From: a virus
Length of the DNA stretch: 64,000 nucleotides
Strand: one strand, 5' to 3'
Virus record (IMG/VR): IMGVR_UViG_3300037067_022550
The notes under the pieces were generated by a model. The model made no database searches, had not been told where the DNA came from, and saw only the letters and a list, made by a program, of their open reading frames with translations. Position 1 is the first letter of the stretch. Each line of letters starts with the position of its first letter. The translations under genes and the position numbers were made by a program. This document shows, piece by piece, positions 1 through 64,000 of this stretch.

Positions 1-258
1 GCCATTGCCATTCTTCTTTTTTTAAAGAAATATTCTCATTGCCAATTGTTCCCATATAAAAACATTTTAAAACTACTTTTTGAGAAACCCATAAAATAAA
101 ATTATTGCCTGGCAAATTTAAAAATTCAGGATTTTCACAAAAAGTTATTATATCTACTATGCCAGATTCTGGGATATCTAGTTTCTTATCTATGGAAATA
201 TCTTTTCTGCCATAAAGAATCTCGTCAATAGCACTAGAAATCTGATTGTTATCTGCCA
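1..258 (-). CDS. hypothetical protein, partial (N-terminal about 86 aa; continues beyond window start)
   Basis: Open minus-strand frame from ATG at 256-258 (MADNNQISSAIDEILYG...) running off the window. Start is 4 nt downstream of the stop of 262..1158, consistent with an operon. Confidence 0.4.
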
Positions 259-261
259 TAA

Positions 262-1158
262 TTATATTTCCGTCCAAAAAACATTTTCTTTGTCACAAGT
301 AATAGATTTAATAAAACTTGTTGTCGAATAAATTGTTTTTATTTCATTTTTATTAACATCTATTTTTCTGATCTTTTTACAGTCATCTATTACAAATATG
401 TTCTCATCAAAACTACAAATCTCTGATGGGAATCTAAATGTAGATTTGTTGCAATCACCATCTTGTTCTCCTTCTTTTGTTGGAATACCTATTATTTTAG
501 ATTCCTTCCATTCTTTATTTTTTGAAAAAGAACGTATAATATGATTGTTAGTGTCTGCCACAAAAAGCTCATTGATAATATTAACAAAACACAATCCAGT
601 AGGGCAATTAAAAGAAATGTTTGAAAGATTAGTGGACGAACAAAATCCAGGTTTACTATTGCCAATAAAGTTATATATTCTTCCAGAATTATCTATATAA
701 TTAATCGAATTATTTTTATATCTTGATACAAAAACTATATTGAAGCCATCGATATACTGTATGCAATTGGCTTTTGTTCTAAGATTTATGTGATCCATAG
801 ATATAATATTCCTTGATATTTGCTGAGATTCTAATTTATTATTTGAATAGCTATTAGTCCACGAAAACAGCAATGAGCTTTTAATATAAAAGCCAGAAAC
901 ACCATTTTTATTATCTTCCAAAAAAATTCTATTGTGGTTTTGGCTCAAACATATGCTTTTGGGGAAGGTTATATTGTCTTCCTTGTATAAAATAATATTT
1001 TTTTTATCCAGAGAAAACATTGATATGTTGTTTTTACTGAAATTAGAATAAAAAATACCATTAGTTTCCTTACAAAAAGCAATAGAAAAAACAAAGTCTT
1101 CTGTTTCCATCAACTTTTCTATGGAATTGTCTTTTAGGGAAAGTTTATTTAATTTCAT
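262..1158 (-). CDS. NHL-repeat-like beta-propeller protein
   Basis: 298-aa ORF. Repeated segments resemble NHL repeats (e.g. LFVADTNNHIIRSF, IFVIDDCKKIRKIDV). Confidence 0.5.
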   Translation of the reverse strand: MKLNKLSLKDNSIEKLMETEDFVFSIAFCKETNGIFYSNFSKNNISMFSLDKKNIILYKEDNITFPKSICLSQNHNRIFLEDNKNGVSGFYIKSSLLFSWTNSYSNNKLESQQISRNIISMDHINLRTKANCIQYIDGFNIVFVSRYKNNSINYIDNSGRIYNFIGNSKPGFCSSTNLSNISFNCPTGLCFVNIINELFVADTNNHIIRSFSKNKEWKESKIIGIPTKEGEQDGDCNKSTFRFPSEICSFDENIFVIDDCKKIRKIDVNKNEIKTIYSTTSFIKSITCDKENVFWTEI

Positions 1159-1175
1159 AAAACGTCCACAATGCT

Positions 1176-2522
1176 TTAGGGCAACTTTACAATATCTACT
1201 TGATCATCTCTCAAAACCAATTGATCCAATCCTCTTCTAAAATCAATAACTAAATCTATATAATCGTCCCTTGGAATAACAGATAAGACTTGACCTGAAT
1301 GTAAATAATATGTTTTTAACCCCTTATCTGTGCAAACGACTTCTGCATTAATTAGTTCATCTTGTTTAAAGTCTGAAATTTTTTTGTTGTTTTTCTGGGA
1401 TATTTTTGTCCACCAAGATTTTTTTATTCCTAGTCCCTTGTCTTCTTTTTCAATATTTATTTTAGCAATAATATTTTTTCCCATCTTATCAAAGCCGCAT
1501 ATTTCTTTATGAGACATATTATAATTTGGAACAAGAACAGAGGAATCAACTGCAAAATGACCAACAGAATAAGTTATAGGAATCCAATAATTTTCTAAAA
1601 AACTACTAGAATATACATTTCTGCAATATTCTTTTTTTAATGGAATTATATTGTTCAATAAAAGACTATTACTAAATTTTAATCCAATAATATTTTCATT
1701 TCTTTCAGCTATTACAACCGTATAATCTCCTGTTGTACTATCTTGATATATTTCTTTAATGTATGACAGAGGATGTAAATTATTTATAGACAAAACAGCA
1801 GATTCTCCGAATGCTTTTAAAATTTGTTTGGCATCTGCTTCTACTTTTGAAGTTTGGATAGCATTCTTAACCACATTGTTATTAGAAGCCGTCACTTCAT
1901 TATGTTCCTGCTGCATTTGAGCTGGCATTGCTGTAGATGGTTTAAGAGAAACTTGTGGAATTGCATTAATATCTTTATTTTCCACATTAGAAATTTTGTC
2001 AATTTTTTTAATTATGTCTATTAATCCAAAATAAACATTATTTAATTGATCGGTTTCGTCGTCACTGAAATCAGATTCATCAACAATTTTTTCAATTCCA
2101 TTTGTAATTTTATATATTTCTTCTCTTAATGTCTGCCATATTTTTTGTTTTTCTTCTAATTTATACTCTCCCAATTCCATATCTTTTTTTAATTCATCAA
2201 ATCTTTTTTCAATTAAAGATAATTGGTCTCCATAACATTCTAAAATTTTGTCATTTATGGCAGAATGGGTCTCATCTATGCCTGATTCTTCCATCGCTTT
2301 TTTATAAAAGTATAATTTTTTAGCTAAAACTATATTGGGATTATAGTCAACTATTTCACTAGCATAATGATGAGCTTCTGCAAATGTTGCAAATGTTGAC
2401 GGAATAGAAGGAATTAAACAATGATCTTCAATTGACGATAAAAAGGATTCTGGGGCATCTATTGTGTTATCGCCAATTTCAAAACAATATTTATCTATAG
2501 CTTTTGATATTTTTATAAACAT
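1176..2522 (-). CDS. hypothetical protein
   Basis: 448-aa ORF without stops, co-directional with neighbours. No recognisable motif. Confidence 0.5.
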   Translation of the reverse strand: MFIKISKAIDKYCFEIGDNTIDAPESFLSSIEDHCLIPSIPSTFATFAEAHHYASEIVDYNPNIVLAKKLYFYKKAMEESGIDETHSAINDKILECYGDQLSLIEKRFDELKKDMELGEYKLEEKQKIWQTLREEIYKITNGIEKIVDESDFSDDETDQLNNVYFGLIDIIKKIDKISNVENKDINAIPQVSLKPSTAMPAQMQQEHNEVTASNNNVVKNAIQTSKVEADAKQILKAFGESAVLSINNLHPLSYIKEIYQDSTTGDYTVVIAERNENIIGLKFSNSLLLNNIIPLKKEYCRNVYSSSFLENYWIPITYSVGHFAVDSSVLVPNYNMSHKEICGFDKMGKNIIAKINIEKEDKGLGIKKSWWTKISQKNNKKISDFKQDELINAEVVCTDKGLKTYYLHSGQVLSVIPRDDYIDLVIDFRRGLDQLVLRDDQVDIVKLP

Positions 2523-2564
2523 ATGTATGTGTTTATTACTAAAAAAATATCAAAAACCTTGATT

Positions 2565-3761
2565 TTAAATTATTTTTTTGATTCTGGGAAGATGATTAAT
2601 CTTTAAATTTTCATTAATAATAAAAGATGCTCTTTCTGATAATAATAAAAATTCTTTACTGACATAATCTATATCTATTTTTTCTTTTTTCATCAAACCG
2701 TATATTAAATTATTAATATAACCAATTAAATAGGGTTTGCGATATTTAAAACTATCAACATTACAAGCATTCAATTTTTCTTTCATTTCAACCAATTCAT
2801 CTAAATAGCGAACTTTCCAAAAATCTTCTGGATCATCCAATTTTAAACATCTTAAGTCTATAATTTTATTTCCGTCTGAAAAACCCCTTTTAACTGGTTC
2901 AGAATGGCAAGTTAAAATTATTTGACTATCATAGAAACATTCACTTATAGACTGTATGACATTCAAATGTCTATCGCTTTCAACATGCATAACAGCATTG
3001 TCAATCAGTATAATTCTGGGTTGGACTAGTTTGTTAAGTATAGTAGAAAATGTCTTAATAATTTTTTTCTCGCCAGCACTGCATTGTTTGTGACCTATAA
3101 CATTGCCATCCTTCTTAGCATTAAATCCCAAAACATAATCTCTAACTAAATTATTTAAACGAGTATCCTCACTTTGATCAAAAAGAGTTGTATCCTCAAA
3201 TATTTCATAACCAGTTATATTTTCAAATAAGTTTTTAAACCTATTCCATTGAGTTCTTTTAAGTTGAAATATATCCAATTCTTGATCAAACCTGGCAAAA
3301 AAACAAAAATAAGGCAAGAAATCAGAAACACTTTGTGGATGAAAAGAAATTACTCCGTTTTGTCTTGTAATGCACACATCATAATCATTTCCGCCAGATA
3401 TATGAAAAGTCCCTTTTACCATAAGATCTTGATCTTTAACTTTTATGGCATTTATTTTTTTTACATTTCTAATATATTTGGTAAATAAGGATTTATATCT
3501 TTGTTCATCATATTCTCCAAATTTACAAAAAAGCATTTGTATGGCTGAAAGAATAGTTGTTTTACCATATCCATTGGGGCCTATTAATCCTATCAATTGT
3601 TCCACTATATTATCTGTTTTTCTTGATGTAAAATCAATTATAACGTGTTCAAATAGCCCAAAGTTTTTTAGTTCTAACGATTTTAAACATATTTTGGGAA
3701 GCTGGGATTCAGATATGTTAGGTTGTAATAGACCTATAATGTTTTCTGTATTTTCATCCAT
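2565..3761 (-). CDS. P-loop ATPase (AAA_21/ABC-SMC-like; OLD/Abi-type ATPase architecture)
   Basis: Walker A GLIGPNGYGKTTILSAI near the N-terminus. Walker-B-like hydrophobic run IILIDNAVMHVE near the C-terminus. 398 aa. Confidence 0.6.
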   Translation of the reverse strand: MDENTENIIGLLQPNISESQLPKICLKSLELKNFGLFEHVIIDFTSRKTDNIVEQLIGLIGPNGYGKTTILSAIQMLFCKFGEYDEQRYKSLFTKYIRNVKKINAIKVKDQDLMVKGTFHISGGNDYDVCITRQNGVISFHPQSVSDFLPYFCFFARFDQELDIFQLKRTQWNRFKNLFENITGYEIFEDTTLFDQSEDTRLNNLVRDYVLGFNAKKDGNVIGHKQCSAGEKKIIKTFSTILNKLVQPRIILIDNAVMHVESDRHLNVIQSISECFYDSQIILTCHSEPVKRGFSDGNKIIDLRCLKLDDPEDFWKVRYLDELVEMKEKLNACNVDSFKYRKPYLIGYINNLIYGLMKKEKIDIDYVSKEFLLLSERASFIINENLKINHLPRIKKII

Positions 3762-3770
3762 AGGGGATCT

Positions 3771-4265
3771 TTATTTTTTTATTGAAATAATATTATTCAA
3801 ATCTTCAGTTAATATATTCTGTATTAAACTAATATGGAATTGAAACTTAAATGTTTTACTTTTAGGACAAAAATCCATCCCAAAATCTTTATGATTATAA
3901 CCACAAACAACTTTACCATATTCATCAGCGTCTATTCCAAGAAGCATTTTTAAAAACTTATTTATGTTTTTTCTAACTAAGAATTCTCCTATAAAATTAG
4001 CAAAATACTTGCTTCTTAATATAGGATATTTCTTCATGTTTTCATCCGTTAAACCTATTGATTTTTGAGATAAAGAAAATATAACATCGCCATTTTTACC
4101 AATGTCCTCATTTTTTATTTCTAAATTTTCACTACTAAATATTTTTAAAAACAATTCTGAGTCATTAGAAAATTGGCAATTATTGCAATTTTCTATTAAA
4201 GTTTTTTTACTTAAAACTTCTTTATTGTTAATCACATTTATCTCCATAATAAATATATTATACAA
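3771..4265 (-). CDS. hypothetical protein (operon partner of the ATPase)
   Basis: 164-aa ORF ending 9 nt upstream of the ATPase start. AT-rich promoter-like region at 4266-4371. Confidence 0.45.
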   Translation of the reverse strand: MYNIFIMEINVINNKEVLSKKTLIENCNNCQFSNDSELFLKIFSSENLEIKNEDIGKNGDVIFSLSQKSIGLTDENMKKYPILRSKYFANFIGEFLVRKNINKFLKMLLGIDADEYGKVVCGYNHKDFGMDFCPKSKTFKFQFHISLIQNILTEDLNNIISIKK

Positions 4266-4371
4266 ACTCTACTAAATATTTCATAAAACTTTTTTAAAAA
4301 CCTTATTTTAAATTCAACAAGGATAAATATGTATAAAATAATAATAATAGGTTTATACAAGAGATAATATT

Positions 4372-5106
4372 ATGATAAAAAATAATTGGTATCAAAAATA
4401 TAATAACCAAAAAATACAACAAGAAGCAGGCATAAAAGAAAACATACTCTATGCTCTAATGGTTTTATCTATTGTGGGTTTTGATTGGAAACTCATAGAT
4501 GTTATTTCAAATAAATTCAATGTTTCAAAACAAACAATAGTTGAAAAATCAAATATTAATAGCCAAGAAATGCAACAGATAAAAGAAATTATTGAGAATA
4601 AAAATAGAGATAATAGGTTTTATGAATTTATAAATTCTGCACAGCAAAAAGCAAAAGAAATTCAACAACCATTGCAACAACCATTAATAGTTACAAATAA
4701 AACCGTTGATGTAGTAAAACAATTAGAAGGATCTAATGCTAGTGCTACTTCTAAAATGGGAGCTTCAGGGATTATGCAGATTATGAGACCGGCATGGGAA
4801 GAAATAAATATAGAAAAACATAACGGCAAGTATCCATATGATAAGTTTAGATTTAACAAAAAAATTAACATGATGTTCGGCAAAGAATACCTAGAAAAAT
4901 TAGCTGAACAGTTGAATGCTGTTAAACACGAATGGAAAGCAGATCCATATTTTCTTTTATTCGTAGCTTATAATACTGGCTTAAAACATGCACAAGAATG
5001 CAAATATGACGAAAGGTTAATACTTAAACATCATCCAAGTGCCCACGATTATGCCACTAGAGGAATAAACCTCTTAAAACAAAAAATTAGCAATGTCTTT
5101 CATTAA
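4372..5106 (+). CDS. lytic transglycosylase (SLT domain)
   Basis: SLT-type motifs E-G-S...GIMQIMRPAW and VAYNTG. RBS-like AAGAGATAAT before the ATG. Confidence 0.65.
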   Translation: MIKNNWYQKYNNQKIQQEAGIKENILYALMVLSIVGFDWKLIDVISNKFNVSKQTIVEKSNINSQEMQQIKEIIENKNRDNRFYEFINSAQQKAKEIQQPLQQPLIVTNKTVDVVKQLEGSNASATSKMGASGIMQIMRPAWEEINIEKHNGKYPYDKFRFNKKINMMFGKEYLEKLAEQLNAVKHEWKADPYFLLFVAYNTGLKHAQECKYDERLILKHHPSAHDYATRGINLLKQKISNVFH

Positions 5107-5125
5107 AAATATTTGGTAGAATTCA

Positions 5126-6520
5126 ATGAGCGAAGACCAAACACAATATATTAAACAATTAGAAAATCAAATAGAAGAACTAAAAATAAAAGTTAGATCA
5201 TTACAAAATGAACTACTTGTATTAAAAAAAGAATCATTAGCAGTTGCAAAATTAGAATCAGAAAATCAAGAAGAAAAAACTAAAGACCTTAAATTGGAAA
5301 TAATAGAAGCTAATACATTGGCTAAAATAGCAGATTCAGCTAGTGTCGCCAAAAACACATTTTTAGCAAATATAGGACATGAACTTAGGACTCCACTTCA
5401 CAATATTATGGGCTCCGTAAATATATTGCTAAATCAAAATAATATTCAAGAAGAACAAAAGGTATATATAAACATTATTGACCAAAAAAGTAGGGATTTG
5501 TTGGTTTTAGTCAACGATTTGTTGGATATTTCTAAAATAGAAGCTGGAAAACTGTCTTTAAACTATGAAACAGTTAAACTTTGGGATTTAATCAAAGAAG
5601 TAAATAAATCTTTTGAAAACGAAATTAAAAATAAAAAATTAAAATATAGAGTGGAAATAGTCAAAAGCATACCTAAATATTTAGTTTTAGATCCTTTTAG
5701 ATTAAAACAAATATTCATAAACCTGGTAGGAAATGCAATAAAATTTACAGATAAAGGAAATATTAAAATTTGTATAACAAGATCCTTTAATGAAAACCTT
5801 GAAAACAGCAATAGAATAGAATTAGAGGTGTGCATATCTGATACGGGAATAGGAATACCCAAACAACAACAATCTCAATTGTTTAAACCATTTTCCCAAG
5901 TTCAAGATTCAAACCACAAACAATATGAAGGAACTGGTCTTGGACTGTCTATAGTAAAAAGACTAGTAGAAATAATGGAAGGCAGAATATGGATAGAAGA
6001 TAATATCCCAAATGGAACTAGATTTTGTTTTACAATAATAGCTAGTAAAATTGAAGAAAAAATAAACTGCTCTACAATAATTTGTAACGACTATTTAGAA
6101 AACAAAGTAAAAGAAGTTTTAAACAAAAGAACTCTATGCCTTATGATTGTAGAAGATGATATAATAAGTCTAGATATTTTAAAAATAATAATTAAACAAA
6201 AAAATAAAAATATAATTATTGCTTCTGCTAATAATGGGCAACAAGCAGTGGAAATATACAAGCAGGGAATAGTTGATATGATATTAACAGACATCCAAAT
6301 GCCACTTATGGATGGTTTTTCAATGATACAACAAATTAGAGCCATAGAAGATAATACTAATAAACATATCCCAATATTGGCTATGACAGCATCTGCAGGA
6401 GAAAAAGATAAGAAAAGATGCCTAAAAGCAGGAGCAGATTTCTATATAACAAAACCAGTTATAAGAGAAGATTTATACCAAACATTAGATAAAATGATAG
6501 GAAAATTTTATACCACATAA
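5126..6520 (+). CDS. hybrid sensor histidine kinase / response regulator (no TM segment, coiled-coil N-terminus)
   Basis: HisKA H-box FLANIGHELRTPLHNI. HATPase_c G-boxes DTGIGIP and GTGLGLSIVKRLVE. C-terminal receiver domain with LMIVEDD, DMILTDIQMP, AMTASA...K. Confidence 0.85.
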   Translation: MSEDQTQYIKQLENQIEELKIKVRSLQNELLVLKKESLAVAKLESENQEEKTKDLKLEIIEANTLAKIADSASVAKNTFLANIGHELRTPLHNIMGSVNILLNQNNIQEEQKVYINIIDQKSRDLLVLVNDLLDISKIEAGKLSLNYETVKLWDLIKEVNKSFENEIKNKKLKYRVEIVKSIPKYLVLDPFRLKQIFINLVGNAIKFTDKGNIKICITRSFNENLENSNRIELEVCISDTGIGIPKQQQSQLFKPFSQVQDSNHKQYEGTGLGLSIVKRLVEIMEGRIWIEDNIPNGTRFCFTIIASKIEEKINCSTIICNDYLENKVKEVLNKRTLCLMIVEDDIISLDILKIIIKQKNKNIIIASANNGQQAVEIYKQGIVDMILTDIQMPLMDGFSMIQQIRAIEDNTNKHIPILAMTASAGEKDKKRCLKAGADFYITKPVIREDLYQTLDKMIGKFYTT

Positions 6521-6606
6521 ATGTTTTTAATTTTAAATACAGAATAATGCAATGACAAGATGGAAGTTAATGGCAGGAGAGTCTTCTGTAAAGCTAATAA
6601 GGATAT

Positions 6607-7002
6607 ATGAACAATTGGTACAAAATAGCAAAAGAAGTTAAAAAGTTAGACACATTAAATAGAAATGATTTATTGTATAACGGCATAAAAAATCTATGTG
6701 AAAAAGAAGAAATTTCTTTTACAGGAGATAAGGCGTGGTTAACTCCCAACGGTTATTGGATTAATGTTAAAAATCATACAGATATATTTCCTAAAAGAGC
6801 TTCGGTTTCAGAATGTTTTTCTGAAATGGAAAAAAGAAATTGGTTTAGAGTTGTAAGAGAACACTATTGTGGAGGAAAATACATATATGTTGATACTAAT
6901 AATGGTCGTCAAAAAATTACTCCAATACAAAATTCTGCAATAAAAGAAGCCAGCCGACAATCAAACTGTATGGTTATAAAAAATCCAGACAAATGGTTTT
7001 AA
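6607..7002 (+). CDS. hypothetical protein
   Basis: 131-aa ORF following the histidine kinase on the same strand. Confidence 0.45.
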   Translation: MNNWYKIAKEVKKLDTLNRNDLLYNGIKNLCEKEEISFTGDKAWLTPNGYWINVKNHTDIFPKRASVSECFSEMEKRNWFRVVREHYCGGKYIYVDTNNGRQKITPIQNSAIKEASRQSNCMVIKNPDKWF

Positions 7003-7035
7003 TGCAACGGCAACATTTTGAAAACAGAATTGATA

Positions 7036-7731
7036 TTATTTGCAATTAACATTAGGAATAAGTGGCAATAAAATTGTTTTTATTTTTTTAATATATTCCA
7101 TTGAAGTTCTTTTTTCATTTCTAAAAAAAACATCTGGCAAATCTTTTTGAGGAACAAATTGTTGTAAAACATACTTCTTGCAATCTTTAATTGTTTTTGC
7201 AATTTCTGTCATTTCTTTTTCAGTATGTATCTTTTCTATTACAGTGGTTCTAAATTCATAATCAATTGCTTTATTTTTTATTAATTCTATACTTTTTAAT
7301 ATATTTTCAATATATTTGTATCCAACTAATTTATCATAATTGTCTAAACTGCATTTAATATCCATGGCAATATAATCAATTTTATCAATTATATCAAACA
7401 AAACTCCAGGTAAAGATCCATTAGTATCAAGCTTAATAGCAAACTTGTATTTTTTTAATAAATCAATTAGTTTTGGCAATGACTCATGAATAGTTGGTTC
7501 TCCACCAGTTAAAACAATACCATCTACCCAATTATCACTAAAATTATCACAGGCAAGTTTTATCTTATCCCATTCTATTCCACCTTTGGTGTTTTGAAGA
7601 AGAGTATAATTATGACAAAACCCACACTTAAAATTACATCCTGAAGTAAAAAAAACAGCAGCAATTTTGCCAGGATAATCAATAAATGTAGGATTTTTTA
7701 AATAAGAATAAACTGGAGACAAATCATGCAT
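7036..7731 (-). CDS. nrdG: anaerobic ribonucleoside-triphosphate reductase activating protein (radical SAM)
   Basis: CX3CX2C radical-SAM motif GCNFKCGFCHN near the N-terminus. Adjacent to nrdD. Size 231 aa. Confidence 0.85.
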   Translation of the reverse strand: MHDLSPVYSYLKNPTFIDYPGKIAAVFFTSGCNFKCGFCHNYTLLQNTKGGIEWDKIKLACDNFSDNWVDGIVLTGGEPTIHESLPKLIDLLKKYKFAIKLDTNGSLPGVLFDIIDKIDYIAMDIKCSLDNYDKLVGYKYIENILKSIELIKNKAIDYEFRTTVIEKIHTEKEMTEIAKTIKDCKKYVLQQFVPQKDLPDVFFRNEKRTSMEYIKKIKTILLPLIPNVNCK

Positions 7732-8126
7732 TATTTTCTTGCTAAATTAAAAACATGTTCAATCATTTTAGATGTTATTTTTCCATCATTATTGGAATAA
7801 TCAGTTTGCAAACCTAAATATTGATAAGTCATATATCCTTTACAAATTTCGTCTGTCTCATAATAATCATTTTTTATAGTAACATGTTGCTTTTCGTCTT
7901 TTTTTAAAATCAAGAAGGAAGGGATTCTTTGAGCATTTAAACAATCAAAATCGCAAAACATTATTAAACCATCTTCACTCATAACGTCTATAAGCTGTTT
8001 TTCAAAATCCTTATATTCATCTAGTTTTAATAATTCATCAATCTTATGATTCAAAGCCTTGCACTTTTCACAATCTTTTTTACCAAAAACAATTACTTTA
8101 TATTTTTTCATATTTTTATCTTTCAA
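7731..8126 (-). CDS. glutaredoxin/thioredoxin-like protein (NrdH-like)
   Basis: CxxC redox motif (VIVFGKKDCEKCKAL) at the N-terminus. Located between nrdD and nrdG. Confidence 0.5.
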   Translation of the reverse strand: MKDKNMKKYKVIVFGKKDCEKCKALNHKIDELLKLDEYKDFEKQLIDVMSEDGLIMFCDFDCLNAQRIPSFLILKKDEKQHVTIKNDYYETDEICKGYMTYQYLGLQTDYSNNDGKITSKMIEHVFNLARK

Positions 8127-8177
8127 AGCACCAAAATATTAACAAGTTATCTTACTTTTTTATAATTGTACAATTAT

Positions 8178-9179
8178 TTAATTTAAACTACAAACATTAT
8201 TTTTACATTTAATATGTTCTTTTTCAAATTTTGTTTCTATTTTGCCATTTTCGTCAGCCCTTTCAACAGAATAATAACCTTTATGTCTAGCTACTAATTC
8301 TCCATATCTTTTAGATTTGTTCCAGTTTCTAATTTTACTAAAATAACCCACTATTCTTGTTTCTTGGATTAAATTAGTAGAACCACATTTATCACATTTT
8401 TCTTTTAATCCTCTCATATTGTGATAGCAATTGTCACAATAAGTAAATTCTGGAGAAATAGCTATCTGTGCAGCTTGAGTAGTAAACAATATATTTTTAA
8501 TTAACTTAGCTATTGATTCAACAGATGGTTTCTCTTCTCCAATAAATGCGTGAATTATTGCACCAGACTCCACCATACTATGAAACTTACTTTGTTTTTT
8601 AATTCTTTCAATAATAGAAATAGGAGCATCAGCGGCAAGATGAACGCTATTAGTATAATAAATAGCATCATCATCTCCTTTAATAATCCCTTTTGATTCT
8701 TCTTTAAAAGAAATAGAATCTATTTTTGCCAGTTTTCTAGCACAACTTTCTGCAGGAGATTCTTCAAGAGTTATTTTTAGTTTGTTTTTTTCAGCATATT
8801 GTTTTACTTTTAAAAACATATAATTAATAATTTTTAGACCCAAAGACATTGCCTCATCACTTTCATGTAGTTCTTTTCCTATTATAAACTTAACAGCATC
8901 ATTGACCCCAATTAGCCCTATTATATAAGTAGATGAATCTAAATCTACATAAGGCTTTCCATCACAAGCCATTTTGCCAATCTGCCATAAAGGTTTTCCA
9001 GGGGCAGACATTAAATCTTTTATTAATTCTTTTTTCTGTAAATGAGCTTTAACAGCTAAATCCATTGCGTAGTCTAGTTCTTTCTTTAATCCATCTAATG
9101 TTTTTTGCCCTTTTCTAAAAGACCTATATGCAGCTTGAGGAATATTAATAGTTACATTTTGAAAACCACAAAATCTCAT
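8178..9179 (-). CDS. nrdD: anaerobic ribonucleotide reductase NrdD, C-terminal part (frame is open up to 9419)
   Basis: C-terminal Zn ribbon CDNCYHNMRGLKEKCDKCGS followed by glycyl-radical motif RIVGYF. Upstream in the same frame (9180-9419) encodes NrdD-like ...TLSACCRL... with no ATG needed. Confidence 0.8.
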   Translation of the reverse strand: MRFCGFQNVTINIPQAAYRSFRKGQKTLDGLKKELDYAMDLAVKAHLQKKELIKDLMSAPGKPLWQIGKMACDGKPYVDLDSSTYIIGLIGVNDAVKFIIGKELHESDEAMSLGLKIINYMFLKVKQYAEKNKLKITLEESPAESCARKLAKIDSISFKEESKGIIKGDDDAIYYTNSVHLAADAPISIIERIKKQSKFHSMVESGAIIHAFIGEEKPSVESIAKLIKNILFTTQAAQIAISPEFTYCDNCYHNMRGLKEKCDKCGSTNLIQETRIVGYFSKIRNWNKSKRYGELVARHKGYYSVERADENGKIETKFEKEHIKCKNNVCSLN

Positions 9180-9408
9180 AGATTCAGGATGTCTTAAAAC
9201 ATATTTATCATCAATTGTTGTTCTTAAACGGCAACAAGCAGAAAGAGTAACGGCATCTCTATCAAAAACAAAATAAGTAGAGCCGTTTTTACTTGCTAAT
9301 TCACAAGCTTTTATAAAGACATCATACTGTTCCTTGTCCTTGAATGTTTCTTCGCTAACATGAAAATCGCATTTGGGGAATTCAAAAACCCTACCATATC
9401 TATCACCT

Positions 9409-10929
9409 TCACCAAACTTCTAACAATGCTACAGCAAAATCTCTAGCTATTTTACCATAATCACCATAAGTAATAACATGTTCTCCTCCTTGTACTACTT
9501 CATTTCTAACTTTTTCATCATAAACTATTTCTTCTTTCTTAACATCATAAATTTCTTTTAAAACAAGACGCTTATTTTCTCCGTTAACTTCATAAAGTTC
9601 CATTAAAGGATTTTTGGAATATTTATCTTTTTTAATTTCTTCAACTAGATTAACTTTTGTACCATCCCTTTTCCTTAACATATAAAAACCGCCAGGACCA
9701 ATACTAGGAACATCTTTTAAATAAGAAGGTACACCAGAATGAATATTAAAATCCTGAAAAAGAACTTGTCCCCCTCTACTAAAAGCATTCTGACTACCAT
9801 TAAAAATCAATTCTTGTGCAATCTGTTTTAATTGTTTGGCATCCATTCCCTCTAATAATGGAGCATACATAATATTAACATATGCTATTCCCAAAGCTCC
9901 TGCATAATTGCTTTGCATGGATGCTAAACGAGTATTTAAATGACCAGTTAGAACAGAAGCACTTTTAGCTGGTTTTGACGCTGTGTTTAAATTTAGCAAA
10001 TCAGTTAAACCATATTTTTTTAAATATTCCAAAGAATGGGAAGAACAATAAACTCTATCAGGATAACCTAAATCATGTAAATAAATAACTCCGTTTTCAT
10101 GAGCACGCTTTACATCTGTTGTAAAAACAGTGTCTAAAGCCCATTGTTTTAAAACCAGTTCTGCTATCCCAAGGTTAACCATTTCAGTATTATTGTTAAC
10201 TATATTACTGTTTTCAACAGATTTGGCACTCATTAAATTTTCAATGAAATCTTTTGGAATAGAATATGAAGACAAGTCTTTTAGTTCTTCTTTGAACCCT
10301 TTTTCAGCCAATTCGTTATTAACCATTTCTCTAATTAATTTAGTACTTATGCTCTTTAATCCGCTAGATATAATTTGATTTTCAACTGTTTTAGCAACAG
10401 ATACAGCAATGTCTTCAGGAAGGTTAACTGTTTCTATTAAATGTTGAACTATTTTGTTGTGATCCCAAGATGAACTTTCTTTACTTGTCATTGATTCCAC
10501 AATAAGCATACTAGCATCAGTTAAATCTTTAATAGATTTTTTGCTGCGTTTTACTTTTATACTGTTTCTTATCAACTCCTTTTGCTTTCTAAATTTTTTA
10601 TATGCAGGAAGTATAACAGAAAGATTTGATTCTGATAAAACAATTTCAACCAACTCCTTTATGTTTTCGGCATCAACAATCCTTTTACCCTTGTCATCAG
10701 CTGCAACATAAAATTCATCCTTTTTATCATTTAAATGATCAATAACAGAATCAACTATTTTTAAAACATCTCCATCTTTAAAATCAATTTTTTTACTAGC
10801 AGAAGTGTCCCTTGCTGCTTTCTTAATTGCATTTTCTATCTTTTCCCTTTTAAAGGCAACCAATACCCCATGCTTGTTCCTAAAACCATTAATTTTATTT
10901 TCAGATTGAACAACAGAATTATCACTCAT
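9409..10929 (-). CDS. nrdD: anaerobic ribonucleotide reductase NrdD, N-terminal part (ends at TGA; +1 frameshift relative to downstream part)
   Basis: 506-aa ORF continuous with the NrdD body. Stops at 9409-9411, while the downstream frame opens at 9419. Confidence 0.8.
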   Translation of the reverse strand: MSDNSVVQSENKINGFRNKHGVLVAFKREKIENAIKKAARDTSASKKIDFKDGDVLKIVDSVIDHLNDKKDEFYVAADDKGKRIVDAENIKELVEIVLSESNLSVILPAYKKFRKQKELIRNSIKVKRSKKSIKDLTDASMLIVESMTSKESSSWDHNKIVQHLIETVNLPEDIAVSVAKTVENQIISSGLKSISTKLIREMVNNELAEKGFKEELKDLSSYSIPKDFIENLMSAKSVENSNIVNNNTEMVNLGIAELVLKQWALDTVFTTDVKRAHENGVIYLHDLGYPDRVYCSSHSLEYLKKYGLTDLLNLNTASKPAKSASVLTGHLNTRLASMQSNYAGALGIAYVNIMYAPLLEGMDAKQLKQIAQELIFNGSQNAFSRGGQVLFQDFNIHSGVPSYLKDVPSIGPGGFYMLRKRDGTKVNLVEEIKKDKYSKNPLMELYEVNGENKRLVLKEIYDVKKEEIVYDEKVRNEVVQGGEHVITYGDYGKIARDFAVALLEVW

Positions 10930-11135
10930 TTATTTCTCCTGATTTTGTATATTAAAAAATTAAAACACTTATTAGCATCATATTAACTTCATATAAAAAA
11001 AAGATTAACCTACAAAAAAATTTAAAAAAATTATACTATTTTATTTCCATTATTATACTTCATTTTTTTCATTTTTTTTAAAAAAATATACACTTCAAAA
11101 TATAGTTTAAATCAATAGTAACAACTAATGATATA

Positions 11136-11495
11136 TTATATGAATTCCGGATAATAATGAACAAACAAATCCATAGGAGGTTTTCTACCAACATTTTTCC
11201 ATGCATCTAAAATTTTATGCTCTTGTTCAATTATAGATTGAAAAAACTTTTCTTTTGAATATCCTCCATCAATAAAATCTTTTTCATATATTTTTTTAAA
11301 ACACTTAGGACACAACCCATGACTTTTTAATTGCTCTCTTTCTTGATTGTCAGAAATACTCTTTGGAGGAAATAGAATTTTTTGACAAACAGAACAAGTT
11401 GTAAAGAACCATCCAGCTGTTTGATTGATTTTGTTCCATTCATTTCTATTCATTTTTATAATTTTTTTCCCACATACTGTTTTCATTATTTTCAT
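11136..11495 (-). CDS. hypothetical zinc-finger protein
   Basis: 119-aa ORF with CxxC...CxxC (CSVCQK ... CPKC). Confidence 0.45.
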   Translation of the reverse strand: MKIMKTVCGKKIIKMNRNEWNKINQTAGWFFTTCSVCQKILFPPKSISDNQEREQLKSHGLCPKCFKKIYEKDFIDGGYSKEKFFQSIIEQEHKILDAWKNVGRKPPMDLFVHYYPEFI

Positions 11496-11521
11496 GATAA
11501 TTTATTCCAAGAATTATATCA

Positions 11522-12127
11522 TTAAATTTTAAATTTTTCTTTTAATAAAGGATAGCCTTCCATCCAATTACCTATCAATGCATCTGATTTTCCATGCTTT
11601 GCCCAATATTTTGTAATCATTTCAGTAGGCAAATTAACACCAAAATAGTCCCATCCATCAGGAATTATTCCTAATATTGGTTTTCCACCATTGGCATGAT
11701 ACATTGTGAAATCTAATACCTTGCTATTCAAAGTATTCCAAGCATGTTCTATTGGTATAATTCCGGAATATAAATATCCCTCAACATATTTAATTTTATC
11801 ACCAGAAAATTGAGATAAAGATTGAGCATTATAAAAACATTGTTTCATTTTATACCTTTTGGTCTCATAATATATTTTTTTTAAATAATCCAATTCTTCT
11901 TTTGTTAAAGACTGAGAAATGTAATGCTTGCCATGTTGTATAAGAAAGTCTTCCGGACTACTATAATAATATTGGTCTTTATTTAAAAATCCGCTTTTTC
12001 CTCTAACTTTTTGAACGGCTTTTAAAAACTCATCATTTGGATTTGCAGAAATAGTATTTTCCTTGATTTCATCAGTATAATTTGATGGAATAGCGTCTTC
12101 TTTACTCTGAATTTTTATAATTCTCAT
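11522..12127 (-). CDS. hypothetical protein
   Basis: 201-aa ORF. Confidence 0.5.
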   Translation of the reverse strand: MRIIKIQSKEDAIPSNYTDEIKENTISANPNDEFLKAVQKVRGKSGFLNKDQYYYSSPEDFLIQHGKHYISQSLTKEELDYLKKIYYETKRYKMKQCFYNAQSLSQFSGDKIKYVEGYLYSGIIPIEHAWNTLNSKVLDFTMYHANGGKPILGIIPDGWDYFGVNLPTEMITKYWAKHGKSDALIGNWMEGYPLLKEKFKI

Positions 12128-12188
12128 GTTAAATTGTTATGAAAAATAATCACAAAATCCTACTAAGATATATTTATAATTTTTATTC

Positions 12189-12216
12189 TTGACATTTTTA
12201 TGTAAAAATGTATTCT
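12189..12216 (+). promoter_or_regulatory. sigma70-like promoter (TTGACA-16-TATTCT)
   Basis: Plus-strand TTGACA at 12189-12194, 16-nt spacer, TAnnnT hexamer. Upstream of the plus block. Confidence 0.45.
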
Positions 12217-12268
12217 GCTTCTAAAAACAAAACAAATAAGGAGGTAAAAAAACATTTAATTTTTTTAG

Positions 12269-12296
12269 TTGACTTTTTCAGTAAAATATATATATT
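12269..12296 (+). promoter_or_regulatory. sigma70-like promoter (TTGACT-16-TATATT)
   Basis: Same -35/-10 style as the minus-strand family. 37 nt upstream of the 12333 start. Confidence 0.5.
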
Positions 12297-12332
12297 CTGC
12301 CACATTAAACAAAACAATAGAAGGAAAAAATA

Positions 12333-13070
12333 ATGAACTATAAACTATCAGTGTCCATCTTCTCTTTAATTACAGCAATTGCATTATGTTCTTGTTCTCC
12401 AATTGAGGGACCACAAAGGAAAATCTTAACAGAAATGACCACTATCCAATTGCCGCCAGTATCAAACCAAGACATAAATATAGAGTTTGTTTATGATGCT
12501 TCTGGAAGTATGGGGGAAACTGTTAAAGATTCTAAAGGTAAGAGTCAAAAGAAATACATTGTAGCTAATAATGCTCTTTTGTCTGCAGCCACAATTATAC
12601 AGGGATTCTCTATGGCTACAAATAGGAATATTAATTGCGGCATGTGGATGCTTAGGGGAGGAAGTCCTGCCAAAGTTTTTGATCTAGATAAATTTAATAT
12701 TAATAGATTTAATAGTTTCTGCAAAAACTTTGATGAGCCTAGTGGAAATACGCCCTTGGGACTAACAATAGACGGAGCAGCTTGTGATGTTCTTCGTAAA
12801 AGAGTATTTAAAAACTATATAGTTGTTATAAGCGACGGAGAAAGTAATTCTGGAAGAGATCCTTATGAATCTATTGTGGAAAAAACAAACTTTGCCAATA
12901 ATGAAGCAAATTTGAAATTTTTCTTCATAGCTTTTGATGTCAATTCAAGTGTATTTAAATCAATTAAAAAGCTATCCAATGTTGATGTGTTTGAAGCTGC
13001 AGATGAAAAACAACTAACAGAAAGGCTTGGTTTTATTGTAGAAAAGAAAATACTTCTGGAAAATGAATAA
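12333..13070 (+). CDS. von Willebrand factor type A (vWA) domain lipoprotein
   Basis: Signal peptide plus Cys (LITAIALCSCS). MIDAS DASGSMGE and VISDGESN motifs. Confidence 0.7.
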   Translation: MNYKLSVSIFSLITAIALCSCSPIEGPQRKILTEMTTIQLPPVSNQDINIEFVYDASGSMGETVKDSKGKSQKKYIVANNALLSAATIIQGFSMATNRNINCGMWMLRGGSPAKVFDLDKFNINRFNSFCKNFDEPSGNTPLGLTIDGAACDVLRKRVFKNYIVVISDGESNSGRDPYESIVEKTNFANNEANLKFFFIAFDVNSSVFKSIKKLSNVDVFEAADEKQLTERLGFIVEKKILLENE

Positions 13071-13076
13071 TTTGGC

Positions 13077-13104
13077 TTGACAAAATATCTAATTATGTTA
13101 TAAA
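13077..13104 (+). promoter_or_regulatory. sigma70-like promoter (TTGACA-16-TATAAA)
   Basis: TTGACA at 13077-13082, 16-nt spacer, then TATAAA. Upstream of 13155. Confidence 0.4.
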
Positions 13105-13154
13105 CATTACAAATAGAAACAAAAGTAAAGAAAAACAAAAAAGGAGAACAAAAA

Positions 13155-13904
13155 ATGTGGAAAGCACTAAAAAGACTCTTGATCGCTATTGGTATTATGG
13201 CAGAAGATCTAACAAACACAGATGGTATTAACCAAGCAGTAGTTGAACGTGGCATCAGAGACTCTAAGGAAAGAGCAAGTAAAGCGTCTGAAGACAACGG
13301 TAAATTGGCTGGTTCAATTTCTTTGTTGAAAGAACAGTTGAAGAAAGAAGGAAGACAAAAAGAAGAACTGCAAGGCTTGCTGTCCTATGCTGCATCAGTT
13401 AACGATGAAGCTAATGGAGCAAATTATGCAGAACAACTGGCCAATCTTGAAGAAACTATTAAAGATAACCAAGAACAGTATGATAATTTGGAACTTATGT
13501 ATAAACAAAACACCCAAATCATCGCTGAAAGCATTAGACAAATACAAAAGTTCCAAGCAGAATTTAGTCAACTCAAAATTAAAGTCTCTATGAGCAGGTC
13601 CATGGAAGGACTTGCCACTATGATGAAGAGTTCCATAACTGAATTGCAAGGTATGGTGGGCGGAGAAATGAGTGAATCCATGGAGAAATTGAGACAATCT
13701 GCTGCCAATGGAGAAGGGCAAATTAGAGCAACTATGGATCTTGCCAAAGAAATGGGATCTAATATTAGAAATCAACAAGAAGCCAGGAAAGCAAAAGGAG
13801 CTATGCTGTTTAAAGAATACCAAAACAAAATTGGTATTTCTAAAAAACAACCAGAAGTTGCTCAAACAACCCTTCCTGAAAAAGAAAAGATTAAGGTGGC
13901 TTAA
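13155..13904 (+). CDS. PspA/IM30 (Vipp1, ESCRT-III superfamily)-like coiled-coil protein
   Basis: 249 aa, all-helical. N-terminus MWKALKRLLIAIGIMAEDLTNTDGINQAVVERGIRDSKE resembles the PspA N-terminus. RBS AAAGGAGAA. Confidence 0.5.
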   Translation: MWKALKRLLIAIGIMAEDLTNTDGINQAVVERGIRDSKERASKASEDNGKLAGSISLLKEQLKKEGRQKEELQGLLSYAASVNDEANGANYAEQLANLEETIKDNQEQYDNLELMYKQNTQIIAESIRQIQKFQAEFSQLKIKVSMSRSMEGLATMMKSSITELQGMVGGEMSESMEKLRQSAANGEGQIRATMDLAKEMGSNIRNQQEARKAKGAMLFKEYQNKIGISKKQPEVAQTTLPEKEKIKVA

Positions 13905-13906
13905 TT

Positions 13907-14212
13907 ATGAGAAATAAAAAAATTGCAATTACAATAGTATCTTTTTTGGTGGCCGGACTAATATGCCTTGCAGGTTGCTATGACGGCTATTTGCTGACAC
14001 AAAAAGATTCTCTTTCTTCTAATATATTTGTTGTCCCATGTGCAAATGGAGTATATATAGTCAAAACAAAAGACGGCAACATTTGGTATTATCAAGTCAA
14101 TACAGATAATGGAGACGTGTTAAAATATGTTATTTTCGGAGATGTTACCACTAACTCTTTGACAAGACAATGTATCCAAACAAATGTTATTGAATTAGAA
14201 AAATCAAAATAA
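13907..14212 (+). CDS. small lipoprotein
   Basis: Signal peptide with lipobox-like LAGC. 101 aa. Start overlaps the preceding stop. Confidence 0.45.
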   Translation: MRNKKIAITIVSFLVAGLICLAGCYDGYLLTQKDSLSSNIFVVPCANGVYIVKTKDGNIWYYQVNTDNGDVLKYVIFGDVTTNSLTRQCIQTNVIELEKSK

Positions 14213-14322
14213 GGAGGAAAAAATAGACATTTAATTCCAAATATATTAATAAATTAGACCAAAAATTAGAAAAATTAGAAAAAAAAACAAAAAGATAGTA
14301 AACAAGGAAAGAAGGAGAAAAA

Positions 14323-16014
14323 ATGATTACGCTAAAAGGTAAAATTCTGTTGACTGTAGTAGTGCTTGCAATTGCTGGATTTGGAACTTGGAAATGGAGC
14401 GACAAACTGTTTCCAAAAGCTAAACAAGAAGCAACTTCTAATATTAAAGATGTCGTAAATAAGTTGCTTGCTGGAACTAACGCTGTTTTTTTGAAGGAAT
14501 CTTCGTCTATTCCTCCTGTAGTCGGAACCAGCGATTACGACAAAACCAGCAAAAATGGTAAAATTGTAGTTAATTTTCCCATTAATGTCTGGCCTGGTTG
14601 GGCTCCAATTATTGTTGCCAATCAAGGAATGGATGCCAATGATAATAGCGTATTTTTTAAGAAATACGGATTTTATGTTCAACTAAGTATTGTTGATGAT
14701 CCTGTTAAAGCAAGAGATTTGTTTGCAAGCGGACATACACATGTTCTTTGGGGAACGCTAGATATGATGGCCTTGTTTGCCCCTGCTCTTGTTAGAGATT
14801 CAAGAACCATTCCAGTTATAGCTCAACAAATTGACTGGTCTTCTGGTGGAGACGGCATCGTAGCAAGAAATGGAATTAAAAACATAAATGATCTATCTAT
14901 GAAAAACGGCATTAAGAAAAAGGTGGTGCTTTCTCAAAATTCTCCTAGCCATGCCTTTATTATGTCATTGCTGTTGGATGCAGGTATTGATCCTTCACAG
15001 ATAGACTTTAAATGGACTGCAGACGCCCCTTCAGCCGCAAAAATATTTGTACAAGACAATACCATGGATGCATTTGTTGGATGGTCTCCGGACATATATA
15101 CGGTTTCAGAAGGAGTTCCTAATACAAAACTTATAGTTAGTACGGCTAGTGCTAATCATCTGTTGGCTGACGTTTGGGCTGTCAGAAACGACTTTTATAG
15201 AGACCACCCTGATGTGGTTGCCAACCTTGTTAGAGGAATATTTGAAGGCATGGAAATGGTAAGGAAAGATCCCACCAATGCAGCTAGTTTAATGTCAAAG
15301 GCATATAGTCTTCCGGAAGGAGATTGTTTGGCCATGATTGGAAAAGATGGTGGTATTACAAGCGGAGATGCACACCTTACTAATTATCGCGAAAACTTTA
15401 AATTCTTTCTTGAACCCAATAATCCTTCAAGTTTTGATGTTGTATGGAATAGATCTTCTGCTATTTATAGTGGGCTTGGAGCAATTGATACTATAGTAGT
15501 AGCATCTAAAGTTAAAGCTTCTAAGATTATATCTGAAATGTCAGAAGAATACAAAGATTCTACAGATTTGTCTCAAGCAACATTTAAGCCAAATGCTGTT
15601 TTCGGCAAAGCTGAATCAGACGCCAATCAGATTCTAACTAAAGCTGTTATTATTAATTTTGAACCTAACAAATCTGAAATTAATACTAACTATGATACTA
15701 ATATTCCTGTTACTATAGAAGAAATTGGCAAACTGGCAGGATCTTTTGGTAATGCCTACATAGTTATTGAAGGAAATACAGACGCAAGCAGAAAAGGTCT
15801 TATCCCAGCAGATTTGGTTAGACAACTTTCCTATGATAGAGCAGATTCAGTTAAAAAGTATATCATTAGTAAATATAAATTTGATAATGATAAATTCAAG
15901 GTTATAGGCAATGGATGGGAAAATCCTCTTGCAGGTATGACTGACCCAAGCAATACGGAAGCTAATAAGAAAAACCGTAGGGTTGAAGTAAAGGTTTTCT
16001 CTCTAGAACAATAA
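14323..16014 (+). CDS. ABC-type substrate-binding-like domain fused to C-terminal OmpA peptidoglycan-binding domain
   Basis: N-terminal TM/signal anchor. Periplasmic-binding-like body. C-terminal OmpA_C motif NTDASRKG...LSYDRADSVKKYI...NRRVEVKVF. Confidence 0.6.
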   Translation: MITLKGKILLTVVVLAIAGFGTWKWSDKLFPKAKQEATSNIKDVVNKLLAGTNAVFLKESSSIPPVVGTSDYDKTSKNGKIVVNFPINVWPGWAPIIVANQGMDANDNSVFFKKYGFYVQLSIVDDPVKARDLFASGHTHVLWGTLDMMALFAPALVRDSRTIPVIAQQIDWSSGGDGIVARNGIKNINDLSMKNGIKKKVVLSQNSPSHAFIMSLLLDAGIDPSQIDFKWTADAPSAAKIFVQDNTMDAFVGWSPDIYTVSEGVPNTKLIVSTASANHLLADVWAVRNDFYRDHPDVVANLVRGIFEGMEMVRKDPTNAASLMSKAYSLPEGDCLAMIGKDGGITSGDAHLTNYRENFKFFLEPNNPSSFDVVWNRSSAIYSGLGAIDTIVVASKVKASKIISEMSEEYKDSTDLSQATFKPNAVFGKAESDANQILTKAVIINFEPNKSEINTNYDTNIPVTIEEIGKLAGSFGNAYIVIEGNTDASRKGLIPADLVRQLSYDRADSVKKYIISKYKFDNDKFKVIGNGWENPLAGMTDPSNTEANKKNRRVEVKVFSLEQ

Positions 16015-16075
16015 CTAAGTTCAAATAAACAGGTTGGGTAGCCAATAATTAAAATGGCTACCCAACCTCTGCATA

Positions 16076-16945
16076 ATGGTAATATTCATGATTAACTTTG
16101 TTTTATTTTCAATATTTTTTTCTATAGCTGTTGTTATAGCTGCAACAATTATAAATCCAACAATAAGAAAGAAAATATCATATAAAAAATCAGTCTCTCT
16201 AACCGCGTCTTTTATTATTTTAACTTTGCTTGGATGGTGGTTAGTTACAGCAGGAAGCGTAATAGAAGAAAGAATTCTTTCGCCAATTATTCTTCCAAAT
16301 CCAGTTGAAGTTATTCAAGCATTTCCAGATCTTCACTTTAATCAGAACTTAGTGAGAAGTGCCTTTACATCATTTACAAGAGTTGGCATTGGGTTTTTAT
16401 TGGCAACTTTAGTAGCCATAACATTGGGAACATATATGGCTTCTTTTAGTTGCATATCAGATTTTTTTAAGCCACTGGCATTAGTTAGTGCATATGTCCC
16501 AATTATAGTTTTCGTTCCATTAACATTGGCATGGTGGGGAACTAGCGAAACACAAAAAATCGGCTTCCTGTTTATAGCTTGTTTTGTTGCCCTACTTCCT
16601 TTGGTAATTAAAGCGATAAATAATGTTAACTCATCTCTAGTAGATGTTGCATTAACAAAAGGAGCATCTAGTCGGCAAATATTAAGGCATGTTCTATTGC
16701 CAGTATCTATGCCAGAAATATGGGAACATCTAAGGGGAGTATACGGGGTTGGCTGGGGTTGGATTATATTGGCAGAAGTTGTTAATGCCCAAAACGGACT
16801 TGGCTATCTTATATCTGTTTCAGAAAGAAGGGGACATACCAATTCAACATTTGCAGTTATTATAGTAATTGTTTTAATAGCTATTCTTTGTGATAAAATA
16901 TGGGTTTGTATTGGTAAAAAACTTTTCCCTTATAAAAATAGATAA
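16076..16945 (+). CDS. ABC transporter permease (NitT/TauT-like)
   Basis: About 6 TM segments. EAA-like loop TKGASSRQILRHVLLP. Confidence 0.75.
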   Translation: MVIFMINFVLFSIFFSIAVVIAATIINPTIRKKISYKKSVSLTASFIILTLLGWWLVTAGSVIEERILSPIILPNPVEVIQAFPDLHFNQNLVRSAFTSFTRVGIGFLLATLVAITLGTYMASFSCISDFFKPLALVSAYVPIIVFVPLTLAWWGTSETQKIGFLFIACFVALLPLVIKAINNVNSSLVDVALTKGASSRQILRHVLLPVSMPEIWEHLRGVYGVGWGWIILAEVVNAQNGLGYLISVSERRGHTNSTFAVIIVIVLIAILCDKIWVCIGKKLFPYKNR

Positions 16946-16963
16946 TAAGAAATTTTAAAAAAT

Positions 16964-17929
16964 ATGAAAATTAAAAATATAGTTAATTGTTTCTGGACAA
17001 CACCTGATAAAAATGTTAATAAAGAAAATACCCCTGTAATTATAAAAGAGGAAACTTCTCCTGAAAAACAAATAGTAGAGATAAAACAAAAATTACTCTC
17101 TCCTATTCAAAATAGTAAAATAAATAATCTTTTGCCTAAACAAACAAAAACATCTGAACTGGTTGTTTTTGAAAATGTTACTAAAAAATTCGGCAATAAA
17201 GTTGCTATTCAAGACGTGTCTTTTATAGTCCATGATATTCCAAATAAAGGAGAATTAATTACAATAGTTGGACAATCAGGATGTGGTAAATCAACAGTTC
17301 TAAAAATACTGGCAGGACTGGAACCTCACTTCCCACCAACTTCAGGAAAGGTTATAGTTTTCGGAAAGAACTTGGAAAAACCATCAGCAGAAAGAGGACT
17401 TGTTGATCAAAAATATTCTCTTTTACCCAATCTAACAGTTATAGATAATATAGCCTTTGGACTTATGCTTAGAAATATTAATAAAAAAGATCGTAGAGAA
17501 CAAGCAATGGAATGGGTCAAAAAAGTAGATTTGGAAGGTTCAGAACAAAAATATCCTCACGAACTTTCTGGCGGTATGCAGCAAAGAGTCTCTATAGCAT
17601 CAACCCTTATACTTAAACCAAGAATATTGCTAATGGATGAACCTTTTGGAGCCCTAGATCCTAAAATTAGACTTCAAATGCAAGAACTTCTTATTAAATT
17701 GTGGGAAGAACAAGAAACAACTGTTTTTTTTGTCACCCATTCCGTAGAAGAAGCCGTCTACCTTGGAGATAGAATTTATAGAATGTCCCCAAATCCTGGC
17801 AGACTTGTTGAAATTATAGAAACTCCAAGACCAGATAAAATGGCATGGCAAGTTAGAAATGAAAAATGGTTCGTAGAAGCAACCAGAAACTTATTACATA
17901 AATTGGAAGAAAACACAAATGGAAATTAA
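16964..17929 (+). CDS. ABC transporter ATP-binding protein (with about 70-aa N-terminal extension)
   Basis: Walker A GQSGCGKST. Signature LSGGMQQRVSIA. Walker B LLMDEPFGALD. Confidence 0.85.
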   Translation: MKIKNIVNCFWTTPDKNVNKENTPVIIKEETSPEKQIVEIKQKLLSPIQNSKINNLLPKQTKTSELVVFENVTKKFGNKVAIQDVSFIVHDIPNKGELITIVGQSGCGKSTVLKILAGLEPHFPPTSGKVIVFGKNLEKPSAERGLVDQKYSLLPNLTVIDNIAFGLMLRNINKKDRREQAMEWVKKVDLEGSEQKYPHELSGGMQQRVSIASTLILKPRILLMDEPFGALDPKIRLQMQELLIKLWEEQETTVFFVTHSVEEAVYLGDRIYRMSPNPGRLVEIIETPRPDKMAWQVRNEKWFVEATRNLLHKLEENTNGN

Positions 17930-18875
17930 TTTTACTAGAGAATTTATAAAAAGCAAAACCAACATCGTCATGGCTCTGTCTACACTTGGTTTGGGATTTA
18001 TGTGCGGAGAATGGTACACTCTTGTACTAGGTATAATAATATACGGACTGTCAATTTTGTTTGTCCCAGAAATGCCATGGTTCAAAAATAAAATTATAAA
18101 TGAATATCAAGAAATAGAAAAACAAAATAATGAAAAAGAAAAACAGAAACTTATAGAAAAAAGAGACTCACAACTATCAACACTTCAACCCACAAGAAAA
18201 GAGAAATATTATTCTCTTGCAGAAACTTGTTTAAAAATAGAAGAAAACACAGAAAATAGTTCACAAGAATATGAATCTGTTTTTAGAAAACTAGAAGAAC
18301 TGTTGTCAACTTACCTTAAATTATTAATTATAGAACAATCACTTCAATTGTTTGTTGAATCAGAAAAAAAAGAAGATATAGAATCTTGCCTAAAAGATTC
18401 TCAAAAAGAACTATCTGATATAGAAAAAGAAAAATTAAATATACAAAAAGATCCACTGTCATCTAACATACAGTTGGAATCTAAACAAAAATTGCTTGAT
18501 TCAAAACAAGACAAAATAGCTATACTTAATCAAAGAAAAAATAAACTGGAACAAGCAAAAACTAATATAGAAATCGTCTTGTCAGAACTAGATAGACTAG
18601 AACAACAAATTAAATTAATTAGATCTGATTCTATAGCAACAAGAAATACAGATGCTTTAACTAATAAAATTGATGTTAGTATAGAACAAATTAATCAAAC
18701 AAATAAATGGTTGGTGGAAATGCAAGATTTTAAAGATGTGGTAGGCGATGATTGTCAAACCCAATCAAAAAGAATAGGATTTTTAAAATCGCCTTTAGAT
18801 AATACCACATTCAATAACTTAAAAAATAATAAGATTAAAAGGGATAAAATAATATATGAATACAAATCTGCCTAA
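17919..18875 (+). CDS. membrane-anchored coiled-coil protein
   Basis: N-terminal TM helices then long K/E-rich coiled coil. Overlaps the upstream stop. Confidence 0.5.
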   Translation: MEINFTREFIKSKTNIVMALSTLGLGFMCGEWYTLVLGIIIYGLSILFVPEMPWFKNKIINEYQEIEKQNNEKEKQKLIEKRDSQLSTLQPTRKEKYYSLAETCLKIEENTENSSQEYESVFRKLEELLSTYLKLLIIEQSLQLFVESEKKEDIESCLKDSQKELSDIEKEKLNIQKDPLSSNIQLESKQKLLDSKQDKIAILNQRKNKLEQAKTNIEIVLSELDRLEQQIKLIRSDSIATRNTDALTNKIDVSIEQINQTNKWLVEMQDFKDVVGDDCQTQSKRIGFLKSPLDNTTFNNLKNNKIKRDKIIYEYKSA

Positions 18876-20592
18876 ATGGGCTAAAGAATTCGGGCAAAAA
18901 TGGAATAGCAACTCATATTCTACCTTTGTAATACACGGAAATGTGTTTGATCTTTTTCCATATGACGAAAAATCAACATCATTCTTGTCTCTAAAACAAT
19001 TTATATCTAAAAGACTCTTCTTAGATAAAAAATATGTTATGCATTACGATATTGGAGATGGTTTGGTTTTTAGAGATAATGAAGTAAAAAAAGATTTTTT
19101 TAGCTGGCTAGAAGTATATGACCAAGTTGAAAAAACTAACTTCCATATAGACGGAATGCCTAGAGAGTTTTATAAAATAATCCCCATACTTAAAAGATTC
19201 ATAAGCCATGTTGAAGATGACAAAGATCCTAAACATAATAAAAACGGAATTATATTTTTTATAGATTTCCCAGAAAAAATATTTCCTAATTCTGAAAACG
19301 GCTCTTCACTAGAAGATAAAATGTCAATCACATCTATGCTAAAATTGTCCCTTTCTAAAGAAATAAGAGAATCTAAAATTACATTTATAATGCTTTCAGA
19401 ATCTATCCCAGAATTAAACCAAGAAATAGTCAGAAATCCAGCAGTATGTAAAGTTGAAATAGACTTCCCTATAGAAAACGAAAGAAATAATTTTATAGAA
19501 ACTTACCCTGATGAAAACTTTAATAGTATTTGTTCTTTGTCTAAAAAATCTTTGTCCCAAAAAACTTCTGGACTAAATATAACACAAATAAAAAACATAC
19601 TTTTAGAAGCAGAAAATAACCAATTCATAATAGACCATAATTATTTGTCAAATATTAAAAAGAAACTAATAGAAGAATATTGCCAAGGTCTTATAGTATT
19701 TAAAGAACCAAAAGAAAATCTTAACCTAGATTGTATAGCCACACATTCAGCAGCTAAAAAGAAATTAAAAGAAATTGTTTGGTTAATTAAAAACGATAAA
19801 AAAGATGTCATAGAAAAAGGAATCCTAATACCAGGAAGAGTGGGAGTCGGAAAATCATTCCTTATAGATTGCTTCTCATCAGAATGCTGCCTGCCAGTCG
19901 TTGTACTAGGCGACTTTAGATCTAAATGGGTAGGAGATACAGAAAAACAATTGTCTAAAATATTAGCAACTATTAAAGCACTAGGCCCAGTAATAGTAGT
20001 GGTTGACGAAGCAGACGCTGTGTTCGGAAATAGAAGTAGCTCAGGAGATAGCGGAGTCTCTACAAGAGTGTTTGCATCACTAGCAGCTCATATAGGAGAT
20101 TCTTCAATTAGAGGTACAGAATTGTGGATAGCTATGACATCTAGACCAGATCTCTTGTCAATAGATATGAAAAGACAAGGTAGATTCGGATTATGTATAC
20201 CACTTTTCCCTACCCAATCTATAAAAGAAACTATGGATATGTTCAAAATAGTAGCAAAAAATAACAAAATAGTTATCAATGAACAAGTTGAACAATATGT
20301 AACAAAAACATTCTGTAATAGTGAAATAACAGGTAGCGAAATAGAATCTATAGTTATTAGGGCAAAAGAAATGGCAGTATTGGAAAAACACGATGATAAT
20401 ATAACAGTAGAAAATTTTCAACAAACTATAGAATCTTTTATTAATCCCCTAGACCAAAATGTTCTAATGTTACAAGACCTTGCAGCATATCTTTCATGCA
20501 CAGATTCTAGATACCTTCCCCAAAAATATTCTGATCAAAAACTTAGAACAGATTTTATTAGAATATTTAATCAATTAATAAATAATATTTAA
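18856..20592 (+). CDS. AAA+ family ATPase (classical AAA with second region of homology)
   Basis: GRVGVGKSF Walker A. VVVVDEAD Walker B. SRPDLLSIDMKRQGRF second region of homology. About 300-aa N-terminal domain of unknown function. Confidence 0.75.
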   Translation: MNTNLPKWAKEFGQKWNSNSYSTFVIHGNVFDLFPYDEKSTSFLSLKQFISKRLFLDKKYVMHYDIGDGLVFRDNEVKKDFFSWLEVYDQVEKTNFHIDGMPREFYKIIPILKRFISHVEDDKDPKHNKNGIIFFIDFPEKIFPNSENGSSLEDKMSITSMLKLSLSKEIRESKITFIMLSESIPELNQEIVRNPAVCKVEIDFPIENERNNFIETYPDENFNSICSLSKKSLSQKTSGLNITQIKNILLEAENNQFIIDHNYLSNIKKKLIEEYCQGLIVFKEPKENLNLDCIATHSAAKKKLKEIVWLIKNDKKDVIEKGILIPGRVGVGKSFLIDCFSSECCLPVVVLGDFRSKWVGDTEKQLSKILATIKALGPVIVVVDEADAVFGNRSSSGDSGVSTRVFASLAAHIGDSSIRGTELWIAMTSRPDLLSIDMKRQGRFGLCIPLFPTQSIKETMDMFKIVAKNNKIVINEQVEQYVTKTFCNSEITGSEIESIVIRAKEMAVLEKHDDNITVENFQQTIESFINPLDQNVLMLQDLAAYLSCTDSRYLPQKYSDQKLRTDFIRIFNQLINNI

Positions 20593-20825
20593 AAATATTA
20601 TTGCTCATTGTCTTTGCTATCGCTACTGAATTTCCCTACTATCCAAGACATCATCTTTCCGTCCCCAATGTCCCCAATGCCCCTATTTTGTCCCATTAAA
20701 TGCACCCAAAATACGTAGCACAAATATTTTAAAATTTAAATAATTAAGGCAAAAAAATACAGGACTAATATTATCGGTTTAAGAATAATATCCTAAAAAA
20801 TGCAGTAATACGGAGATTAATATAT

Positions 20826-21389
20826 ATGAAAATGAAAATGAAAATATCTAAATCACAATGGGAATTTCTTAAATGCTCACAATCAAATCCGGAAATAGAT
20901 TTGTCTAAAAATCTTCCACAAGACATATATCAAGAAATACAATCACTGCCCAACCAAACTAAAGAAAAAGTTATAAAAGCAATAATACGGTTTTTAAAAG
21001 ACATAAAAGACAAAAAAATACAACCAAAAGAAGTGGAAGATATTATTAGAGAAGAAATTAAATATATAAAAACGATAGATAAAATGATGAATAAAATAAT
21101 AGACAAAACCCCAGCCCCAACCATTGATAAAATAAAAGAAATAATAGAACTAGTAAAAACAAATAACCCATCAGATCCAATCTTGAAATACCTAGACGAT
21201 TTACAGCAATATACTACCGAAATAGACCAATTAACATCCCAAGAAGATAAAATAGGTATCCAAAATGCAATAAATTCAATACTAGATAGATTTAAACAAG
21301 GTAAAATAACCAAAGATCAAATGGAACAGTCACTTAAAGAATTCTCTAAAAATAATATAAATAAAATAGTCCTGTCATCAAAAAAATAA
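20826..21389 (+). CDS. hypothetical protein
   Basis: 187-aa ORF. Confidence 0.5.
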   Translation: MKMKMKISKSQWEFLKCSQSNPEIDLSKNLPQDIYQEIQSLPNQTKEKVIKAIIRFLKDIKDKKIQPKEVEDIIREEIKYIKTIDKMMNKIIDKTPAPTIDKIKEIIELVKTNNPSDPILKYLDDLQQYTTEIDQLTSQEDKIGIQNAINSILDRFKQGKITKDQMEQSLKEFSKNNINKIVLSSKK

Positions 21390-21402
21390 AGGAATAATAT
21401 AA

Positions 21403-22209
21403 ATGATAAATAGTTTAATAAAATCAAACGATTTTCCCCTAAAACAATCACTGTTTTGGATGGACGGAAAAGAAGTTAGCTCCACATGGGGATTCCTAGC
21501 ACGTAATATCAGCGATAACTGGAGATGGCGTTGCATTAATTGGTTAACAAAAAATAATATCAACACTATGATATTCCTTACCTATGCTAGATTTACACCA
21601 GATTACGGAGATATAGATGTAAACCCATTTAAAGGAGATTTTGCATCAGATATTGATTATACAGAAATGACTAAATGGGATTATTGGCTTAAACTTGGTA
21701 AAAACGCAGGTAGTAATTTGATACCTTGCCTATATTGCGACGGAGAAACAATAACATCAAATAGAGAAGACTCAGCCCACCAATATTATCTAGACCTGGC
21801 CATACCATACCTAGCACAATATTGTAGAGCCTTAATACTAGGACTGGAAATGCCAGAAGTTTTTAAAATTAATAAAATAGAACAAATGATAGCTTACGCT
21901 AAAGAAGTTCGTAAACGTAATAATATACCACCAGAAAAATTTCCAATATCAGTACATGTACAATGGAAAAAAGGAGATTATGTTATCAAAGGTCAAGAAT
22001 GGGGATGCCTAGAACATCCATGGGACCCCAATAAAGGAAACGAACATAGCCCAGAAGAAGTCTCACAAGGAATAACAGATTACGCAAAAGCATCAGGATT
22101 GCTAATAGGAGCAGCTGAATATAACCTTAGCCTAGACGAACACCAAAAACAACAAACTATAGCAGCATCTAAAAACCCCTACTGTGTTATGGTGTCAGGA
22201 ACTATGTAA
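21403..22209 (+). CDS. hypothetical protein
   Basis: 268-aa ORF. Confidence 0.5.
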   Translation: MINSLIKSNDFPLKQSLFWMDGKEVSSTWGFLARNISDNWRWRCINWLTKNNINTMIFLTYARFTPDYGDIDVNPFKGDFASDIDYTEMTKWDYWLKLGKNAGSNLIPCLYCDGETITSNREDSAHQYYLDLAIPYLAQYCRALILGLEMPEVFKINKIEQMIAYAKEVRKRNNIPPEKFPISVHVQWKKGDYVIKGQEWGCLEHPWDPNKGNEHSPEEVSQGITDYAKASGLLIGAAEYNLSLDEHQKQQTIAASKNPYCVMVSGTM

Positions 22210-22230
22210 ATTAAAATCAATGTAAAATCA

Positions 22231-22701
22231 ATGAAAATTATCATAAATAGAAAACAATGGGATTCTATGTCTAAGTTTTCTCTATCTTCCCAATCTCATC
22301 AATCTTCTCAATCAGAATCTGCAGAATCTATCTTAGTTAAAAAAAAATTACTGGAACTATATAAGGAAAATGAAATAAAACAAAAACCAACCATTAATGC
22401 ATATTTGTTGTATGCAGTAAAACCATTCAAAGATACAGATATAATAATGAGTGTCCTATATAAAGACCTATATGCCAAAATAACTAAATATAACCAAAAA
22501 CTTGAGAAAATGTTGCAAAAAATTAAACTAGAACAAGATAAATCAAAAAAAATAAAAGATCTATTGGATTTTTACCCCCAAGCTTACTCAAATGTAGGTA
22601 AAGATGAATTGAATGATATAAAAATGGATGTAAGAAAAATGTCAGTTGAAGAAATTAATAAATATATAGATAAATATGTCTCAGGTTGGAGAAATATATA
22701 G
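22231..22701 (+). CDS. hypothetical protein
   Basis: 156-aa ORF. Confidence 0.45.
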   Translation: MKIIINRKQWDSMSKFSLSSQSHQSSQSESAESILVKKKLLELYKENEIKQKPTINAYLLYAVKPFKDTDIIMSVLYKDLYAKITKYNQKLEKMLQKIKLEQDKSKKIKDLLDFYPQAYSNVGKDELNDIKMDVRKMSVEEINKYIDKYVSGWRNI

Positions 22702-22727
22702 TAAAAATATATAAATAAAGGAACAAA

Positions 22728-23345
22728 ATGAAAATTACACTATCTAAATCCCAATGGCAACTAATAGGACAAACAACAGGATGGCTTAAAAATGCACAAT
22801 CAGATATAATACAAAATAAAAAATGTAAAGAATGTCACGGTAAAGGATTCATAACAACAAAATTAAAAAACCTGGGAACATTAGATTATAATGAACATAT
22901 AATATCTTGCCCATCCTGTAGCGGTAAAGGATATATTACTAAAGAAGACGAAATTTCCTACATGCATAGCATCTGTAATACCCCATGCCCCCATTGTAAT
23001 TGCAAAACAGCCCAAAAAGCACCAGAAGAAAAAGAAGAAAAAAAAGATAATATAGCCCTAACTATACTAAAACAACTCGGCGGAAATAAATTCCTTGCAA
23101 TGACAGGAGCTAAAAATTTAATAAACATTGGAAACGGATTGTCTTTTAAACTTCCAGGAGCAGGATTTACTAAAAATGGAATAAATTATGTTAAAATAAT
23201 ATTGAGCCCAAATGATACATATAATATTGAGTTTGGTAAAATACGAGGAACAACCTATAAAATAATAAATACAATCAATGAAGTCTATTTCGATCAATTG
23301 CAAGAAATATTCACATCAGAAACAGGACTTGATACACACCTGTAA
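22728..23345 (+). CDS. DnaJ-type (CxxCxGxG) zinc-finger protein
   Basis: CKECHGKG and CPSCSGKG motifs. Confidence 0.5.
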   Translation: MKITLSKSQWQLIGQTTGWLKNAQSDIIQNKKCKECHGKGFITTKLKNLGTLDYNEHIISCPSCSGKGYITKEDEISYMHSICNTPCPHCNCKTAQKAPEEKEEKKDNIALTILKQLGGNKFLAMTGAKNLINIGNGLSFKLPGAGFTKNGINYVKIILSPNDTYNIEFGKIRGTTYKIINTINEVYFDQLQEIFTSETGLDTHL

Positions 23346-23399
23346 TATGTCTTGACACCTGTAATATGTCTTGACTTTTTTTCATTAATATATTAAATA
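23338..23399 (+). promoter_or_regulatory. promoter with tandemly duplicated -35 region
   Basis: 19-bp unit acctgtaatatgtcttgac at 23338-23356 and 23357-23375. TTGACT 23371-23376, 17-nt spacer, TAAATA 23394-23399. Gene starts at 23437. Confidence 0.5.
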
Positions 23400-23436
23400 T
23401 CCAATGCATCCAGAATAATTATAATAAGGAAATAAT

Positions 23437-23718
23437 ATGCCTAAAGAAAAAAAATCAATAGAAATATTAATACAAAATAAATACGGTATCCATGCTAGAC
23501 CATCAGCCATGTTTGTTAAAACAGCTAGTAAATATCAGTCCAATATAACTGTGGAAAAAGATGATATCAAAATTACAGCCAAAGATATACTGGCACTTAT
23601 GACTTTGGAAGCTAGATGTGGCACTAAAATAAAAATAACAGCAGAAGGAGAAGACGCACAAGAAGCCTTAAACGATTTGCAACAATTAATTAATAATAAA
23701 TTCGGTTTTGAAGAATAA
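23437..23718 (+). CDS. HPr-like phosphocarrier protein
   Basis: Active-site His motif GIHARPSAMFV. Typical HPr length 93 aa. RBS AAGGAAATAAT. Confidence 0.8.
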   Translation: MPKEKKSIEILIQNKYGIHARPSAMFVKTASKYQSNITVEKDDIKITAKDILALMTLEARCGTKIKITAEGEDAQEALNDLQQLINNKFGFEE

Positions 23719-24470
23719 TATGGAAATAACATTATCTCTTATATAATTAAAACCTATCTAAAAAAAGAATTCCTAATTTTTTAAAAATTTTGTCCCCCCG
23801 AAAATTTTTTTTAACATTATTTTTGACATTTTTGATTTTTGATTAAAAGAATCTATAATTTTTTATTTTTTAGTACCCCCCAAAAAAATAAAAAGGGACT
23901 CTTTTAAAAAAATATCCCAAACTAGCCCTGAACCTTCCCCCCCTACCCCTATTTCCAAAATCCTTACAAGGGGGTATCTGCCTACCCTATTTCCCTTTAC
24001 CTGCCCCTTTACCTACCCATTTTCACTACCGATTACTATCGTACGAGTGCCTTTAACCTTACTACAACACCTTTCATTTGTAGCTGCAGGTGGAGGAGAT
24101 GTTATGGGACTAGCTCTACCATCAGAAGATCTCACTAGGATGGGGGTGCAGGATATCCTATAAAACAACACTCATGGTATATTCACTTATATTAAATATA
24201 AACTTTAATGGTATTATACATTATAGTTTATATATCTTATGGTCTGTTAATGGGTCTATATTCATCCACAATGCGTTATCTTATTCAAATAATAAGGTAG
24301 GGACTTCTTTTAATTTAGGTTAGATATTGGGCAACCTAAATATTTTATAATAGTAGTTAGTATGGGGAATGTATGAGTATGAGTAATGTCTGGGAGGAAG
24401 GGCACGTGGATCCCGTTCCTCCTTTTGTGGCAAAAAATAGTAAAAACGGCACTCATCATATAATGCACTC

Positions 24471-24516
24471 GCAAAAAATGAGAAGCCCTGTCTCCTTTCT
24501 GAAGGCAGGGCTTCTC
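24471..24516 (-). terminator. rho-independent terminator for leftward transcription
   Basis: 11-bp perfect stem gagaagccctg/cagggcttctc (24480-24516) followed on the minus strand by a T run (plus-strand aaaaaat 24473-24479). Confidence 0.6.
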
Positions 24517-24653
24517 GTATAATCTAATTTAATCCTATAATTTTTATTCTATATTTTTTATTTTAGCTACGTCATGGTAATCCTCCTTTCATTTTATTTC
24601 TAGTTATATTCGCCGGTTTGTCCGGCGTATCAAACGGCTTGACATAAGCCAAT

Positions 24654-25064
24654 TTATTTGGGTATATCAATCGGTTTGATAGTTGAAACATCTATTTTAA
24701 CGGGGTGCTGAATATTTGTTGGGTAGCCGTCTTTATGATAAGTCACTCCAGTAATTCTTTTAAATGTATCTTGACAGTCCCAAAGGTAGGTTTCTTTTTT
24801 AAAATCATTTGGGATTGTTTTATTATCTGACTTTTCGTTTTTGACCATTACTGCCTTAAAATTAGCAAGTGGTTGAATGGACTCAATAACTATTTTAAAC
24901 ATAGGCCAGTCTCCCATGCCCCTTCCAGATTCCTTACGGTATTTTGAGCCCTTTTCAGTAACCCAGAAGTTTTTAGTTTCCCTGATAAAAACAGTTCTGC
25001 TATATTTTTCTGGAGTTCTGGAATCACAGCCTTTTTCAATAGCCATATGTGTTATTGGTTTCAT
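24654..25064 (-). CDS. hypothetical protein
   Basis: 136-aa ORF. Family promoter immediately upstream. Confidence 0.5.
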   Translation of the reverse strand: MKPITHMAIEKGCDSRTPEKYSRTVFIRETKNFWVTEKGSKYRKESGRGMGDWPMFKIVIESIQPLANFKAVMVKNEKSDNKTIPNDFKKETYLWDCQDTFKRITGVTYHKDGYPTNIQHPVKIDVSTIKPIDIPK

Positions 25065-25072
25065 TTGTTAAT

Positions 25073-25101
25073 AGGCTATCATATTTATTTAGGAAGTCAA
25101 G
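25073..25101 (-). promoter_or_regulatory. early-promoter family copy (CTTGACTT-16-TAGCCT)
   Basis: Minus-strand TTGACT at 25095-25100, 16-nt spacer, TAGCCT at 25073-25078. ATG 8 nt downstream. Confidence 0.6.
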
Positions 25102-25370
25102 TATTATCTGGAAATTATTTTAAAGAGATTTTCAACCTTGTTTGATGTTGGAGCATCTTATCCCGCTTACTATAACTCTATCTACAAGAACAAGGCGAGT
25201 TACTCTTGTATTTTTAGAGAGTGGATCTTTATCAATTCCTTGTTTGCATTTATTAGCAGTTCTGCGGAACTTATGCATATGGCCACAATAGCCCATGCCT
25301 TCTTCGAAAACAGAATAGAAACTTTTCATTTTGATTTCTTTCATTTTAATTGGCTGATATGTTCTACCTA

Positions 25371-25544
25371 TGTTTAAACTTCTATTCTCTGTAAGGTTTC
25401 TTTGGCGGTTTGAGTTACGCCTTCTATATAGGATGTTTCGTCAAAATAATCGCAACCTTCGTATCTGTTGGCAGGATCGTAAGGGTCTTTTGCTATTTCC
25501 TTCAAAGTATTAAGGGCTATTTCCAATTTTTCTTCTATTGTCAT
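25371..25544 (-). CDS. small hypothetical protein (57 aa, not in ORF track)
   Basis: Minus-strand ATG 25542-25544 downstream of the promoter at 25587. MTIEEKLEIALNTLKEIAKDPYDP... Confidence 0.35.
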
Positions 25545-25556
25545 AATTTTTGCTTT

Positions 25557-25594
25557 CTGAAAATAATCCTACCAGATTATATATTAAAGTCAAG
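25557..25594 (-). promoter_or_regulatory. early-promoter family copy
   Basis: Plus-strand aagtcaag at 25587-25594, which is CTTGACTT on the gene strand. TAGGAT -10-like hexamer 16 nt downstream. Confidence 0.55.
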
Positions 25595-25604
25595 GATTAT
25601 TTTA

Positions 25605-26051
25605 CTATTTTTTACAGAAGTGGCAAATTATTTGAATATCTTTGCCATCCCATTCTCTTTCTCCATGACAAACTGGACAATTTTCTGGAGGCATATTGGC
25701 TGTTTTTCTCAGGTAATTGATAACATCTGGATGCAAATTAATTAATTGGAACTTATGTTTGATTTTCTTTTCTTCAATAATCTTGCACAGCTTTTTGAAT
25801 ACATTGTCAGGTTCTGTTATACTCAGTTCGGCTGCAACGGTTTCATATTGCTTTTTGAAGTCGTGATGTTCTGCACTCCAATTATTGGCAATGTTTTTTG
25901 GTCTTATAGTAAAGCATTTTGGGTTATTGCCATAGCGTTTAATTTGGGGGTTATCTGGAAGAGAGATGATGTGAGATCTGAGTTGGGACATTAATTCACT
26001 CATTACTTGTGCGTGGTGTTCAATTTCTGTTTGTAGTTTTTGGGTATTCAT
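25605..26051 (-). CDS. hypothetical zinc-ribbon protein
   Basis: 148 aa. CPVCHG...CHFCKK at the C-terminus. Confidence 0.5.
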   Translation of the reverse strand: MNTQKLQTEIEHHAQVMSELMSQLRSHIISLPDNPQIKRYGNNPKCFTIRPKNIANNWSAEHHDFKKQYETVAAELSITEPDNVFKKLCKIIEEKKIKHKFQLINLHPDVINYLRKTANMPPENCPVCHGEREWDGKDIQIICHFCKK

Positions 26052-26182
26052 TTTGCTTCTTAATTTTATTTTCCACTATTTTTTCAAGGCGTTGGGGAGA
26101 AAGAGTGATTATAATCCGTCTTGCTTCTGCCATACTGGTGCAGATATTGAGGTTACACAGTTCTTTTGCTTTAGCATTGAGA

Positions 26183-26374
26183 TCAGTTGGTGTATTTGTT
26201 GATGAATTCATTGACAAATTTTTCTTCGTGTTTATCTATTTCTACAATTACAAATTTAAATTTCTTTCCACAACCGCAGGGACATGGGGAGTAGGGGTCA
26301 TCTGGTATTAGAGAAATCCACTTATCTATTGCCAAGCCTTGCAGGTTATGGGTTTCCTGATTCATGTGCAACAA
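26183..26374 (-). CDS. SEC-C-motif small protein
   Basis: CPCGCGKKFK metal-binding motif. 63 aa. Confidence 0.45.
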   Translation of the reverse strand: MLHMNQETHNLQGLAIDKWISLIPDDPYSPCPCGCGKKFKFVIVEIDKHEEKFVNEFINKYTN

Positions 26375-26530
26375 ATTATTTTTCGAGAAGTTGTTTGCGG
26401 AGACTTCTTACTTCTTTTTGAAGGCTGGAGATATTGATGGCGAATCTTATTTTTATGACCTTCTTTCTTATCTCTGGGAACGGTCAAGCCAGCGACCATC
26501 AATGTTATTTATCCCTTTTTTCCTTTAAGA

Positions 26531-26568
26531 TATGCATAAAGAATAACAGATTGTATGTATATGTCAAG
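26531..26568 (-). promoter_or_regulatory. early-promoter family copy
   Basis: Plus-strand atgtcaag at 26561-26568 with conserved flanks. Confidence 0.5.
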
Positions 26569-26577
26569 TATTAAATA

Positions 26578-26820
26578 TTAATTTCCATAAAGCCATGAGA
26601 AAGAAGATGTTTTGCGTTCTTTTAAAACAATTGCTTCATATTGCCGTAGAACTTCCAATGTTTCGGAAATGGTAAGATATTCCATAGAGCCAGACAATTC
26701 AATTCTTGGTTCTCTTTGGGGATGCCACATGACGTAGCCTATTGGTTTACCGTCTCTGGTAATTTCCCTTGAATGTTGATCCATTGTAAGGTTTAAATTA
26801 ATCATTTTATTGAATTCCAT
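26578..26820 (-). CDS. hypothetical protein
   Basis: 80-aa ORF. Confidence 0.45.
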   Translation of the reverse strand: MEFNKMINLNLTMDQHSREITRDGKPIGYVMWHPQREPRIELSGSMEYLTISETLEVLRQYEAIVLKERKTSSFSWLYGN

Positions 26821-27179
26821 ACTGGGTCATAATTGTTCTTGTTTTCTTTTTCCTTGTTCTTAAGTTCATAGGCAGCGCACATAAACAGGACACGAAGAAC
26901 ATAGAACACTCCTGTTACAATAGCTCCATGCCATACAAGGAAACCCATTACTAATAGATCAAAGAACAAATAGAAACTTTGACAAAATGAACTTTTGGTC
27001 ATTAGCTTTTGTGTTGCTGGGTGTAAAAGGAATGGTGAAAATACAATTTGAATCCATACTATGCACAGGGCTATGTTTTTTGCCCCCTTTATTTCACCGA
27101 CATAACCTAACCACAACATGATTGCAAGCAAGATATTCCAGAAAATAAATTGAAACCATTTTTTTATTTTATTATTCAT
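26802..27179 (-). CDS. hypothetical membrane protein
   Basis: 125 aa with 3-4 hydrophobic helices. Confidence 0.5.
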   Translation of the reverse strand: MNNKIKKWFQFIFWNILLAIMLWLGYVGEIKGAKNIALCIVWIQIVFSPFLLHPATQKLMTKSSFCQSFYLFFDLLVMGFLVWHGAIVTGVFYVLRVLFMCAAYELKNKEKENKNNYDPVWNSIK

Positions 27180-27202
27180 TGAATTTCCTTATTATTTGTG
27201 AT

Positions 27203-27240
27203 TTGTTTTAAAGAGTAGCAAATTATTTTATAAAGTCAAG
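27203..27240 (-). promoter_or_regulatory. early-promoter family copy
   Basis: aagtcaag at 27233-27240 followed by tattatt. Upstream element agcaaattatttta shared with the copy at 32187. Confidence 0.55.
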
Positions 27241-27255
27241 TATTATTAAAAAAAA

Positions 27256-27543
27256 TTATGGAGCTAATACAACATCTTCAAAGGGTTTCTTTTGTTCACT
27301 TATATCTTTGTATTCTTCAAATGGGATTATTCCAGCTATACAGGCTTCAAAATTAAGGACATTGAGAAAATACCAAGATGCCCATTCAGCATTATTTTTC
27401 ATATGGAGGTGTTTGATTTGCTGAATGTCTTTGGGGAGAGTGAATTTCTTAAAGTAGTAGCCGTTGAAATTGCTCTTTATGCAAAGGGCAACATAGGTTT
27501 CGGAAGGGGAAACTACTTTGCTTGAATCATTAACTAATGACAT
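27256..27543 (-). CDS. hypothetical protein
   Basis: 95-aa ORF. Confidence 0.45.
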   Translation of the reverse strand: MSLVNDSSKVVSPSETYVALCIKSNFNGYYFKKFTLPKDIQQIKHLHMKNNAEWASWYFLNVLNFEACIAGIIPFEEYKDISEQKKPFEDVVLAP

Positions 27544-27569
27544 TGTTTATTTCCTATTAGTTGATTAAT

Positions 27570-27607
27570 TTGATAATAAATCTAACAAATTATGTGAAAA
27601 AGTCAAG
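27570..27607 (-). promoter_or_regulatory. early-promoter family copy
   Basis: aagtcaag at 27600-27607. Confidence 0.55.
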
Positions 27608-27621
27608 TGTTATTTTAAGAA

Positions 27622-27927
27622 TTATATATAATAAGGCTCAATTTGATCCTTAAATTCTTGGCTCCATATTCTTGGAGTAGTAAATATCATCATTGACTTC
27701 ATACAAAAGGTATAATATGCAATCTCATTACCTTCTTTGTTGAAGAAATAGACATGAACAGAGCCATTTTTTTCTTGTTGTTTTGTATACCAATTATGAG
27801 TATATATTGGCAAAACTCCTATACTTTCTACTTTAAATCCCATTTGTTCTAGGATGTCTTTTGCTTCTCCGACAGTTTCGATTTCTGTTAAAAGGGGCTG
27901 TCCGTCTGATGTTTTGTTATATTTCAA
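27622..27927 (-). CDS. hypothetical protein
   Basis: 101-aa ORF. Confidence 0.5.
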   Translation of the reverse strand: MKYNKTSDGQPLLTEIETVGEAKDILEQMGFKVESIGVLPIYTHNWYTKQQEKNGSVHVYFFNKEGNEIAYYTFCMKSMMIFTTPRIWSQEFKDQIEPYYI

Positions 27928-27960
27928 GGTATAATCCCTTATATTTTGTTTATTCTTTTC

Positions 27961-27998
27961 TGAAAATAAGTATGGAACAAAGTTATGAAAAAGTCAAG
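27961..27998 (-). promoter_or_regulatory. early-promoter family copy
   Basis: aagtcaag at 27991-27998. Confidence 0.55.
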
Positions 27999-28052
27999 GA
28001 TTAATTTGCTATTTTTTAAAGGATTGATGGGGGATTTGCTTTGGCATTAAGA

Positions 28053-28322
28053 TTAGATATTCATTGTAATCTTCTTGAGTTCTTTTTTTACAGTATTTAG
28101 GGTTTCAATATTAGTAAACAACTCATGTTCAAATGTTCTATTACGGGCTTGTAGCTTTTCAATTTTGGCCTTGGCTCCAAAAGATCCACAAGTTTTTATT
28201 TGGTATAATTTGTCATTGTTATGCCTTATCATATTGTGGAAATGTTGTATGTCATCAACCAGAGCTTTTGCTTCTTTTTTCAGTTCATGGATTATTTTTA
28301 AGATATTTTGGTTTGGGCTCAT
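28053..28322 (-). CDS. hypothetical coiled-coil protein
   Basis: 89-aa ORF. Confidence 0.45.
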   Translation of the reverse strand: MSPNQNILKIIHELKKEAKALVDDIQHFHNMIRHNNDKLYQIKTCGSFGAKAKIEKLQARNRTFEHELFTNIETLNTVKKELKKITMNI

Positions 28323-28547
28323 TTTAATTATTCTTTTTTGATGAAGATATTACAATAAAATTAATAGTATTTATGGATTAAATGTAAATTCTCTTACAAT
28401 TCCCTTTATACATTTAATGAACATTTTTGGTTTTTTGGTAATGCAGATTAGATGGAGGGCAATGCGTCCAGAATGACTTGAAGACAATTTTATTTGGGTT
28501 TCATTACTCATTGAATTTCTCCATTAAATTGTTTCATATCTCTTCCT

Positions 28548-28585
28548 TCTGAAATTAATATAACAGATTTTATAAATATGTCAAG
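28548..28585 (-). promoter_or_regulatory. early-promoter family copy
   Basis: atgtcaag at 28578-28585. Upstream block similar to the 60032 copy. Confidence 0.5.
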
Positions 28586-29288
28586 AAAAAAATAAAAATG
28601 ATGACATTAAGTTTGTTTTATAATTGGAAGTTTTTGAGTTCTTGACAAAATATGGGAGTGGTTAAGTAGGTGGACTGTTCTGAAAAGGCAATGGAAGACT
28701 GGAAGATCATTTCTATATGATCTTGATTTGTCATCTCATTGTACTAAGTTATTGTAAATAAACTACTTATAAAAATATTGATGCCATCCGTTCCAAACGT
28801 TACCTAGCTTCTTGGATCCACGTGATCTTTTTTAGAACTTTTGCTTAAAAATGGCACTCCTGATTTTATTCATTTTATTAAGGAATTCATTACTTTTTAT
28901 GAAAAATACATTCTTAAGTGGCTTCTAATGCTTTATCTCAGTTCCAGCAGCTCATCTCTGATCCTTGGAGTCACGTGTAGAAAAACAGTCTTCATCTCTT
29001 TTGCTATTCATTACCATGGCATAAACATTCCAAGCTATGTTTCTTTTACAGATAGTTATGCGTCTGTAAAAGGCTATTAGGGTATTACTGCCAATTAGAG
29101 ATAGCAAATGGTTGATGAAGTTGATTGGACGGATTGGATGATGACTTTTAAAGAAAAATAAATATCAGTGCTATTATTACAAAGTTGTAGATCCCCATCG
29201 TGAAAAAAAGCACTAGGACACACAAAAGATCACCAGGAACACATCAAAACGTTTTTATGGAACTTTTTTGCACTGATAATGTTTTGTA

Positions 29289-29330
29289 GATATAAACGAA
29301 AAAAAGAGCTGCCAGCTTTTGGCCAGCAGC
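29289..29330. terminator. bidirectional rho-independent terminator
   Basis: Stem GAGCTGC/GCAGCTC (29296-29322) flanked by an A run (29291-29295) and a T run (29323-29329). Immediately 3' of gene 29363..29875. Confidence 0.5.
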
Positions 29331-29362
29331 TCTTTTTTTATTTAATTTTTGGGTAGGCCAGA

Positions 29363-29875
29363 TTAATTTTGGGCAACAATCTTGACCTTGCCAGGAACGC
29401 TTTCGGTATCAATCATGGCCCTGCCGCCGTTGCTTTTATGGGTCTTATTGGACATGACATAGTAATCGAACTTGACCAGCTTTTCGGGGCGATTGGTCAG
29501 TTTGGCAACCTTGGCAATAAGTTCTGCCATGGTTGTATAGCCCTTGTTACCTTCGGCGAACAAGATGGCATAATGACTGCCTTCCCTGAAACCACCAGCC
29601 CCCTTAGCCTTCGGGGTTTTGGCGGTCTTGACGGTTTTAACCATCTTGACCGTTGTGGCAAGGGGTTGAGCCGTCTTGCTGGCTGCGATCGTGATGCCCT
29701 TCTTGTTGGCTTCGAAAAGTTCGAGATGGTTCGGAACCAATTCCCGAATCTTCTTGCCCTGACTACCGCTAATGGCCGATTTATGACCGAGATGCTTCCA
29801 GACGCCGCTGATGGATGTCGCCTTGCTCTTCTGAATGGCATCAATCAGAATTTCCTTCGTGAGAACTGTTGACAT
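29363..29875 (-). CDS. lysine-rich putative DNA-binding protein encoded in a GC-rich (about 50%) island
   Basis: 170 aa with KTVKTAKTPKAKGAGG basic linker. Strong SD AAGGAGATAGTATT before the ATG. Stop-poor overlapping frames on both strands show the GC shift. Confidence 0.6.
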   Translation of the reverse strand: MSTVLTKEILIDAIQKSKATSISGVWKHLGHKSAISGSQGKKIRELVPNHLELFEANKKGITIAASKTAQPLATTVKMVKTVKTAKTPKAKGAGGFREGSHYAILFAEGNKGYTTMAELIAKVAKLTNRPEKLVKFDYYVMSNKTHKSNGGRAMIDTESVPGKVKIVAQN

Positions 29876-30009
29876 AATACTATCTCCTTACTGTTGGTTT
29901 GCGGGGTTTTTCCCCAATTGATTTATGAGAACATGCTATCAGATTTTATTTAAATGTCAATCATTATTTGTGACTATTTTTTCACCTCCTTCTTTTGGTT
30001 TTTTCTTTC

Positions 30010-30047
30010 TGATAAGAAGGCTACTATAATTACTGTGGAAAGTCAAG
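30010..30047 (-). promoter_or_regulatory. early-promoter family copy
   Basis: aagtcaag at 30040-30047. Gene strand reads TTGACTttccacagtaattatagTAGCCTtCTTATCAGAAAG. Confidence 0.6.
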
Positions 30048-30066
30048 AATAAAATTGTGATTAATT

Positions 30067-30312
30067 TTACTTGGTTGATTCGGCTTGTTTAAGGTTTGTA
30101 TTAGTGGGATTGTATTTCTTGATGATTTCAGAAAGCAATCTTTCTTTAGCATCTGCGTTTAAATAATTCAAATTATTAATAGATTCAATTTGTTGGGCTA
30201 ACTGATCAGATCTTGGTTCTGTAGATTTTCCAAAAATACCGTAACAAGCTCCTGCAATAGCTAAAAATATGAGAAGAATGCATAACCAAGCAAAATCACT
30301 TAAATTTTTCAT
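30067..30312 (-). CDS. small membrane protein
   Basis: 81 aa, N-terminal TM helix. Confidence 0.45.
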   Translation of the reverse strand: MKNLSDFAWLCILLIFLAIAGACYGIFGKSTEPRSDQLAQQIESINNLNYLNADAKERLLSEIIKKYNPTNTNLKQAESTK

Positions 30313-30324
30313 TTTAATTTTCCT

Positions 30325-30579
30325 TTATTTTTTTCTTGTTTTGTCCCAAATTGCTCCAGGAATTTCACCATCTTTAAAATCTGTTTCAACTCCGCATTCA
30401 GGGCATTTGAAAGTACGGCAATGGTCAGTTTCCCCTTGGTAACTTGCCCTTGTTTCATATATGTCGTCTTGTTCCACTAAAAGAAGAGCACCACATCCAC
30501 CAAGTCCGTTTCCATAGCCAGTACAATTCTTTTCAATAGACCATCCCTTTTGTTTTCTTCCTTTTGCAATGACTCTCAT
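30325..30579 (-). CDS. zinc-ribbon protein
   Basis: 84 aa. CGALL...CRTFKCPECG. Confidence 0.5.
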   Translation of the reverse strand: MRVIAKGRKQKGWSIEKNCTGYGNGLGGCGALLLVEQDDIYETRASYQGETDHCRTFKCPECGVETDFKDGEIPGAIWDKTRKK

Positions 30580-30580
30580 T

Positions 30581-30886
30581 TTATTTGCCTTTGTCAGTGG
30601 GGAACAAAAGATTATAAATTTCTTCTGCCCTATTTGTAAAATTTACCTTTGGAAAAAGATGCTTAATAAGTTTTTGCTTAAATTTAGCAAATCCAGGAGA
30701 CCATTCATACTCTTTTCTGTTTAAAGCAATGCCAAGCCCGTATAGGACATCATTAATAATAGTTTCGTCACTATAGTAGAGATAGCCTTGCTGATTAGAG
30801 TAAGTCTCCATATACTTAGTTAAAGAATCAATAATTCTTTTAGCTCTTTGCTGTTCTTTTGTCAATTTTTTAATTTTATTATCCAT
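30581..30886 (-). CDS. hypothetical protein (paralog of 33029..33343)
   Basis: Shares YLY.S....I..DVLYGLGI.L...EY....GF.KFKQ with 33029..33343. Confidence 0.5.
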   Translation of the reverse strand: MDNKIKKLTKEQQRAKRIIDSLTKYMETYSNQQGYLYYSDETIINDVLYGLGIALNRKEYEWSPGFAKFKQKLIKHLFPKVNFTNRAEEIYNLLFPTDKGK

Positions 30887-30908
30887 ATGTACTCATCATT
30901 CAGTGGCA

Positions 30909-31358
30909 TTACATTGGAATTTTATCTCCCCTGGGTTTCAAGAAAGGAATTGCGTCTATTTTTCTACCAAGTCCCCTTTGAACCATACTTGCTGGGAGTC
31001 CGTAAGTCTTGCCGTTAGTCAATCTAATTGCAAGAATGGGAAACTTGCCACTTCTCGTTTTCATTCCTGTTATTTTATATACCCTTTGATCACTTGCTGT
31101 AAAAATAGCTCCCAAGTCTGCAGGTTCAAGGTTATACTGATGGCAGTACGTTTTGAAGTTTTCTGCTTCCCTTGTAAGAGAGTTGCCGTCTTTACCAATT
31201 ACAGAGGCTTCAATCTTCATAGTGAAATTTGTAGAAGAAAAACTTCCTCCAGAACGTCTGATGTTGACTCCAAAGTTTTTACCTACTTGCTGCAAAGCTT
31301 CTTCCACTGCTGATCCAAGCCATTCGCAATATTTTCTATTAAACTGTTCAATCTTCAT
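30909..31358 (-). CDS. hypothetical protein
   Basis: 149-aa ORF, moderately GC-richer than the surroundings. Confidence 0.5.
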   Translation of the reverse strand: MKIEQFNRKYCEWLGSAVEEALQQVGKNFGVNIRRSGGSFSSTNFTMKIEASVIGKDGNSLTREAENFKTYCHQYNLEPADLGAIFTASDQRVYKITGMKTRSGKFPILAIRLTNGKTYGLPASMVQRGLGRKIDAIPFLKPRGDKIPM

Positions 31359-31388
31359 TTTGTTTCCTTATGTTTATTTAAAATGTTG

Positions 31389-31916
31389 TTATCTTTCAAC
31401 CCTTACAGAGCCGGTCAGCCAACCAACCGTGATTGTTTGATAAACAGCCGTAGAATGGTGGACATCAACTACTCTTATTTCAATATTTTGCTGAACTGAG
31501 CCATTTAGTCCACCTTGAGAATTGAATTCAAGAGGATGGGCAATTTGGCTAACACCATGCAGGTCATCCCATGTGTTGCCACTCTTACCAAGCAAAACAA
31601 TTCCATCTGGCAAACGGTTGCTGGCTATAATGTTGTTTTCTGCCGTGCTATTATCAACGATCAGATAGTAAGAATAGGGCAAGGCAGTGTTTGTGGTTAT
31701 TGTGGCATAGAGAAAACCAACTGGAATCCTCTTCGAGATCGCCCATTGACGAGCCAGCGATAAATTGGCATGAACGCTTGATGTTCCAGATCTTAATGCC
31801 ATGCCCTTGCCCATGCTATGGAAAGAAGGGACAGCAATAACAGTAATAACGCAAACAATGACTATAACAACCAGCAGTTCAATCAATGTAAATGCTTTTT
31901 TCATATTATTATCCAA
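31389..31916 (-). CDS. prepilin-type N-terminal methylation-motif protein (type IV pilin/pseudopilin-like)
   Basis: N-terminus MKKAFTLIELLVVIVIVCVITVIAV matches the class III signal / pilin N-terminal helix. Confidence 0.6.
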   Translation of the reverse strand: MDNNMKKAFTLIELLVVIVIVCVITVIAVPSFHSMGKGMALRSGTSSVHANLSLARQWAISKRIPVGFLYATITTNTALPYSYYLIVDNSTAENNIIASNRLPDGIVLLGKSGNTWDDLHGVSQIAHPLEFNSQGGLNGSVQQNIEIRVVDVHHSTAVYQTITVGWLTGSVRVER

Positions 31917-32118
31917 ATATTTGGAAGGCTACTCTGATTATAATAGCTGTGAAGATAAACATTACCATACTGGACAGAACAAAGGCTGTAGTAATACCAA
32001 GGAGTCGTATTCCTATCTCCTTGGTCTTTACATAATAAATGAACAGTTTTACCCAGCATGTTGCAAAAACAGCATAGGCAATCAGAAAGATAACTGCTAA
32101 TGACATTGTGTTATCCAT
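31909..32118 (-). CDS. small membrane protein (start corrected to internal Met)
   Basis: Family promoter at 32187 lies inside the longest-ORF call 31909..32193. RBS AAAAGGAG precedes the internal ATG (MDNTMSLAVIFL...). Confidence 0.4.
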   Translation of the reverse strand: MDNTMSLAVIFLIAYAVFATCWVKLFIYYVKTKEIGIRLLGITTAFVLSSMVMFIFTAIIIRVAFQIFG

Positions 32119-32156
32119 TTTTTTCTCCTTTTGATTTGTTGCGGTTTTCTCTCTTT

Positions 32157-32194
32157 CTGATAAGCAATATAGCAAATTATAAAAATAAGTCAAG
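32157..32194 (-). promoter_or_regulatory. early-promoter family copy
   Basis: aagtcaag at 32187-32194. Gene strand reads TTGACTtatttttataatttgcTATATTgCTTATCAGAAAG. Confidence 0.6.
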
Positions 32195-32251
32195 AAGAAA
32201 TGTGAAATTATTTATAGCCAAATTTTTTAGACCAAGATTTATTCTTTTTAG

Positions 32252-32289
32252 GCAAGAATATTTCTGGTTCTTTTTTTAAACAAGTCAAG
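32252..32289 (-). promoter_or_regulatory. early-promoter family copy (tandem with 32187)
   Basis: aagtcaag at 32282-32289. Confidence 0.45.
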
Positions 32290-32509
32290 AAAAATTTTGT
32301 TTGTGGTTTGTCTGGTAGGGGTATAACCTTTTTGCGTTCATCAAATGTTAGTTCTTTTTTCATTTGATTATGTAATTAATGGAACTGTGAATATAACTTT
32401 ATTTCCACAAGCAGGGCAAGTATATTCATATTTGCCAGGTTCCAAAACAATGTGCATGGGTGGGTTATGTTCTGGATGGAGGCAGATCTTTTTCATGTTT
32501 TCAGGGGTA

Positions 32510-32752
32510 TCAATTTTTTTCAAGGGCATTTGCATCTCCTTTATTTATTCTTGTTATCTTTATTTTTTTGATATCCTTATCTATTATGGAATCAATAAGC
32601 AAAAGCAAAAAAACTAATGGTATAATTAACCACCATGACCAATTAATTTCATCCATTATTTTTAGAAAAAAAATAATAAAAGCCACATTGTGAAAAATTC
32701 CTGAAAGAAACCATTTGCTGAACATCAAGGTTTTTTTAAAAATGGGGTTCAT
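32510..32752 (-). CDS. small membrane protein (WSWW family; paralog of 34159..34401)
   Basis: Shared motif INWSWWLIIP / ISWSWWFILSP. Confidence 0.45.
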   Translation of the reverse strand: MNPIFKKTLMFSKWFLSGIFHNVAFIIFFLKIMDEINWSWWLIIPLVFLLLLIDSIIDKDIKKIKITRINKGDANALEKN

Positions 32753-32828
32753 TTTTATTCTAAAATTCTTTTTTATTTTGCCTTCTTCATTCCGAATTCT
32801 CCTTACTATTTCAAATAAAACAGATAAG

Positions 32829-33032
32829 TCAACAATAAAATGTTAATGCACCGTAAATTGTTTTTGTTATAAACCATTCTTTATTAACAGGAGATTCTTT
32901 TCTAATAACAGCTTGACTTAGAAACTTATCAATTCTTTTTTGGGCGGCTTTGCTAAGGGCAAATTCGCTTAGAATTTTTTTGGGGGATCTTTTGTTTTTT
33001 TCTTTGGGCATAGGTTCTCTTGTATATTTCAC
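32829..33032 (-). CDS. hypothetical basic protein
   Basis: 67-aa ORF. Confidence 0.4.
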   Translation of the reverse strand: MKYTREPMPKEKNKRSPKKILSEFALSKAAQKRIDKFLSQAVIRKESPVNKEWFITKTIYGALTFYC

Positions 33033-33343
33033 TTATTTTTTCTGAATGGGAAGAAGGGGTTTTTATTTGCCCCAATCATTTTCTTTGGTTCTTCAGCCTT
33101 AATCATTTTCTTTATTCTTTGTTTAAATTTCTGAAAACCGTCATGGAAACAGTATTCTTCTATATTCAAGGAAATTCCAAGACCATACAAAACGTCTTTG
33201 ATAACAGAGTCTTCACTGCAATAAAGGTATTCTTTTTGTTTAGTATATTTTCTCATATACTTATTAAAGGACAAAACAATTTTTTTGATTCTTGCTTTTT
33301 CCGCTTTTTCCGCTTTATCTGAGCATTTAAGATTATTGTCCAT
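33029..33343 (-). CDS. hypothetical protein (paralog of 30581..30886)
   Basis: See 30581..30886. Confidence 0.5.
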   Translation of the reverse strand: MDNNLKCSDKAEKAEKARIKKIVLSFNKYMRKYTKQKEYLYCSEDSVIKDVLYGLGISLNIEEYCFHDGFQKFKQRIKKMIKAEEPKKMIGANKNPFFPFRKNK

Positions 33344-33429
33344 AAAATTACCCCTTATTTAATTAGTTATTTTTATTTATAACCACTATTTTCAAAATCA
33401 TTATTGTTGCGTAGAGTTTTCCTTATTGT

Positions 33430-33467
33430 TTTTTAACAAACATATCATATTTTAAAAATAAGTCAAG
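33430..33467 (-). promoter_or_regulatory. early-promoter family copy
   Basis: aagtcaag at 33460-33467. Confidence 0.55.
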
Positions 33468-33499
33468 AAAAAAATGTATAATTTATGAAATTGAAACTG

Positions 33500-33709
33500 C
33501 TACGATTCAATTTCAGAAATTCTTTTTCTTATCCCACTTTTAGTTAGTTTAACGGTTCTCCTCATGATTTCAACCAAAAGGTCAATATCCTTTTCTTCAA
33601 TAGCTTGGTTAAGGATAGATTTAATTTTAGGATGTATTTTTCCAGGATATTCTGGTTCTTTATCAATGGCATCAAGGACTTTCTGGCGTTGTATTAGTGA
33701 AGTTTTCAT
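33500..33709 (-). CDS. hypothetical protein
   Basis: 69-aa ORF. Confidence 0.45.
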   Translation of the reverse strand: MKTSLIQRQKVLDAIDKEPEYPGKIHPKIKSILNQAIEEKDIDLLVEIMRRTVKLTKSGIRKRISEIES

Positions 33710-33721
33710 GAGGTTCCTTTT

Positions 33722-33961
33722 TTAAGCCCCTTCAAATTTAAAGGCATGTTCAATTATGTCCGCATCCTCTGGACGGCTTTCCAATTTCAAACCAACACTT
33801 CTGCCATAAGTATGTACAACCAATTTATCTTTCCCATCATATCTAATCGTAAACTTTCCGGCCGAAATAGGGTTCATAGCTGTAAACGTCTCGTGTTGCA
33901 CCATATCAGGGAACATATAGGGAATTTCACAACCGGTATGATGTACAATTACATATTTCAT
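33722..33961 (-). CDS. hypothetical protein
   Basis: 79-aa ORF. Confidence 0.45.
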   Translation of the reverse strand: MKYVIVHHTGCEIPYMFPDMVQHETFTAMNPISAGKFTIRYDGKDKLVVHTYGRSVGLKLESRPEDADIIEHAFKFEGA

Positions 33962-33980
33962 TAATTTGATTCCTTATTAA

Positions 33981-34160
33981 GACCCAATATTAAAGGGGGC
34001 GTCTGACATGCCATGATCATAGCCAATTTTATAAGCTTCTTTCCAGATTTCCCAGGCACCATCCATATTAATATTAACTATTACTGTTACCTTATGATAC
34101 CAATGAGTGAAGGCATCCCATTCATAATTGTCACCATCTTGGGGTTTATTTTCCATTTTT
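33981..34160 (-). CDS. small hypothetical protein (59 aa, not in ORF track)
   Basis: MENKPQDGDNYEWDAFTHWYHKV... read from the minus strand. The plus-strand ORF 34013..34246 is judged spurious. Confidence 0.35.
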
Positions 34161-34401
34161 ATTTCCTTTTAATAAAAAAATACAATGAGATTAATGTTCC
34201 TACAATTACTGGGGACAGGATAAACCACCATGACCAGCTAATTTGATGTGAAATTTTTAAAACAATAAGAGAGAATATTAAAAGACCGAATATTCCAGGG
34301 GGAAAAGTAATTTCAAAAGTTTTTTTATTTTTAACAGTAAAGTTATATTTAAAAATGTTTTTCATTGTTATAATGCTATCAAAATAATTGTGATATGTCA
34401 A
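34159..34401 (-). CDS. small membrane protein (WSWW family)
   Basis: Paralog of 32510..32752. Confidence 0.45.
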   Translation of the reverse strand: MTYHNYFDSIITMKNIFKYNFTVKNKKTFEITFPPGIFGLLIFSLIVLKISHQISWSWWFILSPVIVGTLISLYFFIKRK

Positions 34402-34402
34402 G
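34365..34402 (-). promoter_or_regulatory. early-promoter family copy
   Basis: atgtcaag at 34395-34402. Lies inside the N-terminal coding region of 34159..34401 as called, so that start may be later. Confidence 0.4.
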
Positions 34403-34406
34403 AATA

Positions 34407-34664
34407 TTAGGCAAAATCTTTAGCCATCGTTTTTGATTCTAGTCTATATATAGGCATGTCAGCAAAACTGTCATATTCTGTACCTATACGTTTATGATTA
34501 GCTCCTACTTTAAAACATGGCTCTTCAAAATCACTAAAGACGATATCTCCTTCTTTAATGATGTCCAGATGCCCAAGAGGAACTAAAGAACTTTTATCAA
34601 TGTTTTTCATAAGTATTTTACCAAAATTTCCTAATAAAATGAATTGCCACCCATAGAACGCCAC
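34407..34664 (-). CDS. hypothetical protein
   Basis: 85-aa ORF. Start uncertain. Confidence 0.4.
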   Translation of the reverse strand: MAFYGWQFILLGNFGKILMKNIDKSSLVPLGHLDIIKEGDIVFSDFEEPCFKVGANHKRIGTEYDSFADMPIYRLESKTMAKDFA

Positions 34665-34768
34665 CTATAAATATCAATTTAATTAAGATTAACAGGGCAA
34701 TCCCAGCAAAGACAAATTCATTTTCCATACGGTTTTATATTCCTATTTAATGTTCATTTATTCTTTTT

Positions 34769-34806
34769 CTGATAGGAACAATAGCATATTAATTTTATAA
34801 GTCAAG
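34769..34806 (-). promoter_or_regulatory. early-promoter family copy
   Basis: aagtcaag at 34799-34806. Gene strand reads TTGACTtataaaattaatatgcTATTGTtcCTATCAGAAAAAG. Confidence 0.6.
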
Positions 34807-34848
34807 AAAAAAATTAATCGTTAGTTAATCAAATTAAAAGCGACAAAA

Positions 34849-35664
34849 TCATTCTGTAACAGTTGGAAATTCTAAATTAATGTAATCTTGTTGGTAGTAA
34901 GTTGTTTTAAGACCGTGAGCTATAAGATTTGGAGTTTCCTGAACCCACTCACCTCTACAGTATTCATGTCCATGTGCTCCAATTGCATAGAACTTCTTGT
35001 CAGTATTCCTATCAGCAACTTCTTTTATCATTATACCAGCCTCGTGACAATAGAAATATGCACTAATATCTTCATTAGGATTTAAATTGTATTGTGAAAG
35101 AAAGCAGGGATAATGCGTGATTATAATAACATTCTTGCACTTGCTTTTGTTTACTAACTGTAACTTATCCTTGAAGGCATTCAGTAGTGGTATAGTGTAC
35201 TGAAGCCACCCCCCCGTTAAGTTCATATATGTGCCGTCTACCGTACAACACTTATCATCATAATATTTTTTACCCATTATCAGTCGTGGTTCAGCAAAAT
35301 CGCAAAGCAAAATAGAGCCTAAAAATAAAACGCCATCTTTCTCATAAACTGTCGTAGTATCTGTCCAACTTTTCTGCAGTGGAATACCATAAGGCATATT
35401 TCTTAAAAATATTTCCATGCCTTCTGGAGGAGTGTGTTTCTGCCGGGAATAGAGATCATGATTGCCTGGTATCCACAAAGTTGGAACTATGGAGAACAGC
35501 TCCTGTACCAGACTCATATCTTTACTGATTAATACTTCGCCAATATCTCCACAGTTACAGACAACATTGGGGTGCTCATTACGAATAGCAGTTATCATAT
35601 CTCTAACTGCTTTTTGCTGATTTCCGTAATAGATATGCGAGTCCGAAGTAAAAATTATTTTCAC
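34849..35664 (-). CDS. calcineurin-like metallophosphoesterase
   Basis: D-x-H (TSDSH), GDIGE and GNHDL motifs. Confidence 0.75.
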   Translation of the reverse strand: MKIIFTSDSHIYYGNQQKAVRDMITAIRNEHPNVVCNCGDIGEVLISKDMSLVQELFSIVPTLWIPGNHDLYSRQKHTPPEGMEIFLRNMPYGIPLQKSWTDTTTVYEKDGVLFLGSILLCDFAEPRLIMGKKYYDDKCCTVDGTYMNLTGGWLQYTIPLLNAFKDKLQLVNKSKCKNVIIITHYPCFLSQYNLNPNEDISAYFYCHEAGIMIKEVADRNTDKKFYAIGAHGHEYCRGEWVQETPNLIAHGLKTTYYQQDYINLEFPTVTE

Positions 35665-35830
35665 TTATTAAACATCCTGTAAAATGTTGGCAACCAGTCC
35701 ACATTTTTTACATTTCCAAAGACGAGCAGCCAGTATGTTCCCATTATTATTAAACCCATAGAATTCCCATTTATGACGACAAAAAGGGCGAATAAATACT
35801 TTTAGATTATTTAAAGCTGTAGTAATAATT

Positions 35831-36034
35831 TTATTCATTACTTCCATGCTTCAATCTATTAAGAATGAAATTAACTAAGCCATATTGAGTAGCTTCTTCT
35901 ATAGTTAAAGCAACCTCATCTGAACTGTTGGCCGTCCCTTCATTCATGCACCATTCACTTATACCAGTAGCATTGCAATATTTATACCAATTACCGGAAT
36001 CAGAGATTTCTCCTAATGTAAGAATTATTTTCAT
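35831..36034 (-). CDS. hypothetical protein
   Basis: 67-aa ORF. Confidence 0.4.
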   Translation of the reverse strand: MKIILTLGEISDSGNWYKYCNATGISEWCMNEGTANSSDEVALTIEEATQYGLVNFILNRLKHGSNE

Positions 36035-36040
36035 TAGTTT

Positions 36041-36262
36041 TTATTGGTTAAATTTGTGAATTGAGTTTGTGCAATTTCCCTTGTGGCAAATGGTATAAAT
36101 ATAAAATAGGTAAGTTTCGTTTCTTATTTTTATATATTGGCAACCGTCTATGTTTACTACTTGATATGGGAATTGGTCTGATTGATTTACGCAATTGTTT
36201 TCCCCACAACCAGTAAGCATAAGCATCAGTACAGCAATAATTAAAATAAATTTACATTTCAT
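36041..36262 (-). CDS. small lipoprotein
   Basis: Signal peptide plus LTGC lipobox. 73 aa. Confidence 0.45.
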   Translation of the reverse strand: MKCKFILIIAVLMLMLTGCGENNCVNQSDQFPYQVVNIDGCQYIKIRNETYLFYIYTICHKGNCTNSIHKFNQ

Positions 36263-36279
36263 TTTTCATTTCCTTTTTT

Positions 36280-37007
36280 TTATTTTTCCTGAAAAACATC
36301 TTTGAAATAGGCTTCATTCCATCCGTTTTTGCCACTCCAAACAATACAGGGGTGTTGGACTTTACCGTAATAATATCCTTCAAAAACATGATGAACAACA
36401 ACATTATAGTTCTTTTTAGCAATATTAGGAATGCCATCAGTTTTGATTGGACAACCTTTAGGAATCATAACCGTATGACCCTTGTAAGACTTAATCAATT
36501 CTTCATTAGACCTGCCATAACAATATTAGGAATGCCATCAGTTTTGATTGGACAACCTTTAGGAATCATAACCGTATGACCCTTGTAAGACTTAATCAAT
36601 TCTTCATTAGACCTGCCATAAAAAGAATTGGGGTTTTTGGCCAACCTAATTTCACAATCAAGAATTTCTTGGTCCAATTTTTGTTCTTCATTATCATCCA
36701 GTTTGTAATAAATTGAATTTGAGACAAACCGGCAAAATAAGTTATAATAAAAGCAATAGTTTCCGCTATGTTGATAAAAAGGTTTTCTCATACGCCCATT
36801 AGCTGTTGCATATTCATCAAGTAGTTCGTGGAAGTAGTTTGCCTTTTCCTTTGAATAATTAGTTACTCCCATGCCAGCGAGTTCTTTCTTTATACTGGAC
36901 AAAACTTCTTCAACCTTAATCCCAAATTGTTCAAAGTCTTTGGGTTTAGCCGATATAACTTCCATCATGTCAATGCTTCCGTTTTTGTCAAAGGCAGGTA
37001 GTTTCAT
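36280..37007 (-). pseudogene. gene split by a perfect 101-bp tandem duplication (two ORFs 36495..37007 and 36280..36498)
   Basis: The peptide LIKSYKGHTVMIPKGCPIKTDGIPNI is encoded twice. 101 bp is not a multiple of 3, so the frame breaks. Confidence 0.5.
36420..36621. repeat. perfect direct tandem duplication, 2 x 101 bp (36420-36520 and 36521-36621)
   Basis: Identical copies read directly from the sequence. Confidence 0.85.
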
Positions 37008-37065
37008 TTTTCTCCTTATTGTTCATCAATTAACTGTTTTTTAAACTCTTGAAGCCTTTTACCAG

Positions 37066-37305
37066 TTAAGCACATGGACGTTTACATTCAACTAAGAATA
37101 ACCCTTTTCTACCAGTTTTCACAAAATTAGTTACTTGCCCAATAAATTTTGTATCCGTCCATTTATAATCCCTTGCCCAGAGATACTTGCGTTTAGTAAT
37201 ACATGTTATTTCTACTTCTTTACCAGTAGGGGTAGAATAAATGAAGGTCCCAAATTTTTCAGCAGCTTTTTCTGAATATAAGCCATATTTTTTTTTGGAA
37301 GCCAT
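37066..37305 (-). CDS. hypothetical protein
   Basis: 79-aa ORF. Confidence 0.45.
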   Translation of the reverse strand: MASKKKYGLYSEKAAEKFGTFIYSTPTGKEVEITCITKRKYLWARDYKWTDTKFIGQVTNFVKTGRKGLFLVECKRPCA

Positions 37306-37320
37306 TTTTATCTCCTTATT

Positions 37321-37358
37321 TATGTAAATAGAGTAACATAAACATGAAAGAAGTCAAT
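37321..37358 (-). promoter_or_regulatory. early-promoter family copy (variant TTGACT...aagtcaat)
   Basis: aagtcaat at 37351-37358. Confidence 0.45.
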
Positions 37359-37397
37359 CATAAAATACTTAAATAAGCATTAAACCAGGGGACATTA

Positions 37398-37622
37398 TTA
37401 GATATCTTTTGAAAGGTTTCTTCTGATCTCCATCATATCTTCCCACCACTTTGGGCTTATTATTAGGTAGCCATCAGACGGAGTTTTCTTGTCTATCTCA
37501 TCAATTCTTTTTACAACTTCAAGACGGAGTTTGTTCCATTCCTTGTGCATTTGGGCTTGGGTAGTAACATTTTTATTTTGTCTGTGAATATCTTTTATCA
37601 TGGCACCATAATTTGTTGGCAT
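37398..37622 (-). CDS. hypothetical protein
   Basis: 74-aa ORF. Confidence 0.45.
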   Translation of the reverse strand: MPTNYGAMIKDIHRQNKNVTTQAQMHKEWNKLRLEVVKRIDEIDKKTPSDGYLIISPKWWEDMMEIRRNLSKDI

Positions 37623-37635
37623 AGTTTTTTCCTTT

Positions 37636-37881
37636 TTAAATAAGTCTTTTTACGGGGGAATCTCTTTCAGATTGAAACCAAACACCTATTTGAGGTTCTA
37701 TTCCATTCATAGCATTACCCCAACAACCTTTGCTCCAATAAACATTTATTTCTGACATAGTTATGAATTGATAACCAGCTTGTTTTAGCAATTCTATAGC
37801 TTGTTTATAGGAATAACAACCAACGTAAGCGTGCCCAAGACAATTTTGCCATCTACCATTTAATATCTTGATTTTTTTCAT
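37636..37881 (-). CDS. hypothetical protein
   Basis: 81-aa ORF. Confidence 0.45.
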   Translation of the reverse strand: MKKIKILNGRWQNCLGHAYVGCYSYKQAIELLKQAGYQFITMSEINVYWSKGCWGNAMNGIEPQIGVWFQSERDSPVKRLI

Positions 37882-37888
37882 TTAATTT

Positions 37889-38140
37889 TTATTTACGAGG
37901 GCAATTGTCAGGATCATTAGCACAACAAACACCTTGTTTGCTAACATGGCAACATCCACTACATTTGCCCATATTTATTTCACAAGGAAGTTTATTTTTG
38001 GGGGGACGTTTTGTCTTTATCTTCTTTTCTGGTTGATTTAACAGAATATTTTTATTAACAATTGAAAGTTTCATCAATTTTCCCCTTGCTTTTTTATTTC
38101 TAAACAAAGATATCATAATAAGAATTAAAGTCAATAACAA
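37889..38140 (-). CDS. Cys-rich small protein
   Basis: GKCSGCCHVSKQGVCCANDPDNCP. 83 aa. Confidence 0.45.
   Translation of the reverse strand: MLLTLILIMISLFRNKKARGKLMKLSIVNKNILLNQPEKKIKTKRPPKNKLPCEINMGKCSGCCHVSKQGVCCANDPDNCPRK
38098..38135 (-). promoter_or_regulatory. early-promoter family copy (variant)
   Basis: aagtcaat at 38128-38135. Overlaps the 5' end of 37889..38140 as called. Confidence 0.35.
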
Positions 38141-38146
38141 AATATA

Positions 38147-38380
38147 TTACAAATTTATTATGGTATTATGGAAGAATCTTCTAATATATTTGATTTGTTC
38201 ATCTGTTGCTGCCGTATCTTTGCTGCCATAGTGAATATATTTATTTCTCCAGTTTTCTACTGATTGCGAAAATTTTTCAAGAATGTTATCAAATTCAATT
38301 TTTGCATTTTCCAAGGCAATTTTAGATTTTGGGCTATTAAATTCATATAATCCCAGTTCGGCTTTTTTAATTATTTTCAT
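38147..38380 (-). CDS. hypothetical protein
   Basis: 77-aa ORF. Confidence 0.45.
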   Translation of the reverse strand: MKIIKKAELGLYEFNSPKSKIALENAKIEFDNILEKFSQSVENWRNKYIHYGSKDTAATDEQIKYIRRFFHNTIINL

Positions 38381-38651
38381 ATTACCCCTTTTTTATTTAT
38401 TACAAAAACAATTAGGTCATCTCCTGCAAGCATAGTTCAGGAACTCCAAACTAGCACGTGTGCTCGTGTGGATCTTTCAGGGAAAAAGCAGCATAACGGC
38501 ACTGCTTTAATAAAACAAAATATACTCAATAATATAAGGAATAATGGTTATTTGGAAAACTAATAATTGCAGCAGTGCCGTTTAGTTAAAAAATGATGAC
38601 GATTGATGACGATGATAGTGTGGGAGGCACACTTCGGTGTGTTGAAGACGG

Positions 38652-39155
38652 TTATAAATAATTAGCCTGTGGGATATTGGGAATTTCATCCTCATCTATT
38701 TCTATGATCTTTTCTAAATTGTCTCCATTTTCTTGCCAATCTTGTACTGTATCCGTGTTAACAGTTTGAAGGTGTGTATCAATAGCTTCTTTTGCATAGC
38801 CGCAATTTACTCCAGTAATCATATCATCAGTTATAAAACATATTTTATCTTGGGCATCGAAATTATGTAGGTCAGTTTGGATCTGTAAAGTTCCATCTGG
38901 GGCTCTAACAACTGCAAAGTCGCTCCACACTGCTTTTCTACCTTTTTTATCTTTGAGATTTTCCTTGGATACTTTAAGTACAACAGGAAGGTTGCCTTTT
39001 ACGCCGCCATATAAACTGACATTTAACTTTTTACCTTGCTTTTCTTCTTCAGGTGTAAGAGTTTCAATTTTATCCCATCCAAAAATATTCTGCAGGGCTT
39101 TTTTTAAAATATTAATGTCCTTACATTTTGTATCTTTTGCTACTGTTTGTCCCAT
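38652..39155 (-). CDS. hypothetical protein
   Basis: 167-aa ORF. Confidence 0.5.
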   Translation of the reverse strand: MGQTVAKDTKCKDINILKKALQNIFGWDKIETLTPEEEKQGKKLNVSLYGGVKGNLPVVLKVSKENLKDKKGRKAVWSDFAVVRAPDGTLQIQTDLHNFDAQDKICFITDDMITGVNCGYAKEAIDTHLQTVNTDTVQDWQENGDNLEKIIEIDEDEIPNIPQANYL

Positions 39156-39167
39156 TTTATTATCTCC

Positions 39168-39404
39168 TTATAAAGTCATTACATCTCTTTGTAGGTCGCC
39201 TTCTTCTGGAATGGCTGTAGAACGCGTAGGAAAGGCGTCAGGGTCATTAGGTGTAATAGACCCCTGAGTAGTAGGTAGTAGGTTTGTTATGCCCTCGTGT
39301 GCTTCATTATAGCCTTCTTGAGGTATTTCTTGGACTTCTCCAGTTTTTCTATTAATAGTAAATTTTACTCTTACCTTTTTACCGGCAATCCTAATAATTC
39401 TCAT
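39168..39404 (-). CDS. hypothetical protein
   Basis: 78-aa ORF. Confidence 0.45.
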   Translation of the reverse strand: MRIIRIAGKKVRVKFTINRKTGEVQEIPQEGYNEAHEGITNLLPTTQGSITPNDPDAFPTRSTAIPEEGDLQRDVMTL

Positions 39405-39962
39405 AATAATTTCTCCAGTTACAATTGCGTCTGGTTTTTGCCAGAAGTTGTACTCTCGTTTTTTATATATTATACAATATAAAATAATGAAAACCTTTTT
39501 GTTATATATTTATTTCTTAAGATCATTATGGATGGTTAATACAGTGTGGTCCACATAAACAAAGATGGTTTAAATTCAATATTAGGCACTGCATCTATCA
39601 AATATATAATAAATATTAACAGCAGTGGAAGTTTAGTAATTAAAAACGACCATGTGACCATTTCTTACAGTGTGCTGGAAGTGGTGGGGACGATTATCTC
39701 TGGGGGATGATGCTGTTGCTCAATGAAGGAAGCAAGATGGGAAGGAATCAGCTATTAACTGCGTACATTTAGTGGGGTAATCAGATGAGTTAAAAATTAT
39801 CATGGAAAAAAGATAATACACAATAAAAAATAACAATAATCATAAAACCGCAAGCCCAATTAATGGTTTGTCCGCAAAATTTCACCATAATATAAGAAAA
39901 TATTAGAGCACCCAATATCAAAGACTTGCGGGCTGTAGGCGTCAATGTCTCCATGAATTTCA

Positions 39963-40184
39963 TTATGTTTTTGATTCAAATTTTCTTCGTGAGATTCTTT
40001 TGAAGGTAGCCGTAGGTTCTTCTTTCTTACATTCAGAAAGTCCTATTCCTGTACATTTGCCTATTGGTTCTTTTGTATATCCTCCAATAATTTGATAATA
40101 TTGATGACTTAATATGAAATTTCTTAATATATTTATTAATTTATTCATCAATATCCCAAAATACCTTACCCCATAATACGCCAT
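39963..40184 (-). CDS. hypothetical protein
   Basis: 73-aa ORF. Confidence 0.4.
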   Translation of the reverse strand: MAYYGVRYFGILMNKLINILRNFILSHQYYQIIGGYTKEPIGKCTGIGLSECKKEEPTATFKRISRRKFESKT

Positions 40185-40404
40185 CTTCTATTTTGGTTTG
40201 ACCGATGAAAGCGTCTTTAGTTTCAGTATCGTCGTGGAGATGAATCCAATGGCTACTTTCATATTTATCAGCAAAACAGGGGATAGAATTCATTTTGCCG
40301 TTCCAATCGCAACTATCGTAGCCTATTTTATCTCCTCTGGGATCATATACCATGCCACAAAAACCAGGGTCTTTATCGTAATCTTGTACTAATGCTAGTC
40401 CCAT
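40141..40404 (-). CDS. hypothetical protein
   Basis: 87-aa ORF. Confidence 0.45.
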   Translation of the reverse strand: MGLALVQDYDKDPGFCGMVYDPRGDKIGYDSCDWNGKMNSIPCFADKYESSHWIHLHDDTETKDAFIGQTKIEDGVLWGKVFWDIDE

Positions 40405-40468
40405 AATTACCTCCTTTGGTTCATGTTTTGTTTACACTTTTATGCAATTAGCCTTTATTCTTTATATC

Positions 40469-40506
40469 TGATAAAAAGGCTACTAAATTTACTATGGGAA
40501 GTCAAT
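40469..40506 (-). promoter_or_regulatory. early-promoter family copy
   Basis: aagtcaat at 40499-40506 with upstream tctgataaaaaggctactaaatttactatggg block, similar to the 30040 copy. Confidence 0.5.
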
Positions 40507-40633
40507 AAAAAATAATTATTTATAAAGGAAACTTATATAATATTAATGAATAATATATAGCAGTAATTAATGGTGTTTGTAGCACCATTAAAACGGTGGA
40601 GTTATCTACCGCTGTCCTGCTAAATAAGGAGTT

Positions 40634-41356
40634 ATGTCTCATATGAATAATCAAGAAGCTACTAAAGTTTGTTCTAAATGTCAAAAAGAAAAACCTTTGA
40701 ATGAGTTTTACAAAGATGTGGATAATAAAGATGGTCATAGGAGTGATTGTAAAATTTGTCGTAAAAAAATTGTAAAACAATATAGTTTAAATAATTATGA
40801 AAAAATTAAACAAAAAAACAAAATTTATAATTACAATCACAAAAAAGAAAGGCAATTATATGATAAGCAATATAATTCTAAAAATAAAAAAGAAATTGAT
40901 TTATATAATAAACAATATTACATAATAAACAAAAGCAAACTTATTCTTAAAAATAAAGAATATAGATTAAAAAATAAAGACAAATTACGTATTGGCAGAA
41001 GAACTTATAAAAACAACAAACTTAAAACAAATATAAATTTTAAAATACTAGAAAGTTATCGCAGTAGAATTTATCACGCATTAAAAAACAATCAAAAATT
41101 AGGACATACCATAAAACTTATTATGTGTTCAATACCAGAATTAAAACTACATATAGAAAAGCTGTGGTTGCCAGGCATGAGTTGGAATAACTGGGGCTAT
41201 GGTAAAAATAAATGGCATATTGACCACATAATCCCTTGTTCTTTCTTTAATATGTCAGATCCAGTAGAACAGTATATGTGCTTTAGATGGCAAAACCTTC
41301 AACCACTATGGCAAACTGTTAATTTTAAGAAAGGAGATAAATTACAAAATTTGTAA
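40634..41356 (+). CDS. HNH homing endonuclease with N-terminal zinc finger, encoded opposite to the surrounding genes
   Basis: CSKCQK...CKICRK zinc finger. HNH core KWHIDHIIPCS...N...N. Confidence 0.7.
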   Translation: MSHMNNQEATKVCSKCQKEKPLNEFYKDVDNKDGHRSDCKICRKKIVKQYSLNNYEKIKQKNKIYNYNHKKERQLYDKQYNSKNKKEIDLYNKQYYIINKSKLILKNKEYRLKNKDKLRIGRRTYKNNKLKTNINFKILESYRSRIYHALKNNQKLGHTIKLIMCSIPELKLHIEKLWLPGMSWNNWGYGKNKWHIDHIIPCSFFNMSDPVEQYMCFRWQNLQPLWQTVNFKKGDKLQNL

Positions 41357-41371
41357 TTTTAAATTATTTTT

Positions 41372-41554
41372 TTATTCTTTGTCATCTTCTTTATCTTCAA
41401 AATATTCAAGATCTTCATCTTTAATATATCCTGTGAGCTTGTTCCAATTTTGTTTTTTTTCTTCTTTAAACTTTTGTTTAATCTTATTGCTCGGTTCAAT
41501 TTTTGTGGACGGGTCTAATAACCAACTCTTCCGGATCTTAATTTGCTCTTTCAT
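41372..41554 (-). CDS. hypothetical K/E-rich small protein
   Basis: 60-aa ORF. Confidence 0.35.
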   Translation of the reverse strand: MKEQIKIRKSWLLDPSTKIEPSNKIKQKFKEEKKQNWNKLTGYIKDEDLEYFEDKEDDKE

Positions 41555-41588
41555 TTTTCTTCTAACTTCTCCTTGTTTTTTTATTGAC

Positions 41589-41680
41589 TCAATCTTCGTC
41601 TATCAATGCTTCTTTTAATTCTTGAAGTTTCTCTCCAGTTACATGAGTAGATGCTATCTCTTCTACTCTTTTAACCTGTT
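41589..41680. repeat. about 90-bp segment shared with 48275-48370 (3' ends of two different genes)
   Basis: Near-identical DNA encoding KRVEEIASTHVTGEKLQ(E/K)LKEALIDED in both genes. Confidence 0.6.
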
Positions 41681-42128
41681 CGTTTTCTTTAAGTTGTTGT
41701 TCCCGTTTTTCTTTTTCCCGTTGTTCTTGGGCTTGTTTTTCTTTAAGTTTTCTTTCTTTTTCCTGTTGTTCTTTGAGTTGTTTTTCTTTAGCCTTTTCTG
41801 CCGCAATTTTCTCTTGTTGAATGGCTTTTTCAATATCTTCTTTTGTTGCTTCGGCTGGTTTGGCCAATATCTCTTGTTGCCATCCTTTCCAAGGAATGTC
41901 CCCTTCTAAGTCGCCGTCTACAATATATTTATTTTCATCTAAACAGTCCCATTTTTTATAAGGATTGTGAAATTCTTTTTGATCATAATCATCATATTTT
42001 TTATAATAATTATGTTTTATACCCTCATAATCACATTCTTTATAATAAGCATATTTTTTATAATGATTCTCTAGCTTTTTTGCTTTTTCATAATCATCAT
42101 AATAATTATTTAAATCTGTAATTTTCAC
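41589..42128 (-). CDS. hypothetical Tyr-rich / coiled-coil protein with shared C-terminal module
   Basis: C-terminus KRVEEIASTHVTGEKLQELKEALIDED is almost identical to the C-terminus of 48275..48823. Confidence 0.5.
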   Translation of the reverse strand: MKITDLNNYYDDYEKAKKLENHYKKYAYYKECDYEGIKHNYYKKYDDYDQKEFHNPYKKWDCLDENKYIVDGDLEGDIPWKGWQQEILAKPAEATKEDIEKAIQQEKIAAEKAKEKQLKEQQEKERKLKEKQAQEQREKEKREQQLKENEQVKRVEEIASTHVTGEKLQELKEALIDED

Positions 42129-42142
42129 TTTTATTTACCTTT

Positions 42143-42463
42143 TTAGGCTTTTTCAACATAATAGCTAAAGGGATTTAAAAGGATAATTTCACGAATGCCG
42201 TATTCCAATATAGGACAAAAATTGTCTGATAATATTTCATTTGCTTTTTCTTGAGCAAATTTCAAGGCATCTGTGCTATTGGTAAAAACATTACATTTAC
42301 CAAAATAATTGACGACTTCTTTTGGATTACCATTAGGGTTATAATTATCAGGAGCATTTTTATCCCAGTATATGTTATCTATAGCCTGAGCATGAGCAAC
42401 CCTAAACTCAAATCCATCTTGAGAAGGAGTCTTTAAAATTGCTATACAATTATCTGCCGACAT
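42143..42463 (-). CDS. hypothetical protein
   Basis: 106-aa ORF. Confidence 0.5.
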   Translation of the reverse strand: MSADNCIAILKTPSQDGFEFRVAHAQAIDNIYWDKNAPDNYNPNGNPKEVVNYFGKCNVFTNSTDALKFAQEKANEILSDNFCPILEYGIREIILLNPFSYYVEKA

Positions 42464-43247
42464 AGTTAACCCCTTCCATTAAATGTCGTTTGCCGTTAAT
42501 TATATTAGATATGGCACTCCCATCCATTTTAAATTTTTTTCCTAATTGTTTATGAGTATATTGACCACTTTTGTACATTTTTATTATTTCTTTGGCTTGT
42601 TCGTCTGAAATTTTAGATCCAGGCCCTTTTTCGCCCCACATATATCGTCCGTTTTTTCTTTCATTTTCATAGATGTTGTTCCACCATTTATAAAAATCTT
42701 CATCATTTAAATTATTTACTTTTTGGTATTCTTGACTAGCTTTTTCTGGAGTATCATAGTAACCCACATGATAAGATTTATTGTATCTGGAAATACTGGC
42801 TTTCCATTTCTGTTTTCTTTTGTAAAAGCATACCCCTTTATATCCAGATTTGTTTGTGCAAATTATTAAATTATTATTTCTATGAGCTTGTTTAATTTTT
42901 TCTTTTGTTTCTGTTGGTAATGAACTTCTATCTACTTTATCTAATATATTATAACTCTTGTTTTTAATTCCTACTCCAACAGCATCTATCATTTTTTGTT
43001 CAGTTGTTTTAGATTCTATAGTATTACAAATGCAAATTATTTCAACTTTAAAAGCATTTTCTCCATATTTGTTCCAATCGTTTTGCAATATCCAAGAATG
43101 ATGTTTTTTATTTTTTAAATTACAAATATGAGTTTGAAGCCTTTTAAATATCCCTTGTTCCCCAGCACTACCATAATAAACAAACCCATTAATTTTATTG
43201 ATTATTCTATAAACACCAGGTTTTTTTGGCAAAGATGAAATATCCAT
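42450..43247 (-). CDS. GIY-YIG homing endonuclease
   Basis: GVYRIINKINGFVYYGSA plus R...H...N catalytic spacing. C-terminal basic DNA-binding tail. Confidence 0.8.
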   Translation of the reverse strand: MDISSLPKKPGVYRIINKINGFVYYGSAGEQGIFKRLQTHICNLKNKKHHSWILQNDWNKYGENAFKVEIICICNTIESKTTEQKMIDAVGVGIKNKSYNILDKVDRSSLPTETKEKIKQAHRNNNLIICTNKSGYKGVCFYKRKQKWKASISRYNKSYHVGYYDTPEKASQEYQKVNNLNDEDFYKWWNNIYENERKNGRYMWGEKGPGSKISDEQAKEIIKMYKSGQYTHKQLGKKFKMDGSAISNIINGKRHLMEGVNYVGR

Positions 43248-43335
43248 ACAAATTCCCTATTGAGTATTTGTATATATTTCCGTTATCAGTTCTCATATAC
43301 CTTTATTTAATTAATCTTTCTTTAATTATTTTCCA

Positions 43336-43530
43336 TTATCTGCTGACATGATTTGACTCCATTATTGCATTTTCTCTTGCAGTTTCTCTGGCCAATCCGT
43401 AATCAGCAATAACATATGATAAAAGAAAAGCAAGCAATAAAAAAATAAGGCATATAAACGGCATTAATTGATTATTTATATGGCACTTATTGATTAAGAA
43501 AATCTCAAATTTTGTTAGTTTCCTATTCAA
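43336..43530 (-). CDS. small membrane protein
   Basis: 64-aa ORF. Likely starts at the internal Met (MPFICLIFLL...). Confidence 0.4.
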   Translation of the reverse strand: MNRKLTKFEIFLINKCHINNQLMPFICLIFLLLAFLLSYVIADYGLARETARENAIMESNHVSR

Positions 43531-43595
43531 TTCTTATTCCCTTGAAAGCGTCTGTAATTAAAAGTAAAGATGAAGTAGACATAATTATCCCTTAT

Positions 43596-43633
43596 TTAGA
43601 AAAAGAGTACCATAAGGTAGTATAAAAGTCAAG
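43596..43633 (-). promoter_or_regulatory. early-promoter family copy
   Basis: aagtcaag at 43626-43633. Confidence 0.5.
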
Positions 43634-43667
43634 CATCATTTTATTCAATTATAAAATAAAAATACCT

Positions 43668-43706
43668 ACAAAAGACAATACCCATACAATCCATTGATCG
43701 TATGGG
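43668..43706 (-). terminator. putative rho-independent terminator
   Basis: Stem CCCATAC/GTATGGG (43681-43706), followed on the minus strand by TATTGTCTTTTG. Confidence 0.35.
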
Positions 43707-43839
43707 CATTATAGGGGCGGTTAGGTTTAAAACCATACCATCAACTCCACCAGCAAGATGTTTTAAGTCCATCATGCACGACTGGGGATTAGTTTAGACG
43801 TCTCCCCACCAGCAAAACAGTTAATGTTCCTGTTTTATA

Positions 43840-44058
43840 TTATACAACTTTCTCGGGATTGTCATCATAAAATATAATTTGTGCTCGTTGCAGAGCATCC
43901 CTGCCCATAAGTAAAAATCCGCCATCATCCAAATCACATTGTAACTTTTCCATACCAGCAAAGTTCTCGTACAACTTATTTTGAATTTCCTTAGCAGTTA
44001 GTTCGTTAGATTTTTTAGTTTGATAGGTTAGTCCGTCTATCTTAATTATCATGTGCAT
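43840..44058 (-). CDS. hypothetical protein
   Basis: 72-aa ORF. Confidence 0.45.
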   Translation of the reverse strand: MHMIIKIDGLTYQTKKSNELTAKEIQNKLYENFAGMEKLQCDLDDGGFLLMGRDALQRAQIIFYDDNPEKVV

Positions 44059-44353
44059 TATTTAAATCTCCTTTTAATATAAGTGAATATGGCCAACATT
44101 TTCCACTTTCTGGGAACTGTTTTTCGTGAGCCCTTGCACATTCATAACAGCCATATTGCCAAAATCCATTGTCGTCTAGTTCCCCATTACCAAAGGAAAG
44201 ATCTTCAGAAATAGTAGAACTTACATTGCAATTATGACCATCAGGGCGTTGAAATTTTTTCATAATTCTATATTTAATTTGTATTACGAACATAAATGAA
44301 AAATGATTGCCCAGTTTTTTCGTTACAAATATATTTTGCACAACCAGCGTCAA
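44042..44353 (-). CDS. hypothetical protein
   Basis: 103-aa ORF. Confidence 0.45.
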   Translation of the reverse strand: MTLVVQNIFVTKKLGNHFSFMFVIQIKYRIMKKFQRPDGHNCNVSSTISEDLSFGNGELDDNGFWQYGCYECARAHEKQFPESGKCWPYSLILKGDLNNAHDN

Positions 44354-44465
44354 TAGCTTTTTTTTTCATTCTTTCTTCTTCTAATTTTGAACCAATTACT
44401 AATCCCCCACTAGTTCCTATAATCATAATTGCCAGTGATAGTAAAATAACATCTGCTATTTTCAT
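44274..44465 (-). CDS. small single-TM protein (family with 45407..45601 and an unlisted ORF near 44543..44676)
   Basis: MKIADVILLSLAIMIIGTSGG... Paralogous TM plus C-terminal C.xxxC.KTG motif. Confidence 0.4.
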   Translation of the reverse strand: MKIADVILLSLAIMIIGTSGGLVIGSKLEEERMKKKAIDAGCAKYICNEKTGQSFFIYVRNTN

Positions 44466-44688
44466 GGTTTTTTACTTCCTTTTATTAAGAATAACTGTAT
44501 TTTACACAAGGCTTTAACAATTTCTTTTTGCATTTCATTTTTTTTGTAAATACTGACCTGTTTCAGTTCTGATAAGCTTGCCTATTCCAGTTCCTACAAG
44601 CTTGCCCATTCCAATTCCGATAAGTATCCCAATCAGTACAGTTACAATTAATAAAAATACAATATCTAATTTCATGTTCTTTTCTTTT

Positions 44689-44726
44689 ATAAGAATAACT
44701 GTATCATGAATAAATAGAAAGTCAAG
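44689..44726 (-). promoter_or_regulatory. early-promoter family copy
   Basis: aagtcaagtattattttt at 44719 onward. Confidence 0.55.
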
Positions 44727-44907
44727 TATTATTTTTGGTCAATCTCAGGTTTTGTTCTAGAATTTGTCCTGATTTCAACACAACTAACTCTCATTTGTTA
44801 ATTGCGTCAAAGACGGTATTCAATTCTCTATTATATTATAAGGAGAAGACCAGCAAAGTTATAGAACATACCAACCGTCAAAGACTAACCAACCAATCTT
44901 TCCTTTT

Positions 44908-44945
44908 GAAGTAAGAAGAATAGCAAAAACAAATAGAAAGTCAAG
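44908..44945 (-). promoter_or_regulatory. early-promoter family copy driving an ORF-less roughly 200-nt segment
   Basis: aagtcaag at 44938-44945. No ORF longer than 25 aa between 44727 and 44937 on the minus strand. Confidence 0.5.
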
Positions 44946-45393
44946 CATTAATTAAAAAAATAATGTTCACAGCAGAGTGGGGTGCCATGAACTATTCAAT
45001 ATTTTCCCACCATCAGATAAGTTTTCGTTATCTCATCAACGCCTGTTATTTTTTGTGAATAACAAGAAACGCCAATTATAGCAAACCACTGCTTGCTAAG
45101 GTCGGTTTCCCCAGCCGACTCCTTGATAGTCCATAGTCTCTTTCGCATTGACCTATCTGCTTGTTCTCTCGCAGACGACTATCTCCTCCATACACCATAG
45201 CCTAATTGCCGTAATAAATAGGGCACATCAAGCCATAAACCAGATTAGCAACATTTTCCAGGGGTGGGTTGTTGCAATCTCAAAGCAAGCCCCTACCAAC
45301 AGCCTCCATTACAGAGGCAATGTCATAAGAACCTCCATTTAATAAATATAGTTCATCCTTTGAAAGTAATATTTATACAATAAAAAAAATCAA
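44946..45393 (-). ncRNA. candidate promoter-driven non-coding RNA (about 450 nt, GC-richer than the surroundings)
   Basis: Family promoter at 45394 followed by about 450 nt without an ORF on the gene strand. Local GC around 45%. Hairpins such as GGTCGG...CCGACC. Confidence 0.3.
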
Positions 45394-45401
45394 ATGTCAA
45401 G
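45364..45401 (-). promoter_or_regulatory. early-promoter family copy
   Basis: atgtcaag at 45394-45401. Confidence 0.5.
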
Positions 45402-45406
45402 ATTTT

Positions 45407-45601
45407 TTATTCACTTATTGAATTAGTAACAGAATTAGTAACAGATATAAAAGTGAAAATTGATTTTCCAGTTTTTTTATCACAAACATATTCGGCAGAA
45501 CCAGCTTGAATTGCAAGTGCTCTCATTTTGTTTTGCTCAAAATTTGAACCCATTATAATTCCCAACAATATTCCAGCTATCAAGATTACAATATCATTCA
45601 T
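45407..45601 (-). CDS. small single-TM protein (paralog of 44274..44465)
   Basis: MNDIVILIAGILLGIIMGS...CDKKTGKS. Confidence 0.4.
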   Translation of the reverse strand: MNDIVILIAGILLGIIMGSNFEQNKMRALAIQAGSAEYVCDKKTGKSIFTFISVTNSVTNSISE

Positions 45602-45603
45602 AT

Positions 45604-45948
45604 TTATTCTCCTTCAGCAAAAAATTCCACAATAAATTGAGCTGCTTCATCAATCTTATCATAACGGAAAAATCTCTTTTTCCTATAAACTTTTTCATTT
45701 GGAATATTGCCACCCATTTCAAATTCAAAACTTTCCCCAACATAAACAACAATATCGTCAGAATTGCGATTTTCAGAAAAACAAACCTTTTTTATAGGCT
45801 TACAATATTGAGTAATAGCATAGCCCTGTTCTCTACCATTGCAATAACATTCAACAGAACAAGTTTCTGCAACATGTTCTTCCATTGTTTTATTGACTTT
45901 AGCAAGAACTTTTCTGGCTATGGCAAGATTGTGCGTAAATTTGATCAT
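45604..45948 (-). CDS. hypothetical protein
   Basis: 114-aa ORF. Confidence 0.5.
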   Translation of the reverse strand: MIKFTHNLAIARKVLAKVNKTMEEHVAETCSVECYCNGREQGYAITQYCKPIKKVCFSENRNSDDIVVYVGESFEFEMGGNIPNEKVYRKKRFFRYDKIDEAAQFIVEFFAEGE

Positions 45949-45953
45949 TATTA

Positions 45954-46343
45954 CTATTCTTCATTAAAAACATTTTTATATTTTCTGCGCACAATTGTTC
46001 CAACCTTACGATATTTAGTGATTTTATGTATTTTATTTGCCATTTCTTTGCAAATTTCCATTTCTCTTTCTCTATTAAATAAAAACGATTCAGTATTTAT
46101 CCATCCTTCTTTAATTCTGGACATATAGATGACTTGAGATAGGGCTTCAAAATTAAATTTAGATTGAATAACCTTAGCTGTAGTAGTTGACTTAGAAGAT
46201 TCTACTCCAACCCAACTCCTATCACATCCGCAATCTGGTTTGGAACATTCTACCAAAGGCAATCTAACTATTTCTCCTTCATTTGTCCAACAAAAATCGT
46301 CCCGTAACACTTGCTTCTCTTTTGTTGCAACAAGAATTTTCAT
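45954..46343 (-). CDS. hypothetical protein
   Basis: 129-aa ORF. Confidence 0.5.
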   Translation of the reverse strand: MKILVATKEKQVLRDDFCWTNEGEIVRLPLVECSKPDCGCDRSWVGVESSKSTTTAKVIQSKFNFEALSQVIYMSRIKEGWINTESFLFNREREMEICKEMANKIHKITKYRKVGTIVRRKYKNVFNEE

Positions 46344-46353
46344 TATTTTTTCC

Positions 46354-46391
46354 TTTCATAAGAACTATAGCATGATTGAAATTAAAGTCAA
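46354..46391 (-). promoter_or_regulatory. early-promoter family copy
   Basis: aagtcaat at 46384-46391. Upstream block cctttcataagaactatagcat. Confidence 0.5.
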
Positions 46392-46394
46392 TCA

Positions 46395-46718
46395 TTATTT
46401 TTTTGTTGCAACATAGCCAGACCAATCATATTCACTAATTGTATCCAAAGTTCCGTATTCGTGCCCACGATGGATTACACCATAACCTTTGATACCAAAT
46501 ATTTTTTCAGTTGATCTTTCCACCATATATTTGCCACTGTCTCCAACATTTACCCTACTGTATTTATTTCCTGATACAAGCCAAACCTTTGCATTGTTAC
46601 GGTTAGATTCACAATCAAGCTTGCGTTGGATTAAACCTTCCAGTTGATGCTTTTCCAATAGTTGTCTAAAGTCTTCCAGTTTTTCATTATATGTTTTCAT
46701 TCTTGAACCATTCTCCAT
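46395..46718 (-). CDS. hypothetical protein
   Basis: 107-aa ORF. Confidence 0.5.
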   Translation of the reverse strand: MENGSRMKTYNEKLEDFRQLLEKHQLEGLIQRKLDCESNRNNAKVWLVSGNKYSRVNVGDSGKYMVERSTEKIFGIKGYGVIHRGHEYGTLDTISEYDWSGYVATKK

Positions 46719-46898
46719 ATTTCTTTTTTACTACTCCTATGGGTGGTTGGTAATCAATGTTGAATCTCCAAGCCCCACATTTGCAACGGTCTATGTGTTG
46801 CCTTTCTTCGCCGCCTTCGTTAACATCCCATCCAACGTCATATTCCGTTATAATTTCTGAACTTCCACAAATTCAACAGATTGCTTTTTCGTTTGGTT

Positions 46899-47225
46899 TC
46901 ATTTTGTTTTTGCTTTTGAAAGGTAATTTGGAAGGTAATAGGCAATATAAACTCGTTTGCCGTTAACAATAGATACATAATTAGGAGAACTACTCTTTTC
47001 AGGTTTAGCATTAGTCTCGGAAAGAATTTTGTTCATTTTATTGACAATTATTTTAATAGTTCTATCACTGATTTCATCTTCATTAACTTTATAACCACGG
47101 TCTTCTGAAGCAATTTTACAATACTTGGAAGCATAAGTATGTTTGCCAGAACATCCACAGCAACAATATCCATCCTTACCTGAATAGACAGACATAACAT
47201 TATTTATATTTATTTGGTAAGACAT
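46899..47225 (-). CDS. hypothetical Cys-rich protein
   Basis: 108 aa. CCCGCSGKH motif. Confidence 0.5.
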   Translation of the reverse strand: MSYQININNVMSVYSGKDGYCCCGCSGKHTYASKYCKIASEDRGYKVNEDEISDRTIKIIVNKMNKILSETNAKPEKSSSPNYVSIVNGKRVYIAYYLPNYLSKAKTK

Positions 47226-47309
47226 GAAATTTCCCCTTTTATGATAAGAACATTAATTTTCCAGATCAATATACATTTGACCAAGATTGCGAATTTTCTT
47301 GAGCCATTT

Positions 47310-47347
47310 CTGATAAGTACCTTCTGTTGTGCCAATTAAATGTCAAG
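47310..47347 (-). promoter_or_regulatory. early-promoter family copy (plus a degenerate tandem copy near 47240-47280)
   Basis: atgtcaag at 47340-47347. CTTATCAGAAATGG at 23 nt downstream on the gene strand. Confidence 0.55.
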
Positions 47348-47349
47348 TA

Positions 47350-47613
47350 TTATTTTAAGTTACGAGCTTCACAAACTTTTGCAATGCTTTCGTGTTCCAT
47401 TCCAAAATAAACAGCATTAATTCCATGTCTCATGGCAAAATTATATTCATAGATTTCTCTGAGCCAATTCCTTAGTTTCAGGCATTCATTATCTGTTAAA
47501 GAATCTACAGCACAAGTTTTATAACGATTGTGCAATTCCGCCATTTTCTTGCCATAATCTTTGTCCATGATAATTTCCTTCTTATTAATAACTATGCTAT
47601 ATTTAAAAATCAA
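47350..47613 (-). CDS. hypothetical protein
   Basis: 87-aa ORF. Confidence 0.5.
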   Translation of the reverse strand: MIFKYSIVINKKEIIMDKDYGKKMAELHNRYKTCAVDSLTDNECLKLRNWLREIYEYNFAMRHGINAVYFGMEHESIAKVCEARNLK

Positions 47614-47622
47614 ACATTATTT

Positions 47623-47988
47623 TTATGAACCACCAATGTCATAGTTAATGAACCTACCCTTATCCTCATAATGTTCCTGAACCCAAGCAGTATGATCATC
47701 ATTCCTAAACTTCAAATCAGCATGGCGGCGATGACGTTTATCAGGGCTCCACATCAATCTCATTCTCCAATTGTTACTAGCTATATCATATCTACATTCT
47801 TTGTCATTTGGCCATGCTTGAGCTGGGATGCCTTTCAAAAGCTTGTTCATCAAATCAACAGCTTTTTGAACATTTTCTTTATTTGTTCCCCAGCTATAAT
47901 CATTGTCGGGGTTAAGGCACTTCAGGCATTCTTTCCTGTGGGCAACAAGGCGTTTCCGAATAATGTCATGCCATTTGGAATTTTTCAT
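47623..47988 (-). CDS. hypothetical protein
   Basis: 121-aa ORF. Confidence 0.5.
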   Translation of the reverse strand: MKNSKWHDIIRKRLVAHRKECLKCLNPDNDYSWGTNKENVQKAVDLMNKLLKGIPAQAWPNDKECRYDIASNNWRMRLMWSPDKRHRRHADLKFRNDDHTAWVQEHYEDKGRFINYDIGGS

Positions 47989-48010
47989 TGTGTTTTCCTT
48001 GGGGGATTGC

Positions 48011-48253
48011 TCATCTTTTCAAACAAGAAAAAATATTCAGAAGGTTTTTCTTAGTAGCAAACTTTAGCATTTTTTGTGCTTGTTCTAATGCTCTCTTTTT
48101 TGCCCGACCAGGTTTTTCCCAATTTTCATAATACCAACTACAATCTTCAATATGATCCCGTGAGCATGTTTTGAAGTGGATTATTTCTGCTATTTCTTGT
48201 TCATCTGTTAGTTTTTTTTTCATGTTTTCTCTTTTGATTAAGAACAATAACAT
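48011..48253 (-). CDS. hypothetical protein
   Basis: 80-aa ORF. Confidence 0.45.
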   Translation of the reverse strand: MLLFLIKRENMKKKLTDEQEIAEIIHFKTCSRDHIEDCSWYYENWEKPGRAKKRALEQAQKMLKFATKKNLLNIFSCLKR

Positions 48254-48272
48254 AAATTAATTTTAAGTCAAG
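48235..48272 (-). promoter_or_regulatory. early-promoter family copy
   Basis: aagtcaag at 48265-48272. Confidence 0.5.
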
Positions 48273-48274
48273 GA

Positions 48275-48823
48275 TTAATCTTCATCTATCAATGCTTCTT
48301 TTAATTTTTGAAGTTTCTCTCCAGTTACATGGGTAGATGCTATTTCTTCTACTCTTTTTGTTTCTTGTTTTTCTGGTTGTTCTACTTCTTGTTCTACTTC
48401 TTGTTCAACAGAATTTTCTTTCCCCCCGCATTCTTTTAAAGTAAGTTTTTTAAAATTTTCATCCCATTCTCTAAAAAACCATTGCCCGTTTTCAAACAAA
48501 TAAGTGTAATCATTATCACAAATTTTAAGGGCTTCTTCTTTGTTGTCAAATTTCCTATATGTTGTCTGTTCCCAAGATGTCCCCCTATCACGATGGTAGG
48601 CATTAACTTCATCTTTAGGGGGATTATTAAAGTCGTGTTTTTTGCCAATTTCAATTCCAAGAGAAGAAATATCTCCCAATTCAATTAATTTAAAAATTTT
48701 TTCTGGATCGGTATAATGTTCCAAAAGAATTTTGCCATTGTTTTCTGGGTAGCCATCCCAATGAGAATAAATCACATAATAATTTCCATTTTTTTCTAAT
48801 ATGATGTTGCTATGGGTTGACAT
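48275..48823 (-). CDS. hypothetical protein with shared C-terminal module
   Basis: C-terminal 27 aa nearly identical to 41589..42128. Confidence 0.5.
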   Translation of the reverse strand: MSTHSNIILEKNGNYYVIYSHWDGYPENNGKILLEHYTDPEKIFKLIELGDISSLGIEIGKKHDFNNPPKDEVNAYHRDRGTSWEQTTYRKFDNKEEALKICDNDYTYLFENGQWFFREWDENFKKLTLKECGGKENSVEQEVEQEVEQPEKQETKRVEEIASTHVTGEKLQKLKEALIDED

Positions 48824-48848
48824 TTTTATACTCTCTATTTATGAATTG

Positions 48849-48886
48849 ATTTGAATTAATATAACAGATTTAATTTAAAAGTCAAG
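48849..48886 (-). promoter_or_regulatory. early-promoter family copy
   Basis: aagtcaag at 48879-48886. Confidence 0.5.
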
Positions 48887-49280
48887 TTATTTTCCATAGC
48901 TATTATATTTTTATTACCATATTCTAAAACTGAACTCAAATTGTTTTAAAGACCAATAGCCGATAGTAAATGTAAATCCAAAAATACGAAACCATATCAT
49001 CCATGGAGATTTGCCAAAATTAAACAACCATTTTCTTACGCCCAAATATAATAGCAGTCCTTCTTTTTTATAGAGGCGAGCTTTTAAAGGAATAGAAAAT
49101 GTTATTGAAATATCCATTATTTTGCATCTCTTTCCATTTCATCTAAAACCTTTTTATCTTCTTCTGTAATATACCAAAGAGCTATTTCTTTACTATTGTG
49201 AAAAGCTATAGTATGAGGCTTGCCCAAGACGGATTCTATAAAAGCATAGCGTTCAGAATTTTTGGCAATATTAATATTAA

Positions 49281-49546
49281 TCATAAATCACCACAAAAAT
49301 ATTTTTGTCTTTTTATATGTTCTTCAATATATTTTTTAGATGTTCTTGGTTTGGGACAAATTTCTATTGGGCGTGTATCACAAGTTACTAGTATTCTGTT
49401 TCTTCCATAAGATCCACTAACAAGTTCTATCTTTTCTGTCTTATACCCAAGATTGCAACTACCTTTCTGACATGACTGCATTCCATCTTCATAAGCATAA
49501 CAACCCAAACAAGATTTAATGCGAATTTTCACTGAATCTTTTAAAT
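49281..49546 (-). CDS. zinc-finger protein. The start is uncertain because the called N-terminus is a translated tRNA.
   Basis: ORF track 49281..49595 begins inside tRNA-Lys (VAGSSPAR, a typical T-arm translation). The true start is probably downstream of 49547. Confidence 0.3.
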
Positions 49547-49622
49547 TGGTGATCCGGGCGGGACTCGAACCCGCCACCACTTGATTAAAAGTCAAGTGCT
49601 CTACCAGATGAGCTACCGGATC
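49547..49622 (-). tRNA. tRNA-Lys (anticodon UUU), CCA encoded
   Basis: Cloverleaf read by eye. Acceptor GATCCGG/CCGGATC. D arm GCTC-ATCTGGTA-GAGC. Anticodon arm CTTGA-CTTTTAA-TCAAG. T arm GCGGG-TTCGAGT-CCCGC. Discriminator A plus CCA. Confidence 0.85.
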
Positions 49623-49638
49623 TTTCTATTGTAAAACA

Positions 49639-49887
49639 TTATGATTCCAACGCTTTTCTTATGTATTCCCCCAATTCTTTAAAACGGGGATCTTTTTCAA
49701 GTGCAAAAACTATTTTATAAACATTTTCTGTTTTGCGGTATAATTTGTGAATTAAATTAATAGCTTCTTGATTATGCGGTTCTGAAATTTCTGCTTTGGC
49801 TATTGCTAAAACAATATCACTTCTGGTCATTTTGTCTCCTCTTTTTTTAAGACGTGGTGTACAAGCTGCATGGTTTCTGATTGGCAA
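49639..49887 (-). CDS. hypothetical protein
   Basis: 82-aa ORF. Confidence 0.45.
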   Translation of the reverse strand: MPIRNHAACTPRLKKRGDKMTRSDIVLAIAKAEISEPHNQEAINLIHKLYRKTENVYKIVFALEKDPRFKELGEYIRKALES

Positions 49888-50387
49888 ATGCCGTTGTTAT
49901 TAGCCACAGCTTTCAGGGCTTCTTGCATTTCTTTAATCCTATGTCTTGCTCGCAAAAGATGATCTCCATACGATTCTTCATCAGGGTGGAGATTATCTTC
50001 ATACCAACTCCATATGACAATCCCATTTCTGATAATTAAATGGTTCATTTGTAAATGCGTTGTTTCTTTTTCTATATCTGAATTAACAATAACCGTATAA
50101 GACTGTTCTTTAGGACGAAAATCAAGTTCCCTAACCTGGTACAGTTTATTTTTTGTAAGATATTTGCCGCCACTAAGAAAATAATGATCTTCATCTGAAT
50201 CCACAAAATCACCAACTTGAACTATGTTACGCCACTGCTCTTCAATGGCCAATACTATTGCTAACGTTTCATTTGCAATTTCTTCTAATGTTTTCATATT
50301 ACCTGTTCCAAACTGAACGCTTATCAAAGGGGTTGTTTTTAAGAGCTTCAAGAAATTTATTTTTATCAAGGCCATTTGAAATATCAC
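49827..50387 (-). CDS. hypothetical protein
   Basis: 186-aa ORF. Confidence 0.5.
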   Translation of the reverse strand: MIFQMALIKINFLKLLKTTPLISVQFGTGNMKTLEEIANETLAIVLAIEEQWRNIVQVGDFVDSDEDHYFLSGGKYLTKNKLYQVRELDFRPKEQSYTVIVNSDIEKETTHLQMNHLIIRNGIVIWSWYEDNLHPDEESYGDHLLRARHRIKEMQEALKAVANNNGICQSETMQLVHHVLKKEETK

Positions 50388-50793
50388 GCTGCCTAACTAA
50401 AAGACGTAAATATTCAATTTCATCTTCTGTAAGCGTAATAACATCATACCAATCAAATAATTTTAAAAGAGACTGGAAACCATTTAAATTGTCTCTATGC
50501 GTAAAGATAAATTCTTGAATAGCATCACGCCAGCAAGAATCGTGATAGCATAAATGTTTCATGGGCTTGACATGGCGTTCTCCCTTTTCATCAATACGTT
50601 CTTCTTGAACAGCAACATGGACATAATTGCGAGGAGAAAAAATATACATATGACATATTAGATACTGGTCACAACATTTTTCTGGAGTCATATGAAATCC
50701 AATGTGCATGGCTTTGCCAGAATTTATTTGGTCTTTACCAACAACCTTCTCAAATTCACTTTGAATTATTGTACAAAGCATTGATTCAATCAT
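50299..50793 (-). CDS. hypothetical protein
   Basis: 164-aa ORF. Confidence 0.5.
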   Translation of the reverse strand: MIESMLCTIIQSEFEKVVGKDQINSGKAMHIGFHMTPEKCCDQYLICHMYIFSPRNYVHVAVQEERIDEKGERHVKPMKHLCYHDSCWRDAIQEFIFTHRDNLNGFQSLLKLFDWYDVITLTEDEIEYLRLLVRQRDISNGLDKNKFLEALKNNPFDKRSVWNR

Positions 50794-50846
50794 TTTGTCT
50801 CCTTTTTAAGTAGTATTTTGAAACTACTTTTTTCAAAGCTTTTGTT

Positions 50847-50884
50847 AAAGAAGTCTAATGTAACATATTAATTTTAAAAGTCAA
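50847..50884 (-). promoter_or_regulatory. early-promoter family copy
   Basis: aagtcaag at 50877-50884. Confidence 0.5.
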
Positions 50885-51165
50885 GATAGTTTTTCAAGAA
50901 TATTTTCAGCATTAGTGATTAAAGCTATGCGTTCATTCAAATCAATGATAAAAGAATCTTGAGGATGACATTGAATCCAATCATTACCAAGAGATTCTTG
51001 ATCCCCCAAAATTCCATTTTTAATAATGGGGATAATCCTTGAAAGTCCGTCTCTTCTTGCTTTGTCTTCTATAATGGTTCCATTAGGCATTTTACCAGCC
51101 ACTAAACATTGGCAACATTCTAAAGTAGTCATTTGTCCAAAGGGGACATCTCTTGGTGTTTGCAT
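50881..51165 (-). CDS. hypothetical protein (start corrected to the internal Met downstream of the promoter)
   Basis: Promoter TTGACT-16-TAGCAT at 51190-51225 lies inside the longest-ORF call 50881..51261. Likely start MQTPRDVPFGQ... Confidence 0.45.
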   Translation of the reverse strand: MQTPRDVPFGQMTTLECCQCLVAGKMPNGTIIEDKARRDGLSRIIPIIKNGILGDQESLGNDWIQCHPQDSFIIDLNERIALITNAENILEKLS

Positions 51166-51189
51166 TGTTATATTCTTGCCCTTTCTTTT

Positions 51190-51225
51190 AACACTAATGC
51201 TATCATAATTAAAGTAAAAGTCAAT
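51190..51225 (-). promoter_or_regulatory. early-promoter family copy (variant)
   Basis: aagtcaat at 51218-51225. TAGCAT is 16 nt downstream on the gene strand. Confidence 0.45.
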
Positions 51226-51640
51226 ATAATATTGTATAATAAATAACAAAGGAGAAAACATGAAAATAAAACTACCTAAGGAAATACAAGATCAGTTATC
51301 TAATCTTCCTGAAAGCGGAATGGGCTATCAAAAGGCCAATCTGGTACTTGCTAACGGTAAAATTATTAAAAATGCCATTATCAACTCTGAAAGATCCTGA
51401 ACAACAGCTCCTTCACGATCATGATTTCATTGTTTTTTGATAAGACAGTGTGGTCCACAGTGTGCCCTGGTGTGTAAAACAGCTCTTCAACAGCTCTTCA
51501 TTTTTTAATTCGGCACTGAACCCATTAAATATATAGAAAATAACAAGACGAGTGCATTTTCTTATAAAAAAGATATCATGAGGATCCAGAAGACAGTGTG
51601 TGGTCCATAAGTTTTTTGTGGGGCACATGATTTCAATGTA

Positions 51641-51691
51641 CTCTTTTAGGTCCATTAGATAGTTTAATGCTATTTAATGGACCTAAAAGAG
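51641..51691. repeat. 17-bp perfect inverted repeat with 17-bp spacer
   Basis: ctcttttaggtccatta (51641-51657) and taatggacctaaaagag (51675-51691). Confidence 0.8.
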
Positions 51692-51769
51692 TCTCTTTAA
51701 ATAAAAAATTACGTTTTATTTTTTTTATGTATAATGAAAAGAAAGATATAAACCAAGGGAGAAAAAACT

Positions 51770-52321
51770 ATGGGAAGAAAAAAATCAGTAGAACCAAAAG
51801 AAGAGAAGTCTTTTAGCGTGGTGGAAGAAGGCGAAGAAATTGTCAAAAAGTTATGTGAAAAATACCCCGAAGTTCTTTGGGCAGTAGAACCACAAAGCGT
51901 TGGAGTTTATGGGTGCGATAATCAAGAAACTCCTGCAAGTTGTAATACATTGGCTAAAATCAGAAAAGTAAATGGCGTATTAAAAGCAGTTCTAGAAAAA
52001 AATAATATCCCCTTAAAGTATATTATAGAACTCTATTGGAGCGATTGGAGAGAATGGAGTATGCCTACAAAACAATGGATCTTGTTCCATGAATTGTGCC
52101 ATATTCTTGATCCTGATTCTAAAGGATTAAGAAAACACAATATAGAAGATTTTAGCCTAACATTAGATATTGTAGGTATTGAAGGTTATAGAAGATCTGA
52201 TCTACCTAATCTGTTAGGAGATAAACCCGTTGAATTTGATAAGAAAATAGTTGCTGCAATGATGAAACCAGCAGAAGGAACTACAGAAGCTACAGAAAGC
52301 GGGGAAACTCCTCCGGAATAA
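51770..52321 (+). CDS. HExxH zinc-metallopeptidase-like protein
   Basis: FHELCHI (HExxH). RBS AAGGGAGAAAAAAC before the ATG. On the plus strand inside the minus-strand block. Confidence 0.5.
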   Translation: MGRKKSVEPKEEKSFSVVEEGEEIVKKLCEKYPEVLWAVEPQSVGVYGCDNQETPASCNTLAKIRKVNGVLKAVLEKNNIPLKYIIELYWSDWREWSMPTKQWILFHELCHILDPDSKGLRKHNIEDFSLTLDIVGIEGYRRSDLPNLLGDKPVEFDKKIVAAMMKPAEGTTEATESGETPPE

Positions 52322-52486
52322 TATGATTGTAAGAATTAATTTACAACATGCATATTTTCAAGAATTATAAGTGAACCCATTATTACAATTAAAGCACCAT
52401 ATGTATTCATAATTATTTAATAACTATTAATTTTGGTGCTCGGGGAGGGAGTCGAACCCTCACGCCCGTTAAGAGCAACAGATTTT

Positions 52487-53175
52487 CTTCACTACATTAC
52501 TTTCGTATTGTAGTCCGGACTTTCTCTTTACCATGCCTTTTTGGTTTAGGTATCCCCCGTTAAGTCTCTGCACCTTAAAAAATTCCACGCTTATTCTTTT
52601 TTTTCATGGCTTGGAAACAAACTTCTCTCTTTTCTTTGTCTTTGCTGTATTTGCAAAACTCCAAAAAAATCAATGCTTGCTCCCTTTTGACTTTTAAAAA
52701 AGGTAATATCTTTTCTATTAACTTCTGAGAATTACTCATAGACAACCTTATAGCATATGCCGTTTTTCGATTGCCTTTTGGTTTTTTCTCAAAAATTTTC
52801 GAAGTATTTTTAGTTATTATATTTAGCCACTCCATTATCGGTTTATAGGTGTTCCCAATATCTAAATAAGCAGAATATCCTATGTAAGAATTATAATTCT
52901 TAACTTGGTGCTTTCGCTTATTGATATGAATAGAACCTTCACCATCAATAAAACCGGCTATATATGCCAACTCTGTATCTGTTACTTTATTCACTTTAGT
53001 CTCCTTCCTAATAGAGACTATTTCATAGAGAAAATAACAGAAACCTTTTTTAATTTTCAAAGAACAATTGCAGAACTTTCCCTTGGCTCAGGATTAGCAT
53101 ACCTTTCGGTTTAGCTTTCCCTGAATTTGAGGGATTACATTATATAGGTTTCCCTACATACGCTCAATTTCTTTT
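52487..53175 (-). other. group I intron (tRNA-Leu(UAA) intron family, IC3-like) with a homing-endonuclease ORF in a peripheral loop
   Basis: Matches the Anabaena/plastid tRNA-Leu intron as recalled from memory. 5' part AAUUGAGC...CUCAAAUUCAGGGAAA...AAUCCUGAGCCAAG. 3' part AAGGUGCAGAGACU.AACGGGGGAUACCUAAAC...GGUAAAGAGAAAGUCC...GAAA-tetraloop hairpin...UGAAG(omegaG). Confidence 0.75.
52575..53060 (-). CDS. LAGLIDADG homing endonuclease (single-motif, about 160 aa) encoded within the tRNA-Leu intron
   Basis: TELAYIAGFIDGEGSIHI motif. No in-frame ATG at the 5' end (TTG at 53058-53060). Frame open from 53087. Confidence 0.8.
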   Translation of the reverse strand: MKIKKGFCYFLYEIVSIRKETKVNKVTDTELAYIAGFIDGEGSIHINKRKHQVKNYNSYIGYSAYLDIGNTYKPIMEWLNIITKNTSKIFEKKPKGNRKTAYAIRLSMSNSQKLIEKILPFLKVKREQALIFLEFCKYSKDKEKREVCFQAMKKKNKRGIF

Positions 53176-53226
53176 AAGTCTGTTGTGTCTGCCATTCCAC
53201 CACCCGAGCATTACATTTATTTTTAT

Positions 53227-53454
53227 TTAGGGTTTGTTCTGTTCAGCTTGTTTCTTCTTGTATTCAGCAAATTCAGGGCTTGTAGTACTCAACAATAGCT
53301 CCAATAGGACTATTTTCTTGTCTTGAACAATAATAAGTTCCTTGCTTAAACAATTCAACCTATCAATTTTTCCAATGACGTTTGCCTGACCAATAATAAT
53401 CAAGAACATCAAAAACATTACAATTGCACTAATCCAAGTATAAGCCTTGTTCAT
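53227..53454 (-). CDS. small membrane protein
   Basis: 75 aa with one TM helix. Confidence 0.45.
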   Translation of the reverse strand: MNKAYTWISAIVMFLMFLIIIGQANVIGKIDRLNCLSKELIIVQDKKIVLLELLLSTTSPEFAEYKKKQAEQNKP

Positions 53455-53463
53455 AATTTACTC

Positions 53464-53961
53464 CTAATTTTGTTTATCGAATTTATTCCAACATTTATCT
53501 TTACTTTTGAAGTTTTTACAATCTTTAAAAGAACCACCACAACAACATTCAGACCAATTAGGCTTTTTATTGCAATCTACATTTTGATACCACCAAGCAG
53601 GGCAACAAAAATCTCTCATTTCTGTTCCTTTTCCAAACTTTTTTCCTGCCTTCCAATCTTCATAGCTCAATCCCCCAAAGCTTTCACTACCTAAAAATTG
53701 GGGATTGTCTTTGCCGCTTGAAGAACCACTTTGTCCCATACCAACACTAATTCCTGGATTGGTTTGAAGAACTCTAATAACTCCTTTCTTTTCTTCCCTC
53801 CCTTCAAAATCATCATATTCAATCTTTACATGAGTTTTGCCGCTTCCTTCACAATCATGACAAACTACAGCAAAACCATTTTTCTCTGCAAACCCCCTGT
53901 ACAAACCAGTTCCACCACAGGATTTGCATTTACAATCATAGTTTATAACATGATGGCTCAT
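53464..53961 (-). CDS. DnaJ-type (CxxCxGxG) zinc-finger, Cys-rich protein
   Basis: CKSCGGTG and CHDCEGSGK motifs. Many additional Cys. Confidence 0.5.
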   Translation of the reverse strand: MSHHVINYDCKCKSCGGTGLYRGFAEKNGFAVVCHDCEGSGKTHVKIEYDDFEGREEKKGVIRVLQTNPGISVGMGQSGSSSGKDNPQFLGSESFGGLSYEDWKAGKKFGKGTEMRDFCCPAWWYQNVDCNKKPNWSECCCGGSFKDCKNFKSKDKCWNKFDKQN

Positions 53962-53966
53962 AAAGA

Positions 53967-54398
53967 TTATTCTCCAACCGTTCTCTTTTCAGCAACGGTA
54001 AGATGGGCATTATAACGAGACTTGAAGCCATAGTCATCAATGAAAAAGCTGGGATAGAACTTGGAAAGTTTTTTTGAAACTCTTCTACCGTTACAAGCTA
54101 TAACATTTGACAGATCGTTATCTTTCTTTGTCATAATAGCTTTAATAAGACGGCTTCTAGCCCACTTTTTGATTGTCTTCTTATCAGCATTAAACGGACC
54201 GTTATCTGACCATAGAGATATTCCCCTGCACCAGACTCCGTCAACCTTTTTAAGGCATACCCCCCCAAAGATTTGGCGTTTATCATCCCGCAGGTAATAA
54301 AAATAAGTATCCTTATTAATTTCTTTAGCAGCTTCCACTCGTTCCATACGCTTGGACATTTTTTTCTGGATGTTTACTTCTGTAACGTCAAGATCCAT
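53967..54398 (-). CDS. hypothetical protein
   Basis: 143-aa ORF. Confidence 0.5.
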   Translation of the reverse strand: MDLDVTEVNIQKKMSKRMERVEAAKEINKDTYFYYLRDDKRQIFGGVCLKKVDGVWCRGISLWSDNGPFNADKKTIKKWARSRLIKAIMTKKDNDLSNVIACNGRRVSKKLSKFYPSFFIDDYGFKSRYNAHLTVAEKRTVGE

Positions 54399-54417
54399 AA
54401 TACTTCTCCTTTTATTG

Positions 54418-54600
54418 TTATTCGTCGCGATGGCGTTGATTTTCTTCTTCGTCTATAGTTTCACAATGGCGTTCAGCTTCATCTAAAAGCCTTTGCTCTT
54501 CTTCATATTGCAATTCTTCTTCCCTACGGAGATCTTCTTGAGCTTGACGATTATATTCCTCTTCCAAATCATCATATTCAAGATTTTTCTTTCTGCCCAT
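54418..54600 (-). CDS. small highly acidic protein
   Basis: 60 aa, E/D-rich (EEEYNRQAQEDLRREEELQYEEEQ). Confidence 0.4.
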   Translation of the reverse strand: MGRKKNLEYDDLEEEYNRQAQEDLRREEELQYEEEQRLLDEAERHCETIDEEENQRHRDE

Positions 54601-54622
54601 TTTAAACTCCTTATTGTTTATT

Positions 54623-55297
54623 TTAATTATCTTCCGAACTCGAACTTGAAGAAACTTGGTCTCCCATTAAAGCTATATATTCAAAACGGGGTTCTTTACT
54701 TCCATCAGGCATGTTAACGGTTTCATCATCAAGAACATATGTCCTATAACCACCAACAGGCAACATTTCCCTTATGGCGTCACTGATAACATTAACTCTT
54801 TCTGAACAAGAAACAGGGTATTCCCCTTGCTTGACAACAAACTTATTGTGAATCAGAACATTGCGAAGATAGGTTTTGCCTGTTTCAGCATTGTCATATG
54901 TTGAATTAGCAACCTTTTCGAAGTTATCTGTAACCTTCTTGGGATCAATAATGCCCTTGCGGACTTTAGAAACAGCTTCAGCAAAGTCCTTATCTTTGAT
55001 GGTAATGACTTCTTTAATGCTTTCCTTGAGCGTCCTACCCTTTGCCTTGCGGTTATATTCAAGCCCTTGAGCATCAACCCAAGCATTGCGAACTATTTCA
55101 AAAGAAAGCTTTTCATCTTTTTCAAGGGCGTCAAGCTTTTCAGCAGACCGTTGATGGGTGCGTTCATAAGAAGCATCAGCATGAACTGTAACATTCTGCT
55201 TTTCACCATATTTATTTACATAACCGTGAATATAAATAAACATGCCGGCCTTAAGTCCATTAGCCGCTTCAATCAAAGTGCATTTTTGTTCCAACAT
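54623..55297 (-). CDS. hypothetical protein
   Basis: 224-aa ORF. Confidence 0.5.
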   Translation of the reverse strand: MLEQKCTLIEAANGLKAGMFIYIHGYVNKYGEKQNVTVHADASYERTHQRSAEKLDALEKDEKLSFEIVRNAWVDAQGLEYNRKAKGRTLKESIKEVITIKDKDFAEAVSKVRKGIIDPKKVTDNFEKVANSTYDNAETGKTYLRNVLIHNKFVVKQGEYPVSCSERVNVISDAIREMLPVGGYRTYVLDDETVNMPDGSKEPRFEYIALMGDQVSSSSSSEDN

Positions 55298-55306
55298 ATA
55301 ATTTCC

Positions 55307-55504
55307 TTATTTGTTTTTCGGAATATCAATTTTCCAGCCCTGAATATGATCTCCACCTTCAAAAGCAACCAATCCTTCAGATTCTATTTCCAGAACTTTC
55401 TTGGACTTGGTTTCGTCATCATAAGCACGAGAACAAATGACTTGGTTCATTTTCCCATCTTTACCTGCCAAAGCGATCAAATCTTCTTTATTAGTGATCA
55501 ACAT
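55307..55504 (-). CDS. hypothetical protein
   Basis: 65-aa ORF. Confidence 0.4.
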   Translation of the reverse strand: MLITNKEDLIALAGKDGKMNQVICSRAYDDETKSKKVLEIESEGLVAFEGGDHIQGWKIDIPKNK

Positions 55505-55531
55505 ATTATTATCTCCTTTTTGGTTTTAAAA

Positions 55532-55569
55532 ACAGAATTAATCTATCATTATTTAATTTTAATGTCAAG
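55532..55569 (-). promoter_or_regulatory. early-promoter family copy
   Basis: atgtcaag at 55562-55569. No further copy until 52434, so it probably drives the operon 55504 to 53227 and the tRNA-Leu gene. Confidence 0.5.
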
Positions 55570-55598
55570 ATTATTTTTTGCTTATGAAATATTATTTT

Positions 55599-55826
55599 TT
55601 AAGAAGAATGGATTATATAAACACCGTATTCATTATGAGAATGCGTATAACTTCCATCTTCAATATAAGAATCCATATCTTCATCAGTTGCACCATTATC
55701 TTTAGCCATTTTGGCAAATAGCTTTTCTGCTTCTTTGTTGCCCTTTTTATTATCCTCAAATGATATAATCTGATTTGGATTTGCTTCAACAACTTCTAAA
55801 ACATTAACAGTATTTAGTTTTTTCAC
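55599..55826 (-). CDS. hypothetical protein
   Basis: 75-aa ORF. Confidence 0.4.
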   Translation of the reverse strand: MKKLNTVNVLEVVEANPNQIISFEDNKKGNKEAEKLFAKMAKDNGATDEDMDSYIEDGSYTHSHNEYGVYIIHSS

Positions 55827-55853
55827 TTTTATCCTTTCGTTTTGTGTTTAATA

Positions 55854-55891
55854 AACAAGACTAATATAGTAAATTTTATAGAAAAGTCAAC
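55854..55891 (-). promoter_or_regulatory. early-promoter family copy (variant)
   Basis: aagtcaac at 55884-55891. Confidence 0.4.
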
Positions 55892-55893
55892 CA

Positions 55894-56118
55894 TTAAAAT
55901 AATATTAATTGAGTTCCTATTGGGATAAGTACCCATTGAGATTTACACAAGGCTTCTTTTGATAAAAAGAATTCTTCACCATTATGATAAGAGTGGCATC
56001 TGCGAAAACGAAATCCCTTTTCCTGTACTTCTACAACCTTGATAGACGAGGTAGTAGAACCACCATCAGGCATTAAATAAGATCCAACTTTTATTAAAGA
56101 TATTTGTTCAGTATTCAT
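55894..56118 (-). CDS. hypothetical protein
   Basis: 74-aa ORF. Confidence 0.4.
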   Translation of the reverse strand: MNTEQISLIKVGSYLMPDGGSTTSSIKVVEVQEKGFRFRRCHSYHNGEEFFLSKEALCKSQWVLIPIGTQLILF

Positions 56119-56149
56119 CTAAAATTTTGTTTATTTTATGAAAAGTAAA

Positions 56150-56506
56150 TTATTTATAAATCCTTGAAACATGTTGACAAATAATTTTAGGGAGAGCCCT
56201 GCCCTTCAAATTGTTGCATATGACCTTGTAACGATATTCAATGTCACCAGCATCTTGCAACATAATGCCAACCCCTAAAAAATTAAGATAGTGGTTTTCA
56301 TTAGCATATTTTTTTGCTTGCCAAACAACAAACTTAGCAGCTAGATAGGATGGGTCAGTGAATCTATTATCTTCTACATTTTTTTGAACTTCCGTGAGAA
56401 ATTCTTTCAAATCTTTCCCCAAAACATCGCCATCATAGTGCCTATAAACAATAGCTGCCGTCTTGTCTTTGTCATAGCAAAAGTGAACACATGATCTTGT
56501 ACTCAT
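56150..56506 (-). CDS. hypothetical protein
   Basis: 118-aa ORF. Confidence 0.5.
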   Translation of the reverse strand: MSTRSCVHFCYDKDKTAAIVYRHYDGDVLGKDLKEFLTEVQKNVEDNRFTDPSYLAAKFVVWQAKKYANENHYLNFLGVGIMLQDAGDIEYRYKVICNNLKGRALPKIICQHVSRIYK

Positions 56507-56533
56507 TTGTTGTTTCCTTTTATTTTTTTTATG

Positions 56534-56776
56534 CTAAACTTTTTCAGGGAATGTTATACGCGAGTTTATCATTTCATTAGCACAAAGTTCAATTGCTTTT
56601 GCTATGAGATTTGCTTGTTCTGGAGGGAAAGACATACTTTCAGTAATTTTTCCATTTTTATCGCAATATTTTATCTCTACGCAACCCATATCGTCTTTAT
56701 CGGCACCGATTTCAAAATGGGAGTTGTCTTCATAGTCACAATATATTTCTCTTTTTGTTACCATTTTAAATTTCAT
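56534..56776 (-). CDS. hypothetical protein
   Basis: 80-aa ORF. Confidence 0.45.
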   Translation of the reverse strand: MKFKMVTKREIYCDYEDNSHFEIGADKDDMGCVEIKYCDKNGKITESMSFPPEQANLIAKAIELCANEMINSRITFPEKV

Positions 56777-56777
56777 A

Positions 56778-57281
56778 TTAATTTCCTTGCAATTCGCTTA
56801 TTCCAACTACATTTTTACAAACTGGGCATTCATAGTGCTCACCTTTTTTGTTCATAACCACTATTTCTTTTTTAAGTTTGCAAGTGGGACAATAAATTTC
56901 TTCAAGCATACTTTGGACGGTCATTACATTTCTGGTAATATCCAAATAATCACTATAATTTCCATTATAATATTTTTGTTTATAAAAACGGTTAATAACA
57001 TTCATTAAGGCCAATACTGAAAAAGGTTCTTTTGATGCCACGAACCAATCAGTGGAATTAGCCCAGCGGTCAAAGTTTCTGGTAACTGCAATATCTGCTG
57101 TATAACGAAGAGCATCTCCTTGTCTTTCAAAAACTCTGATGGTAAATGTTTTGTTTTTAGCGATAAGCATAGAAACACTGCCATCGCTCCTTTCTTTAAT
57201 AGTAAATTTCAATTCAGAAAGATTTTGCTGAATGGTATCAATCCATTTTGTGGTTTTCATAATATTTCCTTTAATTAGCAA
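56778..57281 (-). CDS. hypothetical protein with C-terminal zinc ribbon
   Basis: CPTCKLKKE...CPVCKN. 167 aa. Confidence 0.5.
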   Translation of the reverse strand: MLIKGNIMKTTKWIDTIQQNLSELKFTIKERSDGSVSMLIAKNKTFTIRVFERQGDALRYTADIAVTRNFDRWANSTDWFVASKEPFSVLALMNVINRFYKQKYYNGNYSDYLDITRNVMTVQSMLEEIYCPTCKLKKEIVVMNKKGEHYECPVCKNVVGISELQGN

Positions 57282-57311
57282 CTATCGCAGATTTTTATTT
57301 TAAAATCAAGC

Positions 57312-57665
57312 TCATTTTGTCAAATTTATTAGGGCATTTTTTATGTTTGGAAGGCATGTAGAACAATTAGTCCCACCAGTATAATCCCTATTATCTTTTG
57401 CAGTTCTTACAAGGAGATTGTTAAACCATTCGTCCTGAAAATATCTAATGTCACTGGAAGAAAACCATGCCCATTTTTGAGTTTGTTTATTTTGAGCAAA
57501 TCCACTAAAATAAAAATGCCCCCTATTAACATAAAAATAAAAGTCATTGTCCAGTTCTTTTTTTAGAAAACCCTTGACAGCTCTATGGAAGGATTGAAAC
57601 TCAGCTGTCAATCCTGCAGAACTTACAAACTTTTTACCTACCCATTTATCTAATGTATTCTCCAT
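57312..57665 (-). CDS. hypothetical protein
   Basis: 117-aa ORF. Confidence 0.5.
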   Translation of the reverse strand: MENTLDKWVGKKFVSSAGLTAEFQSFHRAVKGFLKKELDNDFYFYVNRGHFYFSGFAQNKQTQKWAWFSSSDIRYFQDEWFNNLLVRTAKDNRDYTGGTNCSTCLPNIKNALINLTK

Positions 57666-57689
57666 TTTGTCTCCAAAACTACTATTGTT

Positions 57690-58103
57690 TTATGCCATAG
57701 CCTTGTTCATTTTTTCAAATAAACCAGGAACATGTTCTTTTTTTCCAAGACCACCATTTTTAATGGCTTCATCAATATCTTTTATTTCAAGGTTGAGATT
57801 TTCAGCCCTTTTTTCACTATCTACCCAGTTATCAAGATATTCCTTTGAAGATAGCAAAGCATGAGCAAAAGCCTTTCCTTTCAAAAGGTATTCTTTTTTA
57901 ACTACAAGTCCCTGTCGTAAAATCCAAATAATGACACCAAGTTGTGCCGCCAAAACTTCTAAATCTTTATGCTCATTTTTTTGTGAAAAAGATTTTTTAA
58001 GGGAATTATCTGCTTCCTTTTGCGTCATGTGATGAATGTTCTTAGCCCACAAATTATCCCAACAAGAGTCACTACTGCATGATTCTTTTCCCCAAGCTCC
58101 CAT
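57690..58103 (-). CDS. hypothetical protein
   Basis: 137-aa ORF. Confidence 0.5.
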   Translation of the reverse strand: MGAWGKESCSSDSCWDNLWAKNIHHMTQKEADNSLKKSFSQKNEHKDLEVLAAQLGVIIWILRQGLVVKKEYLLKGKAFAHALLSSKEYLDNWVDSEKRAENLNLEIKDIDEAIKNGGLGKKEHVPGLFEKMNKAMA

Positions 58104-58121
58104 AATACACCTCCTATTTTT

Positions 58122-58454
58122 TTATGTTTCCACGTTTTTTAAAGGAATAGCAACTAGATATTTGGTATTATCATTTGGATACGCAGGTTCGGAATTTCCT
58201 TCAAAATAGATAAGTAAGAATTTTTTAGGAACTTGAGGTACTTGCATAATCCAACTCCAAAAGGGGGACTTGCAAGAATCAGTTTTACGTGCAATAGTTT
58301 TTTCAACTTTTAAAATAGCTATATTGCCGCCGATAGGAGTATGGGCATAACCTATTCCATAGCTGAAACTAACTGTTAAAACTCTGTCTCCAACTTTCAA
58401 ATCTTTAGCCAGCACTTCTTTTATGCAATAAGAATCAGATAGTTGATTATCCAT
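58122..58454 (-). CDS. hypothetical protein
   Basis: 110-aa ORF. Confidence 0.5.
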   Translation of the reverse strand: MDNQLSDSYCIKEVLAKDLKVGDRVLTVSFSYGIGYAHTPIGGNIAILKVEKTIARKTDSCKSPFWSWIMQVPQVPKKFLLIYFEGNSEPAYPNDNTKYLVAIPLKNVET

Positions 58455-58466
58455 CTTTATCTCCTT

Positions 58467-58504
58467 TTTCAGTAAAAAATAACATAAATCAAATTAAAGT
58501 CAAG
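58467..58504 (-). promoter_or_regulatory. early-promoter family copy
   Basis: aagtcaag at 58497-58504. Confidence 0.5.
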
Positions 58505-58968
58505 CAATTTTTTAATGAACAGCAGCAATATTTAGCAAACAATTGTATGACATATTTTAATGCCATATTTTTTTGTAGGGCATTAATAAGCAGATATTTT
58601 CTAAATTGGAATTCAGACATTGTTTTCTTTTCTGAATTACACTTATCACAAGCTACCCTGAAGTTTTTGGGATCATTTCTTTTTTTGGTTATGCTTTTTG
58701 GAATGGCATGATCAATTGTAGCTTGAAGATGTTTTTTCTTGGTTTTTATTTTTAATCCAGTCTTACCGCAATAATCACAAATAAGAGTCCCACTTTTTGT
58801 AAGATGACTTTTAAGATATTTCTTCCTGGCTTTTATCCAAGCAGTTAAACATTCATCTGTTTGAAGATACAATTGTTTATTCAGCATCAACAAACTGGCA
58901 TAGGAGTGCGGATCGGGATCTTCCACAAAGAAAAGATTAGCAGTTCTTTCTCTGATATTTGTTTTCAT
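58489..58968 (-). CDS. HNH endonuclease
   Basis: CDYCGKTG...IDHAIP...N...CDKCNSEKK (HNH with zinc-binding Cys pairs). Confidence 0.7.
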   Translation of the reverse strand: MKTNIRERTANLFFVEDPDPHSYASLLMLNKQLYLQTDECLTAWIKARKKYLKSHLTKSGTLICDYCGKTGLKIKTKKKHLQATIDHAIPKSITKKRNDPKNFRVACDKCNSEKKTMSEFQFRKYLLINALQKNMALKYVIQLFAKYCCCSLKNCLTLI

Positions 58969-58996
58969 ACTTTGTGGGCAAGGGAACCCGATATCT

Positions 58997-59299
58997 TTAA
59001 CGGTTGGGTAATTTATCTAATTCGTCTAAATATTTTGTATATTGTTTATATTCTTTCCAGAAGCGTTCTAACTCTTCTTCCAAAAAATCAAGATTGATTT
59101 TGCCTTGGCGAGCTGCACCACAAGAATATGAAACCTTTAAAATATTATTTTCTTTTCCATCTGCAATATAATATTTATAATGTCCAATGTTAGCTTCTGA
59201 AATATATTCTTGGGTAGCCTTAATTTTAAAAGTAGGATTTCCAAGCTTTTTGTTTTTAAATTGCTTGTAATGATGAATAGTTATTAAGTCATATTTCAT
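58997..59299 (-). CDS. hypothetical protein
   Basis: 100-aa ORF. Confidence 0.5.
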   Translation of the reverse strand: MKYDLITIHHYKQFKNKKLGNPTFKIKATQEYISEANIGHYKYYIADGKENNILKVSYSCGAARQGKINLDFLEEELERFWKEYKQYTKYLDELDKLPNR

Positions 59300-59311
59300 A
59301 GATACTCCTTT

Positions 59312-59587
59312 TTAAACAAAACAAGCCAGGATCTCTCCATCTTCAATCATCCAATTAAGATTTCTCAAATTATGGGCATCTTCTTCTGTAATGCCAGCTT
59401 CAATCAATTCATCAACTCCAACAGAATATATAACATCATGATCAGCACCCTGAATGCCTTTTGTGGGGCAATACTTTCTAATAATTTGTAAACCTAAAAA
59501 AGCGTTATCATCCATTGACATATCTTTAACACTTCCATTGCCACCCATAATTTCTTCAAATACTTTTCTTTCCATTGTTTCCTCCAC
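59312..59587 (-). CDS. hypothetical protein
   Basis: 91-aa ORF. Confidence 0.45.
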   Translation of the reverse strand: MEETMERKVFEEIMGGNGSVKDMSMDDNAFLGLQIIRKYCPTKGIQGADHDVIYSVGVDELIEAGITEEDAHNLRNLNWMIEDGEILACFV

Positions 59588-59596
59588 TAATTGATT

Positions 59597-59634
59597 TGTA
59601 ATATTAATGTATCAGATTTTTTTAAAAGGTCAAG
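59597..59634 (-). promoter_or_regulatory. early-promoter family copy (variant aggtcaag)
   Basis: aggtcaag at 59627-59634. Confidence 0.4.
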
Positions 59635-59643
59635 AAAACTTTT

Positions 59644-59937
59644 TTACCCCCATTGCAATACCTTGCCGCATTCTGAACAACACCAACCGTGGTCACCATC
59701 AGGAGTTTTCCAATAAACCATCTTGTCAACCATTTCGTTTTTCTCATGATTTAGTGAGCAACCTACAACAATTTGTACGGGTTTTGAAAGAGGAATAACT
59801 TCATCAATATATTTTTTGCCAAGAAGAGATGCAAACTGTTGTAATTGTTTTCCTGTTACTTTAATACCTATCATCATATCTTCAGGAATATCTCCGATCT
59901 TGGTTCTGCATGTAATGGGAACTTCAATTGTTTTCAT
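59644..59937 (-). CDS. hypothetical protein with C-terminal CxxC
   Basis: 97 aa. WCCSECGK. Confidence 0.45.
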   Translation of the reverse strand: MKTIEVPITCRTKIGDIPEDMMIGIKVTGKQLQQFASLLGKKYIDEVIPLSKPVQIVVGCSLNHEKNEMVDKMVYWKTPDGDHGWCCSECGKVLQWG

Positions 59938-60001
59938 GGTTGTTTTAATTTTATTTTTGCTAACATGGTATTTATTTCCAACATCATGTTTTTGTCTCTT
60001 T

Positions 60002-60039
60002 CTGATAGCAAATCTAACATATTAAATTTAAATGTCAAT
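60002..60039 (-). promoter_or_regulatory. early-promoter family copy
   Basis: atgtcaat at 60032-60039 with upstream ctttctgatagcaaatctaacatattaaat block. Confidence 0.5.
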
Positions 60040-60041
60040 TA

Positions 60042-60539
60042 CTATTCTATATAATAAAGACAGGGAATCATTTTAATCTTCATTGCTACATAATCATAAA
60101 ACCTACGCCAACCGTCTTGAATGATTGTAATGTCATTAGGATGATTTTTTTCATCCCACGCATTAAAGTCCAAGATAACTGGCCAAATTTCTTCACGATG
60201 TTGCCTGATTATTCTATTGTCATAAATATTTCTAAGACTACCGAATAAATCTAAGAATTCACTAGTAGGTATATTAACATAACCAAATTTTTCGTCTCCA
60301 TAACGCCGGGTATAAAAACCAATATAATCTTTAATAGCCAAAGAAACTAATTCTAAACAGTTGTTCTTATTATAATTTTTATAAGAAACAGTCTCGACTT
60401 TATCAGATATATTCCAAGCTTCCCCATCAACAGACATATAATAAGCCATTGCATATTTTGCTTCTCTGGGTAACTGACGAAACTTTAATACCTTGCCATT
60501 ATGTTTCTTAATTAAAGCAATCAATTGTTTGTTTTTCAT
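60042..60539 (-). CDS. hypothetical protein
   Basis: 165-aa ORF. Confidence 0.5.
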   Translation of the reverse strand: MKNKQLIALIKKHNGKVLKFRQLPREAKYAMAYYMSVDGEAWNISDKVETVSYKNYNKNNCLELVSLAIKDYIGFYTRRYGDEKFGYVNIPTSEFLDLFGSLRNIYDNRIIRQHREEIWPVILDFNAWDEKNHPNDITIIQDGWRRFYDYVAMKIKMIPCLYYIE

Positions 60540-60555
60540 GGTTGTTTTTTCCTTT

Positions 60556-60593
60556 CATAAGAATAATCTAACATATTAAATAACAAAGTCAAG
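60556..60593 (-). promoter_or_regulatory. early-promoter family copy
   Basis: aagtcaag at 60586-60593 with upstream cctttcataagaataatctaacatattaaat block. Confidence 0.55.
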
Positions 60594-60831
60594 TACTATT
60601 TTTATTACTTAAGTTTTATAAAGCTTAAGTTCTGGACCAACTTAAGTTTTGTTATTTATCCCAATATTTGCACTCGTCTTTAATTTTATTAATATTTTGA
60701 TTGGCAATAAAGACGAGTGCTTTCTTTTTATTTTGCTTAAGTTTTCTAATTTTTTGACTACTTGGTTTAAAACAAAAAAAACCGATAAGGAAAAAATCCC
60801 TACCAGTTTTTAAAAACAGTACCGTGCTTGT

Positions 60832-60869
60832 TACGAATATTTATAAAATATTTTTGCTAAAATGTCAAG
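60832..60869 (-). promoter_or_regulatory. early-promoter family copy
   Basis: atgtcaag at 60862-60869. Confidence 0.5.
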
Positions 60870-60876
60870 AATAAAA

Positions 60877-61209
60877 TTATCTTACTTTTGTAACCCAATT
60901 AGATCCAACCAAGAAAACATATTCTTTATAGCTAATTATAGTAGCTTCTTTAACTATTACAATATTATAATCACCATGATGTTCTTCTTTTATCTCAAAA
61001 ACATTAGAATTCATTTGAAGACAATCTTTGTTTTCCGAAATATTTCCTGTAGGATTTTCAGCAATTAAATTATTATTTTTATTGTAATTTATAGGATGAT
61101 TAGATGAAGAAAGTTTATTTGAAAAAAATAATTCTATTAATAATGCTCCCACAAGGCCAATAATTCCAAGGGCAATCATACATTCAATTATTGTAAATCC
61201 CTTTTTCAT
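60877..61209 (-). CDS. prepilin-type N-terminal methylation-motif protein
   Basis: MKKGFTIIECMIALGIIGLVGALLI. Confidence 0.6.
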   Translation of the reverse strand: MKKGFTIIECMIALGIIGLVGALLIELFFSNKLSSSNHPINYNKNNNLIAENPTGNISENKDCLQMNSNVFEIKEEHHGDYNIVIVKEATIISYKEYVFLVGSNWVTKVR

Positions 61210-61221
61210 AATTTTTCACTT

Positions 61222-61542
61222 TTATTGTATTTTAACTGCCCATCTATATCCGTCTACTATTATATTGGTTTTCCCAGATTGTAAATTTATTACTGTTATA
61301 ATCTGATAGGTTCTAAAACTATTTTCATATTCCTCAAATTCTATTTTAAAATTTTTATTTTCTATTTTAAAATTATTATCAACGGGTTCTTGATTTTCAA
61401 TAGGATTTTCAACCATCGCATTTTTTTGTTGTTCATTATATCTTTTGTGAGCTTTATTAAAAGAAGGTATAATTATGGCAGCTAACAAAATAATTATTAT
61501 TAGAACAATTACAATTTCAACTACTGTAAATCCTTTATTCAT
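61222..61542 (-). CDS. prepilin-type N-terminal methylation-motif protein
   Basis: MNKGFTVVEIVIVLIIIILLAAIIIP. Confidence 0.6.
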   Translation of the reverse strand: MNKGFTVVEIVIVLIIIILLAAIIIPSFNKAHKRYNEQQKNAMVENPIENQEPVDNNFKIENKNFKIEFEEYENSFRTYQIITVINLQSGKTNIIVDGYRWAVKIQ

Positions 61543-61549
61543 ATTTCTC

Positions 61550-61846
61550 CTATTTGATAAAGCTTTTTAAATGACATTCGTTTGTACAATCACCCTTGTG
61601 ACAAAGGGTGTATATAAGATAACCATAAGCAGTTCTACTATTACTTTCAATATATTCACACCCATTTATAACTACAATTTGATAAGGAGATGTTGGTTTA
61701 TTAGTTTTAATAGGAATTGGATTTTCTAAGCAAGTATTATCATTTTTAAGAGCTTTAATAAGTATTGGCCTTAATATTGCTGCTAAAGTAATAATCACAA
61801 AAACAACAACTAAAATCTCTACCAATGTAAAACCATTTTTTTTCAT
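61550..61846 (-). CDS. prepilin-type N-terminal methylation-motif protein
   Basis: MKKNGFTLVEILVVVFVIITLAAIL. Confidence 0.6.
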   Translation of the reverse strand: MKKNGFTLVEILVVVFVIITLAAILRPILIKALKNDNTCLENPIPIKTNKPTSPYQIVVINGCEYIESNSRTAYGYLIYTLCHKGDCTNECHLKSFIK

Positions 61847-62004
61847 AATTTACTCCTATTTATATTGACAAACAATTATTAACTTTATTTACGAGAATAA
61901 TAGCAAAATCATTGGTTGTTTTTCTATTATTAGGGAAACTAAAATAAATTAATGAAATTGCAGCAACAATTATGCCAATGACTGCTAGTGCAATTGTACA
62001 CTTA

Positions 62005-62241
62005 TCACTTTTTTTCATTACGTTTCTCTTTTTTAATTCTGTCATGTTCTCTGCAATGATCTCCGCAACAATAACCCCCATTATGTTTTGTTTTAATGTC
62101 ACAACCTGGCAACAAACATTTTCTCAATGGTTTTTGAACTACATAAGGTGTCATTGCTTTTATCAAGTTAGGGTCAGAAAAAAGACTTCCCAAACCCATG
62201 ATAGAAGCTGCCAACAGTAAGTCGTTATAATTTTTTTTCAT
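62005..62241 (-). CDS. Cys/His-rich small protein
   Basis: 78 aa. LPGCDIKTKHNGGYCCGDHCREH. The overlapping call 61860..62102 probably starts at its internal Met (about 61860..62018, small TM peptide). Confidence 0.4.
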   Translation of the reverse strand: MKKNYNDLLLAASIMGLGSLFSDPNLIKAMTPYVVQKPLRKCLLPGCDIKTKHNGGYCCGDHCREHDRIKKEKRNEKK

Positions 62242-62249
62242 AAATAAAA

Positions 62250-62327
62250 TGGTGGGAGATGAGGGATTTGAACCCCCGACCTTGGATTTATAAGACCCCT
62301 GCTCGTCACCAGCTGAGCTAATCTCCC
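62250..62327 (-). tRNA. tRNA with anticodon UAU (Ile-like, reads AUA), CCA encoded
   Basis: Acceptor GGGAGAU/AUCUCCC. D arm GCUC...GAGC. Anticodon loop CUUAUAA. Variable loop AGGUC. T arm GGGGG-UUCAAAU-CCCUC. A-CCA. One G.A mismatch at 27:43. Confidence 0.6.
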
Positions 62328-62396
62328 GTTTGGAAGGTCTGATTCAATGGGAACCCATAGGGGCATACTTAGCCCATTGCCAAGATCATAATTTTA

Positions 62397-62618
62397 TCAT
62401 TTATACATTACAACATAATTGCCAAATTCTTCTTCAAATACTTTTAAAACGTTATCATAATTACCACTAGTCATTCTTTTTTGAATGGTATTAAAATCTT
62501 TTCCGGTTTGTTTGGAAAGAGTACGAGCTACACCAATTAAATAAAAAGCATTACCTTGCAGCCCAGTAAGATCTATTTCTAAACGTTTTTCTTTCTTTTC
62601 AGATTTTGGCACGATCAT
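62397..62618 (-). CDS. hypothetical protein
   Basis: 73-aa ORF. Confidence 0.45.
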   Translation of the reverse strand: MIVPKSEKKEKRLEIDLTGLQGNAFYLIGVARTLSKQTGKDFNTIQKRMTSGNYDNVLKVFEEEFGNYVVMYK

Positions 62619-62866
62619 TTGATGTTATCCTTTTTGATCCCACTTCTTTCCAAGGCAAATAAAAGTTTTTCTTCTACATCTTCATTGGCTGGGTGGTTAA
62701 TGTCAATATTAAATTTTACACAAATCTTATCTTCAAGTTTGTCAAATCTTTTTTGATTTATAACCTTAATCTTTTTCTTTTTCAATTTCAAGATTTCTTT
62801 TGCAATTAAACAATCAAGTGCTAAAAAATCTATGGGGATAAAAGAGTATTGTTCCATTTCATTCAT
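62615..62866 (-). CDS. hypothetical protein
   Basis: 83-aa ORF. ATGA overlap with the downstream gene. Confidence 0.45.
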   Translation of the reverse strand: MNEMEQYSFIPIDFLALDCLIAKEILKLKKKKIKVINQKRFDKLEDKICVKFNIDINHPANEDVEEKLLFALERSGIKKDNIK

Positions 62867-62879
62867 ATGCCCCCATTAA

Positions 62880-63167
62880 TTAGGGTATTAGAGTAACTGA
62901 AGCCCCATCATACCATTCAGCAAGACAACCCTTGATATATTCACAAAACTCATTAGGCTCTCCTCCCCATTGATCACTTTCACATGAGATTGAAACTTTA
63001 TCAGAATAAGAGCGTAATCCTGCTCCAATTTCTCCTGGAAAATATATATCAAAAGATAGTTGATGTTTTTTTAATTGATCTATTTTAAATTTAAGACCAG
63101 CATTCTCAATCTGCAAACTTTCCATTGCTTTTCTCAAATCTTTTTTGGTTGCCCCATTAGCACTCAT
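62880..63167 (-). CDS. hypothetical protein
   Basis: 95-aa ORF. Confidence 0.45.
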   Translation of the reverse strand: MSANGATKKDLRKAMESLQIENAGLKFKIDQLKKHQLSFDIYFPGEIGAGLRSYSDKVSISCESDQWGGEPNEFCEYIKGCLAEWYDGASVTLIP

Positions 63168-63169
63168 GA

Positions 63170-63439
63170 TTACTCCAGAATATTAAATTCTTCTATAAAA
63201 TCTGCGTTAGATCTATAAACAGACTCACGATTGGTTAAGATTTTCCAAACATAATCTTCTGGAAGATCATCCAAATATTTCTGTCGAAAAATTTCTCTTG
63301 CTTCTGGACTATCCTTGAGAATTTTAATTACTTTAAATTTGGTCAATTCACTACTTGATAGAGGAGGAAAATCAACTCCATACCATTTTGGGCGACAAAA
63401 AACTTCATTCATACTATTATTCCTTTTCTTTAAATTCAA
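63170..63439 (-). CDS. hypothetical protein
   Basis: 89-aa ORF. Confidence 0.45.
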   Translation of the reverse strand: MNLKKRNNSMNEVFCRPKWYGVDFPPLSSSELTKFKVIKILKDSPEAREIFRQKYLDDLPEDYVWKILTNRESVYRSNADFIEEFNILE

Positions 63440-63466
63440 TGTAGCATAATTTAAAAATAAGTCAAT
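63429..63466 (-). promoter_or_regulatory. early-promoter family copy (variant)
   Basis: aagtcaat at 63459-63466. Confidence 0.45.
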
Positions 63467-63473
63467 AACAAAA

Positions 63474-63773
63474 TTAATCCTTATGCTTTTTTCTTTTGGG
63501 AATCCATGCCGGTGGTTCTTTTTTAAATGTCAAACCAAGTTCAATATTCCTCAGTGCATTTACGATATTTAATTGAATATGGCTCTCTATTAAAATTTTA
63601 GGGTTGTTCGAGCCAGTCAATTCTCCAAATGTTGCTGAATTAAATTTACAACCCTTATATGCTGCAAAATAATCGGTGAGTATTCTTGCAACTTTTTCGG
63701 CTTGGGGAGTATGGTATTCTTTGCAGATTTCCTTGACAATAAATTCCAAATGTGCTTTACAAAATTTTTTCAT
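63474..63773 (-). CDS. hypothetical protein
   Basis: 99-aa ORF. Confidence 0.45.
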   Translation of the reverse strand: MKKFCKAHLEFIVKEICKEYHTPQAEKVARILTDYFAAYKGCKFNSATFGELTGSNNPKILIESHIQLNIVNALRNIELGLTFKKEPPAWIPKRKKHKD

Positions 63774-63940
63774 TTAACATCTTTTAAGGGGCATTCACTA
63801 GGAATAGCAATATAATCATCATCATAACCGAGGTTCATGCCAAGTCTTGAACATTCATAATAACCCTGGCCAGTAACAGAATGACAAGCTGGACATTTTT
63901 GACAATTACCATCAATTATTTCTTCATATAATTTTTTCAT
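63774..63940 (-). CDS. small zinc-ribbon protein (55 aa, not in ORF track)
   Basis: MKKLYEEIIDGNCQKCPACHSVTGQGYYECSRLG... The stop of the upstream partial ORF overlaps its ATG (ATGA). Confidence 0.35.
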
Positions 63941-64000
63941 ACCTTCATAGCATCAATTCGTTTTTGAAGCTCATATTTGACAATTTGTTTTATTCCTTCA

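Follow-up and report, generated by a model that had tools for sequence, protein, structure and literature searches.

A lineage-specific family of probable sigma70-type promoters along a small-gene array of an uncultivated phage

A short motif recurs in one orientation through an array of small leftward phage genes, which raises the questions of whether it is a promoter family and which RNA polymerase would read it. We scanned the whole stretch of DNA analysed, here called the window (64,000 nt), and from 25073 to 63465 found ~33-35 promoter-like sites on its minus strand. A sequence-only reading had described them as about 34 near-identical sigma70-like promoters upstream of minus-strand ORFs. 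The array and its tRNA genes are as follows.

24654..63439, minus strand: array of ~93 small leftward ORFs, median 87 aa (ORF list; Pfam/PHROG mostly empty)
49547-49622, in the leftward array: tRNA-Lys
62250-62327, in the leftward array: tRNA-Ile

The array also encodes three homing endonucleases (HNH, GIY-YIG, LAGLIDADG), a phage metallopeptidase and mostly ORFan proteins, and its relatives are found on a viral contig from IMG/VR and on others 96 kb and 470 kb long. These features support the large-phage early-region context that had been proposed, in which early timing would be probable; the tRNAs, endonucleases and metallopeptidase, together with the size of the relatives' contigs (up to 470 kb), point towards a huge virulent phage as the source.

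Pattern counts in the array revealed a strong strand bias. TTGAC-N17-19-TAnnnT occurred 32 times on the minus (gene) strand and once on the plus strand, compared with 3.0 on average and at most 10 under a second-order Markov null, and the stricter extended -10 pattern TTGACnT-N8-9-WWTnTGnTAnnnT occurred 23 times and 0 times, respectively (null mean 0.005). A family PWM, trained on 25 window sites whose own scores are therefore circular, gave the full consensus and 34 minus-strand sites scoring above 10 (35 above 9; shuffles <1), with no plus-strand site above 10. The pattern counts and the external loci are free of this circularity. The sites are spaced roughly 1.1 kb apart along the array; none was found in window positions 1-24600, where the best minus-strand score was 6.9, and the core blocks conserved among relatives likewise had none. 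The count and orientation given by the sequence-only reading were thus upheld, but the near-identity was not: the literal motif AWGTCAAGKATTATTT had 3 exact matches, 8 at ≤1 mismatch and 24 at ≤3 mismatches (11 expected). The window copies are diverged outside the consensus positions, where similar pairs were in mild excess (7 observed, 2.9 expected). The plus-strand positions 12189, 12269, 13077 and 23371, thought to share the same style, do have TTGACA or TTGACT with a plausible -10, but score just 1.3-8.8 with the family PWM. The candidate members are listed here with their PWM scores.

63438..63465, minus: family promoter, -35 TTGACT, 16 nt, TGc TACATT; 34.6; ATG 25 nt after -10; L017 orthologue keeps site
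60840..60868, minus: weaker variant promoter (TTGACA, 17 nt, TATAAA), ~60-nt ORF-less transcript, then terminator 60811-60777; 18.4
60565..60592, minus: family promoter (TTGACT, 16, TGt TAGATT); 38.0; ATG 25 nt after -10
60011..60038, minus: family promoter with CTATCAGAAAG start box at fixed offset; 33.6
59606..59633, minus: family promoter (TTGACC, 16, TGa TACATT); 30.9; ATG 30 nt after -10
58476..58503, minus: family promoter overlapping HNH gene stop; 29.0
57281..57309, minus: degenerate member (TTGATT, 17, TGc GATAGT); 17.1; ATG 20 nt after -10
55863..55890, minus: family promoter, leader type AGTCTTGTTT, also in L010/L017/L035; 28.6
55540..55568, minus: family promoter, 17-nt spacer; 22.8
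51197..51224, minus: family promoter within longest-ORF call, internal start 51165; 26.3
50857..50884, minus: family promoter, operon ending with tRNA-Lys; 30.7
48858..48885, minus: family promoter; 28.8; L092 and L017 orthologues keep site
48244..48271, minus: family promoter; 31.5
47306..47355, minus: decayed copy, UP-like + TTGACA + CTTATCAGAAA without TAnnnT, split by ~70-nt insertion; orthologous position intact in 4/4 relatives
46364..46391, minus: family promoter; 33.9; conserved in L092, L008, L043
45372..45400, minus: variant promoter (TTGACA, 17, tTGtATAAAt), ~400-nt non-coding segment downstream; 9.9; invariant in 4 relatives
44917..44944, minus: family promoter, ORF-less for ~175 nt downstream; 35.7
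44698..44725, minus: family promoter; 32.8; ATG 22 nt after -10
43604..43632, minus: family promoter, 17 nt; 23.1
40477..40505, minus: family promoter, 17 nt, TTTATCAGAT start region; 21.1
38107..38134, minus: family promoter; 32.7
37330..37357, minus: family promoter; 28.0; conserved in L122
34778..34805, minus: family promoter with CTATCAGAAAA box; 37.0
34373..34401, minus: family promoter, 17 nt, ATG just 7 nt after -10; 22.8; conserved in L122
33439..33466, minus: family promoter; 36.2
32805..32832, minus: weak member, -10 AATAGT; 11.5
32166..32193, minus: family promoter with CTTATCAGAAAG box; 32.9
30018..30046, minus: family promoter, 17 nt, CTTATCAGAAAG box, tandem with 29960; 29.1
29933..29960, minus: family promoter, tandem P2; 32.1
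28557..28584, minus: family promoter; 35.4
27969..27997, minus: weak member, -10 CATACT; 15.0
27579..27606, minus: family promoter; 38.5
27212..27239, minus: family promoter; 29.9
26540..26567, minus: family promoter, ultra-conserved ~70-nt element downstream; 29.5
25566..25593, minus: family promoter, TTTTCAGAAAG start region; 33.5
25073..25100, minus: family promoter, the array's last; 31.3; ATG 8 nt after -10

The next start codon lies within 60 nt of the end of the -10 in 26/35 sites (the median is 35 nt when all starts are counted and 26-29 nt for those with an SD), and SD-ATG starts stand a median ~30 nt downstream of family sites. The use of one gene strand by all copies and their place just 5' of SD-ATG starts support the promoter reading. 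Nine sites fall inside longest-ORF calls, which supports the internal starts suggested earlier for such genes, and the mRNA from 34373..34401 is possibly leaderless. A dispersed repeat unrelated to transcription (a MITE/REP-like element, iterons or packaging signals) could also produce many direct-orientation copies at roughly regular ~1.1-kb spacing. That account is barely credible, as only two short blocks are conserved, a fixed distance apart and with variable sequence between them, terminal and inverted repeats are absent, copies sit on the gene strand 20-60 nt upstream of SD-ATG, and the pattern persists in diverged relatives.

We found that the consensus runs from an A/T-rich tract through cTTGAC(T/A)T, a spacer of 16 nt, or less often 17 nt, and T(A/C)TGn to TAnnnT, with the information concentrated at CTTGACwT, T.TG. 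and TA...T and none to speak of in the spacer sequence. The near-invariant -35 hexamer is TTGACT in 22 window sites and TTGACA in 7 (68 and 46 in relatives), flanked by a C before and T after. Spacers of 16 and 17 nt number 25 and 6 in the window and 88 and 27 in relatives, the longer form making up about one in four or five copies. Only T-12, A-11 and T-7 are fixed in the -10 hexamer, and the discriminator is T-rich and G-poor. The proposed A-rich UP-like tract, 'AAAATAAT', is present upstream but only weakly conserved (~0.4-0.7 bit per position). Because the conserved positions are exactly the primary sigma contacts (-35 TTGACw, TGn, T-12/A-11/T-7), and because spacing is fixed at 16-17 nt while spacer sequence varies, these results support the sigma70-like -35/-10 reading. 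We consider it likely that host primary-sigma (sigma70/sigmaA-type) RNAP reads the family, in an early, probably host-takeover array of an uncultivated large virulent phage; recognition by the host holoenzyme and early timing we infer from promoter anatomy and gene context.

Alternatively, the sites could be real promoters that are read by a sigma70-family factor encoded by the phage, or by a host polymerase that a phage protein has remodelled, and so form a middle or phage-specific class; we judge this distinctly improbable. In its favour, the preference for 16 nt is unusual, the C before and T after the -35 are extra invariant bases, the inside of the -10 departs from consensus, the motif is missing from the more distant relative L161, and details differ in the plus-strand promoters at 12189, 13077 and 23371. 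However, all canonical primary-sigma elements are present (-35 TTGACA-like, TGn, T-12/A-11/T-7), and scanning of window proteins revealed no sigma-like gene, most small ORFs being unclassifiable. In the phage sigma and appropriation promoters known to us, the -35 is missing or replaced (T4 MotA box, SPO1 gp28, Kayvirus late promoters), unlike in this family. Several observations do count against reading by host primary sigma: the spacer is one below the E. coli/Kayvirus optimum of 17, TATAAT occurs in 0/31 window copies (5/115 in relatives), a generic sigma70 consensus scan of the array region showed no enrichment over shuffles, and L161 has no family sites.

The start region was analysed in 84 independent, non-ascertained and unique promoters from relatives. 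These have a sharp pyrimidine-to-purine switch 6-7 nt past the -10, where transcription would be expected to begin: +3 after the -10 is T in 65/84, +6 is T or C in 78/84, and +7 is a purine in 57/84, with A/G-rich sequence onward. Across the units, transcription is predicted to start at this switch, 6-8 nt past the -10, from which we infer the exact nucleotide, and the predicted 5' UTR of ~15-25 nt is purine-rich and leads directly into Shine-Dalgarno and ATG. The conserved start/leader box reported earlier does exist, with 4 exact minus-strand matches to CTTATCAG and 3 to CTTATCAGAAA (a box in ~5 copies overall), but not in all copies: CAGAA, which where present begins at offset 5-6, with its C at +6 or +7 counted from the -10, is at the fixed offset in 5/31 window promoters. 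Could the CTTATCAGAAAG box be a separate cis-element, such as the operator of a phage shut-off repressor, or an RNase or translational-regulator site on early mRNAs? TATCAG begins 4 nt past the -10 in every exact window copy, the box is at offset 5-6 in 15/84 of the relatives' promoters and also in L005, and it adjoins the SD; T4 RegB targets SD sequences of early mRNAs. We think this quite unlikely, since the box is in just ~16-18% of promoters and has no dyad symmetry, and the others have the T-rich run, Y/R step and purine-rich stretch expected of discriminator, start site and SD. Because of the switch in the 84 copies, CTTATCAG is best read as a form that the discriminator and start-site region takes in a minority of copies, and not as the separate unexplained element first supposed; the CTTATCAGAAAG 'box' would be the commonest version of discriminator, start site and initial transcribed sequence, merging into the SD.

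Turning to related metagenomic phages, we found 26 loci with at least 3 family sites (for example 14 in L017, 12 in L010 and 10 in L055), within each locus on one strand only, and many encode array-protein homologues with 45-100% identity. Such single-strand arrays beside homologous small proteins further support the promoter reading. L161 shares array proteins yet has no family sites, which makes the motif lineage-specific. In orthologous alignments, conservation is limited to promoter, leader and coding sequence.

In T4-type phages, PeSL cassettes are repeated early promoters in hyperplastic ORFan-rich regions, and their positions vary among relatives (PMC4122927, PMC2839356), as in the window family. 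The ~60-bp promoter-leader units might likewise act as dispersed direct repeats through which recombination gains, loses and shuffles small genes. Promoter placement is only partly conserved, the upstream site being kept in 20/42 orthologues of promoter-proximal genes and 40/133 of other genes; non-orthologous cassettes in relatives have near-identical spacers and leaders in common; the copy at 47347 is split by its insertion between two CTTATCA repeats; and the window and L122 differ in gene order at a promoter-bearing gap. This additional role is nevertheless rather unlikely. PeSLs are defined by a terminator stem-loop fused to the promoter, whereas the window promoters have no attached terminator or stem-loop (upstream 60-nt MFE mean -5.4 versus -6.3 kcal/mol in controls; 0/35 under the control 5th percentile), and the window copies are diverged, as described above.

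Read by host primary sigma, ~35 units would fire one way across the ~93 small ORFs, both tRNA genes and the few non-coding segments, and their transcripts would be nested and polycistronic because terminators in the array are few. T4 and other phages offer familiar examples of this layout, which is ordinary in kind and new in lineage. T4 early promoters are 'uber' UP/-35/TGn/-10 promoters, many of them, read by host sigma70, with a consensus extending past the host's and a single direction of transcription into early genes that are small and for the most part unknown (PMC2988021), and the window family would share these properties. It differs in its 16-nt spacer, a TAnnnT that is never TATAAT in the window, and the C/T flanks of TTGAC; the two phages are unrelated, this one from an uncultivated lineage, and nothing here indicates a MotA-type middle class or Alt-like modification. 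In a Kayvirus (phage K-like, Herelleviridae), 58 early promoters built from TTGACW, TRTGN and TATANT were defined by PWM and validated by RNA-seq, with starts ~6 nt past the -10 (PMC7698491). Common to both would be dozens of early promoters of sigma70 type in one genome, each combining TTGACW, TRTGN and a -10, whereas the Kayvirus has a 17 bp spacer and a TATANT -10 and the window family, known here from sequence alone, a 16-nt spacer and T(A/C)TGn. The SPO1 host-takeover module and the T5 pre-early/early regions are likewise small-gene clusters, each group behind a strong host-sigma promoter and strong RBS, and T5 promoters also have conserved initial transcribed regions. Neither has a sequence relationship with the window family, and the window array is much larger (~39 kb, ~93 ORFs). 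SPO1 early transcription is sigmaA-dependent (PMC13401047) and host sigma70 RNAP serves all temporal classes in T5 (PMC7472727).

Copies driving ORF-less segments had also been predicted, and we found such targets behind the copies whose -35 hexamers lie at 44944, 45400 and 60868. Three non-coding features stand out.

44960..45366, minus: candidate structured ncRNA ending at terminator 44992-44965; GC 0.42; fold z -2.35
44735..44910, minus: ORF-less conserved transcript region; 93% nt identity to L092, no periodicity; also in L008/L043
26434..26503, minus: ultra-conserved ~70-nt element; 3 variable positions in 57 nt across phages

The first is 87% identical to L092 at the nucleotide level, with indels and without codon periodicity; neither it nor the ~70-nt element has an Rfam match. 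The ~70-nt element is nearly invariant although the phages that carry it share only ~50% aa identity. Its closing stem changes compensatorily between phages, and it is possibly a pseudoknotted RNA.

We found that the small leftward genes of the window are served by a strand-specific family of promoter-like sites. A scan of the whole window for the pattern TTGACN-N16-18-TANNNT returned 34 matches on the minus strand and 3 on the plus strand. Within the array (24601-64000) there were 32 matches on the minus strand and 1 on the plus strand, whereas a second-order Markov null averaged 3.0 and never went above 10; a stricter pattern with an extended -10 gave 23 and 0 matches, respectively, with a null mean of 0.005. 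The motif search over the window that the sequence-only reading had proposed was run with a position weight matrix (PWM) of variable gap, trained on 25 window sites. This matrix placed 34 minus-strand sites above a score of 10 and 35 above 9, all between 25100 and 63465; the scores of the training sites are circular, a limitation that touches neither the pattern counts nor the external loci taken up below. On the plus strand no site scored above 10, shuffles gave fewer than one, and the top minus-strand score in 1-24600 was 6.9. A generic scan for sigma70 promoters and terminators showed no enrichment over shuffles, and is thus uninformative in this DNA of 32% GC.

The family had been described as a plus-strand 16-mer recurring at least 34 times in near-identical copies. 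The strand-specific family is real, but the literal 16-mer is too specific a description, as it occurs 3 times exactly, 8 times with at most one mismatch and 24 times with at most three, against about 11 expected. The copies diverge outside the consensus positions, so 'near-identical' is inaccurate. Unusually similar pairs were barely in excess (7 versus 2.9 expected), and recent amplification of the copies was rejected on this ground.

The information in the sites is confined to the gene-strand blocks aaat..t.C TTGAC(T/A) T, about eight free positions, aaT.TG. and TA...T. Of 31 window sites, 22 had TTGACT and 7 had TTGACA as their -35 hexamer, so that 29 were close to the TTGACA of primary sigma factors; in relatives, 114 of 115 sites had one of these two. 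About 80% of the sites have a 16-nt spacer between the hexamers and about 20% a 17-nt one; none measured 18 nt. These lengths lie within the primary-sigma range of 17 ± 1 nt but are shifted to one nucleotide below the usual optimum. T-12, A-11 and T-7 of the -10 hexamer were near-invariant (119, 121 and 121 of 121 sites from the relatives' loci described below); its interior was non-consensus, with TATAAT in 0 of 31 window sites. The optional extended -10 TGn was also present, with T in 118 and G in 112 of 121 sites at the equivalents of -15 and -14. All four features agree with the earlier sigma70-like reading. A phage-specific class such as MotA-box middle or late-sigma promoters, marked by a missing -35 or a phage-specific box in its place, does not fit, as essentially all copies carry a canonical -35. 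Together, these features support a view of the sites as host-type promoters whose design would recall phage early arrays, and the same design argues that this lineage would open infection with the RNA polymerase of its host, unlike jumbo phages that bring their own.

The layout of the region is likewise that of clustered, one-orientation, host-type promoters over small, mostly ORFan phage genes, with 35 sites for about 93 non-overlapping minus-strand ORFs (median 87 aa) and only two credible plus-strand genes. The family resembles the SPO1 host-takeover module and T5 early promoters. T4 early promoters are 'uber' promoters that combine UP, -35, TGn and -10 elements (PMC2988021), and the 58 early promoters of Kayvirus carry TTGACW, TRTGN and TATANT and initiate roughly 6 nt past the -10 (PMC7698491). 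The design of the window family matches both, in line with the likeness to early regions of large virulent phages drawn in the sequence-only reading; it differs from them in its 16-nt spacer, the non-consensus interior of its -10, the C and T that flank its -35, and the phage lineage. By this comparison the family repeats, in a different lineage, a layout familiar from T4, T5, SPO1 and Kayvirus.

To this design we can add its distribution among relatives. Metagenome contigs from JGI and ENA were scanned once for the exact pattern -35, TGn, -10 and TATCAGAAA. This recovered 117 loci, of which 26 carried at least three PWM sites, on a single strand in each. Examples are as follows.

Examples of metagenomic loci with PWM sites
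L017, 14 sites in 12 kb, one strand
L010, 12 sites in 8.7 kb, one strand
L055 and L082, 10 sites each, one strand

Many of the loci encode homologues of the array proteins (45-100% identity) in broadly similar order. Leaving aside the sites that the search pattern had itself picked out, 121 sites gave a consensus that agrees with that of the window, and orthologous alignments showed conservation of promoter, leader and coding sequence and of nothing upstream of about -45. No family sites were found in the conserved core blocks of relatives, as in 1-24 kb of the window. There were also none in L161, a more distant relative that has array proteins in common with the window, so the motif belongs to a sub-clade. 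Since one pattern scan yielded 26 putative early-gene arrays from metagenomes, the motif is a practical collecting tool, useful for gathering ORFan candidates for host takeover and anti-defence and for inferring the promoter preferences of the host. The map is the first regulatory one for the predicted early region of this uncultivated huge-phage lineage; its main value lies in annotation and in a motif handle for the clade.

We then considered the start region, where a conserved box had been singled out. The minus strand has just 4 occurrences of CTTATCAG and 3 of CTTATCAGAAA, and TATCAG began 4 nt past the -10 in every exact window copy of CTTATCAG. The box does keep a fixed register after the -10, but it is a minority variant, with CAGAA in that register in 5 of the 31 promoters of the window and in 15 of the 84 unique, non-ascertained ones from relatives. 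In all promoters the first six positions after the -10 (+1 to +6) are rich in T and poor in G (in the 84 promoters from relatives, T at +3 in 65 and T or C at +6 in 78), followed by an abrupt switch to purine at +7 (57 of 84) and A/G-rich sequence onward to the Shine-Dalgarno (SD) sequence. With a primary-sigma holoenzyme, initiation would be expected 6-9 nt past the -10, at a purine that follows a pyrimidine. As the pyrimidine-to-purine switch falls where a start is expected, the CTTATCAG box is best read as discriminator, predicted start site and initial transcribed sequence. The predicted 5' UTR would be about 15-25 nt, hardly more than the SD.

The box could be given a larger part. Promoter, start box and ribosome-binding site might form a self-contained mobile cassette of about 70 bp, with a 16-nt spacer, TCTTATCAGAAAGG in fixed register and an SD with which the mRNA opens, which moves between positions and genomes of the huge-phage clade and whose start box doubles as a shut-off handle for a phage-encoded repressor or RegB-like RNase. 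Were this so, the unit would go beyond an optimised host promoter. Non-orthologous cassettes in relatives can have almost the whole spacer and leader in common, which hints at cassette spread, and promoter placement is only partly conserved, with a site within 250 nt upstream for 20 of 42 orthologues of promoter-proximal genes versus 40 of 133 of other genes. Rearrangements between the window and relatives were anecdotal cases, and the data do not require a separate regulatory role for the box. Taken jointly, the mobile cassette and the shut-off handle seem to us improbable, and we keep to the reading of the box as the start region of a host-type promoter. Identity with the promoter-early stem-loop (PeSL) cassettes of T4-type phages was rejected, as no terminator stem-loop is fused to the promoters; 60-nt folds upstream of the promoters were not more stable than controls, with a hairpin only at 44944 (sites are named by the coordinate of the -35 hexamer). 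The copy proposed at 47340-47355 retains the upstream tract, TTGACA and CTTATCAGAAA without a -10, and is a decayed member, split by an insertion of about 70 nt where 4 of 4 relatives have an intact promoter.

The sites are also placed as promoters should be relative to genes. From the end of the -10 to the next plausible start codon the median distance was 35 nt (at most 60 nt in 26 of 35), and to an SD-preceded start 26-29 nt. Three of the sites share sequence with the final codons of the gene upstream. Nine lie inside longest-ORF calls and have an SD-ATG downstream, which bears out the internal starts that had been argued for, and the promoter map corrects the gene starts of at least nine ORFs. 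At two minus-strand promoters (34373-34401 and 25073-25100) an ATG without SD follows the -10 by merely 7-8 nt, and their mRNAs could be leaderless. Because terminators are scarce in the array, most transcripts should run through several genes.

Terminators from the terminator scan and tRNA genes inside multi-gene transcription units
29339-29299, minus strand, terminator
43712-43675, minus strand, terminator
44992-44965, minus strand, terminator
60811-60777, minus strand, terminator
49547-49622, minus strand, tRNA Lys-UUU
62250-62327, minus strand, tRNA Ile-UAU

Two copies had been said to drive segments without an ORF. Such segments exist downstream of three sites, 44944, 45400 and 60868, and a short element follows a fourth promoter.

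Candidate non-coding segments downstream of promoters
44735-44910, minus strand, about 175 nt, ORF-less, driven by the strong site 44944
44960-45366, minus strand, about 400 nt, ORF-less, GC 0.42, from the variant promoter 45400 (TATAAA -10) to a terminator
60777-60833, minus strand, about 55-60 nt, after site 60868, ending in a terminator hairpin (z -5.1)
26434-26503, minus strand, about 70-nt element just downstream of promoter 26567 (in relatives, L055 12343-12403 and L161 1290-1361)

The first segment was 93% identical to the related contig L092, with indels and no codon periodicity, compared with 72-80% identity and a third-position excess in the neighbouring genes. The second, whose promoter is conserved in relatives, was 87% identical to L092 without periodicity and had a fold z-score of -2.35. 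As it is conserved with indels in L092, L035, L065 and L049, we regard it as a candidate structured phage ncRNA. The third could be an sRNA or an attenuator. Rfam returned nothing for the ORF-less segments at gathering thresholds or permissive E-values. Between phages with about 50% protein identity, the 57-nt core of the 70-nt element differs at only 3 positions, and the closing stem of the element varies compensatorily (ATTGATGG/CCATCAAT versus CTATTGG/CCAATAG). It may form a pseudoknot through CUGG/CCAG and UGACC/GGUCA. It had no Rfam match at E ≤5, and in two relatives an SD-ATG follows it after about 20 nt, in differing gene contexts. Several of these segments may be new phage RNAs.

A near-identity DNA search with 20 kb found no match among GenBank phages, which contain no close relative. 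IMG/VR scans seeded with three proteins of the window recovered no relatives either, and exact-protein look-ups of P0121 and of the histidine kinase/response-regulator hybrid found no record. Among metagenomes, a clade is syntenic with 1-7 kb of the window at 59-79% amino-acid identity; a 50-kb JGI contig encodes proteins 89-94% identical to those of the window, and more distant members are found on contigs of 96 kb and 470 kb and on a viral contig of IMG/VR. Pfam and PHROG assigned no function to most array proteins; those with matches were HNH, LAGLIDADG and GIY-YIG/AP2 endonucleases, a 'phage metallopeptidase', a metallophosphoesterase and a pilin-like protein. Further left, the window encodes AAA ATPases, an anaerobic ribonucleotide reductase (NrdD) in split form, the kinase hybrid, and an ABC transporter whose binding protein is fused to OmpA.

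Genes with recognisable products
5126-6520, plus strand, hybrid histidine kinase/response regulator (PHROG 20458, E 4e-105)
8178-9179 and 9409-10929, minus strand, NrdD in two ORFs about 230 nt apart
14323-17929, plus strand, ABC transporter, binding protein fused to an OmpA-like domain
42450-43247, minus strand, GIY-YIG+AP2 homing endonuclease, free-standing in the array
52575-53060, minus strand, LAGLIDADG homing endonuclease, free-standing in the array
58489-58968, minus strand, HNH homing endonuclease, free-standing in the array

The closest phage matches of NrdD and of the 563-aa substrate-binding/OmpA fusion (14323-16014) were merely 25-30% identical, those of the binding protein being megaphage contigs and Bacillus phage G (25%). 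From gene content and metagenome relatives we conclude that this is a large virulent phage, probably a huge one (over 200 kb). The kinase hybrid and the OmpA-fused transporter, both unusual cargo, are a hint that the host is diderm. A scan of 185,579 species genomes for the promoter-plus-box pattern gave 32 single matches in unrelated taxa, which is chance level. Two contigs of one CPR MAG, a Candidatus Paceibacterota (DAONFW010000004.1 and DAONFW010000003.1, loci L141 and L130), each match this pattern, and one of the two was the sole contig of that scan with three family-grade sites, all on one strand; neither has proteins in common with the window. The Paceibacterota matches may be chance, or a clue to bacteria that use this promoter style.

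Three further observations concern individual genes. The histidine kinase/response regulator is conserved across the clade at 59-89% identity. No Rfam intron was matched between the NrdD halves, and relatives have a class I/II-type ribonucleotide reductase at the syntenic position, in some with an intein and LAGLIDADG. For the GIY-YIG gene, one group of relatives has a copy with 77% identity, and other relatives lack it.

What the first reader, a model, noticed from the sequence alone, without database searches (positions are those of the whole stretch)
52434..53209. tRNA-Leu(UAA) gene split at U34/A35 by a cyanobacterial/plastid-type group I intron carrying a LAGLIDADG homing endonuclease, inside a phage-like early region
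Exon structure, read directly from the sequence:
- The 3' tRNA half (T arm, acceptor 3' strand and CCA at 52434-52486) has its 5' half 690 nt away at 53176-53209.
- Joined, the two halves form a perfect type-II tRNA-Leu with anticodon loop CUU|AAAA.
- The break is at exactly the U34/A35 position occupied by the ancient tRNA-Leu(UAA) intron.
- The 5' exon ends in U and the intron ends in G.

Intron identity, from memory of the Anabaena tRNA-Leu ribozyme:
- The intron carries the hallmark strings of that ribozyme family.
- These are AAUUGAGC, UUCAGGGAAA, AAUCCUGAGCCAAG, AAGGUGCAGAGACU, ACGGG.G.UACCUAA and GGUAAAGAGAGAGUCC.

Endonuclease ORF:
- A LAGLIDADG ORF (LAYIAGFIDGEGS) sits between the P3'/P7 and P7' segments, which is a P8-type insertion.

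Why it is unusual:
- This intron family is classically ORF-less and restricted to cyanobacteria and plastids.
- An ORF-containing copy in a phage-like genome would be a mobile derivative of a famous ribozyme.
- It may also hint at the host lineage.
Basis: partly seen in the sequence, partly recalled or inferred. Interest (0 to 1): 0.9.

Follow-up and report, generated by a model that had tools for sequence, protein, structure and literature searches.

The report
Phage tRNA-Leu intron carrying homing endonuclease
A leucine tRNA gene in a phage-like genome is split by a self-splicing group I intron of the cyanobacterial and chloroplast kind, and this copy carries its own DNA-cutting "homing" enzyme, which makes it a plausible mobile form of that intron.

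Summary
On the minus strand, 53209-53176 and 52486-52434 join into a perfect type-II tRNA-Leu(UAA). A 689-nt insert (53175-52487) splits it exactly between U34 and A35.

The insert is a genuine group I intron:
- It has a U.G pair at the 5' splice site and a terminal G.
- All core helices P1-P9 are intact, with GAAA tetraloops and receptor-like motifs.
- Rfam Intron_gpI matches the 5' half (E 4e-7). My own covariance model matches the 3' half (E 2e-6).
- With the ORF removed, it aligns along its full length with bacterial tRNA-Leu introns. 87.5% of cells are paired and 38 pairs show compensatory change.

The 139-aa ORF is an intact single-motif LAGLIDADG enzyme of the I-CreI/I-MsoI type.

- The ORF sits in the P6 loop, not P8.
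- This intron family is neither confined to cyanobacteria and plastids nor always ORF-less.
- It gives no hint of the host.

The endonuclease's closest relatives sit in the same P6 position in introns of tRNA-Leu (33/34), tRNA-Met and tRNA-Asn. Phage origin is likely but not proven.

Verdict: a new variant of a known kind, of moderate interest.

The parts
53176..53209 (-). tRNA-Leu(UAA) 5' exon, 34 nt: acceptor 5' strand, D arm, anticodon stem 5' strand, C32 U33 U34. It ends in U.
   Evidence: ARAGORN with intron search; sequence read.
52487..53175 (-). Group I intron, 689 nt, of the IC3 tRNA-Leu type, inserted between U34 and A35.
   Evidence: Rfam RF00028 partial hit 53185-52993 at 35.2 bits, E 4e-7. 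Own model R1 hit 52562-52459 at 35.4 bits, E 2e-6. Full-length alignment with 10 bacterial tRNA-Leu introns and pair counts. Minimum-energy fold, z = -4.0.
52434..52486 (-). tRNA-Leu(UAA) 3' exon, 53 nt: A35 A36, anticodon stem 3' strand, long variable arm, T arm, acceptor 3' strand, encoded CCA.
53163..53178 (-). P1: CUU|AA pairs with UUGAG across a 6-nt loop. The U34.G wobble marks the 5' splice site between 53176 and 53175.
   Evidence: 100% of cells paired across 11 sequences. Reproduced by the minimum-energy fold and by the Rfam alignment.
53141..53160 (-). P2: an 8-bp helix UAUGUAGG/CCUAUAUA capped by a GAAA tetraloop.
   Evidence: 7 of 8 pairs show compensatory change in the alignment.
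53129..53134 (-). P3 5' strand, UCCCUC. It pairs with 52558-52553.
   Evidence: 93.9% paired, with 5 of 6 pairs changed on both sides. Also in the minimum-energy fold.
53088..53124 (-). P4-P5-P5a-P4' domain: UCAGGG ... GC-UAAA-CC GAAA GG-UAU-GC ... UCCUGA. P5 has an internal loop resembling an 11-nt tetraloop receptor.
   Evidence: P4 and P5 are 100% paired. The receptor resemblance rests on my own knowledge of the CCUAAG...UAUGG motif.
53070..53086 (-). P6 (CC) and P6a (GGAAAGUUCUGC) 5' strands. The ORF-bearing loop begins after 53070.
   Evidence: P6 is 100% paired in all 11 sequences.
52997..53020 (-). Hairpin UAGUCUCU-loop-GGAGACUA. It buries the Shine-Dalgarno GGAGA (53004-53000) just upstream of the GUG start.
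   Evidence: RNA fold of 53075-52960. A regulatory role is inferred.
52575..52994 (-). Homing endonuclease ORF, 139 aa, GTG start, single LAGLIDADG motif (LAYIAGFIDGEGS). It lies entirely within the P6 loop.
   Evidence: Pfam PF00961 at 30.8 bits, above the 23.1 cutoff. PDB sequence hits to I-MsoI, I-CvuI and I-CreI. AlphaFold2 model pLDDT 92.2 with Foldseek TM 0.65-0.75 to I-MsoI/I-CreI. Homologues start at the same place.
52573..52588 (-). P6a 3' strand (GUGGAAUUUUUU) and P6 3' strand (GG). The stop codon UAA (52577-52575) bridges them.
52562..52566 (-). P7 5' strand, GACUU, within the invariant GGUGCAGAGACU. It pairs with 52522-52518.
   Evidence: 100% paired. The fifth pair covaries: U-A here, C-G in the cyanobacterial-type sequences, A-U in Bacteroidales and Myxococcota.
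52553..52558 (-). P3 3' strand, GGGGGA.
52529..52552 (-). P8: UACC-UAAA-CC AAAAA GG-CAU-GGUA, with a receptor-like internal loop.
   Evidence: The outer helix is 95.5% paired.
52518..52522 (-). P7 3' strand, AAGUC, preceded by J8/7 AAGAGA (52528-52523).
52491..52514 (-). P9: a 10-bp helix with one A.A mismatch, capped by a GAAA tetraloop.
52487..52487 (-). Terminal G (omega-G) at the 3' splice site.
   Evidence: It aligns with the terminal G of all reference introns.

Best explanation
This is a functional, mobile group I intron in a tRNA-Leu(UAA) gene of a large phage-like genome.

Splicing (inferred steps unless marked shown):
- The gene is transcribed as a 776-nt precursor.
- The intron folds into the compact IC3-type core that the sequence shows (P1-P9).
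- The exons are held together by the 5-bp anticodon stem ACAGA/UCUGU, which replaces P10.
- Exogenous guanosine attacks after U34, at the U.G pair of P1.
- The freed 3'-OH of U34 attacks after the terminal G (52487).
- This produces a mature tRNA that reads UUA, the commonest Leu codon of this AT-rich genome.

The endonuclease (inferred steps unless marked shown):
- The P6 loop carries a 139-aa single-motif LAGLIDADG endonuclease (shown). Enzymes of this type act as homodimers.
- Its ribosome-binding site is buried in a hairpin (shown), so translation is probably restricted until after the RNA has folded or spliced.
- The dimer is expected to cut intron-less tRNA-Leu(UAA) genes of co-infecting phages near the U34/A35 site. 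That DNA is a 21-bp near-palindrome, CAACAGACTT|AAAATCTGTTG.
- Repair from the intron-bearing copy would then spread intron and ORF together (homing).

Shown: exon and intron boundaries, core structure, homology of both parts, intactness of the ORF.
Inferred: catalysis, timing of translation, cleavage site, homing.
For: tRNA and boundaries:
- ARAGORN calls the split gene and the spliced tRNA.

Ribozyme:
- Rfam Intron_gpI matches the 5' half (E 4e-7 locally; E 2.8e-5 over the whole window, where it is the only group I hit).
- Model R1 was built from P3'-to-terminal-G of 10 bacterial tRNA-Leu introns, leaving out the seed motif and the exons. It gives one significant hit in the window, starting exactly at P3' (35.4 bits, E 2e-6).
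- The ORF-deleted precursor is 57-70% identical over its full length to the 10 bacterial tRNA-Leu introns aligned: 63-70% to the 8 cyanobacterial-type introns, 65.5% to Bacteroidales, 56.6% to Myxococcota.
- My hand-drawn structure gives 87.5% paired cells, against 32-52% when the partners are slid. 38 pairs change on both sides, and 0 of 500 shuffles reach this.
- The minimum-energy fold reproduces P1-P6, P9 and the tRNA arms (z = -4.0).

Endonuclease:
- Pfam hit above cutoff.
- The DGEG acidic residue and the PFLKVKREQA lysine are conserved.
- AlphaFold2 pLDDT is 92, with I-MsoI and I-CreI as best structural matches.

Targets exist:
- At least 120 IMG/VR contigs carry intron-less tRNA-Leu(UAA) genes with the identical anticodon stem-loop. 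One (L346) also matches 15 further bases 5' of it.

The tRNA is useful:
- UUA is 31% of Leu codons. The two other tRNAs in the window read AAA and AUA, which are also favoured codons.

This endonuclease lineage lives in tRNA introns:
- Relatives at 46-54% identity sit in the same P6 position in introns of tRNA-Leu(UAA) 33/34, tRNA-Met(CAU) 33/34 and tRNA-Asn(GUU) 35/36.
Against: - No RNA data, so splicing is not shown.
- The Rfam score (35.2 bits) is below the family's gathering score (50). The 479-nt P6 insertion stops the model from spanning the intron.
- P6a is made largely of A-U and G.U pairs and is specific to this lineage.
- I found no intron-less or ORF-less copy of this same locus in a close relative, so no presence/absence polymorphism supports recent homing.
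- The endonuclease's target has not been determined. LAGLIDADG proteins can instead, or also, act as splicing maturases.
- Promoter-like matches are no more frequent than in shuffled sequence, and no terminator-like site was found.
Confidence: 0.8

Rival explanations
1. The locus is bacterial, not viral. The window would come from a low-GC bacterial genome or another mobile element, and this would be an ordinary bacterial tRNA-Leu(UAA) intron that has picked up an endonuclease gene.
For: - The first 24 kb encode bacterial-looking functions: a sensor histidine kinase, a three-gene ABC transporter, an SLT transglycosylase and NrdD/NrdG.
- No capsid, portal or terminase gene lies in the window.
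- The source contig is not in IMG/VR: two protein scans found no copy of it.
- tRNA-Leu 34/35 introns are common in bacteria (PMC13011429).
Against: - 24-64 kb is a run of small genes, mostly on the same strand and mostly without any family match.
- That run includes a phage metallopeptidase (PF18894), PHROG-only families and three free-standing HNH or endonuclease VII-type nuclease genes.
- Three tRNAs lie scattered among these small genes, all reading A-ending codons.
- The same protein is found on a 264-kb contig, which fits a jumbo phage. Jumbo phages often carry such auxiliary genes.
- The closest ribozyme cores are on IMG/VR viral contigs.
Confidence: 0.15
2. The intron no longer splices and the tRNA gene is a pseudogene disrupted by a selfish insertion. 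Alternatively, the ORF is a decayed endonuclease kept only as a maturase.
For: - No expression data.
- The Rfam score is below the gathering threshold.
- P6a is weak (A-U and G.U pairs), and P9 has an A.A mismatch.
- LAGLIDADG proteins are known to evolve into maturases (established knowledge).
Against: - Every core helix is intact and the invariant core nucleotides are all present.
- The exons form a perfect tRNA with CCA.
- The ORF is full-length relative to its homologues, keeps the catalytic acidic residue and lysine, and folds confidently.
- A second contig from the same sample is 99.95% identical over 4.2 kb, with the ORF intact as far as that contig reaches.
Confidence: 0.07
3. The endonuclease gene moves on its own rather than with the intron. 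It would have invaded the P6 loop of a pre-existing ORF-less phage tRNA-Leu intron, and its real target may be the ORF-less intron or another sequence rather than the intron-less tRNA gene.
For: - Homologous endonucleases (42-54% identity) occupy the same P6 position in unrelated ribozyme cores. The example at 54% (L121) shares DNA similarity with the window only within the ORF.
- The closest ribozyme core (L370, 81%) carries a different endonuclease (HNH) in a different loop (L1).
Against: - This concerns origin and is compatible with present-day co-mobility of intron and ORF.
- In characterised cases, intron-borne LAGLIDADG enzymes cut the intron-less allele near the insertion site (established knowledge).
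- No ORF-less copy of this exact intron was found.
Confidence: 0.3

Closest known systems
[quoted passage not shown]
   Same: - Same host gene and same insertion site (U34/A35).
- Same helix order P1-P9, with the anticodon stem holding the exons together.
- Same invariant core strings.
- 63-70% identity over the whole ORF-deleted precursor, with compensatory changes in P2, P3, P7 and P8.
- Its length-variable element, the P6 loop, is where this copy has been expanded.
   Different: - Those introns are ORF-less (217-312 nt in my sample). This one is 689 nt, with a 420-nt endonuclease ORF in P6.
- P5, P8 and P9 are shorter here.
- The genome is phage-like and 32% GC, not cyanobacterial.
- The exons are of a non-cyanobacterial tRNA-Leu type.
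HNH-bearing tRNA-Leu(UAA) introns of Bacteroidota (PMC13011429; here L238 and L176, plus the IMG/VR contig L370)
   Same: - Same gene and same site, and also carries an endonuclease.
- L370's ribozyme core is the closest found (81%).
   Different: - A different endonuclease family (HNH rather than LAGLIDADG).
- A different location for the ORF: the L1 loop near the 5' end rather than P6.
Other endonuclease-bearing bacterial tRNA introns: tRNA-fMet(CAU) 33/34 with the PD-(D/E)XK enzyme I-SspI-type, and tRNA-Arg(CCU) 36/37 with LAGLIDADG PF03161 (PMC13011429; PMC3984707)
   Same: A group I intron in an anticodon loop that carries a homing endonuclease. This arrangement is rare: 12 of 333 tRNA introns in the 2026 survey.
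   Different: - A different tRNA and a different insertion site.
- The tRNA-Arg enzyme belongs to a different LAGLIDADG Pfam family (PF03161, against PF00961/PF14528 here).
I-CreI, I-MsoI and I-CvuI (homodimeric single-motif LAGLIDADG enzymes of algal chloroplast 23S rRNA introns)
   Same: - Same fold and size.
- Same motif, with a terminal acidic residue.
- Same conserved lysine-containing helix.
   Different: - Only 18-23% identity.
- The host is a tRNA intron rather than an rRNA intron.
- The target is unknown.
Phage group I introns (T4 td, nrdB and nrdD; SPO1, Twort, crAss-like and Jug phages) and the Lak megaphage tRNA introns
   Same: - A self-splicing intron with an endonuclease gene in a peripheral loop of a phage genome.
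- The buried ribosome-binding site resembles what I recall of the T4 td intron and I-TevI.
- Lak phages were reported to have tRNA introns (10.1101/356790).
   Different: - The classical phage introns are all in protein-coding genes (PMC3984707).
- The Lak tRNA introns were left unclassified ("enigmatic"), occur in Phe, Gly, Thr and Tyr tRNAs, and were not reported to carry endonucleases.

Membership tests
Group I intron, tRNA-Leu(UAA) IC3 lineage | Inserted in the anticodon loop of tRNA-Leu(UAA) between U34 and A35. | tested here: met
   ARAGORN with intron search reports intron position 34-35, and the spliced product is tRNA-Leu(taa).
Group I intron, tRNA-Leu(UAA) IC3 lineage | The 5' exon ends in a U that forms a U.G wobble in P1, and the intron ends in G. 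| tested here: met
   The U at 53176 pairs with the G at 53165. The terminal G is at 52487. The P1 splice-site pair is U.G in 10 of 11 sequences.
Group I intron, tRNA-Leu(UAA) IC3 lineage | Conserved catalytic core: P3-P8, including the P3/P7 pseudoknot and J8/7. | tested here: met
   P3 is 93.9% paired; P4, P5, P6 and P7 are 100%; P8 is 95.5%. There is covariation, and slid controls give 32-52%. R1 hit at E 2e-6. Rfam hit at E 4e-7.
Group I intron, tRNA-Leu(UAA) IC3 lineage | Reaches the Rfam RF00028 gathering score of 50 bits. | tested here: not met
   The score is 35.2 bits. The hit covers only the 5' half, because the 479-nt P6 insertion exceeds what the model can span. I could not submit the ORF-deleted sequence to Rfam with these tools.
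Group I intron, tRNA-Leu(UAA) IC3 lineage | Self-splicing with guanosine and Mg2+. | not testable with these tools
   Needs an in-vitro splicing assay or RNA-seq.
   Core identity is 67-75% to cyanobacteria, 71-73% to Bacteroidales, and 81% and 78% to two IMG/VR tRNA introns. The sample was chosen by motif and no tree was built.
LAGLIDADG homing endonuclease, single-motif homodimeric type (I-CreI-like) | Pfam LAGLIDADG_1 or LAGLIDADG_3 above the curated cutoff. | tested here: met
   PF00961 at 30.8 bits (cutoff 23.1) and PF14528 at 23.9 bits (cutoff 22.5).
LAGLIDADG homing endonuclease, single-motif homodimeric type (I-CreI-like) | One LAGLIDADG helix ending in a catalytic acidic residue, plus the conserved active-site lysine region. 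| tested here: met
   LAYIAGFIDGEGS, with D17, G18, E19 and G20 invariant. K103 and A107 are invariant within ILPFLKVKREQA.
LAGLIDADG homing endonuclease, single-motif homodimeric type (I-CreI-like) | A single-domain alpha-beta-beta-alpha-beta-beta-alpha fold. | tested here: met
   AlphaFold2 pLDDT 92.2 with elements H-E-E-H-E-E-H-H-H. Foldseek top hits are I-MsoI, I-CreI and I-CvuI, at E 1e-8 to 1e-6 and TM 0.65-0.75.
LAGLIDADG homing endonuclease, single-motif homodimeric type (I-CreI-like) | Dimerises and cleaves the intron-less allele, leaving 4-nt 3' overhangs. | not testable with these tools
   Inferred only from the single-domain size. Candidate target: GACACAACAGACTT|AAAATCTGTTGCTC.
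Bacteriophage genome | Virion or packaging hallmark genes, or membership of a viral contig catalogue. | tested here: inconclusive
   The window has no hallmark gene, and the contig is not in IMG/VR. However, it has phage metallopeptidase PF18894, PHROG-only families, three free-standing nuclease genes, a run of small genes without matches, and scattered tRNAs.

The most novel reading that the evidence does not exclude
The ORF belongs to a lineage of small homodimeric LAGLIDADG enzymes that specialise in the DNA of tRNA anticodon stem-loops, which is inherently palindromic and so suits a symmetric dimer.

This lineage would have moved repeatedly between the P6 loops of different group I ribozymes sitting at 33/34, 34/35 and 35/36 in Leu, Met and Asn tRNA genes.

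Carried on large phages, such elements would be the missing vector and engine for the lateral spread of the "ancient" tRNA-Leu intron between bacterial phyla. They could also cut the host's or a rival phage's intron-less tRNA-Leu gene during infection.
Probability: 0.15. Interest if true: 0.75.

Novelty: new variant of a known kind. Interest (0 to 1): 0.55.

Why it matters
The tRNA-Leu(UAA) intron is the textbook "ancient" bacterial intron. Whether its patchy distribution reflects vertical descent or lateral transfer has long been argued, and the known copies lack any mobility gene.

- **A possible mobile form.** This copy has an intact homing endonuclease and sits in what looks like a jumbo phage. 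That would offer both a mechanism and a vehicle for lateral transfer.
- **Phage tRNA introns.** A 2014 review stated that every phage intron known at that time lay in a protein-coding gene. This case and the others I found in IMG/VR show that phage tRNA genes also host group I introns.
- **A testable model of endonuclease capture.** The same endonuclease lineage occurs in the P6 loop of four different tRNA introns. This can be used to test how endonuclease genes colonise ribozymes.
- **An annotation gap.** Default tRNA and Rfam scans missed the gene entirely, so tRNA sets of large phages are probably under-counted.

Tried and rejected
- **Default detection tools.** Default ARAGORN and Rfam at gathering threshold found neither the tRNA nor the intron. 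Intron-aware ARAGORN, E-value-mode Rfam and a custom model were needed.
- **The quoted strings as family markers.** Rejected as specific to the tRNA-Leu family. Most IMG/VR hits to AATCCTGAGCCAAG are introns in protein genes, and the P7 string occurs in introns of Asn, Gln, Arg, Ser and Thr tRNAs in many phyla.
- **ORF in P8.** Rejected.
- **Longer TTG start at 53060 (161 aa).** Rejected in favour of GTG at 52994. The homologues begin there, and a Shine-Dalgarno GGAGA precedes it.
- **Stop-codon recoding as the reason for short ORFs in 24-64 kb.** Recoding TAG or TGA raises the longest ORF only modestly, from 271 to 287 or 344 aa.
- **A second intron in the split nrdD (gap 9180-9408).** No Rfam match even at E<=1, and the gap reads on as NrdD in another frame. 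This is a frameshift, not an intron.
- **Close relatives of this locus.**
  - Megablast of 40000-64000 against the phage collection gave no match.
  - Blastn of the locus itself gave only two 46-nt matches.
  - IMG/VR scans with the endonuclease and with the neighbouring metallopeptidase gave nothing closer than 28% identity.
  - So I could not test for presence/absence polymorphism.
- **Exact-protein look-up of P0001.** Nothing was on record.
- **Promoter and terminator scan.** Uninformative: 7 promoter-like sites against 4.9 +/- 2.4 in shuffles, and no terminator.
- **Literature.** I found no report of a LAGLIDADG gene in a tRNA-Leu(UAA) intron, and none of a classified group I intron in a phage tRNA. 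The held library omits much subscription literature, so this absence is weak evidence.
Full report

Yes, at exactly the stated coordinates. Read on the minus strand, 53209-53176 is GCUCGGGUGGUGGAAUGGCAGACACAACAGACUU, and 52486-52434 is AAAAUCUGUUGCUCUUAACGGGCGUGAGGGUUCGACUCCCUCCCCGAGCACCA.

- ARAGORN run with intron search calls one gene, tRNA-Leu(taa), at c[52434,53209] with a 689-nt intron at position 34/35.
- On the artificially spliced sequence it draws a perfect 87-nt type-II tRNA-Leu(UAA) with a long variable arm and an encoded CCA.
- Default ARAGORN and Rfam at gathering thresholds miss the gene altogether. They report only tRNA-Lys(UUU) at 49547-49622 and tRNA-Ile(UAU) at 62250-62327.

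**2. Is the insert a group I intron?**

Four independent lines of evidence say yes.

(a) Rfam in E-value mode matches Intron_gpI to 53185-52993. The score is 35.2 bits, E 4e-7 for the region and 2.8e-5 for the whole window, where it is the only group I hit. This is below the family's gathering score of 50. The alignment is correct only through P1-P6. The model then tries to fit its 3' half to the start of the ORF region, because a 479-nt insertion is beyond its reach.

(b) To test the 3' half without circularity, I proceeded as follows.
- I fetched bacterial tRNA introns that share the P7 string and identified ten tRNA-Leu(UAA) introns among them with ARAGORN.
- From these I cut out only the segment from P3' to the terminal G, leaving out the seed string and the exons.
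- I built covariance model R1 from that segment.
- In both strands of the window, R1 has one significant hit: 52562-52459, 35.4 bits, E 2e-6. It begins at the first base after GAGACU.

(c) I closed P6a with a GAAA loop to make an ORF-deleted precursor of 301 nt.
- It aligns end to end with those ten introns. Identity is 63-70% to the eight cyanobacterial-type sequences, 65.5% to Bacteroidales and 56.6% to Myxococcota.
- A structure I drew from the window sequence alone was then counted on that alignment.
- 87.5% of cells are standard pairs, against 32-52% when the partners are slid by 1-3 columns.
- 38 of 69 pairs change on both sides, and none of 500 shuffles reaches the observed values.
- P1, P4, P5, P6 and P7 are paired in 100% of cells, P3 in 93.9%, P8 in 95.5% and P2 in 89.8%.
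- The fifth pair of P7 is U-A here, C-G in the eight cyanobacterial-type sequences and A-U in Bacteroidales and Myxococcota.
- A caveat the tool itself states applies here. A structure derived from one member tends to beat slid versions on cells paired, so the compensatory counts carry more weight.

(d) The minimum-energy fold of the 301-nt RNA independently returns the acceptor and D stems, P1, P2, P3, P4, P5/P5a, P6/P6a, P9, the variable arm and the T arm. Its energy is -94.6 kcal/mol, z = -4.0, and 0 of 100 shuffles fold as well.

**3. Anatomy**

All coordinates were checked.

| Element | Sequence | Window coordinates |
|---|---|---|
| P1 | CUU\|AA with UUGAG; U34.G at the splice site | 53178-53174 with 53167-53163 |
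| P2 | UAUGUAGG-GAAA-CCUAUAUA | 53160-53141 |
| P3 | UCCCUC with GGGGGA | 53134-53129 with 52558-52553 |
| P4 | UCAGGG with UCCUGA | 53124-53119 with 53093-53088 |
| P5/P5a | GC-UAAA-CC GAAA GG-UAU-GC | 53115-53097 |
| P6 | CC with GG | 53086-53085 with 52574-52573 |
| P6a | GGAAAGUUCUGC with GUGGAAUUUUUU | 53081-53070 with 52588-52577 |
| P7 | GACUU with AAGUC | 52566-52562 with 52522-52518 |
| P8 | UACC-UAAA-CC...GG-CAU-GGUA | 52552-52529 |
| P9 | 10 bp with a GAAA loop | 52514-52491 |
| Terminal G | G | 52487 |

- The GAAA loops on P2, P5a and P9, and the CUAAA/UAUG-type internal loops in P5 and P8, look like the tetraloop-receptor contacts of compact IC3 introns such as Azoarcus. That comparison rests on my own knowledge, not on a test here.
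- I see no convincing P10. As in the Anabaena precursor, the 5-bp anticodon stem ACAGA/UCUGU next to P1 presumably aligns the exons. See the title of Zaug et al. 1993, cited in PMC3984707.

**4. The ORF and where it sits**

- The ORF runs from GTG at 52994 to TAA at 52577-52575 and encodes 139 aa. The homologues start at the equivalent residue.
- It lies wholly inside the loop closed by P6a. Its last codons and its stop codon form the 3' strand of P6a and abut P6.
- Pfam LAGLIDADG_1 scores 30.8 bits against a cutoff of 23.1.
- The closest solved proteins by sequence are I-MsoI, I-CvuI and I-CreI.
- An AlphaFold2 model (pLDDT 92.2) has the single-domain alpha-beta-beta-alpha-beta-beta-alpha fold. 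It superposes on I-MsoI and I-CreI with TM 0.65-0.75.
- The motif LAYIAGFIDGEGS keeps its terminal acidic residue, and the PFLKVKREQA helix keeps its lysine.
- The enzyme therefore looks intact. Being a single domain, it should act as a homodimer.
- The Shine-Dalgarno GGAGA (53004-53000) is paired in an 8-bp hairpin (53020-52997), and the first codons pair with upstream sequence. This suggests that translation is held back, as I recall for I-TevI in the T4 td intron. That is inference.

**5. Likely target**

- The intron-less junction CAACAGACTT|AAAATCTGTTG is a 21-bp near-palindrome centred on A35, with one mismatched pair (read directly from the sequence). This is about the size of site a LAGLIDADG homodimer recognises.
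- Part of that symmetry is simply the anticodon stem, so I did not test it for significance.
- Intron-less tRNA-Leu(UAA) genes with the identical 17-nt stem-loop occur in at least 120 IMG/VR contigs. One (L346) also matches 15 further bases 5' of it.
- Natural homing targets therefore exist.

**6. Relatives of the endonuclease**

A search of 5.8 billion protein clusters gave only 12 hits. A metagenome scan with the alignment found at least 295 relatives, but only five reach 42% identity or more. The closest ones are instructive.

| Locus | Identity | Context |
|---|---|---|
| L121 | 54% | 801-nt intron at 33/34 of a tRNA-Leu(UAA) gene, with a different ribozyme core; DNA similarity to the window is confined to the ORF |
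| L437 | 47% | 1067-nt intron at 33/34 of tRNA-Met(CAU) |
| L438 | 46% | 654-nt intron at 35/36 of tRNA-Asn(GUU), with the same ACAGA/UCUGU stem |
[quoted passage not shown] - In all five, the ORF ends immediately before the 5' strand of P7, that is, in P6.
- R1 detects the 3' intron half just downstream of the ORF in L121 (E 1e-4) and L438 (E 0.007), and marginally in L437 (E 0.1).
- Conversely, the ribozyme core closest to the window's (L370, an IMG/VR contig, 81%) is a tRNA-Leu(UAA) intron carrying an HNH gene in the L1 loop, like the Bacteroidales introns L238 and L176.
- Ribozymes and endonuclease genes have therefore been combined independently.

**7. Context**

- 24-64 kb is a run of small genes, mostly on the minus strand and mostly without family matches.
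- That run includes a phage metallopeptidase (PF18894), PHROG families of unknown function, an endonuclease VII-like gene, and two HNH or homing-endonuclease genes.
- The three tRNAs read UUA, AAA and AUA. These make up 31% of Leu, 82% of Lys and 44% of Ile codons respectively. This fits codon supplementation by an AT-rich phage.
- The same endonuclease is recorded on a 264-kb contig. A 4.5-kb contig from JGI sample 3300014205 is 99.95% identical across 48770-53018.
- Against a viral origin, 1-24 kb carries a histidine kinase, an ABC transporter, SLT and NrdD/NrdG. No virion gene lies in the window, and the contig is absent from IMG/VR.
- I rate phage origin at about 85%.

**8. Comparison with what is known**

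- The 2014 review of bacterial group I introns states that all phage introns known then were in protein-coding genes, despite the many phage tRNA genes (PMC3984707).
- The Lak megaphage preprint reported "enigmatic" introns in Phe, Gly, Thr and Tyr tRNAs as a first for phages, without classifying them (10.1101/356790).
- A 2026 survey of 4,934 complete bacterial genomes found 333 tRNA group I introns in 18 phyla.
  - tRNA-Leu 34/35 was a common site.
  - Only 12 introns carried endonuclease genes: HNH in tRNA-Leu(UAA) of Bacteroidota and in tRNA-Asn, PD-(D/E)XK in tRNA-fMet and tRNA-Arg(UCU), and LAGLIDADG PF03161 in tRNA-Arg(CCU) (PMC13011429).
- I found no report of a LAGLIDADG gene in a tRNA-Leu(UAA) intron.
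- My own scans show that IMG/VR already holds phage-contig tRNA introns, which lowers the novelty of "phage tRNA intron" as such:
  - Leu(UAA): L370, L373 and L415.
  - Ser(UGA): L407.
  - Gln: L038 and L087.
  - Thr: L059.

**9. Verdict**

The finding is real and well described, apart from the ORF's location, the outdated statement on distribution and the host inference.

It is a new variant of a known kind: the tRNA-Leu(UAA) IC3 intron, carrying a single-motif LAGLIDADG endonuclease in P6, on a probable jumbo phage.

It matters mainly as a plausible mobile, phage-borne form of an intron whose lateral transfer has long been debated. It also shows that phage tRNA sets are under-annotated. Splicing, cleavage specificity and homing remain inferred.

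Noticed in passing
window 8178-10929 (minus strand): The anaerobic ribonucleotide reductase gene nrdD is split into two ORFs (9409-10929 and 8178-9179). The 229-nt gap reads on as NrdD in another frame, so this is a frameshift near 9410-9420, either a sequencing error or programmed. It is not an intron: Rfam finds nothing there even at E<=1. The NrdG-like radical-SAM activase lies at 7036-7731.
   Followed up: partly
window 40634-41356 (+), 42450-43247 (-), 58489-58968 (-): Three further free-standing nuclease genes lie in the small-gene region: one endonuclease VII-like with a zinc finger, one homing endonuclease with an HNH domain, and one HNH. The genome appears heavily colonised by selfish nucleases.
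   Followed up: partly
window 49547-49622, 52434-53209, 62250-62327 (all minus strand): The three tRNAs in the window (Lys-UUU, Leu-UAA, Ile-UAU) all read A-ending codons, which this genome favours: AAA is 82% of Lys codons, UUA 31% of Leu and AUA 44% of Ile. This fits codon supplementation against a less AT-rich host.
   Followed up: partly
window 1-24000: A block of cell-like genes: sensor histidine kinase (5126-6520), SLT transglycosylase (4372-5106), an ABC transporter made of a substrate-binding/OmpA fusion, a permease and an ATPase (14323-17929; the adjacent ORF 17919-18875 was not searched), a VWA protein and an AAA/SMC-like ATPase. These are either auxiliary genes of a huge phage or a sign that the contig is not viral.
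   Followed up: partly
L121:3769-4654 (ENA contig k141_1582699): A tRNA-Leu(UAA) gene carries an 801-nt group I intron one nucleotide upstream (33/34) of the classical site. Its ribozyme core differs from the window's and resembles that of L437. Its LAGLIDADG gene is 54% identical to the window's and also sits in P6.
   Followed up: partly
L437:751-1893 and L438:255-984 (metagenome contigs): A tRNA-Met(CAU) gene has a 1067-nt intron at 33/34, and a tRNA-Asn(GUU) gene has a 654-nt intron at 35/36. Each carries a homologue of the same endonuclease (47% and 46% identity) in P6. L438 lies in a tRNA array.
   Followed up: partly
L370:501-1359; L373:1235-1538; L415:3115-3418; L407:6045-6801 (IMG/VR contigs): [quoted passage not shown] They include tRNA-Leu(UAA) with an HNH gene in L1 (L370), ORF-less tRNA-Leu(UAA) introns on 117-kb and 150-kb contigs (L415, L373), and tRNA-Ser(UGA) with an HNH gene on a 207-kb contig (L407). 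L038 and L087 (Gln) and L059 (Thr) are further cases. As far as I could find, phage tRNA introns have not been described as a class.
   Followed up: partly
L238:6876-7686 and L176:6610-7427 (Bacteroidales MAGs): tRNA-Leu(UAA) introns of 725-730 nt carry an HNH ORF inserted in the P1 loop. ARAGORN mislabels L176 as tRNA-Ser(aga). L224 is the ORF-less counterpart.
   Followed up: partly
window 53082-53127; hit H2 in Escherichia phage VTCCBPA_211 (PP989838.1:23664-23709): The P4-P5-P4' segment matches an unannotated 46-nt stretch of an E. coli phage genome at 89% identity. This is presumably an unannotated group I intron there.
   Followed up: no
window 52475-52552 (minus strand): There is a weak Rfam match to LOOT RNA (25.1 bits, E 0.02) over P8-P9. 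It is driven by the UACCUAAACC...GGCAUGGUA and GAAA-hairpin elements. I take it to be shared tetraloop and receptor-like motifs rather than homology.
   Followed up: no
window 53031-53060 (minus strand): A promoter-like TTGAAA-18-TATTTT site, with a TG before the -10 element, lies inside the intron about 35 nt upstream of the endonuclease's ribosome-binding site. It could give the ORF its own transcript, but such sites are not enriched over shuffled sequence.
   Followed up: no

Follow-up and report, generated by a model that had tools for sequence, protein, structure and literature searches.

The question raised by this locus is whether the pilin-like proteins of a phage are genuine prepilins and, if so, how they could act in an infected cell. 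The window, i.e., the whole stretch of 64,000 nucleotides analyzed here, contains the four ORFs that a preliminary description had singled out by a pilin N-terminal motif followed by at least 20 hydrophobic residues. All four are present, and all lie on the minus strand, which that description did not give. Three are arranged in tandem: mini-pilin 1 (60877-61209; 110 aa), which starts with MKKG/FTIIE (the slash marks the presumed cleavage site) and carries Gly14, an ENP motif and a C-terminal GSNWVTKVR; mini-pilin 2 (61222-61542; 106 aa), with MNKG/FTVVE, Pro22, an ENP motif and a C-terminal GYRWAVKIQ; and mini-pilin 3 (61550-61846; 98 aa), with MKKNG/FTLVE, Pro22, an ENP motif and a Cys-rich C-terminal domain (five Cys). 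The fourth ORF (31389-31916) encodes a putative minor (pseudo)pilin of the FimU/GspH class, which begins with MKKA/FTLIE and has Pro22. The TTG at 31916 is an alternative start yielding 175 aa; public gene calls choose the ATG at 31904, i.e., a 171-aa protein (31389-31904).

The N-terminal signature of these proteins is regular. All four proteins have Phe+1 and Glu+5 in register and an apolar run of 20-26 residues past the cleavage site, and residue -1 is Gly in the three mini-pilins and Ala in the 171-aa protein. Pro22 is shared by three of the four; the exception is mini-pilin 1, which has Glu22, while its orthologue in the related contig L007 has Pro22. A six-frame regex scan of the window recovered four prepilin-type sites, precisely these ORFs, against a mean of 0.055 in shuffled sequences (n = 200). 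The Pfam N_methyl profile (PF07963; cutoff 21.2 bits) is passed by three of the proteins, namely mini-pilin 1 (24.5 bits), mini-pilin 3 (22.8 bits) and the FimU-like protein (29.0 bits), while mini-pilin 2 reaches only 15.6 bits. TIGR02532 (cutoff 16.3 bits) is passed by mini-pilin 1 (24.7 bits) and the FimU-like protein (28.7 bits), with mini-pilin 2 (13.7 bits) and mini-pilin 3 (15.1 bits) slightly below. Mini-pilin 2 also matches the N-terminal parts of ComGC (E 1.7e-8) and GspG (E 2.2e-7). In addition, six PHROG families match the pilin N-terminus of the four proteins, one of them annotated as 'pilin'. The complete lack of a significant N_methyl hit, which had been named as the outcome that would speak against a prepilin identity, did not occur, and all four are confirmed, at the level of sequence, as prepilin-type (class III signal) proteins. 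The window ORFs that were scanned include no peptidase A24 gene, and the processing enzyme is therefore assumed to be encoded by the host.

The preliminary description treated the four genes as one group, a view that did not survive. They are not of one kind, but comprise one minor pilin of the GspH/FimU fold and three lineage-specific mini-pilin duplicates; the former occurs in several unrelated phage types, and the mini-pilins were obtained from phage-like contigs only. The AlphaFold model of the 171-aa protein (pLDDT 81.6) is predicted to have the FimU/GspH fold, with a long alpha-1 helix on two beta-sheets. In a Foldseek search against the PDB, chains of Pseudomonas aeruginosa FimU (4ipu/4ipv) took ranks 1-5 with probability 1.0, four at E 2e-4 to 3e-4 and the fifth at 1.2e-3, and the next match was at E 0.13. 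The TM-scores to FimU, normalized to the target, were 0.66-0.71 at an identity of only 12-14%. Both this predicted fold and the N-terminal signature are shared with the bacterial GspH/FimU/FimT proteins (PF12019; PDB 4ipu). However, the protein differs from them in being phage-encoded, in having Ala rather than Gly at -1, and in its Pfam GspH score, which remains below the gathering cutoff (16.9 bits vs. 21; E 0.009, residues 47-166). TIGR01708 (GspH) likewise gave 33 bits against a cutoff of 80. The best NCBIfam match is TIGR02596 (Verru_Chthon cassette protein D; E 4.2e-10), which covers the N-terminal 111 residues and, at 40.0 bits, is far under its cutoff of 70.

The closest bacterial relatives of the FimU-like protein are from Verrucomicrobiota (30% identity), and they lie between GspG-like and PilV/GspI-like genes. 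In one Verrucomicrobia MAG (L018) three GspG-like genes are followed by the homologue and then by PilV/cassette B-, cassette C- and cassette A-like genes, the last three assignments resting on weak N-terminal similarity. In another (L017) the order is a GspG-like gene, the homologue and a PilV/cassette B-like gene, followed by a masked stretch. By gene order, the bacterial homologues fill the H slot of G-H-I-J-K-like pilin operons, and they resemble the Verru_Chthon cassette in standing beside B-, C- and A-like genes. In contrast, the cassette partners are missing from the phage, whose FimU-like gene stands apart from any pilin operon.

The FimU-like family comprises 25 members. It is present in this phage and in a diverged syntenic relative (L012). 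In an SU10-adaptor phage (L006) it is located within the structural module, and it adjoins terminase, portal and capsid genes in four further contigs (L013, L014, L015, and L054). Overall, at least three unrelated kinds of phage contig carry the family. Furthermore, proteins that match its N-terminus are encoded at 35 IMG/VR loci, each with a prepilin-type ORF. On the other hand, no relative was confirmed when IMG/VR was scanned with the 175-aa protein alone, neither the 175-aa nor the 171-aa form had a tblastn match in INPHARED (50,697 phage records), the latter even at E up to 5, and no viral structure in BFVD matched the model in Foldseek at E <= 0.001. The gene has a GC content of 0.42, while that of the window is 0.31.

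The trio consists of tandem paralogues of a mini-pilin family not named before, with members of ~95-112 aa; the processed forms of the three would be 93-106 residues long. Mini-pilins 1 and 2 share 30% identity over their full length. In an alignment of 12 sequences Gly-1 and the Glu at +5/+6 are invariant and residue +1 varies (F, S or T), a constraint pattern expected of prepilin-peptidase substrates. In the ENP motif of the same alignment Glu and Pro are invariant and Asn nearly so. The mini-pilins have a conserved C-terminal unit of 50-60 residues (ENP...HGxY...NWAVKIR), for which no relatives were found beyond this phage clade. The AlphaFold model of mini-pilin 2 (pLDDT 71.5) shows a helix at residues 7-40, a low-confidence linker and a five-strand beta unit. 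Its best Foldseek match in the PDB, a chain of the XcpGHIJK integrative pseudopilus model, is not significant (E 0.12), and PUR-repeat matches on the beta unit, also not significant, rank after it. The structural comparison with minor pilins proposed beforehand gave significant matches for the FimU-like protein and none for mini-pilin 2.

Mini-pilin 2 (dN/dS 0.67) shares 74 and 71% identity (BLASTP) with its orthologues P0027 and P0028, which carry G(F/S)VSVVE; this shifts Glu to +6 and, in one of them, replaces Phe+1. The orthologues of mini-pilin 3 (P0032 and L007 9700-9993) are 60% identical (dN/dS 0.43), and mini-pilin 3 also matches the 'pilin' family phrog_3433 (E 3.8e-5). Mini-pilin 1 (dN/dS 0.49) has more distant family members (P0048, P0049, P0050, P0147, and P0057). 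The dN/dS range of 0.43-0.67 lies above that of the neighboring genes (0.10-0.31) and the reading frames are kept, which fits fast-evolving interaction genes. Every mini-pilin context recovered is phage-like DNA of this jumbo-phage clade. The more distant phage relatives have one mini-pilin only. Four mini-pilin-like genes also stand in tandem in L076, an unrelated phage contig of 186 kb.

Both loci are accompanied by other small genes. Directly upstream of the FimU-like gene is a gene for a small membrane protein of 69 aa (31909-32118, minus strand), and the two apparently belong to one transcription unit. Small membrane proteins of 42-61 aa also precede the FimU-like genes of L006, L015 and L013, but no sequence similarity is evident between them. 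A reading of this gene pair as a lysis cassette or spanin was dropped because of the FimU fold predicted for the second product and because no coiled coil, lipobox or endolysin was found nearby. Directly upstream of the trio, a 52-aa membrane protein (MKKSDKCTIALAVIGIIVAAISLIYF...; 61860-62018, minus strand) is encoded, which is missing at the orthologous position in L007. Its position and composition, the sole grounds for this guess, suggest that it may be a degenerate fourth paralogue without the G-F...E motif. Immediately upstream of the mini-pilin locus there is also a gene for a 78-aa Cys-rich protein with a C-terminal CLLPGCDIKTKHNGGYCCGDHC (62005-62241, minus strand), whose L007 orthologue is 86% identical (dN/dS 0.10). 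In distant relatives, which have one mini-pilin gene, tblastx places a match to it (62-72% identity) directly upstream of that gene, an adjacency that was read in L089-L092 and is unconfirmed for the upstream region of L093-L095. An IMG/VR scan with this Cys-rich neighbor gave no confirmed relative.

Early expression of the pilin genes, from early-type promoters as had been claimed, is not supported by this analysis, which covers promoter motifs. A sigma-70-like promoter with an extended -10, TTGACT-N16-TGCTATATT (32193-32166, minus strand), heads the unit of the 69-aa and FimU-like genes and is identified by consensus match only. The motif TTGAC(T/A)-N16-TG(Y)TA(N)ATT has 13 matches on the minus strand and one on the plus strand. 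For the trio, the closest full match upstream is 1.6 kb away (63465-63438), with weaker ones at 62425-62385. The last mini-pilin gene is followed, after 66 nt, by an intrinsic-terminator-like hairpin with a T-run (60777-60811, minus strand), the sole such site in 60000-64000, although it is weak evidence on its own because 1.6 sites of this type are expected in shuffles.

With regard to the origin of the DNA, the window is part of a jumbo phage of ~264 kb with a probably virulent lifestyle, and the host is an uncultured, probably diderm bacterium. A bacterial origin was considered and dropped because the window ORFs scanned include no core housekeeping genes, only NrdD/NrdG and accessory-type genes, because most ORFs are small and unannotated, because homing endonucleases are present and several ORFs match phage (PHROG) families only, and because contigs related to the window carry phage genes. 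Neither virion genes nor a receptor-binding protein of this phage were seen within the 64 kb. Blastn of positions 58000-64000 against INPHARED returned only a 76-nt tRNA-like stretch and, judging by the scans with the FimU-like and Cys-rich proteins, the clade does not seem to be in IMG/VR. The genome scan for the pilin family points only loosely to Verrucomicrobiota, other PVC and neighboring phyla, whose GC content of 0.41-0.69 (mostly 0.45-0.65) is far from the 0.31 of the phage.

It had been stated that pilin genes are not expected in a phage, a view now outdated by the six PHROG families, the IMG/VR loci described above and the FimU and PilA mimics reported recently (Sztanko et al., Cell Rep 2026; PMC12952977). 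[quoted passage not shown] The same study describes PilA-like proteins of virulent phages, including truncated ones, and found no homologues of P-FimU outside F10-like Pseudomonas prophages (PMC12952977). Our literature search for prepilin, pilin or pseudopilin genes in jumbo or huge phages or in phages of Verrucomicrobia found nothing relevant.

With P-FimU as precedent, the best-supported reading is the one suggested at the outset, i.e., that the phage pilins act as decoys or masks in superinfection exclusion, and we consider it about evenly balanced between right and wrong. Inserted in the inner membrane via their N-terminal helix, the phage pilins would be cleaved after Gly/Ala-1 by the host prepilin peptidase (PilD/GspO). 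A host type IV pilus or T2SS-like machine would then take them up, so that they replace or join host subunits. The pilus, above all its minor-pilin tip complex, would be altered or masked, and phages using it as receptor would lose adsorption to the infected cell. Several features of the FimU-like protein parallel P-FimU: a phage-encoded minor pilin with the predicted FimU/GspH fold and a prepilin N-terminus, a homologue (L006) inside a virion structural module as P-FimU is in a tail gene cluster, a diverse and fast-evolving family, and a presumed action, inferred in our case, by replacement of a pilus-tip subunit of the host. However, the FimU-like family has a different, uncultured host lineage and occurs in phages of several unrelated types, one of them a jumbo phage that is probably virulent. 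Moreover, it has no detectable sequence relation to P-FimU, although the INPHARED collection searched may not include F10/JBD68. Given the lack of similarity to P-FimU or INPHARED phages and of any BFVD match, the parallel is convergent at best. Further points against this reading are the GspH score of the FimU-like protein and the N_methyl score of mini-pilin 2, both under their cutoffs, the displaced Glu and the lost Phe+1 among orthologues of mini-pilin 2, and the modest confidence of the mini-pilin model, for which no structural neighbor was significant. The mini-pilins, in turn, resemble the phage PilA-like and truncated PilA-like proteins and phrog_3433 in being small and consisting mainly of the pilin N-terminal helix, and they too are proposed to enter or block the pilus. 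Unlike PilA-like proteins, they keep a conserved C-terminal unit and show no recognizable origin from a host major pilin.

Alternatively, the phage pilins may be processed and then stall or cap the machine as assembly poisons, so that piliation, twitching, competence or type II secretion is shut down. We regard this as rather unlikely, despite several points in its favor. The mini-pilins are very small with a non-canonical head, the Glu that is out of register in some orthologues could make them chain terminators, and a virulent jumbo phage needs no working host pilus. Sztanko et al. raise the same option for 60-residue PilA fragments of Pseudomonas phages and report that FimU over-expression disrupts pilus assembly (PMC12952977). 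However, the FimU-like protein is predicted to retain a complete minor-pilin fold, and the strict conservation of Gly-1 and Glu suggests productive assembly interactions. Between poisoning and masking, the sequence offers no direct discriminator.

Hosts of the PVC and related types have many proteins with prepilin N-termini. The motif could then be a borrowed export or anchor signal for processing and periplasmic or surface display, with C-terminal domains that act outside pili, e.g., in envelope remodeling or lysis control. The loci recovered, bacterial as well as viral and mostly from Verrucomicrobiota and Planctomycetota but also from Armatimonadota and Elusimicrobiota, place varied C-terminal domains behind one N-terminus, those of the mini-pilins have no known relatives, and small membrane proteins regularly precede the pilin genes. 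It is nevertheless an unlikely explanation, and somewhat more so than poisoning, since the 171-aa protein has the FimU/GspH fold in its model, its homologues lie in the H slot of pilin operons, and the conserved Pro22 and Glu5 are residues for filament packing rather than export.

A more speculative proposal, which we think improbable, is that a clade-wide private pilin set, i.e., the mini-pilin with its Cys-rich partner and the H-type minor pilin, might re-program the host filament motor toward a phage-specified cap, plug or fiber, and that the same strategy might have evolved independently in other jumbo phages such as L076. That the H-type minor pilin and mini-pilins re-tool this motor to build a phage-specific fiber or plug in its own right is, in our estimate, quite improbable. 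Four pilin-class genes in one genome, the separate array of L076 and the clade-wide occurrence of the mini-pilin beside a conserved Cys-rich gene would suit such a filament. However, the window ORFs scanned yielded no assembly ATPase, platform protein, secretin or prepilin peptidase, the two loci are 29 kb apart, and the more distant relatives make do with a single mini-pilin. Finally, that these are ordinary signal-anchor proteins or signal peptidase I substrates with a motif by chance is scarcely credible: mini-pilins 2 and 3 do fall under one or both curated HMM cutoffs and Ile/Leu/Val-rich N-termini are common in AT-rich genomes, but the number of sites far exceeds the chance expectation, Gly-1 and Glu are invariant across the mini-pilin family, Pro22 is in register, and the fourth protein has a predicted FimU fold.

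Replacement of a receptor component by a phage pilus subunit was demonstrated only in 2026, in one group of Pseudomonas prophages (PMC12952977). That phages of uncultured hosts, of at least three unrelated kinds and with a jumbo phage among them, have the same structural class by independent descent suggests a general strategy. The mini-pilins constitute a new family, in which a novel small head domain follows a conserved pilin N-terminus, and are candidate pilus modulators. In addition, pilin genes of this sort are markers of a type IV filament system in the host of the phage, and they suggest that pili are contested as a receptor in the communities from which these contigs derive.

Four open reading frames (ORFs) on the minus strand of the window begin with a prepilin-type N-terminus. 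Three are arranged in tandem, namely mini-pilin 1 (60877-61209, 110 aa, MKKG/FTIIE, the slash preceding mature residue 1), mini-pilin 2 (61222-61542, 106 aa, MNKG/FTVVE) and mini-pilin 3 (61550-61846, 98 aa, MKKNG/FTLVE). The fourth, a FimU-like ORF (31389-31916, MKKA/FTLIE), encodes 175 aa from a TTG start and 171 aa from the ATG at 31904 used in public gene calls. Across the 64 kb, a six-frame regular-expression scan gave these four sites and no others, whereas a shuffled sequence contains 0.055 on average, in agreement with the preliminary description. At least 20 hydrophobic residues had also been reported after the motif, and the apolar segment indeed comprises 20–26 residues in all four proteins, each of which carries Phe1 and Glu5 (mature numbering). 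Pro22 is present in three of the four; the 110-aa protein has Glu22, but its orthologue has Pro22. Since position 22 is the helix-kink position typical of type IV pilins and Pro22 is in register, the signature exceeds a mere hydrophobic N-terminus. The suggested Pfam N_methyl search (gathering cutoff 21.2 bits) was positive for the 110-aa (24.5 bits), 98-aa (22.8 bits) and FimU-like (29.0 bits) proteins, whereas the 106-aa protein scored 15.6 bits, under the cutoff; it aligns with the N-terminal part of ComGC and GspG (E 1e-8 to 1e-7). We consider it very probable that all four are prepilin-type proteins of the pilin class.

The comparison with minor pilins proposed earlier could be made for the FimU-like protein, whose AlphaFold model (16-sequence alignment, pLDDT 81.6) has a 52-residue N-terminal helix followed by beta-sheets. 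Its top PDB matches in Foldseek were five chains of Pseudomonas aeruginosa FimU from 4ipu and 4ipv (E 2e-4 to 1e-3, probability 1.0, TM 0.66–0.71 normalised to FimU), the next match having an E-value of 0.13. On this model the 171-aa protein is a putative FimU/GspH-class minor pilin. It scored 16.9 bits with Pfam GspH (cutoff 21) and was under the curated cutoffs for PF12019, TIGR01708 and TIGR02596, yet matched the FimU fold, which is why we assign it, as a predicted minor pilin with the GspH/FimU fold, to a new subfamily that is largely phage-borne. The database search yielded 25 family members. The closest bacterial homologues are found mostly in MAGs of Verrucomicrobiota, Planctomycetota, Armatimonadota and Elusimicrobiota. 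In the two best bacterial loci, both from Verrucomicrobia MAGs, the homologue comes after GspG-like genes; in L018 genes resembling PilV/cassette B, cassette C and cassette A come next, while in L017 only a PilV-like neighbour was confirmed. Such a position corresponds to the H slot in operons of G-H-I-J-K-like order.

The FimU-like gene also occurs, at about 34% protein identity, in a diverged syntenic relative of the window phage, L012. The latter is a 9.4-kb contig (JBINOC010000092.1, NCBI MAG GCA_043956575.1) whose synteny with window 28.4–35.3 kb takes in the FimU-like gene; probably it is phage DNA that was binned with bacterial contigs, and the taxonomy of that bin might serve as a host hint. 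In contig L006 the gene is part of a structural module that also contains a capsid gene and encodes an SU10-type adaptor, in L013 and L014 it adjoins terminase, portal, Mu-F and HK97 capsid genes, and further contexts were recovered in L015 and L054. A small membrane protein gene was found directly upstream in each phage context examined. The phages carrying the family, whose sample sets overlap, have unrelated virion modules and a GC content of 33–49%, and the gene therefore spread among, or was independently captured by, different phages. The departure of the pilin genes from the window mean GC (0.31) is in opposite directions, the trio being at 0.24–0.27 and the FimU-like gene at 42%, near the 0.47–0.49 seen in other phages carrying the family, which suggests horizontal acquisition of the FimU-like gene.

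The mini-pilins are paralogues with a common ENP motif, the 110-aa and 106-aa proteins being 30% identical over their full length. Word-indexed searches matched the trio only in close relatives of the window phage, where it is syntenic at 60–78% identity. When 1.8 billion cluster representatives were searched exhaustively with a profile, 17 proteins reached an E-value of 1e-10 or lower; roughly ten of the matches, some at weaker E-values, align over nearly the whole length (95–112 aa) and display the architecture of pilin helix, L-x-ENP, EE(R/K)HGxY and GSNWAVK(I/L)R. All three matches with recovered genomic context lie on phage-like contigs. All 12 mini-pilin sequences retain Gly-1, the Glu, and both Glu and Pro of the ENP motif, but differ at residue +1 (F, S or T). 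Fixed Gly-1 and Glu are expected for PilD substrates, and this conservation would fit selection on prepilin-peptidase cleavage and Glu-dependent assembly. The model of mini-pilin 2, of modest confidence (pLDDT 71.5), shows a 34-residue helix joined by a low-confidence linker around ENP to a beta unit of five strands, and has no significant structural neighbour in the PDB. The mini-pilins are a new family in which the pilin N-terminus is the only recognisable part.

Upstream of the trio lies a gene (62005-62241, minus strand) for a 78-aa Cys-rich protein of no assigned family, which has a CxxxC...CCxxHC cluster and is hydrophobic at its N-terminus. A match to it was found directly upstream of a mini-pilin across the phage clade, wherever the region was readable. 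In contigs L089-L092 it precedes a single mini-pilin (tblastx), so the ancestral state was one mini-pilin beside the Cys-rich gene, with triplication in the window's lineage; contig L093 has other genes in common with the window. Compared with orthologues in L007, a close relative of the window phage, dN/dS was 0.43–0.67 for the trio, 0.31 for the downstream gene and 0.10 for the strongly conserved Cys-rich gene. By these ratios the trio is constrained yet fast-evolving. The Cys-rich protein may be a functional partner. A 52-aa membrane protein (MKKSDKCTIALAVIGIIVAAISLIYF..., 61860-62018, minus strand) is encoded between the Cys-rich gene and the trio and is absent from L007; perhaps it is what remains of a fourth mini-pilin gene.

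Regarding transcription, a sigma-70-like promoter with extended -10, TTGAC(T/A)-N16-TG(Y)TA(N)ATT, has 13 matches on the minus strand and one on the plus strand. The minus-strand copies span 27579-63465, mostly 20–45 nt upstream of a start codon, and include 63465-63438, 60592-60565, 60038-60011, 55890-55863, 50884-50857, 48885-48858, 32193-32166, 28584-28557 and 27606-27579. The copy at 32193-32166 heads a unit in which a 69-aa membrane protein gene precedes the FimU-like gene. Upstream of the trio, the nearest full match is at 63465-63438, and downstream of its last gene lies a terminator-like hairpin (60811-60777). The unit may therefore start at about 63.4 kb and comprise tRNA-Ile, the Cys-rich gene, the gene for the 52-aa membrane protein and the mini-pilin trio. 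For such host-type promoters, early timing is plausible.

The exact proteins are also encoded on a 263,965-bp public contig, and a blastn search with window 58000-64000 found no relative in the INPHARED phage collection. The window has about 31% GC, two tRNA genes, long stretches of small ORFs that lack annotation, HNH and GIY-YIG homing endonucleases, and several ORFs matching only phage (PHROG) families; related contigs encode an RNA ligase of phage type as well as a phage metallopeptidase. Because no virion gene lies inside the 64-kb window, we infer rather than observe that it belongs to a jumbo phage, as one of its accessory or early regions. The anaerobic ribonucleotide reductase NrdD is divided between two minus-strand ORFs (8178-9179 and 9409-10929), one encoding an N-terminal part with an ATP-cone and the other a C-terminal part; the gap of about 230 nt could be an intron, a homing-element remnant or a frameshift, and a radical-SAM activase-like gene (NrdG-type) lies nearby (7036-7731). 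A host-like accessory block on the plus strand (4372-6520 and 12333-20592) encodes an SLT lytic transglycosylase, a hybrid histidine kinase with receiver domain, a VWA protein, an AAA ATPase and an ABC transporter with an NMT1-type binding protein fused to an OmpA domain. Both this OmpA fusion and the presence of a MipA gene in L007 point to a diderm host.

The experimental precedent is P-FimU of F10-like Pseudomonas prophages, encoded inside the tail cluster, which is built into the pilus tip, keeps twitching and blocks tip-binding phages (Sztanko et al., 2026; PMC12952977). The same study describes PilA-like proteins, some truncated, in virulent phages and argues that early superinfection exclusion benefits these too. 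The FimU-like protein presumably shares the mode of action of P-FimU, but the two are not sequence relatives (no tblastn match in INPHARED). Since no prepilin peptidase was found among the window ORFs scanned, processing would fall to a host enzyme. The processed proteins would be taken up by a host type IV pilus or pseudopilus machine, and the altered tip complex or fibre would leave pilus-dependent phages unable to adsorb. We regard receptor masking or replacement as the role of the phage pilins with about even confidence. Poisoning of pilus assembly by these proteins seems unlikely, and it is rather doubtful that the N-terminus is a borrowed export or anchor signal on proteins of unrelated function. 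A filament specified by the phage itself is improbable, and chance resemblance to the pilin motif hardly credible.

Pilin genes had been thought unexpected in a phage early region, a premise that is outdated: prepilin-type genes were confirmed at 35 IMG/VR loci, on contigs of up to 572 kb, and are not rare in uncultured phages. An unrelated jumbo-phage contig, L076 (IMG/VR UViG 3300029286_002355, 186 kb), carries four tandem mini prepilin-like genes at 6001-7145 (126, 92 and about 77 aa, plus a degenerate 83-aa copy that lacks the Glu), preceded by a 288-aa ORF judged outer-membrane-protein-like and followed, on the other strand, by a 396-aa ORF judged TnpB-like, both from sequence. In addition, one prepilin-type protein of more than 213 aa (MKN(K/T)KAFTLIELLVVIAIIAILAGLLLPSLS...) was found on 17 distinct viral contigs of 4–79 kb (L059-L073, L081 and L082; IMG/VR samples numbered 33000200xx-33000214xx) and looks like another widespread phage-borne pilin-like family. 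Given the 35 loci and the L076 array, our finding therefore extends a recently described kind of phage pilin mimic and is no new category. Its importance would lie mainly in showing mimicry of pilus subunits to be widespread outside Pseudomonas, and in providing a new family of candidate pilus modulators.
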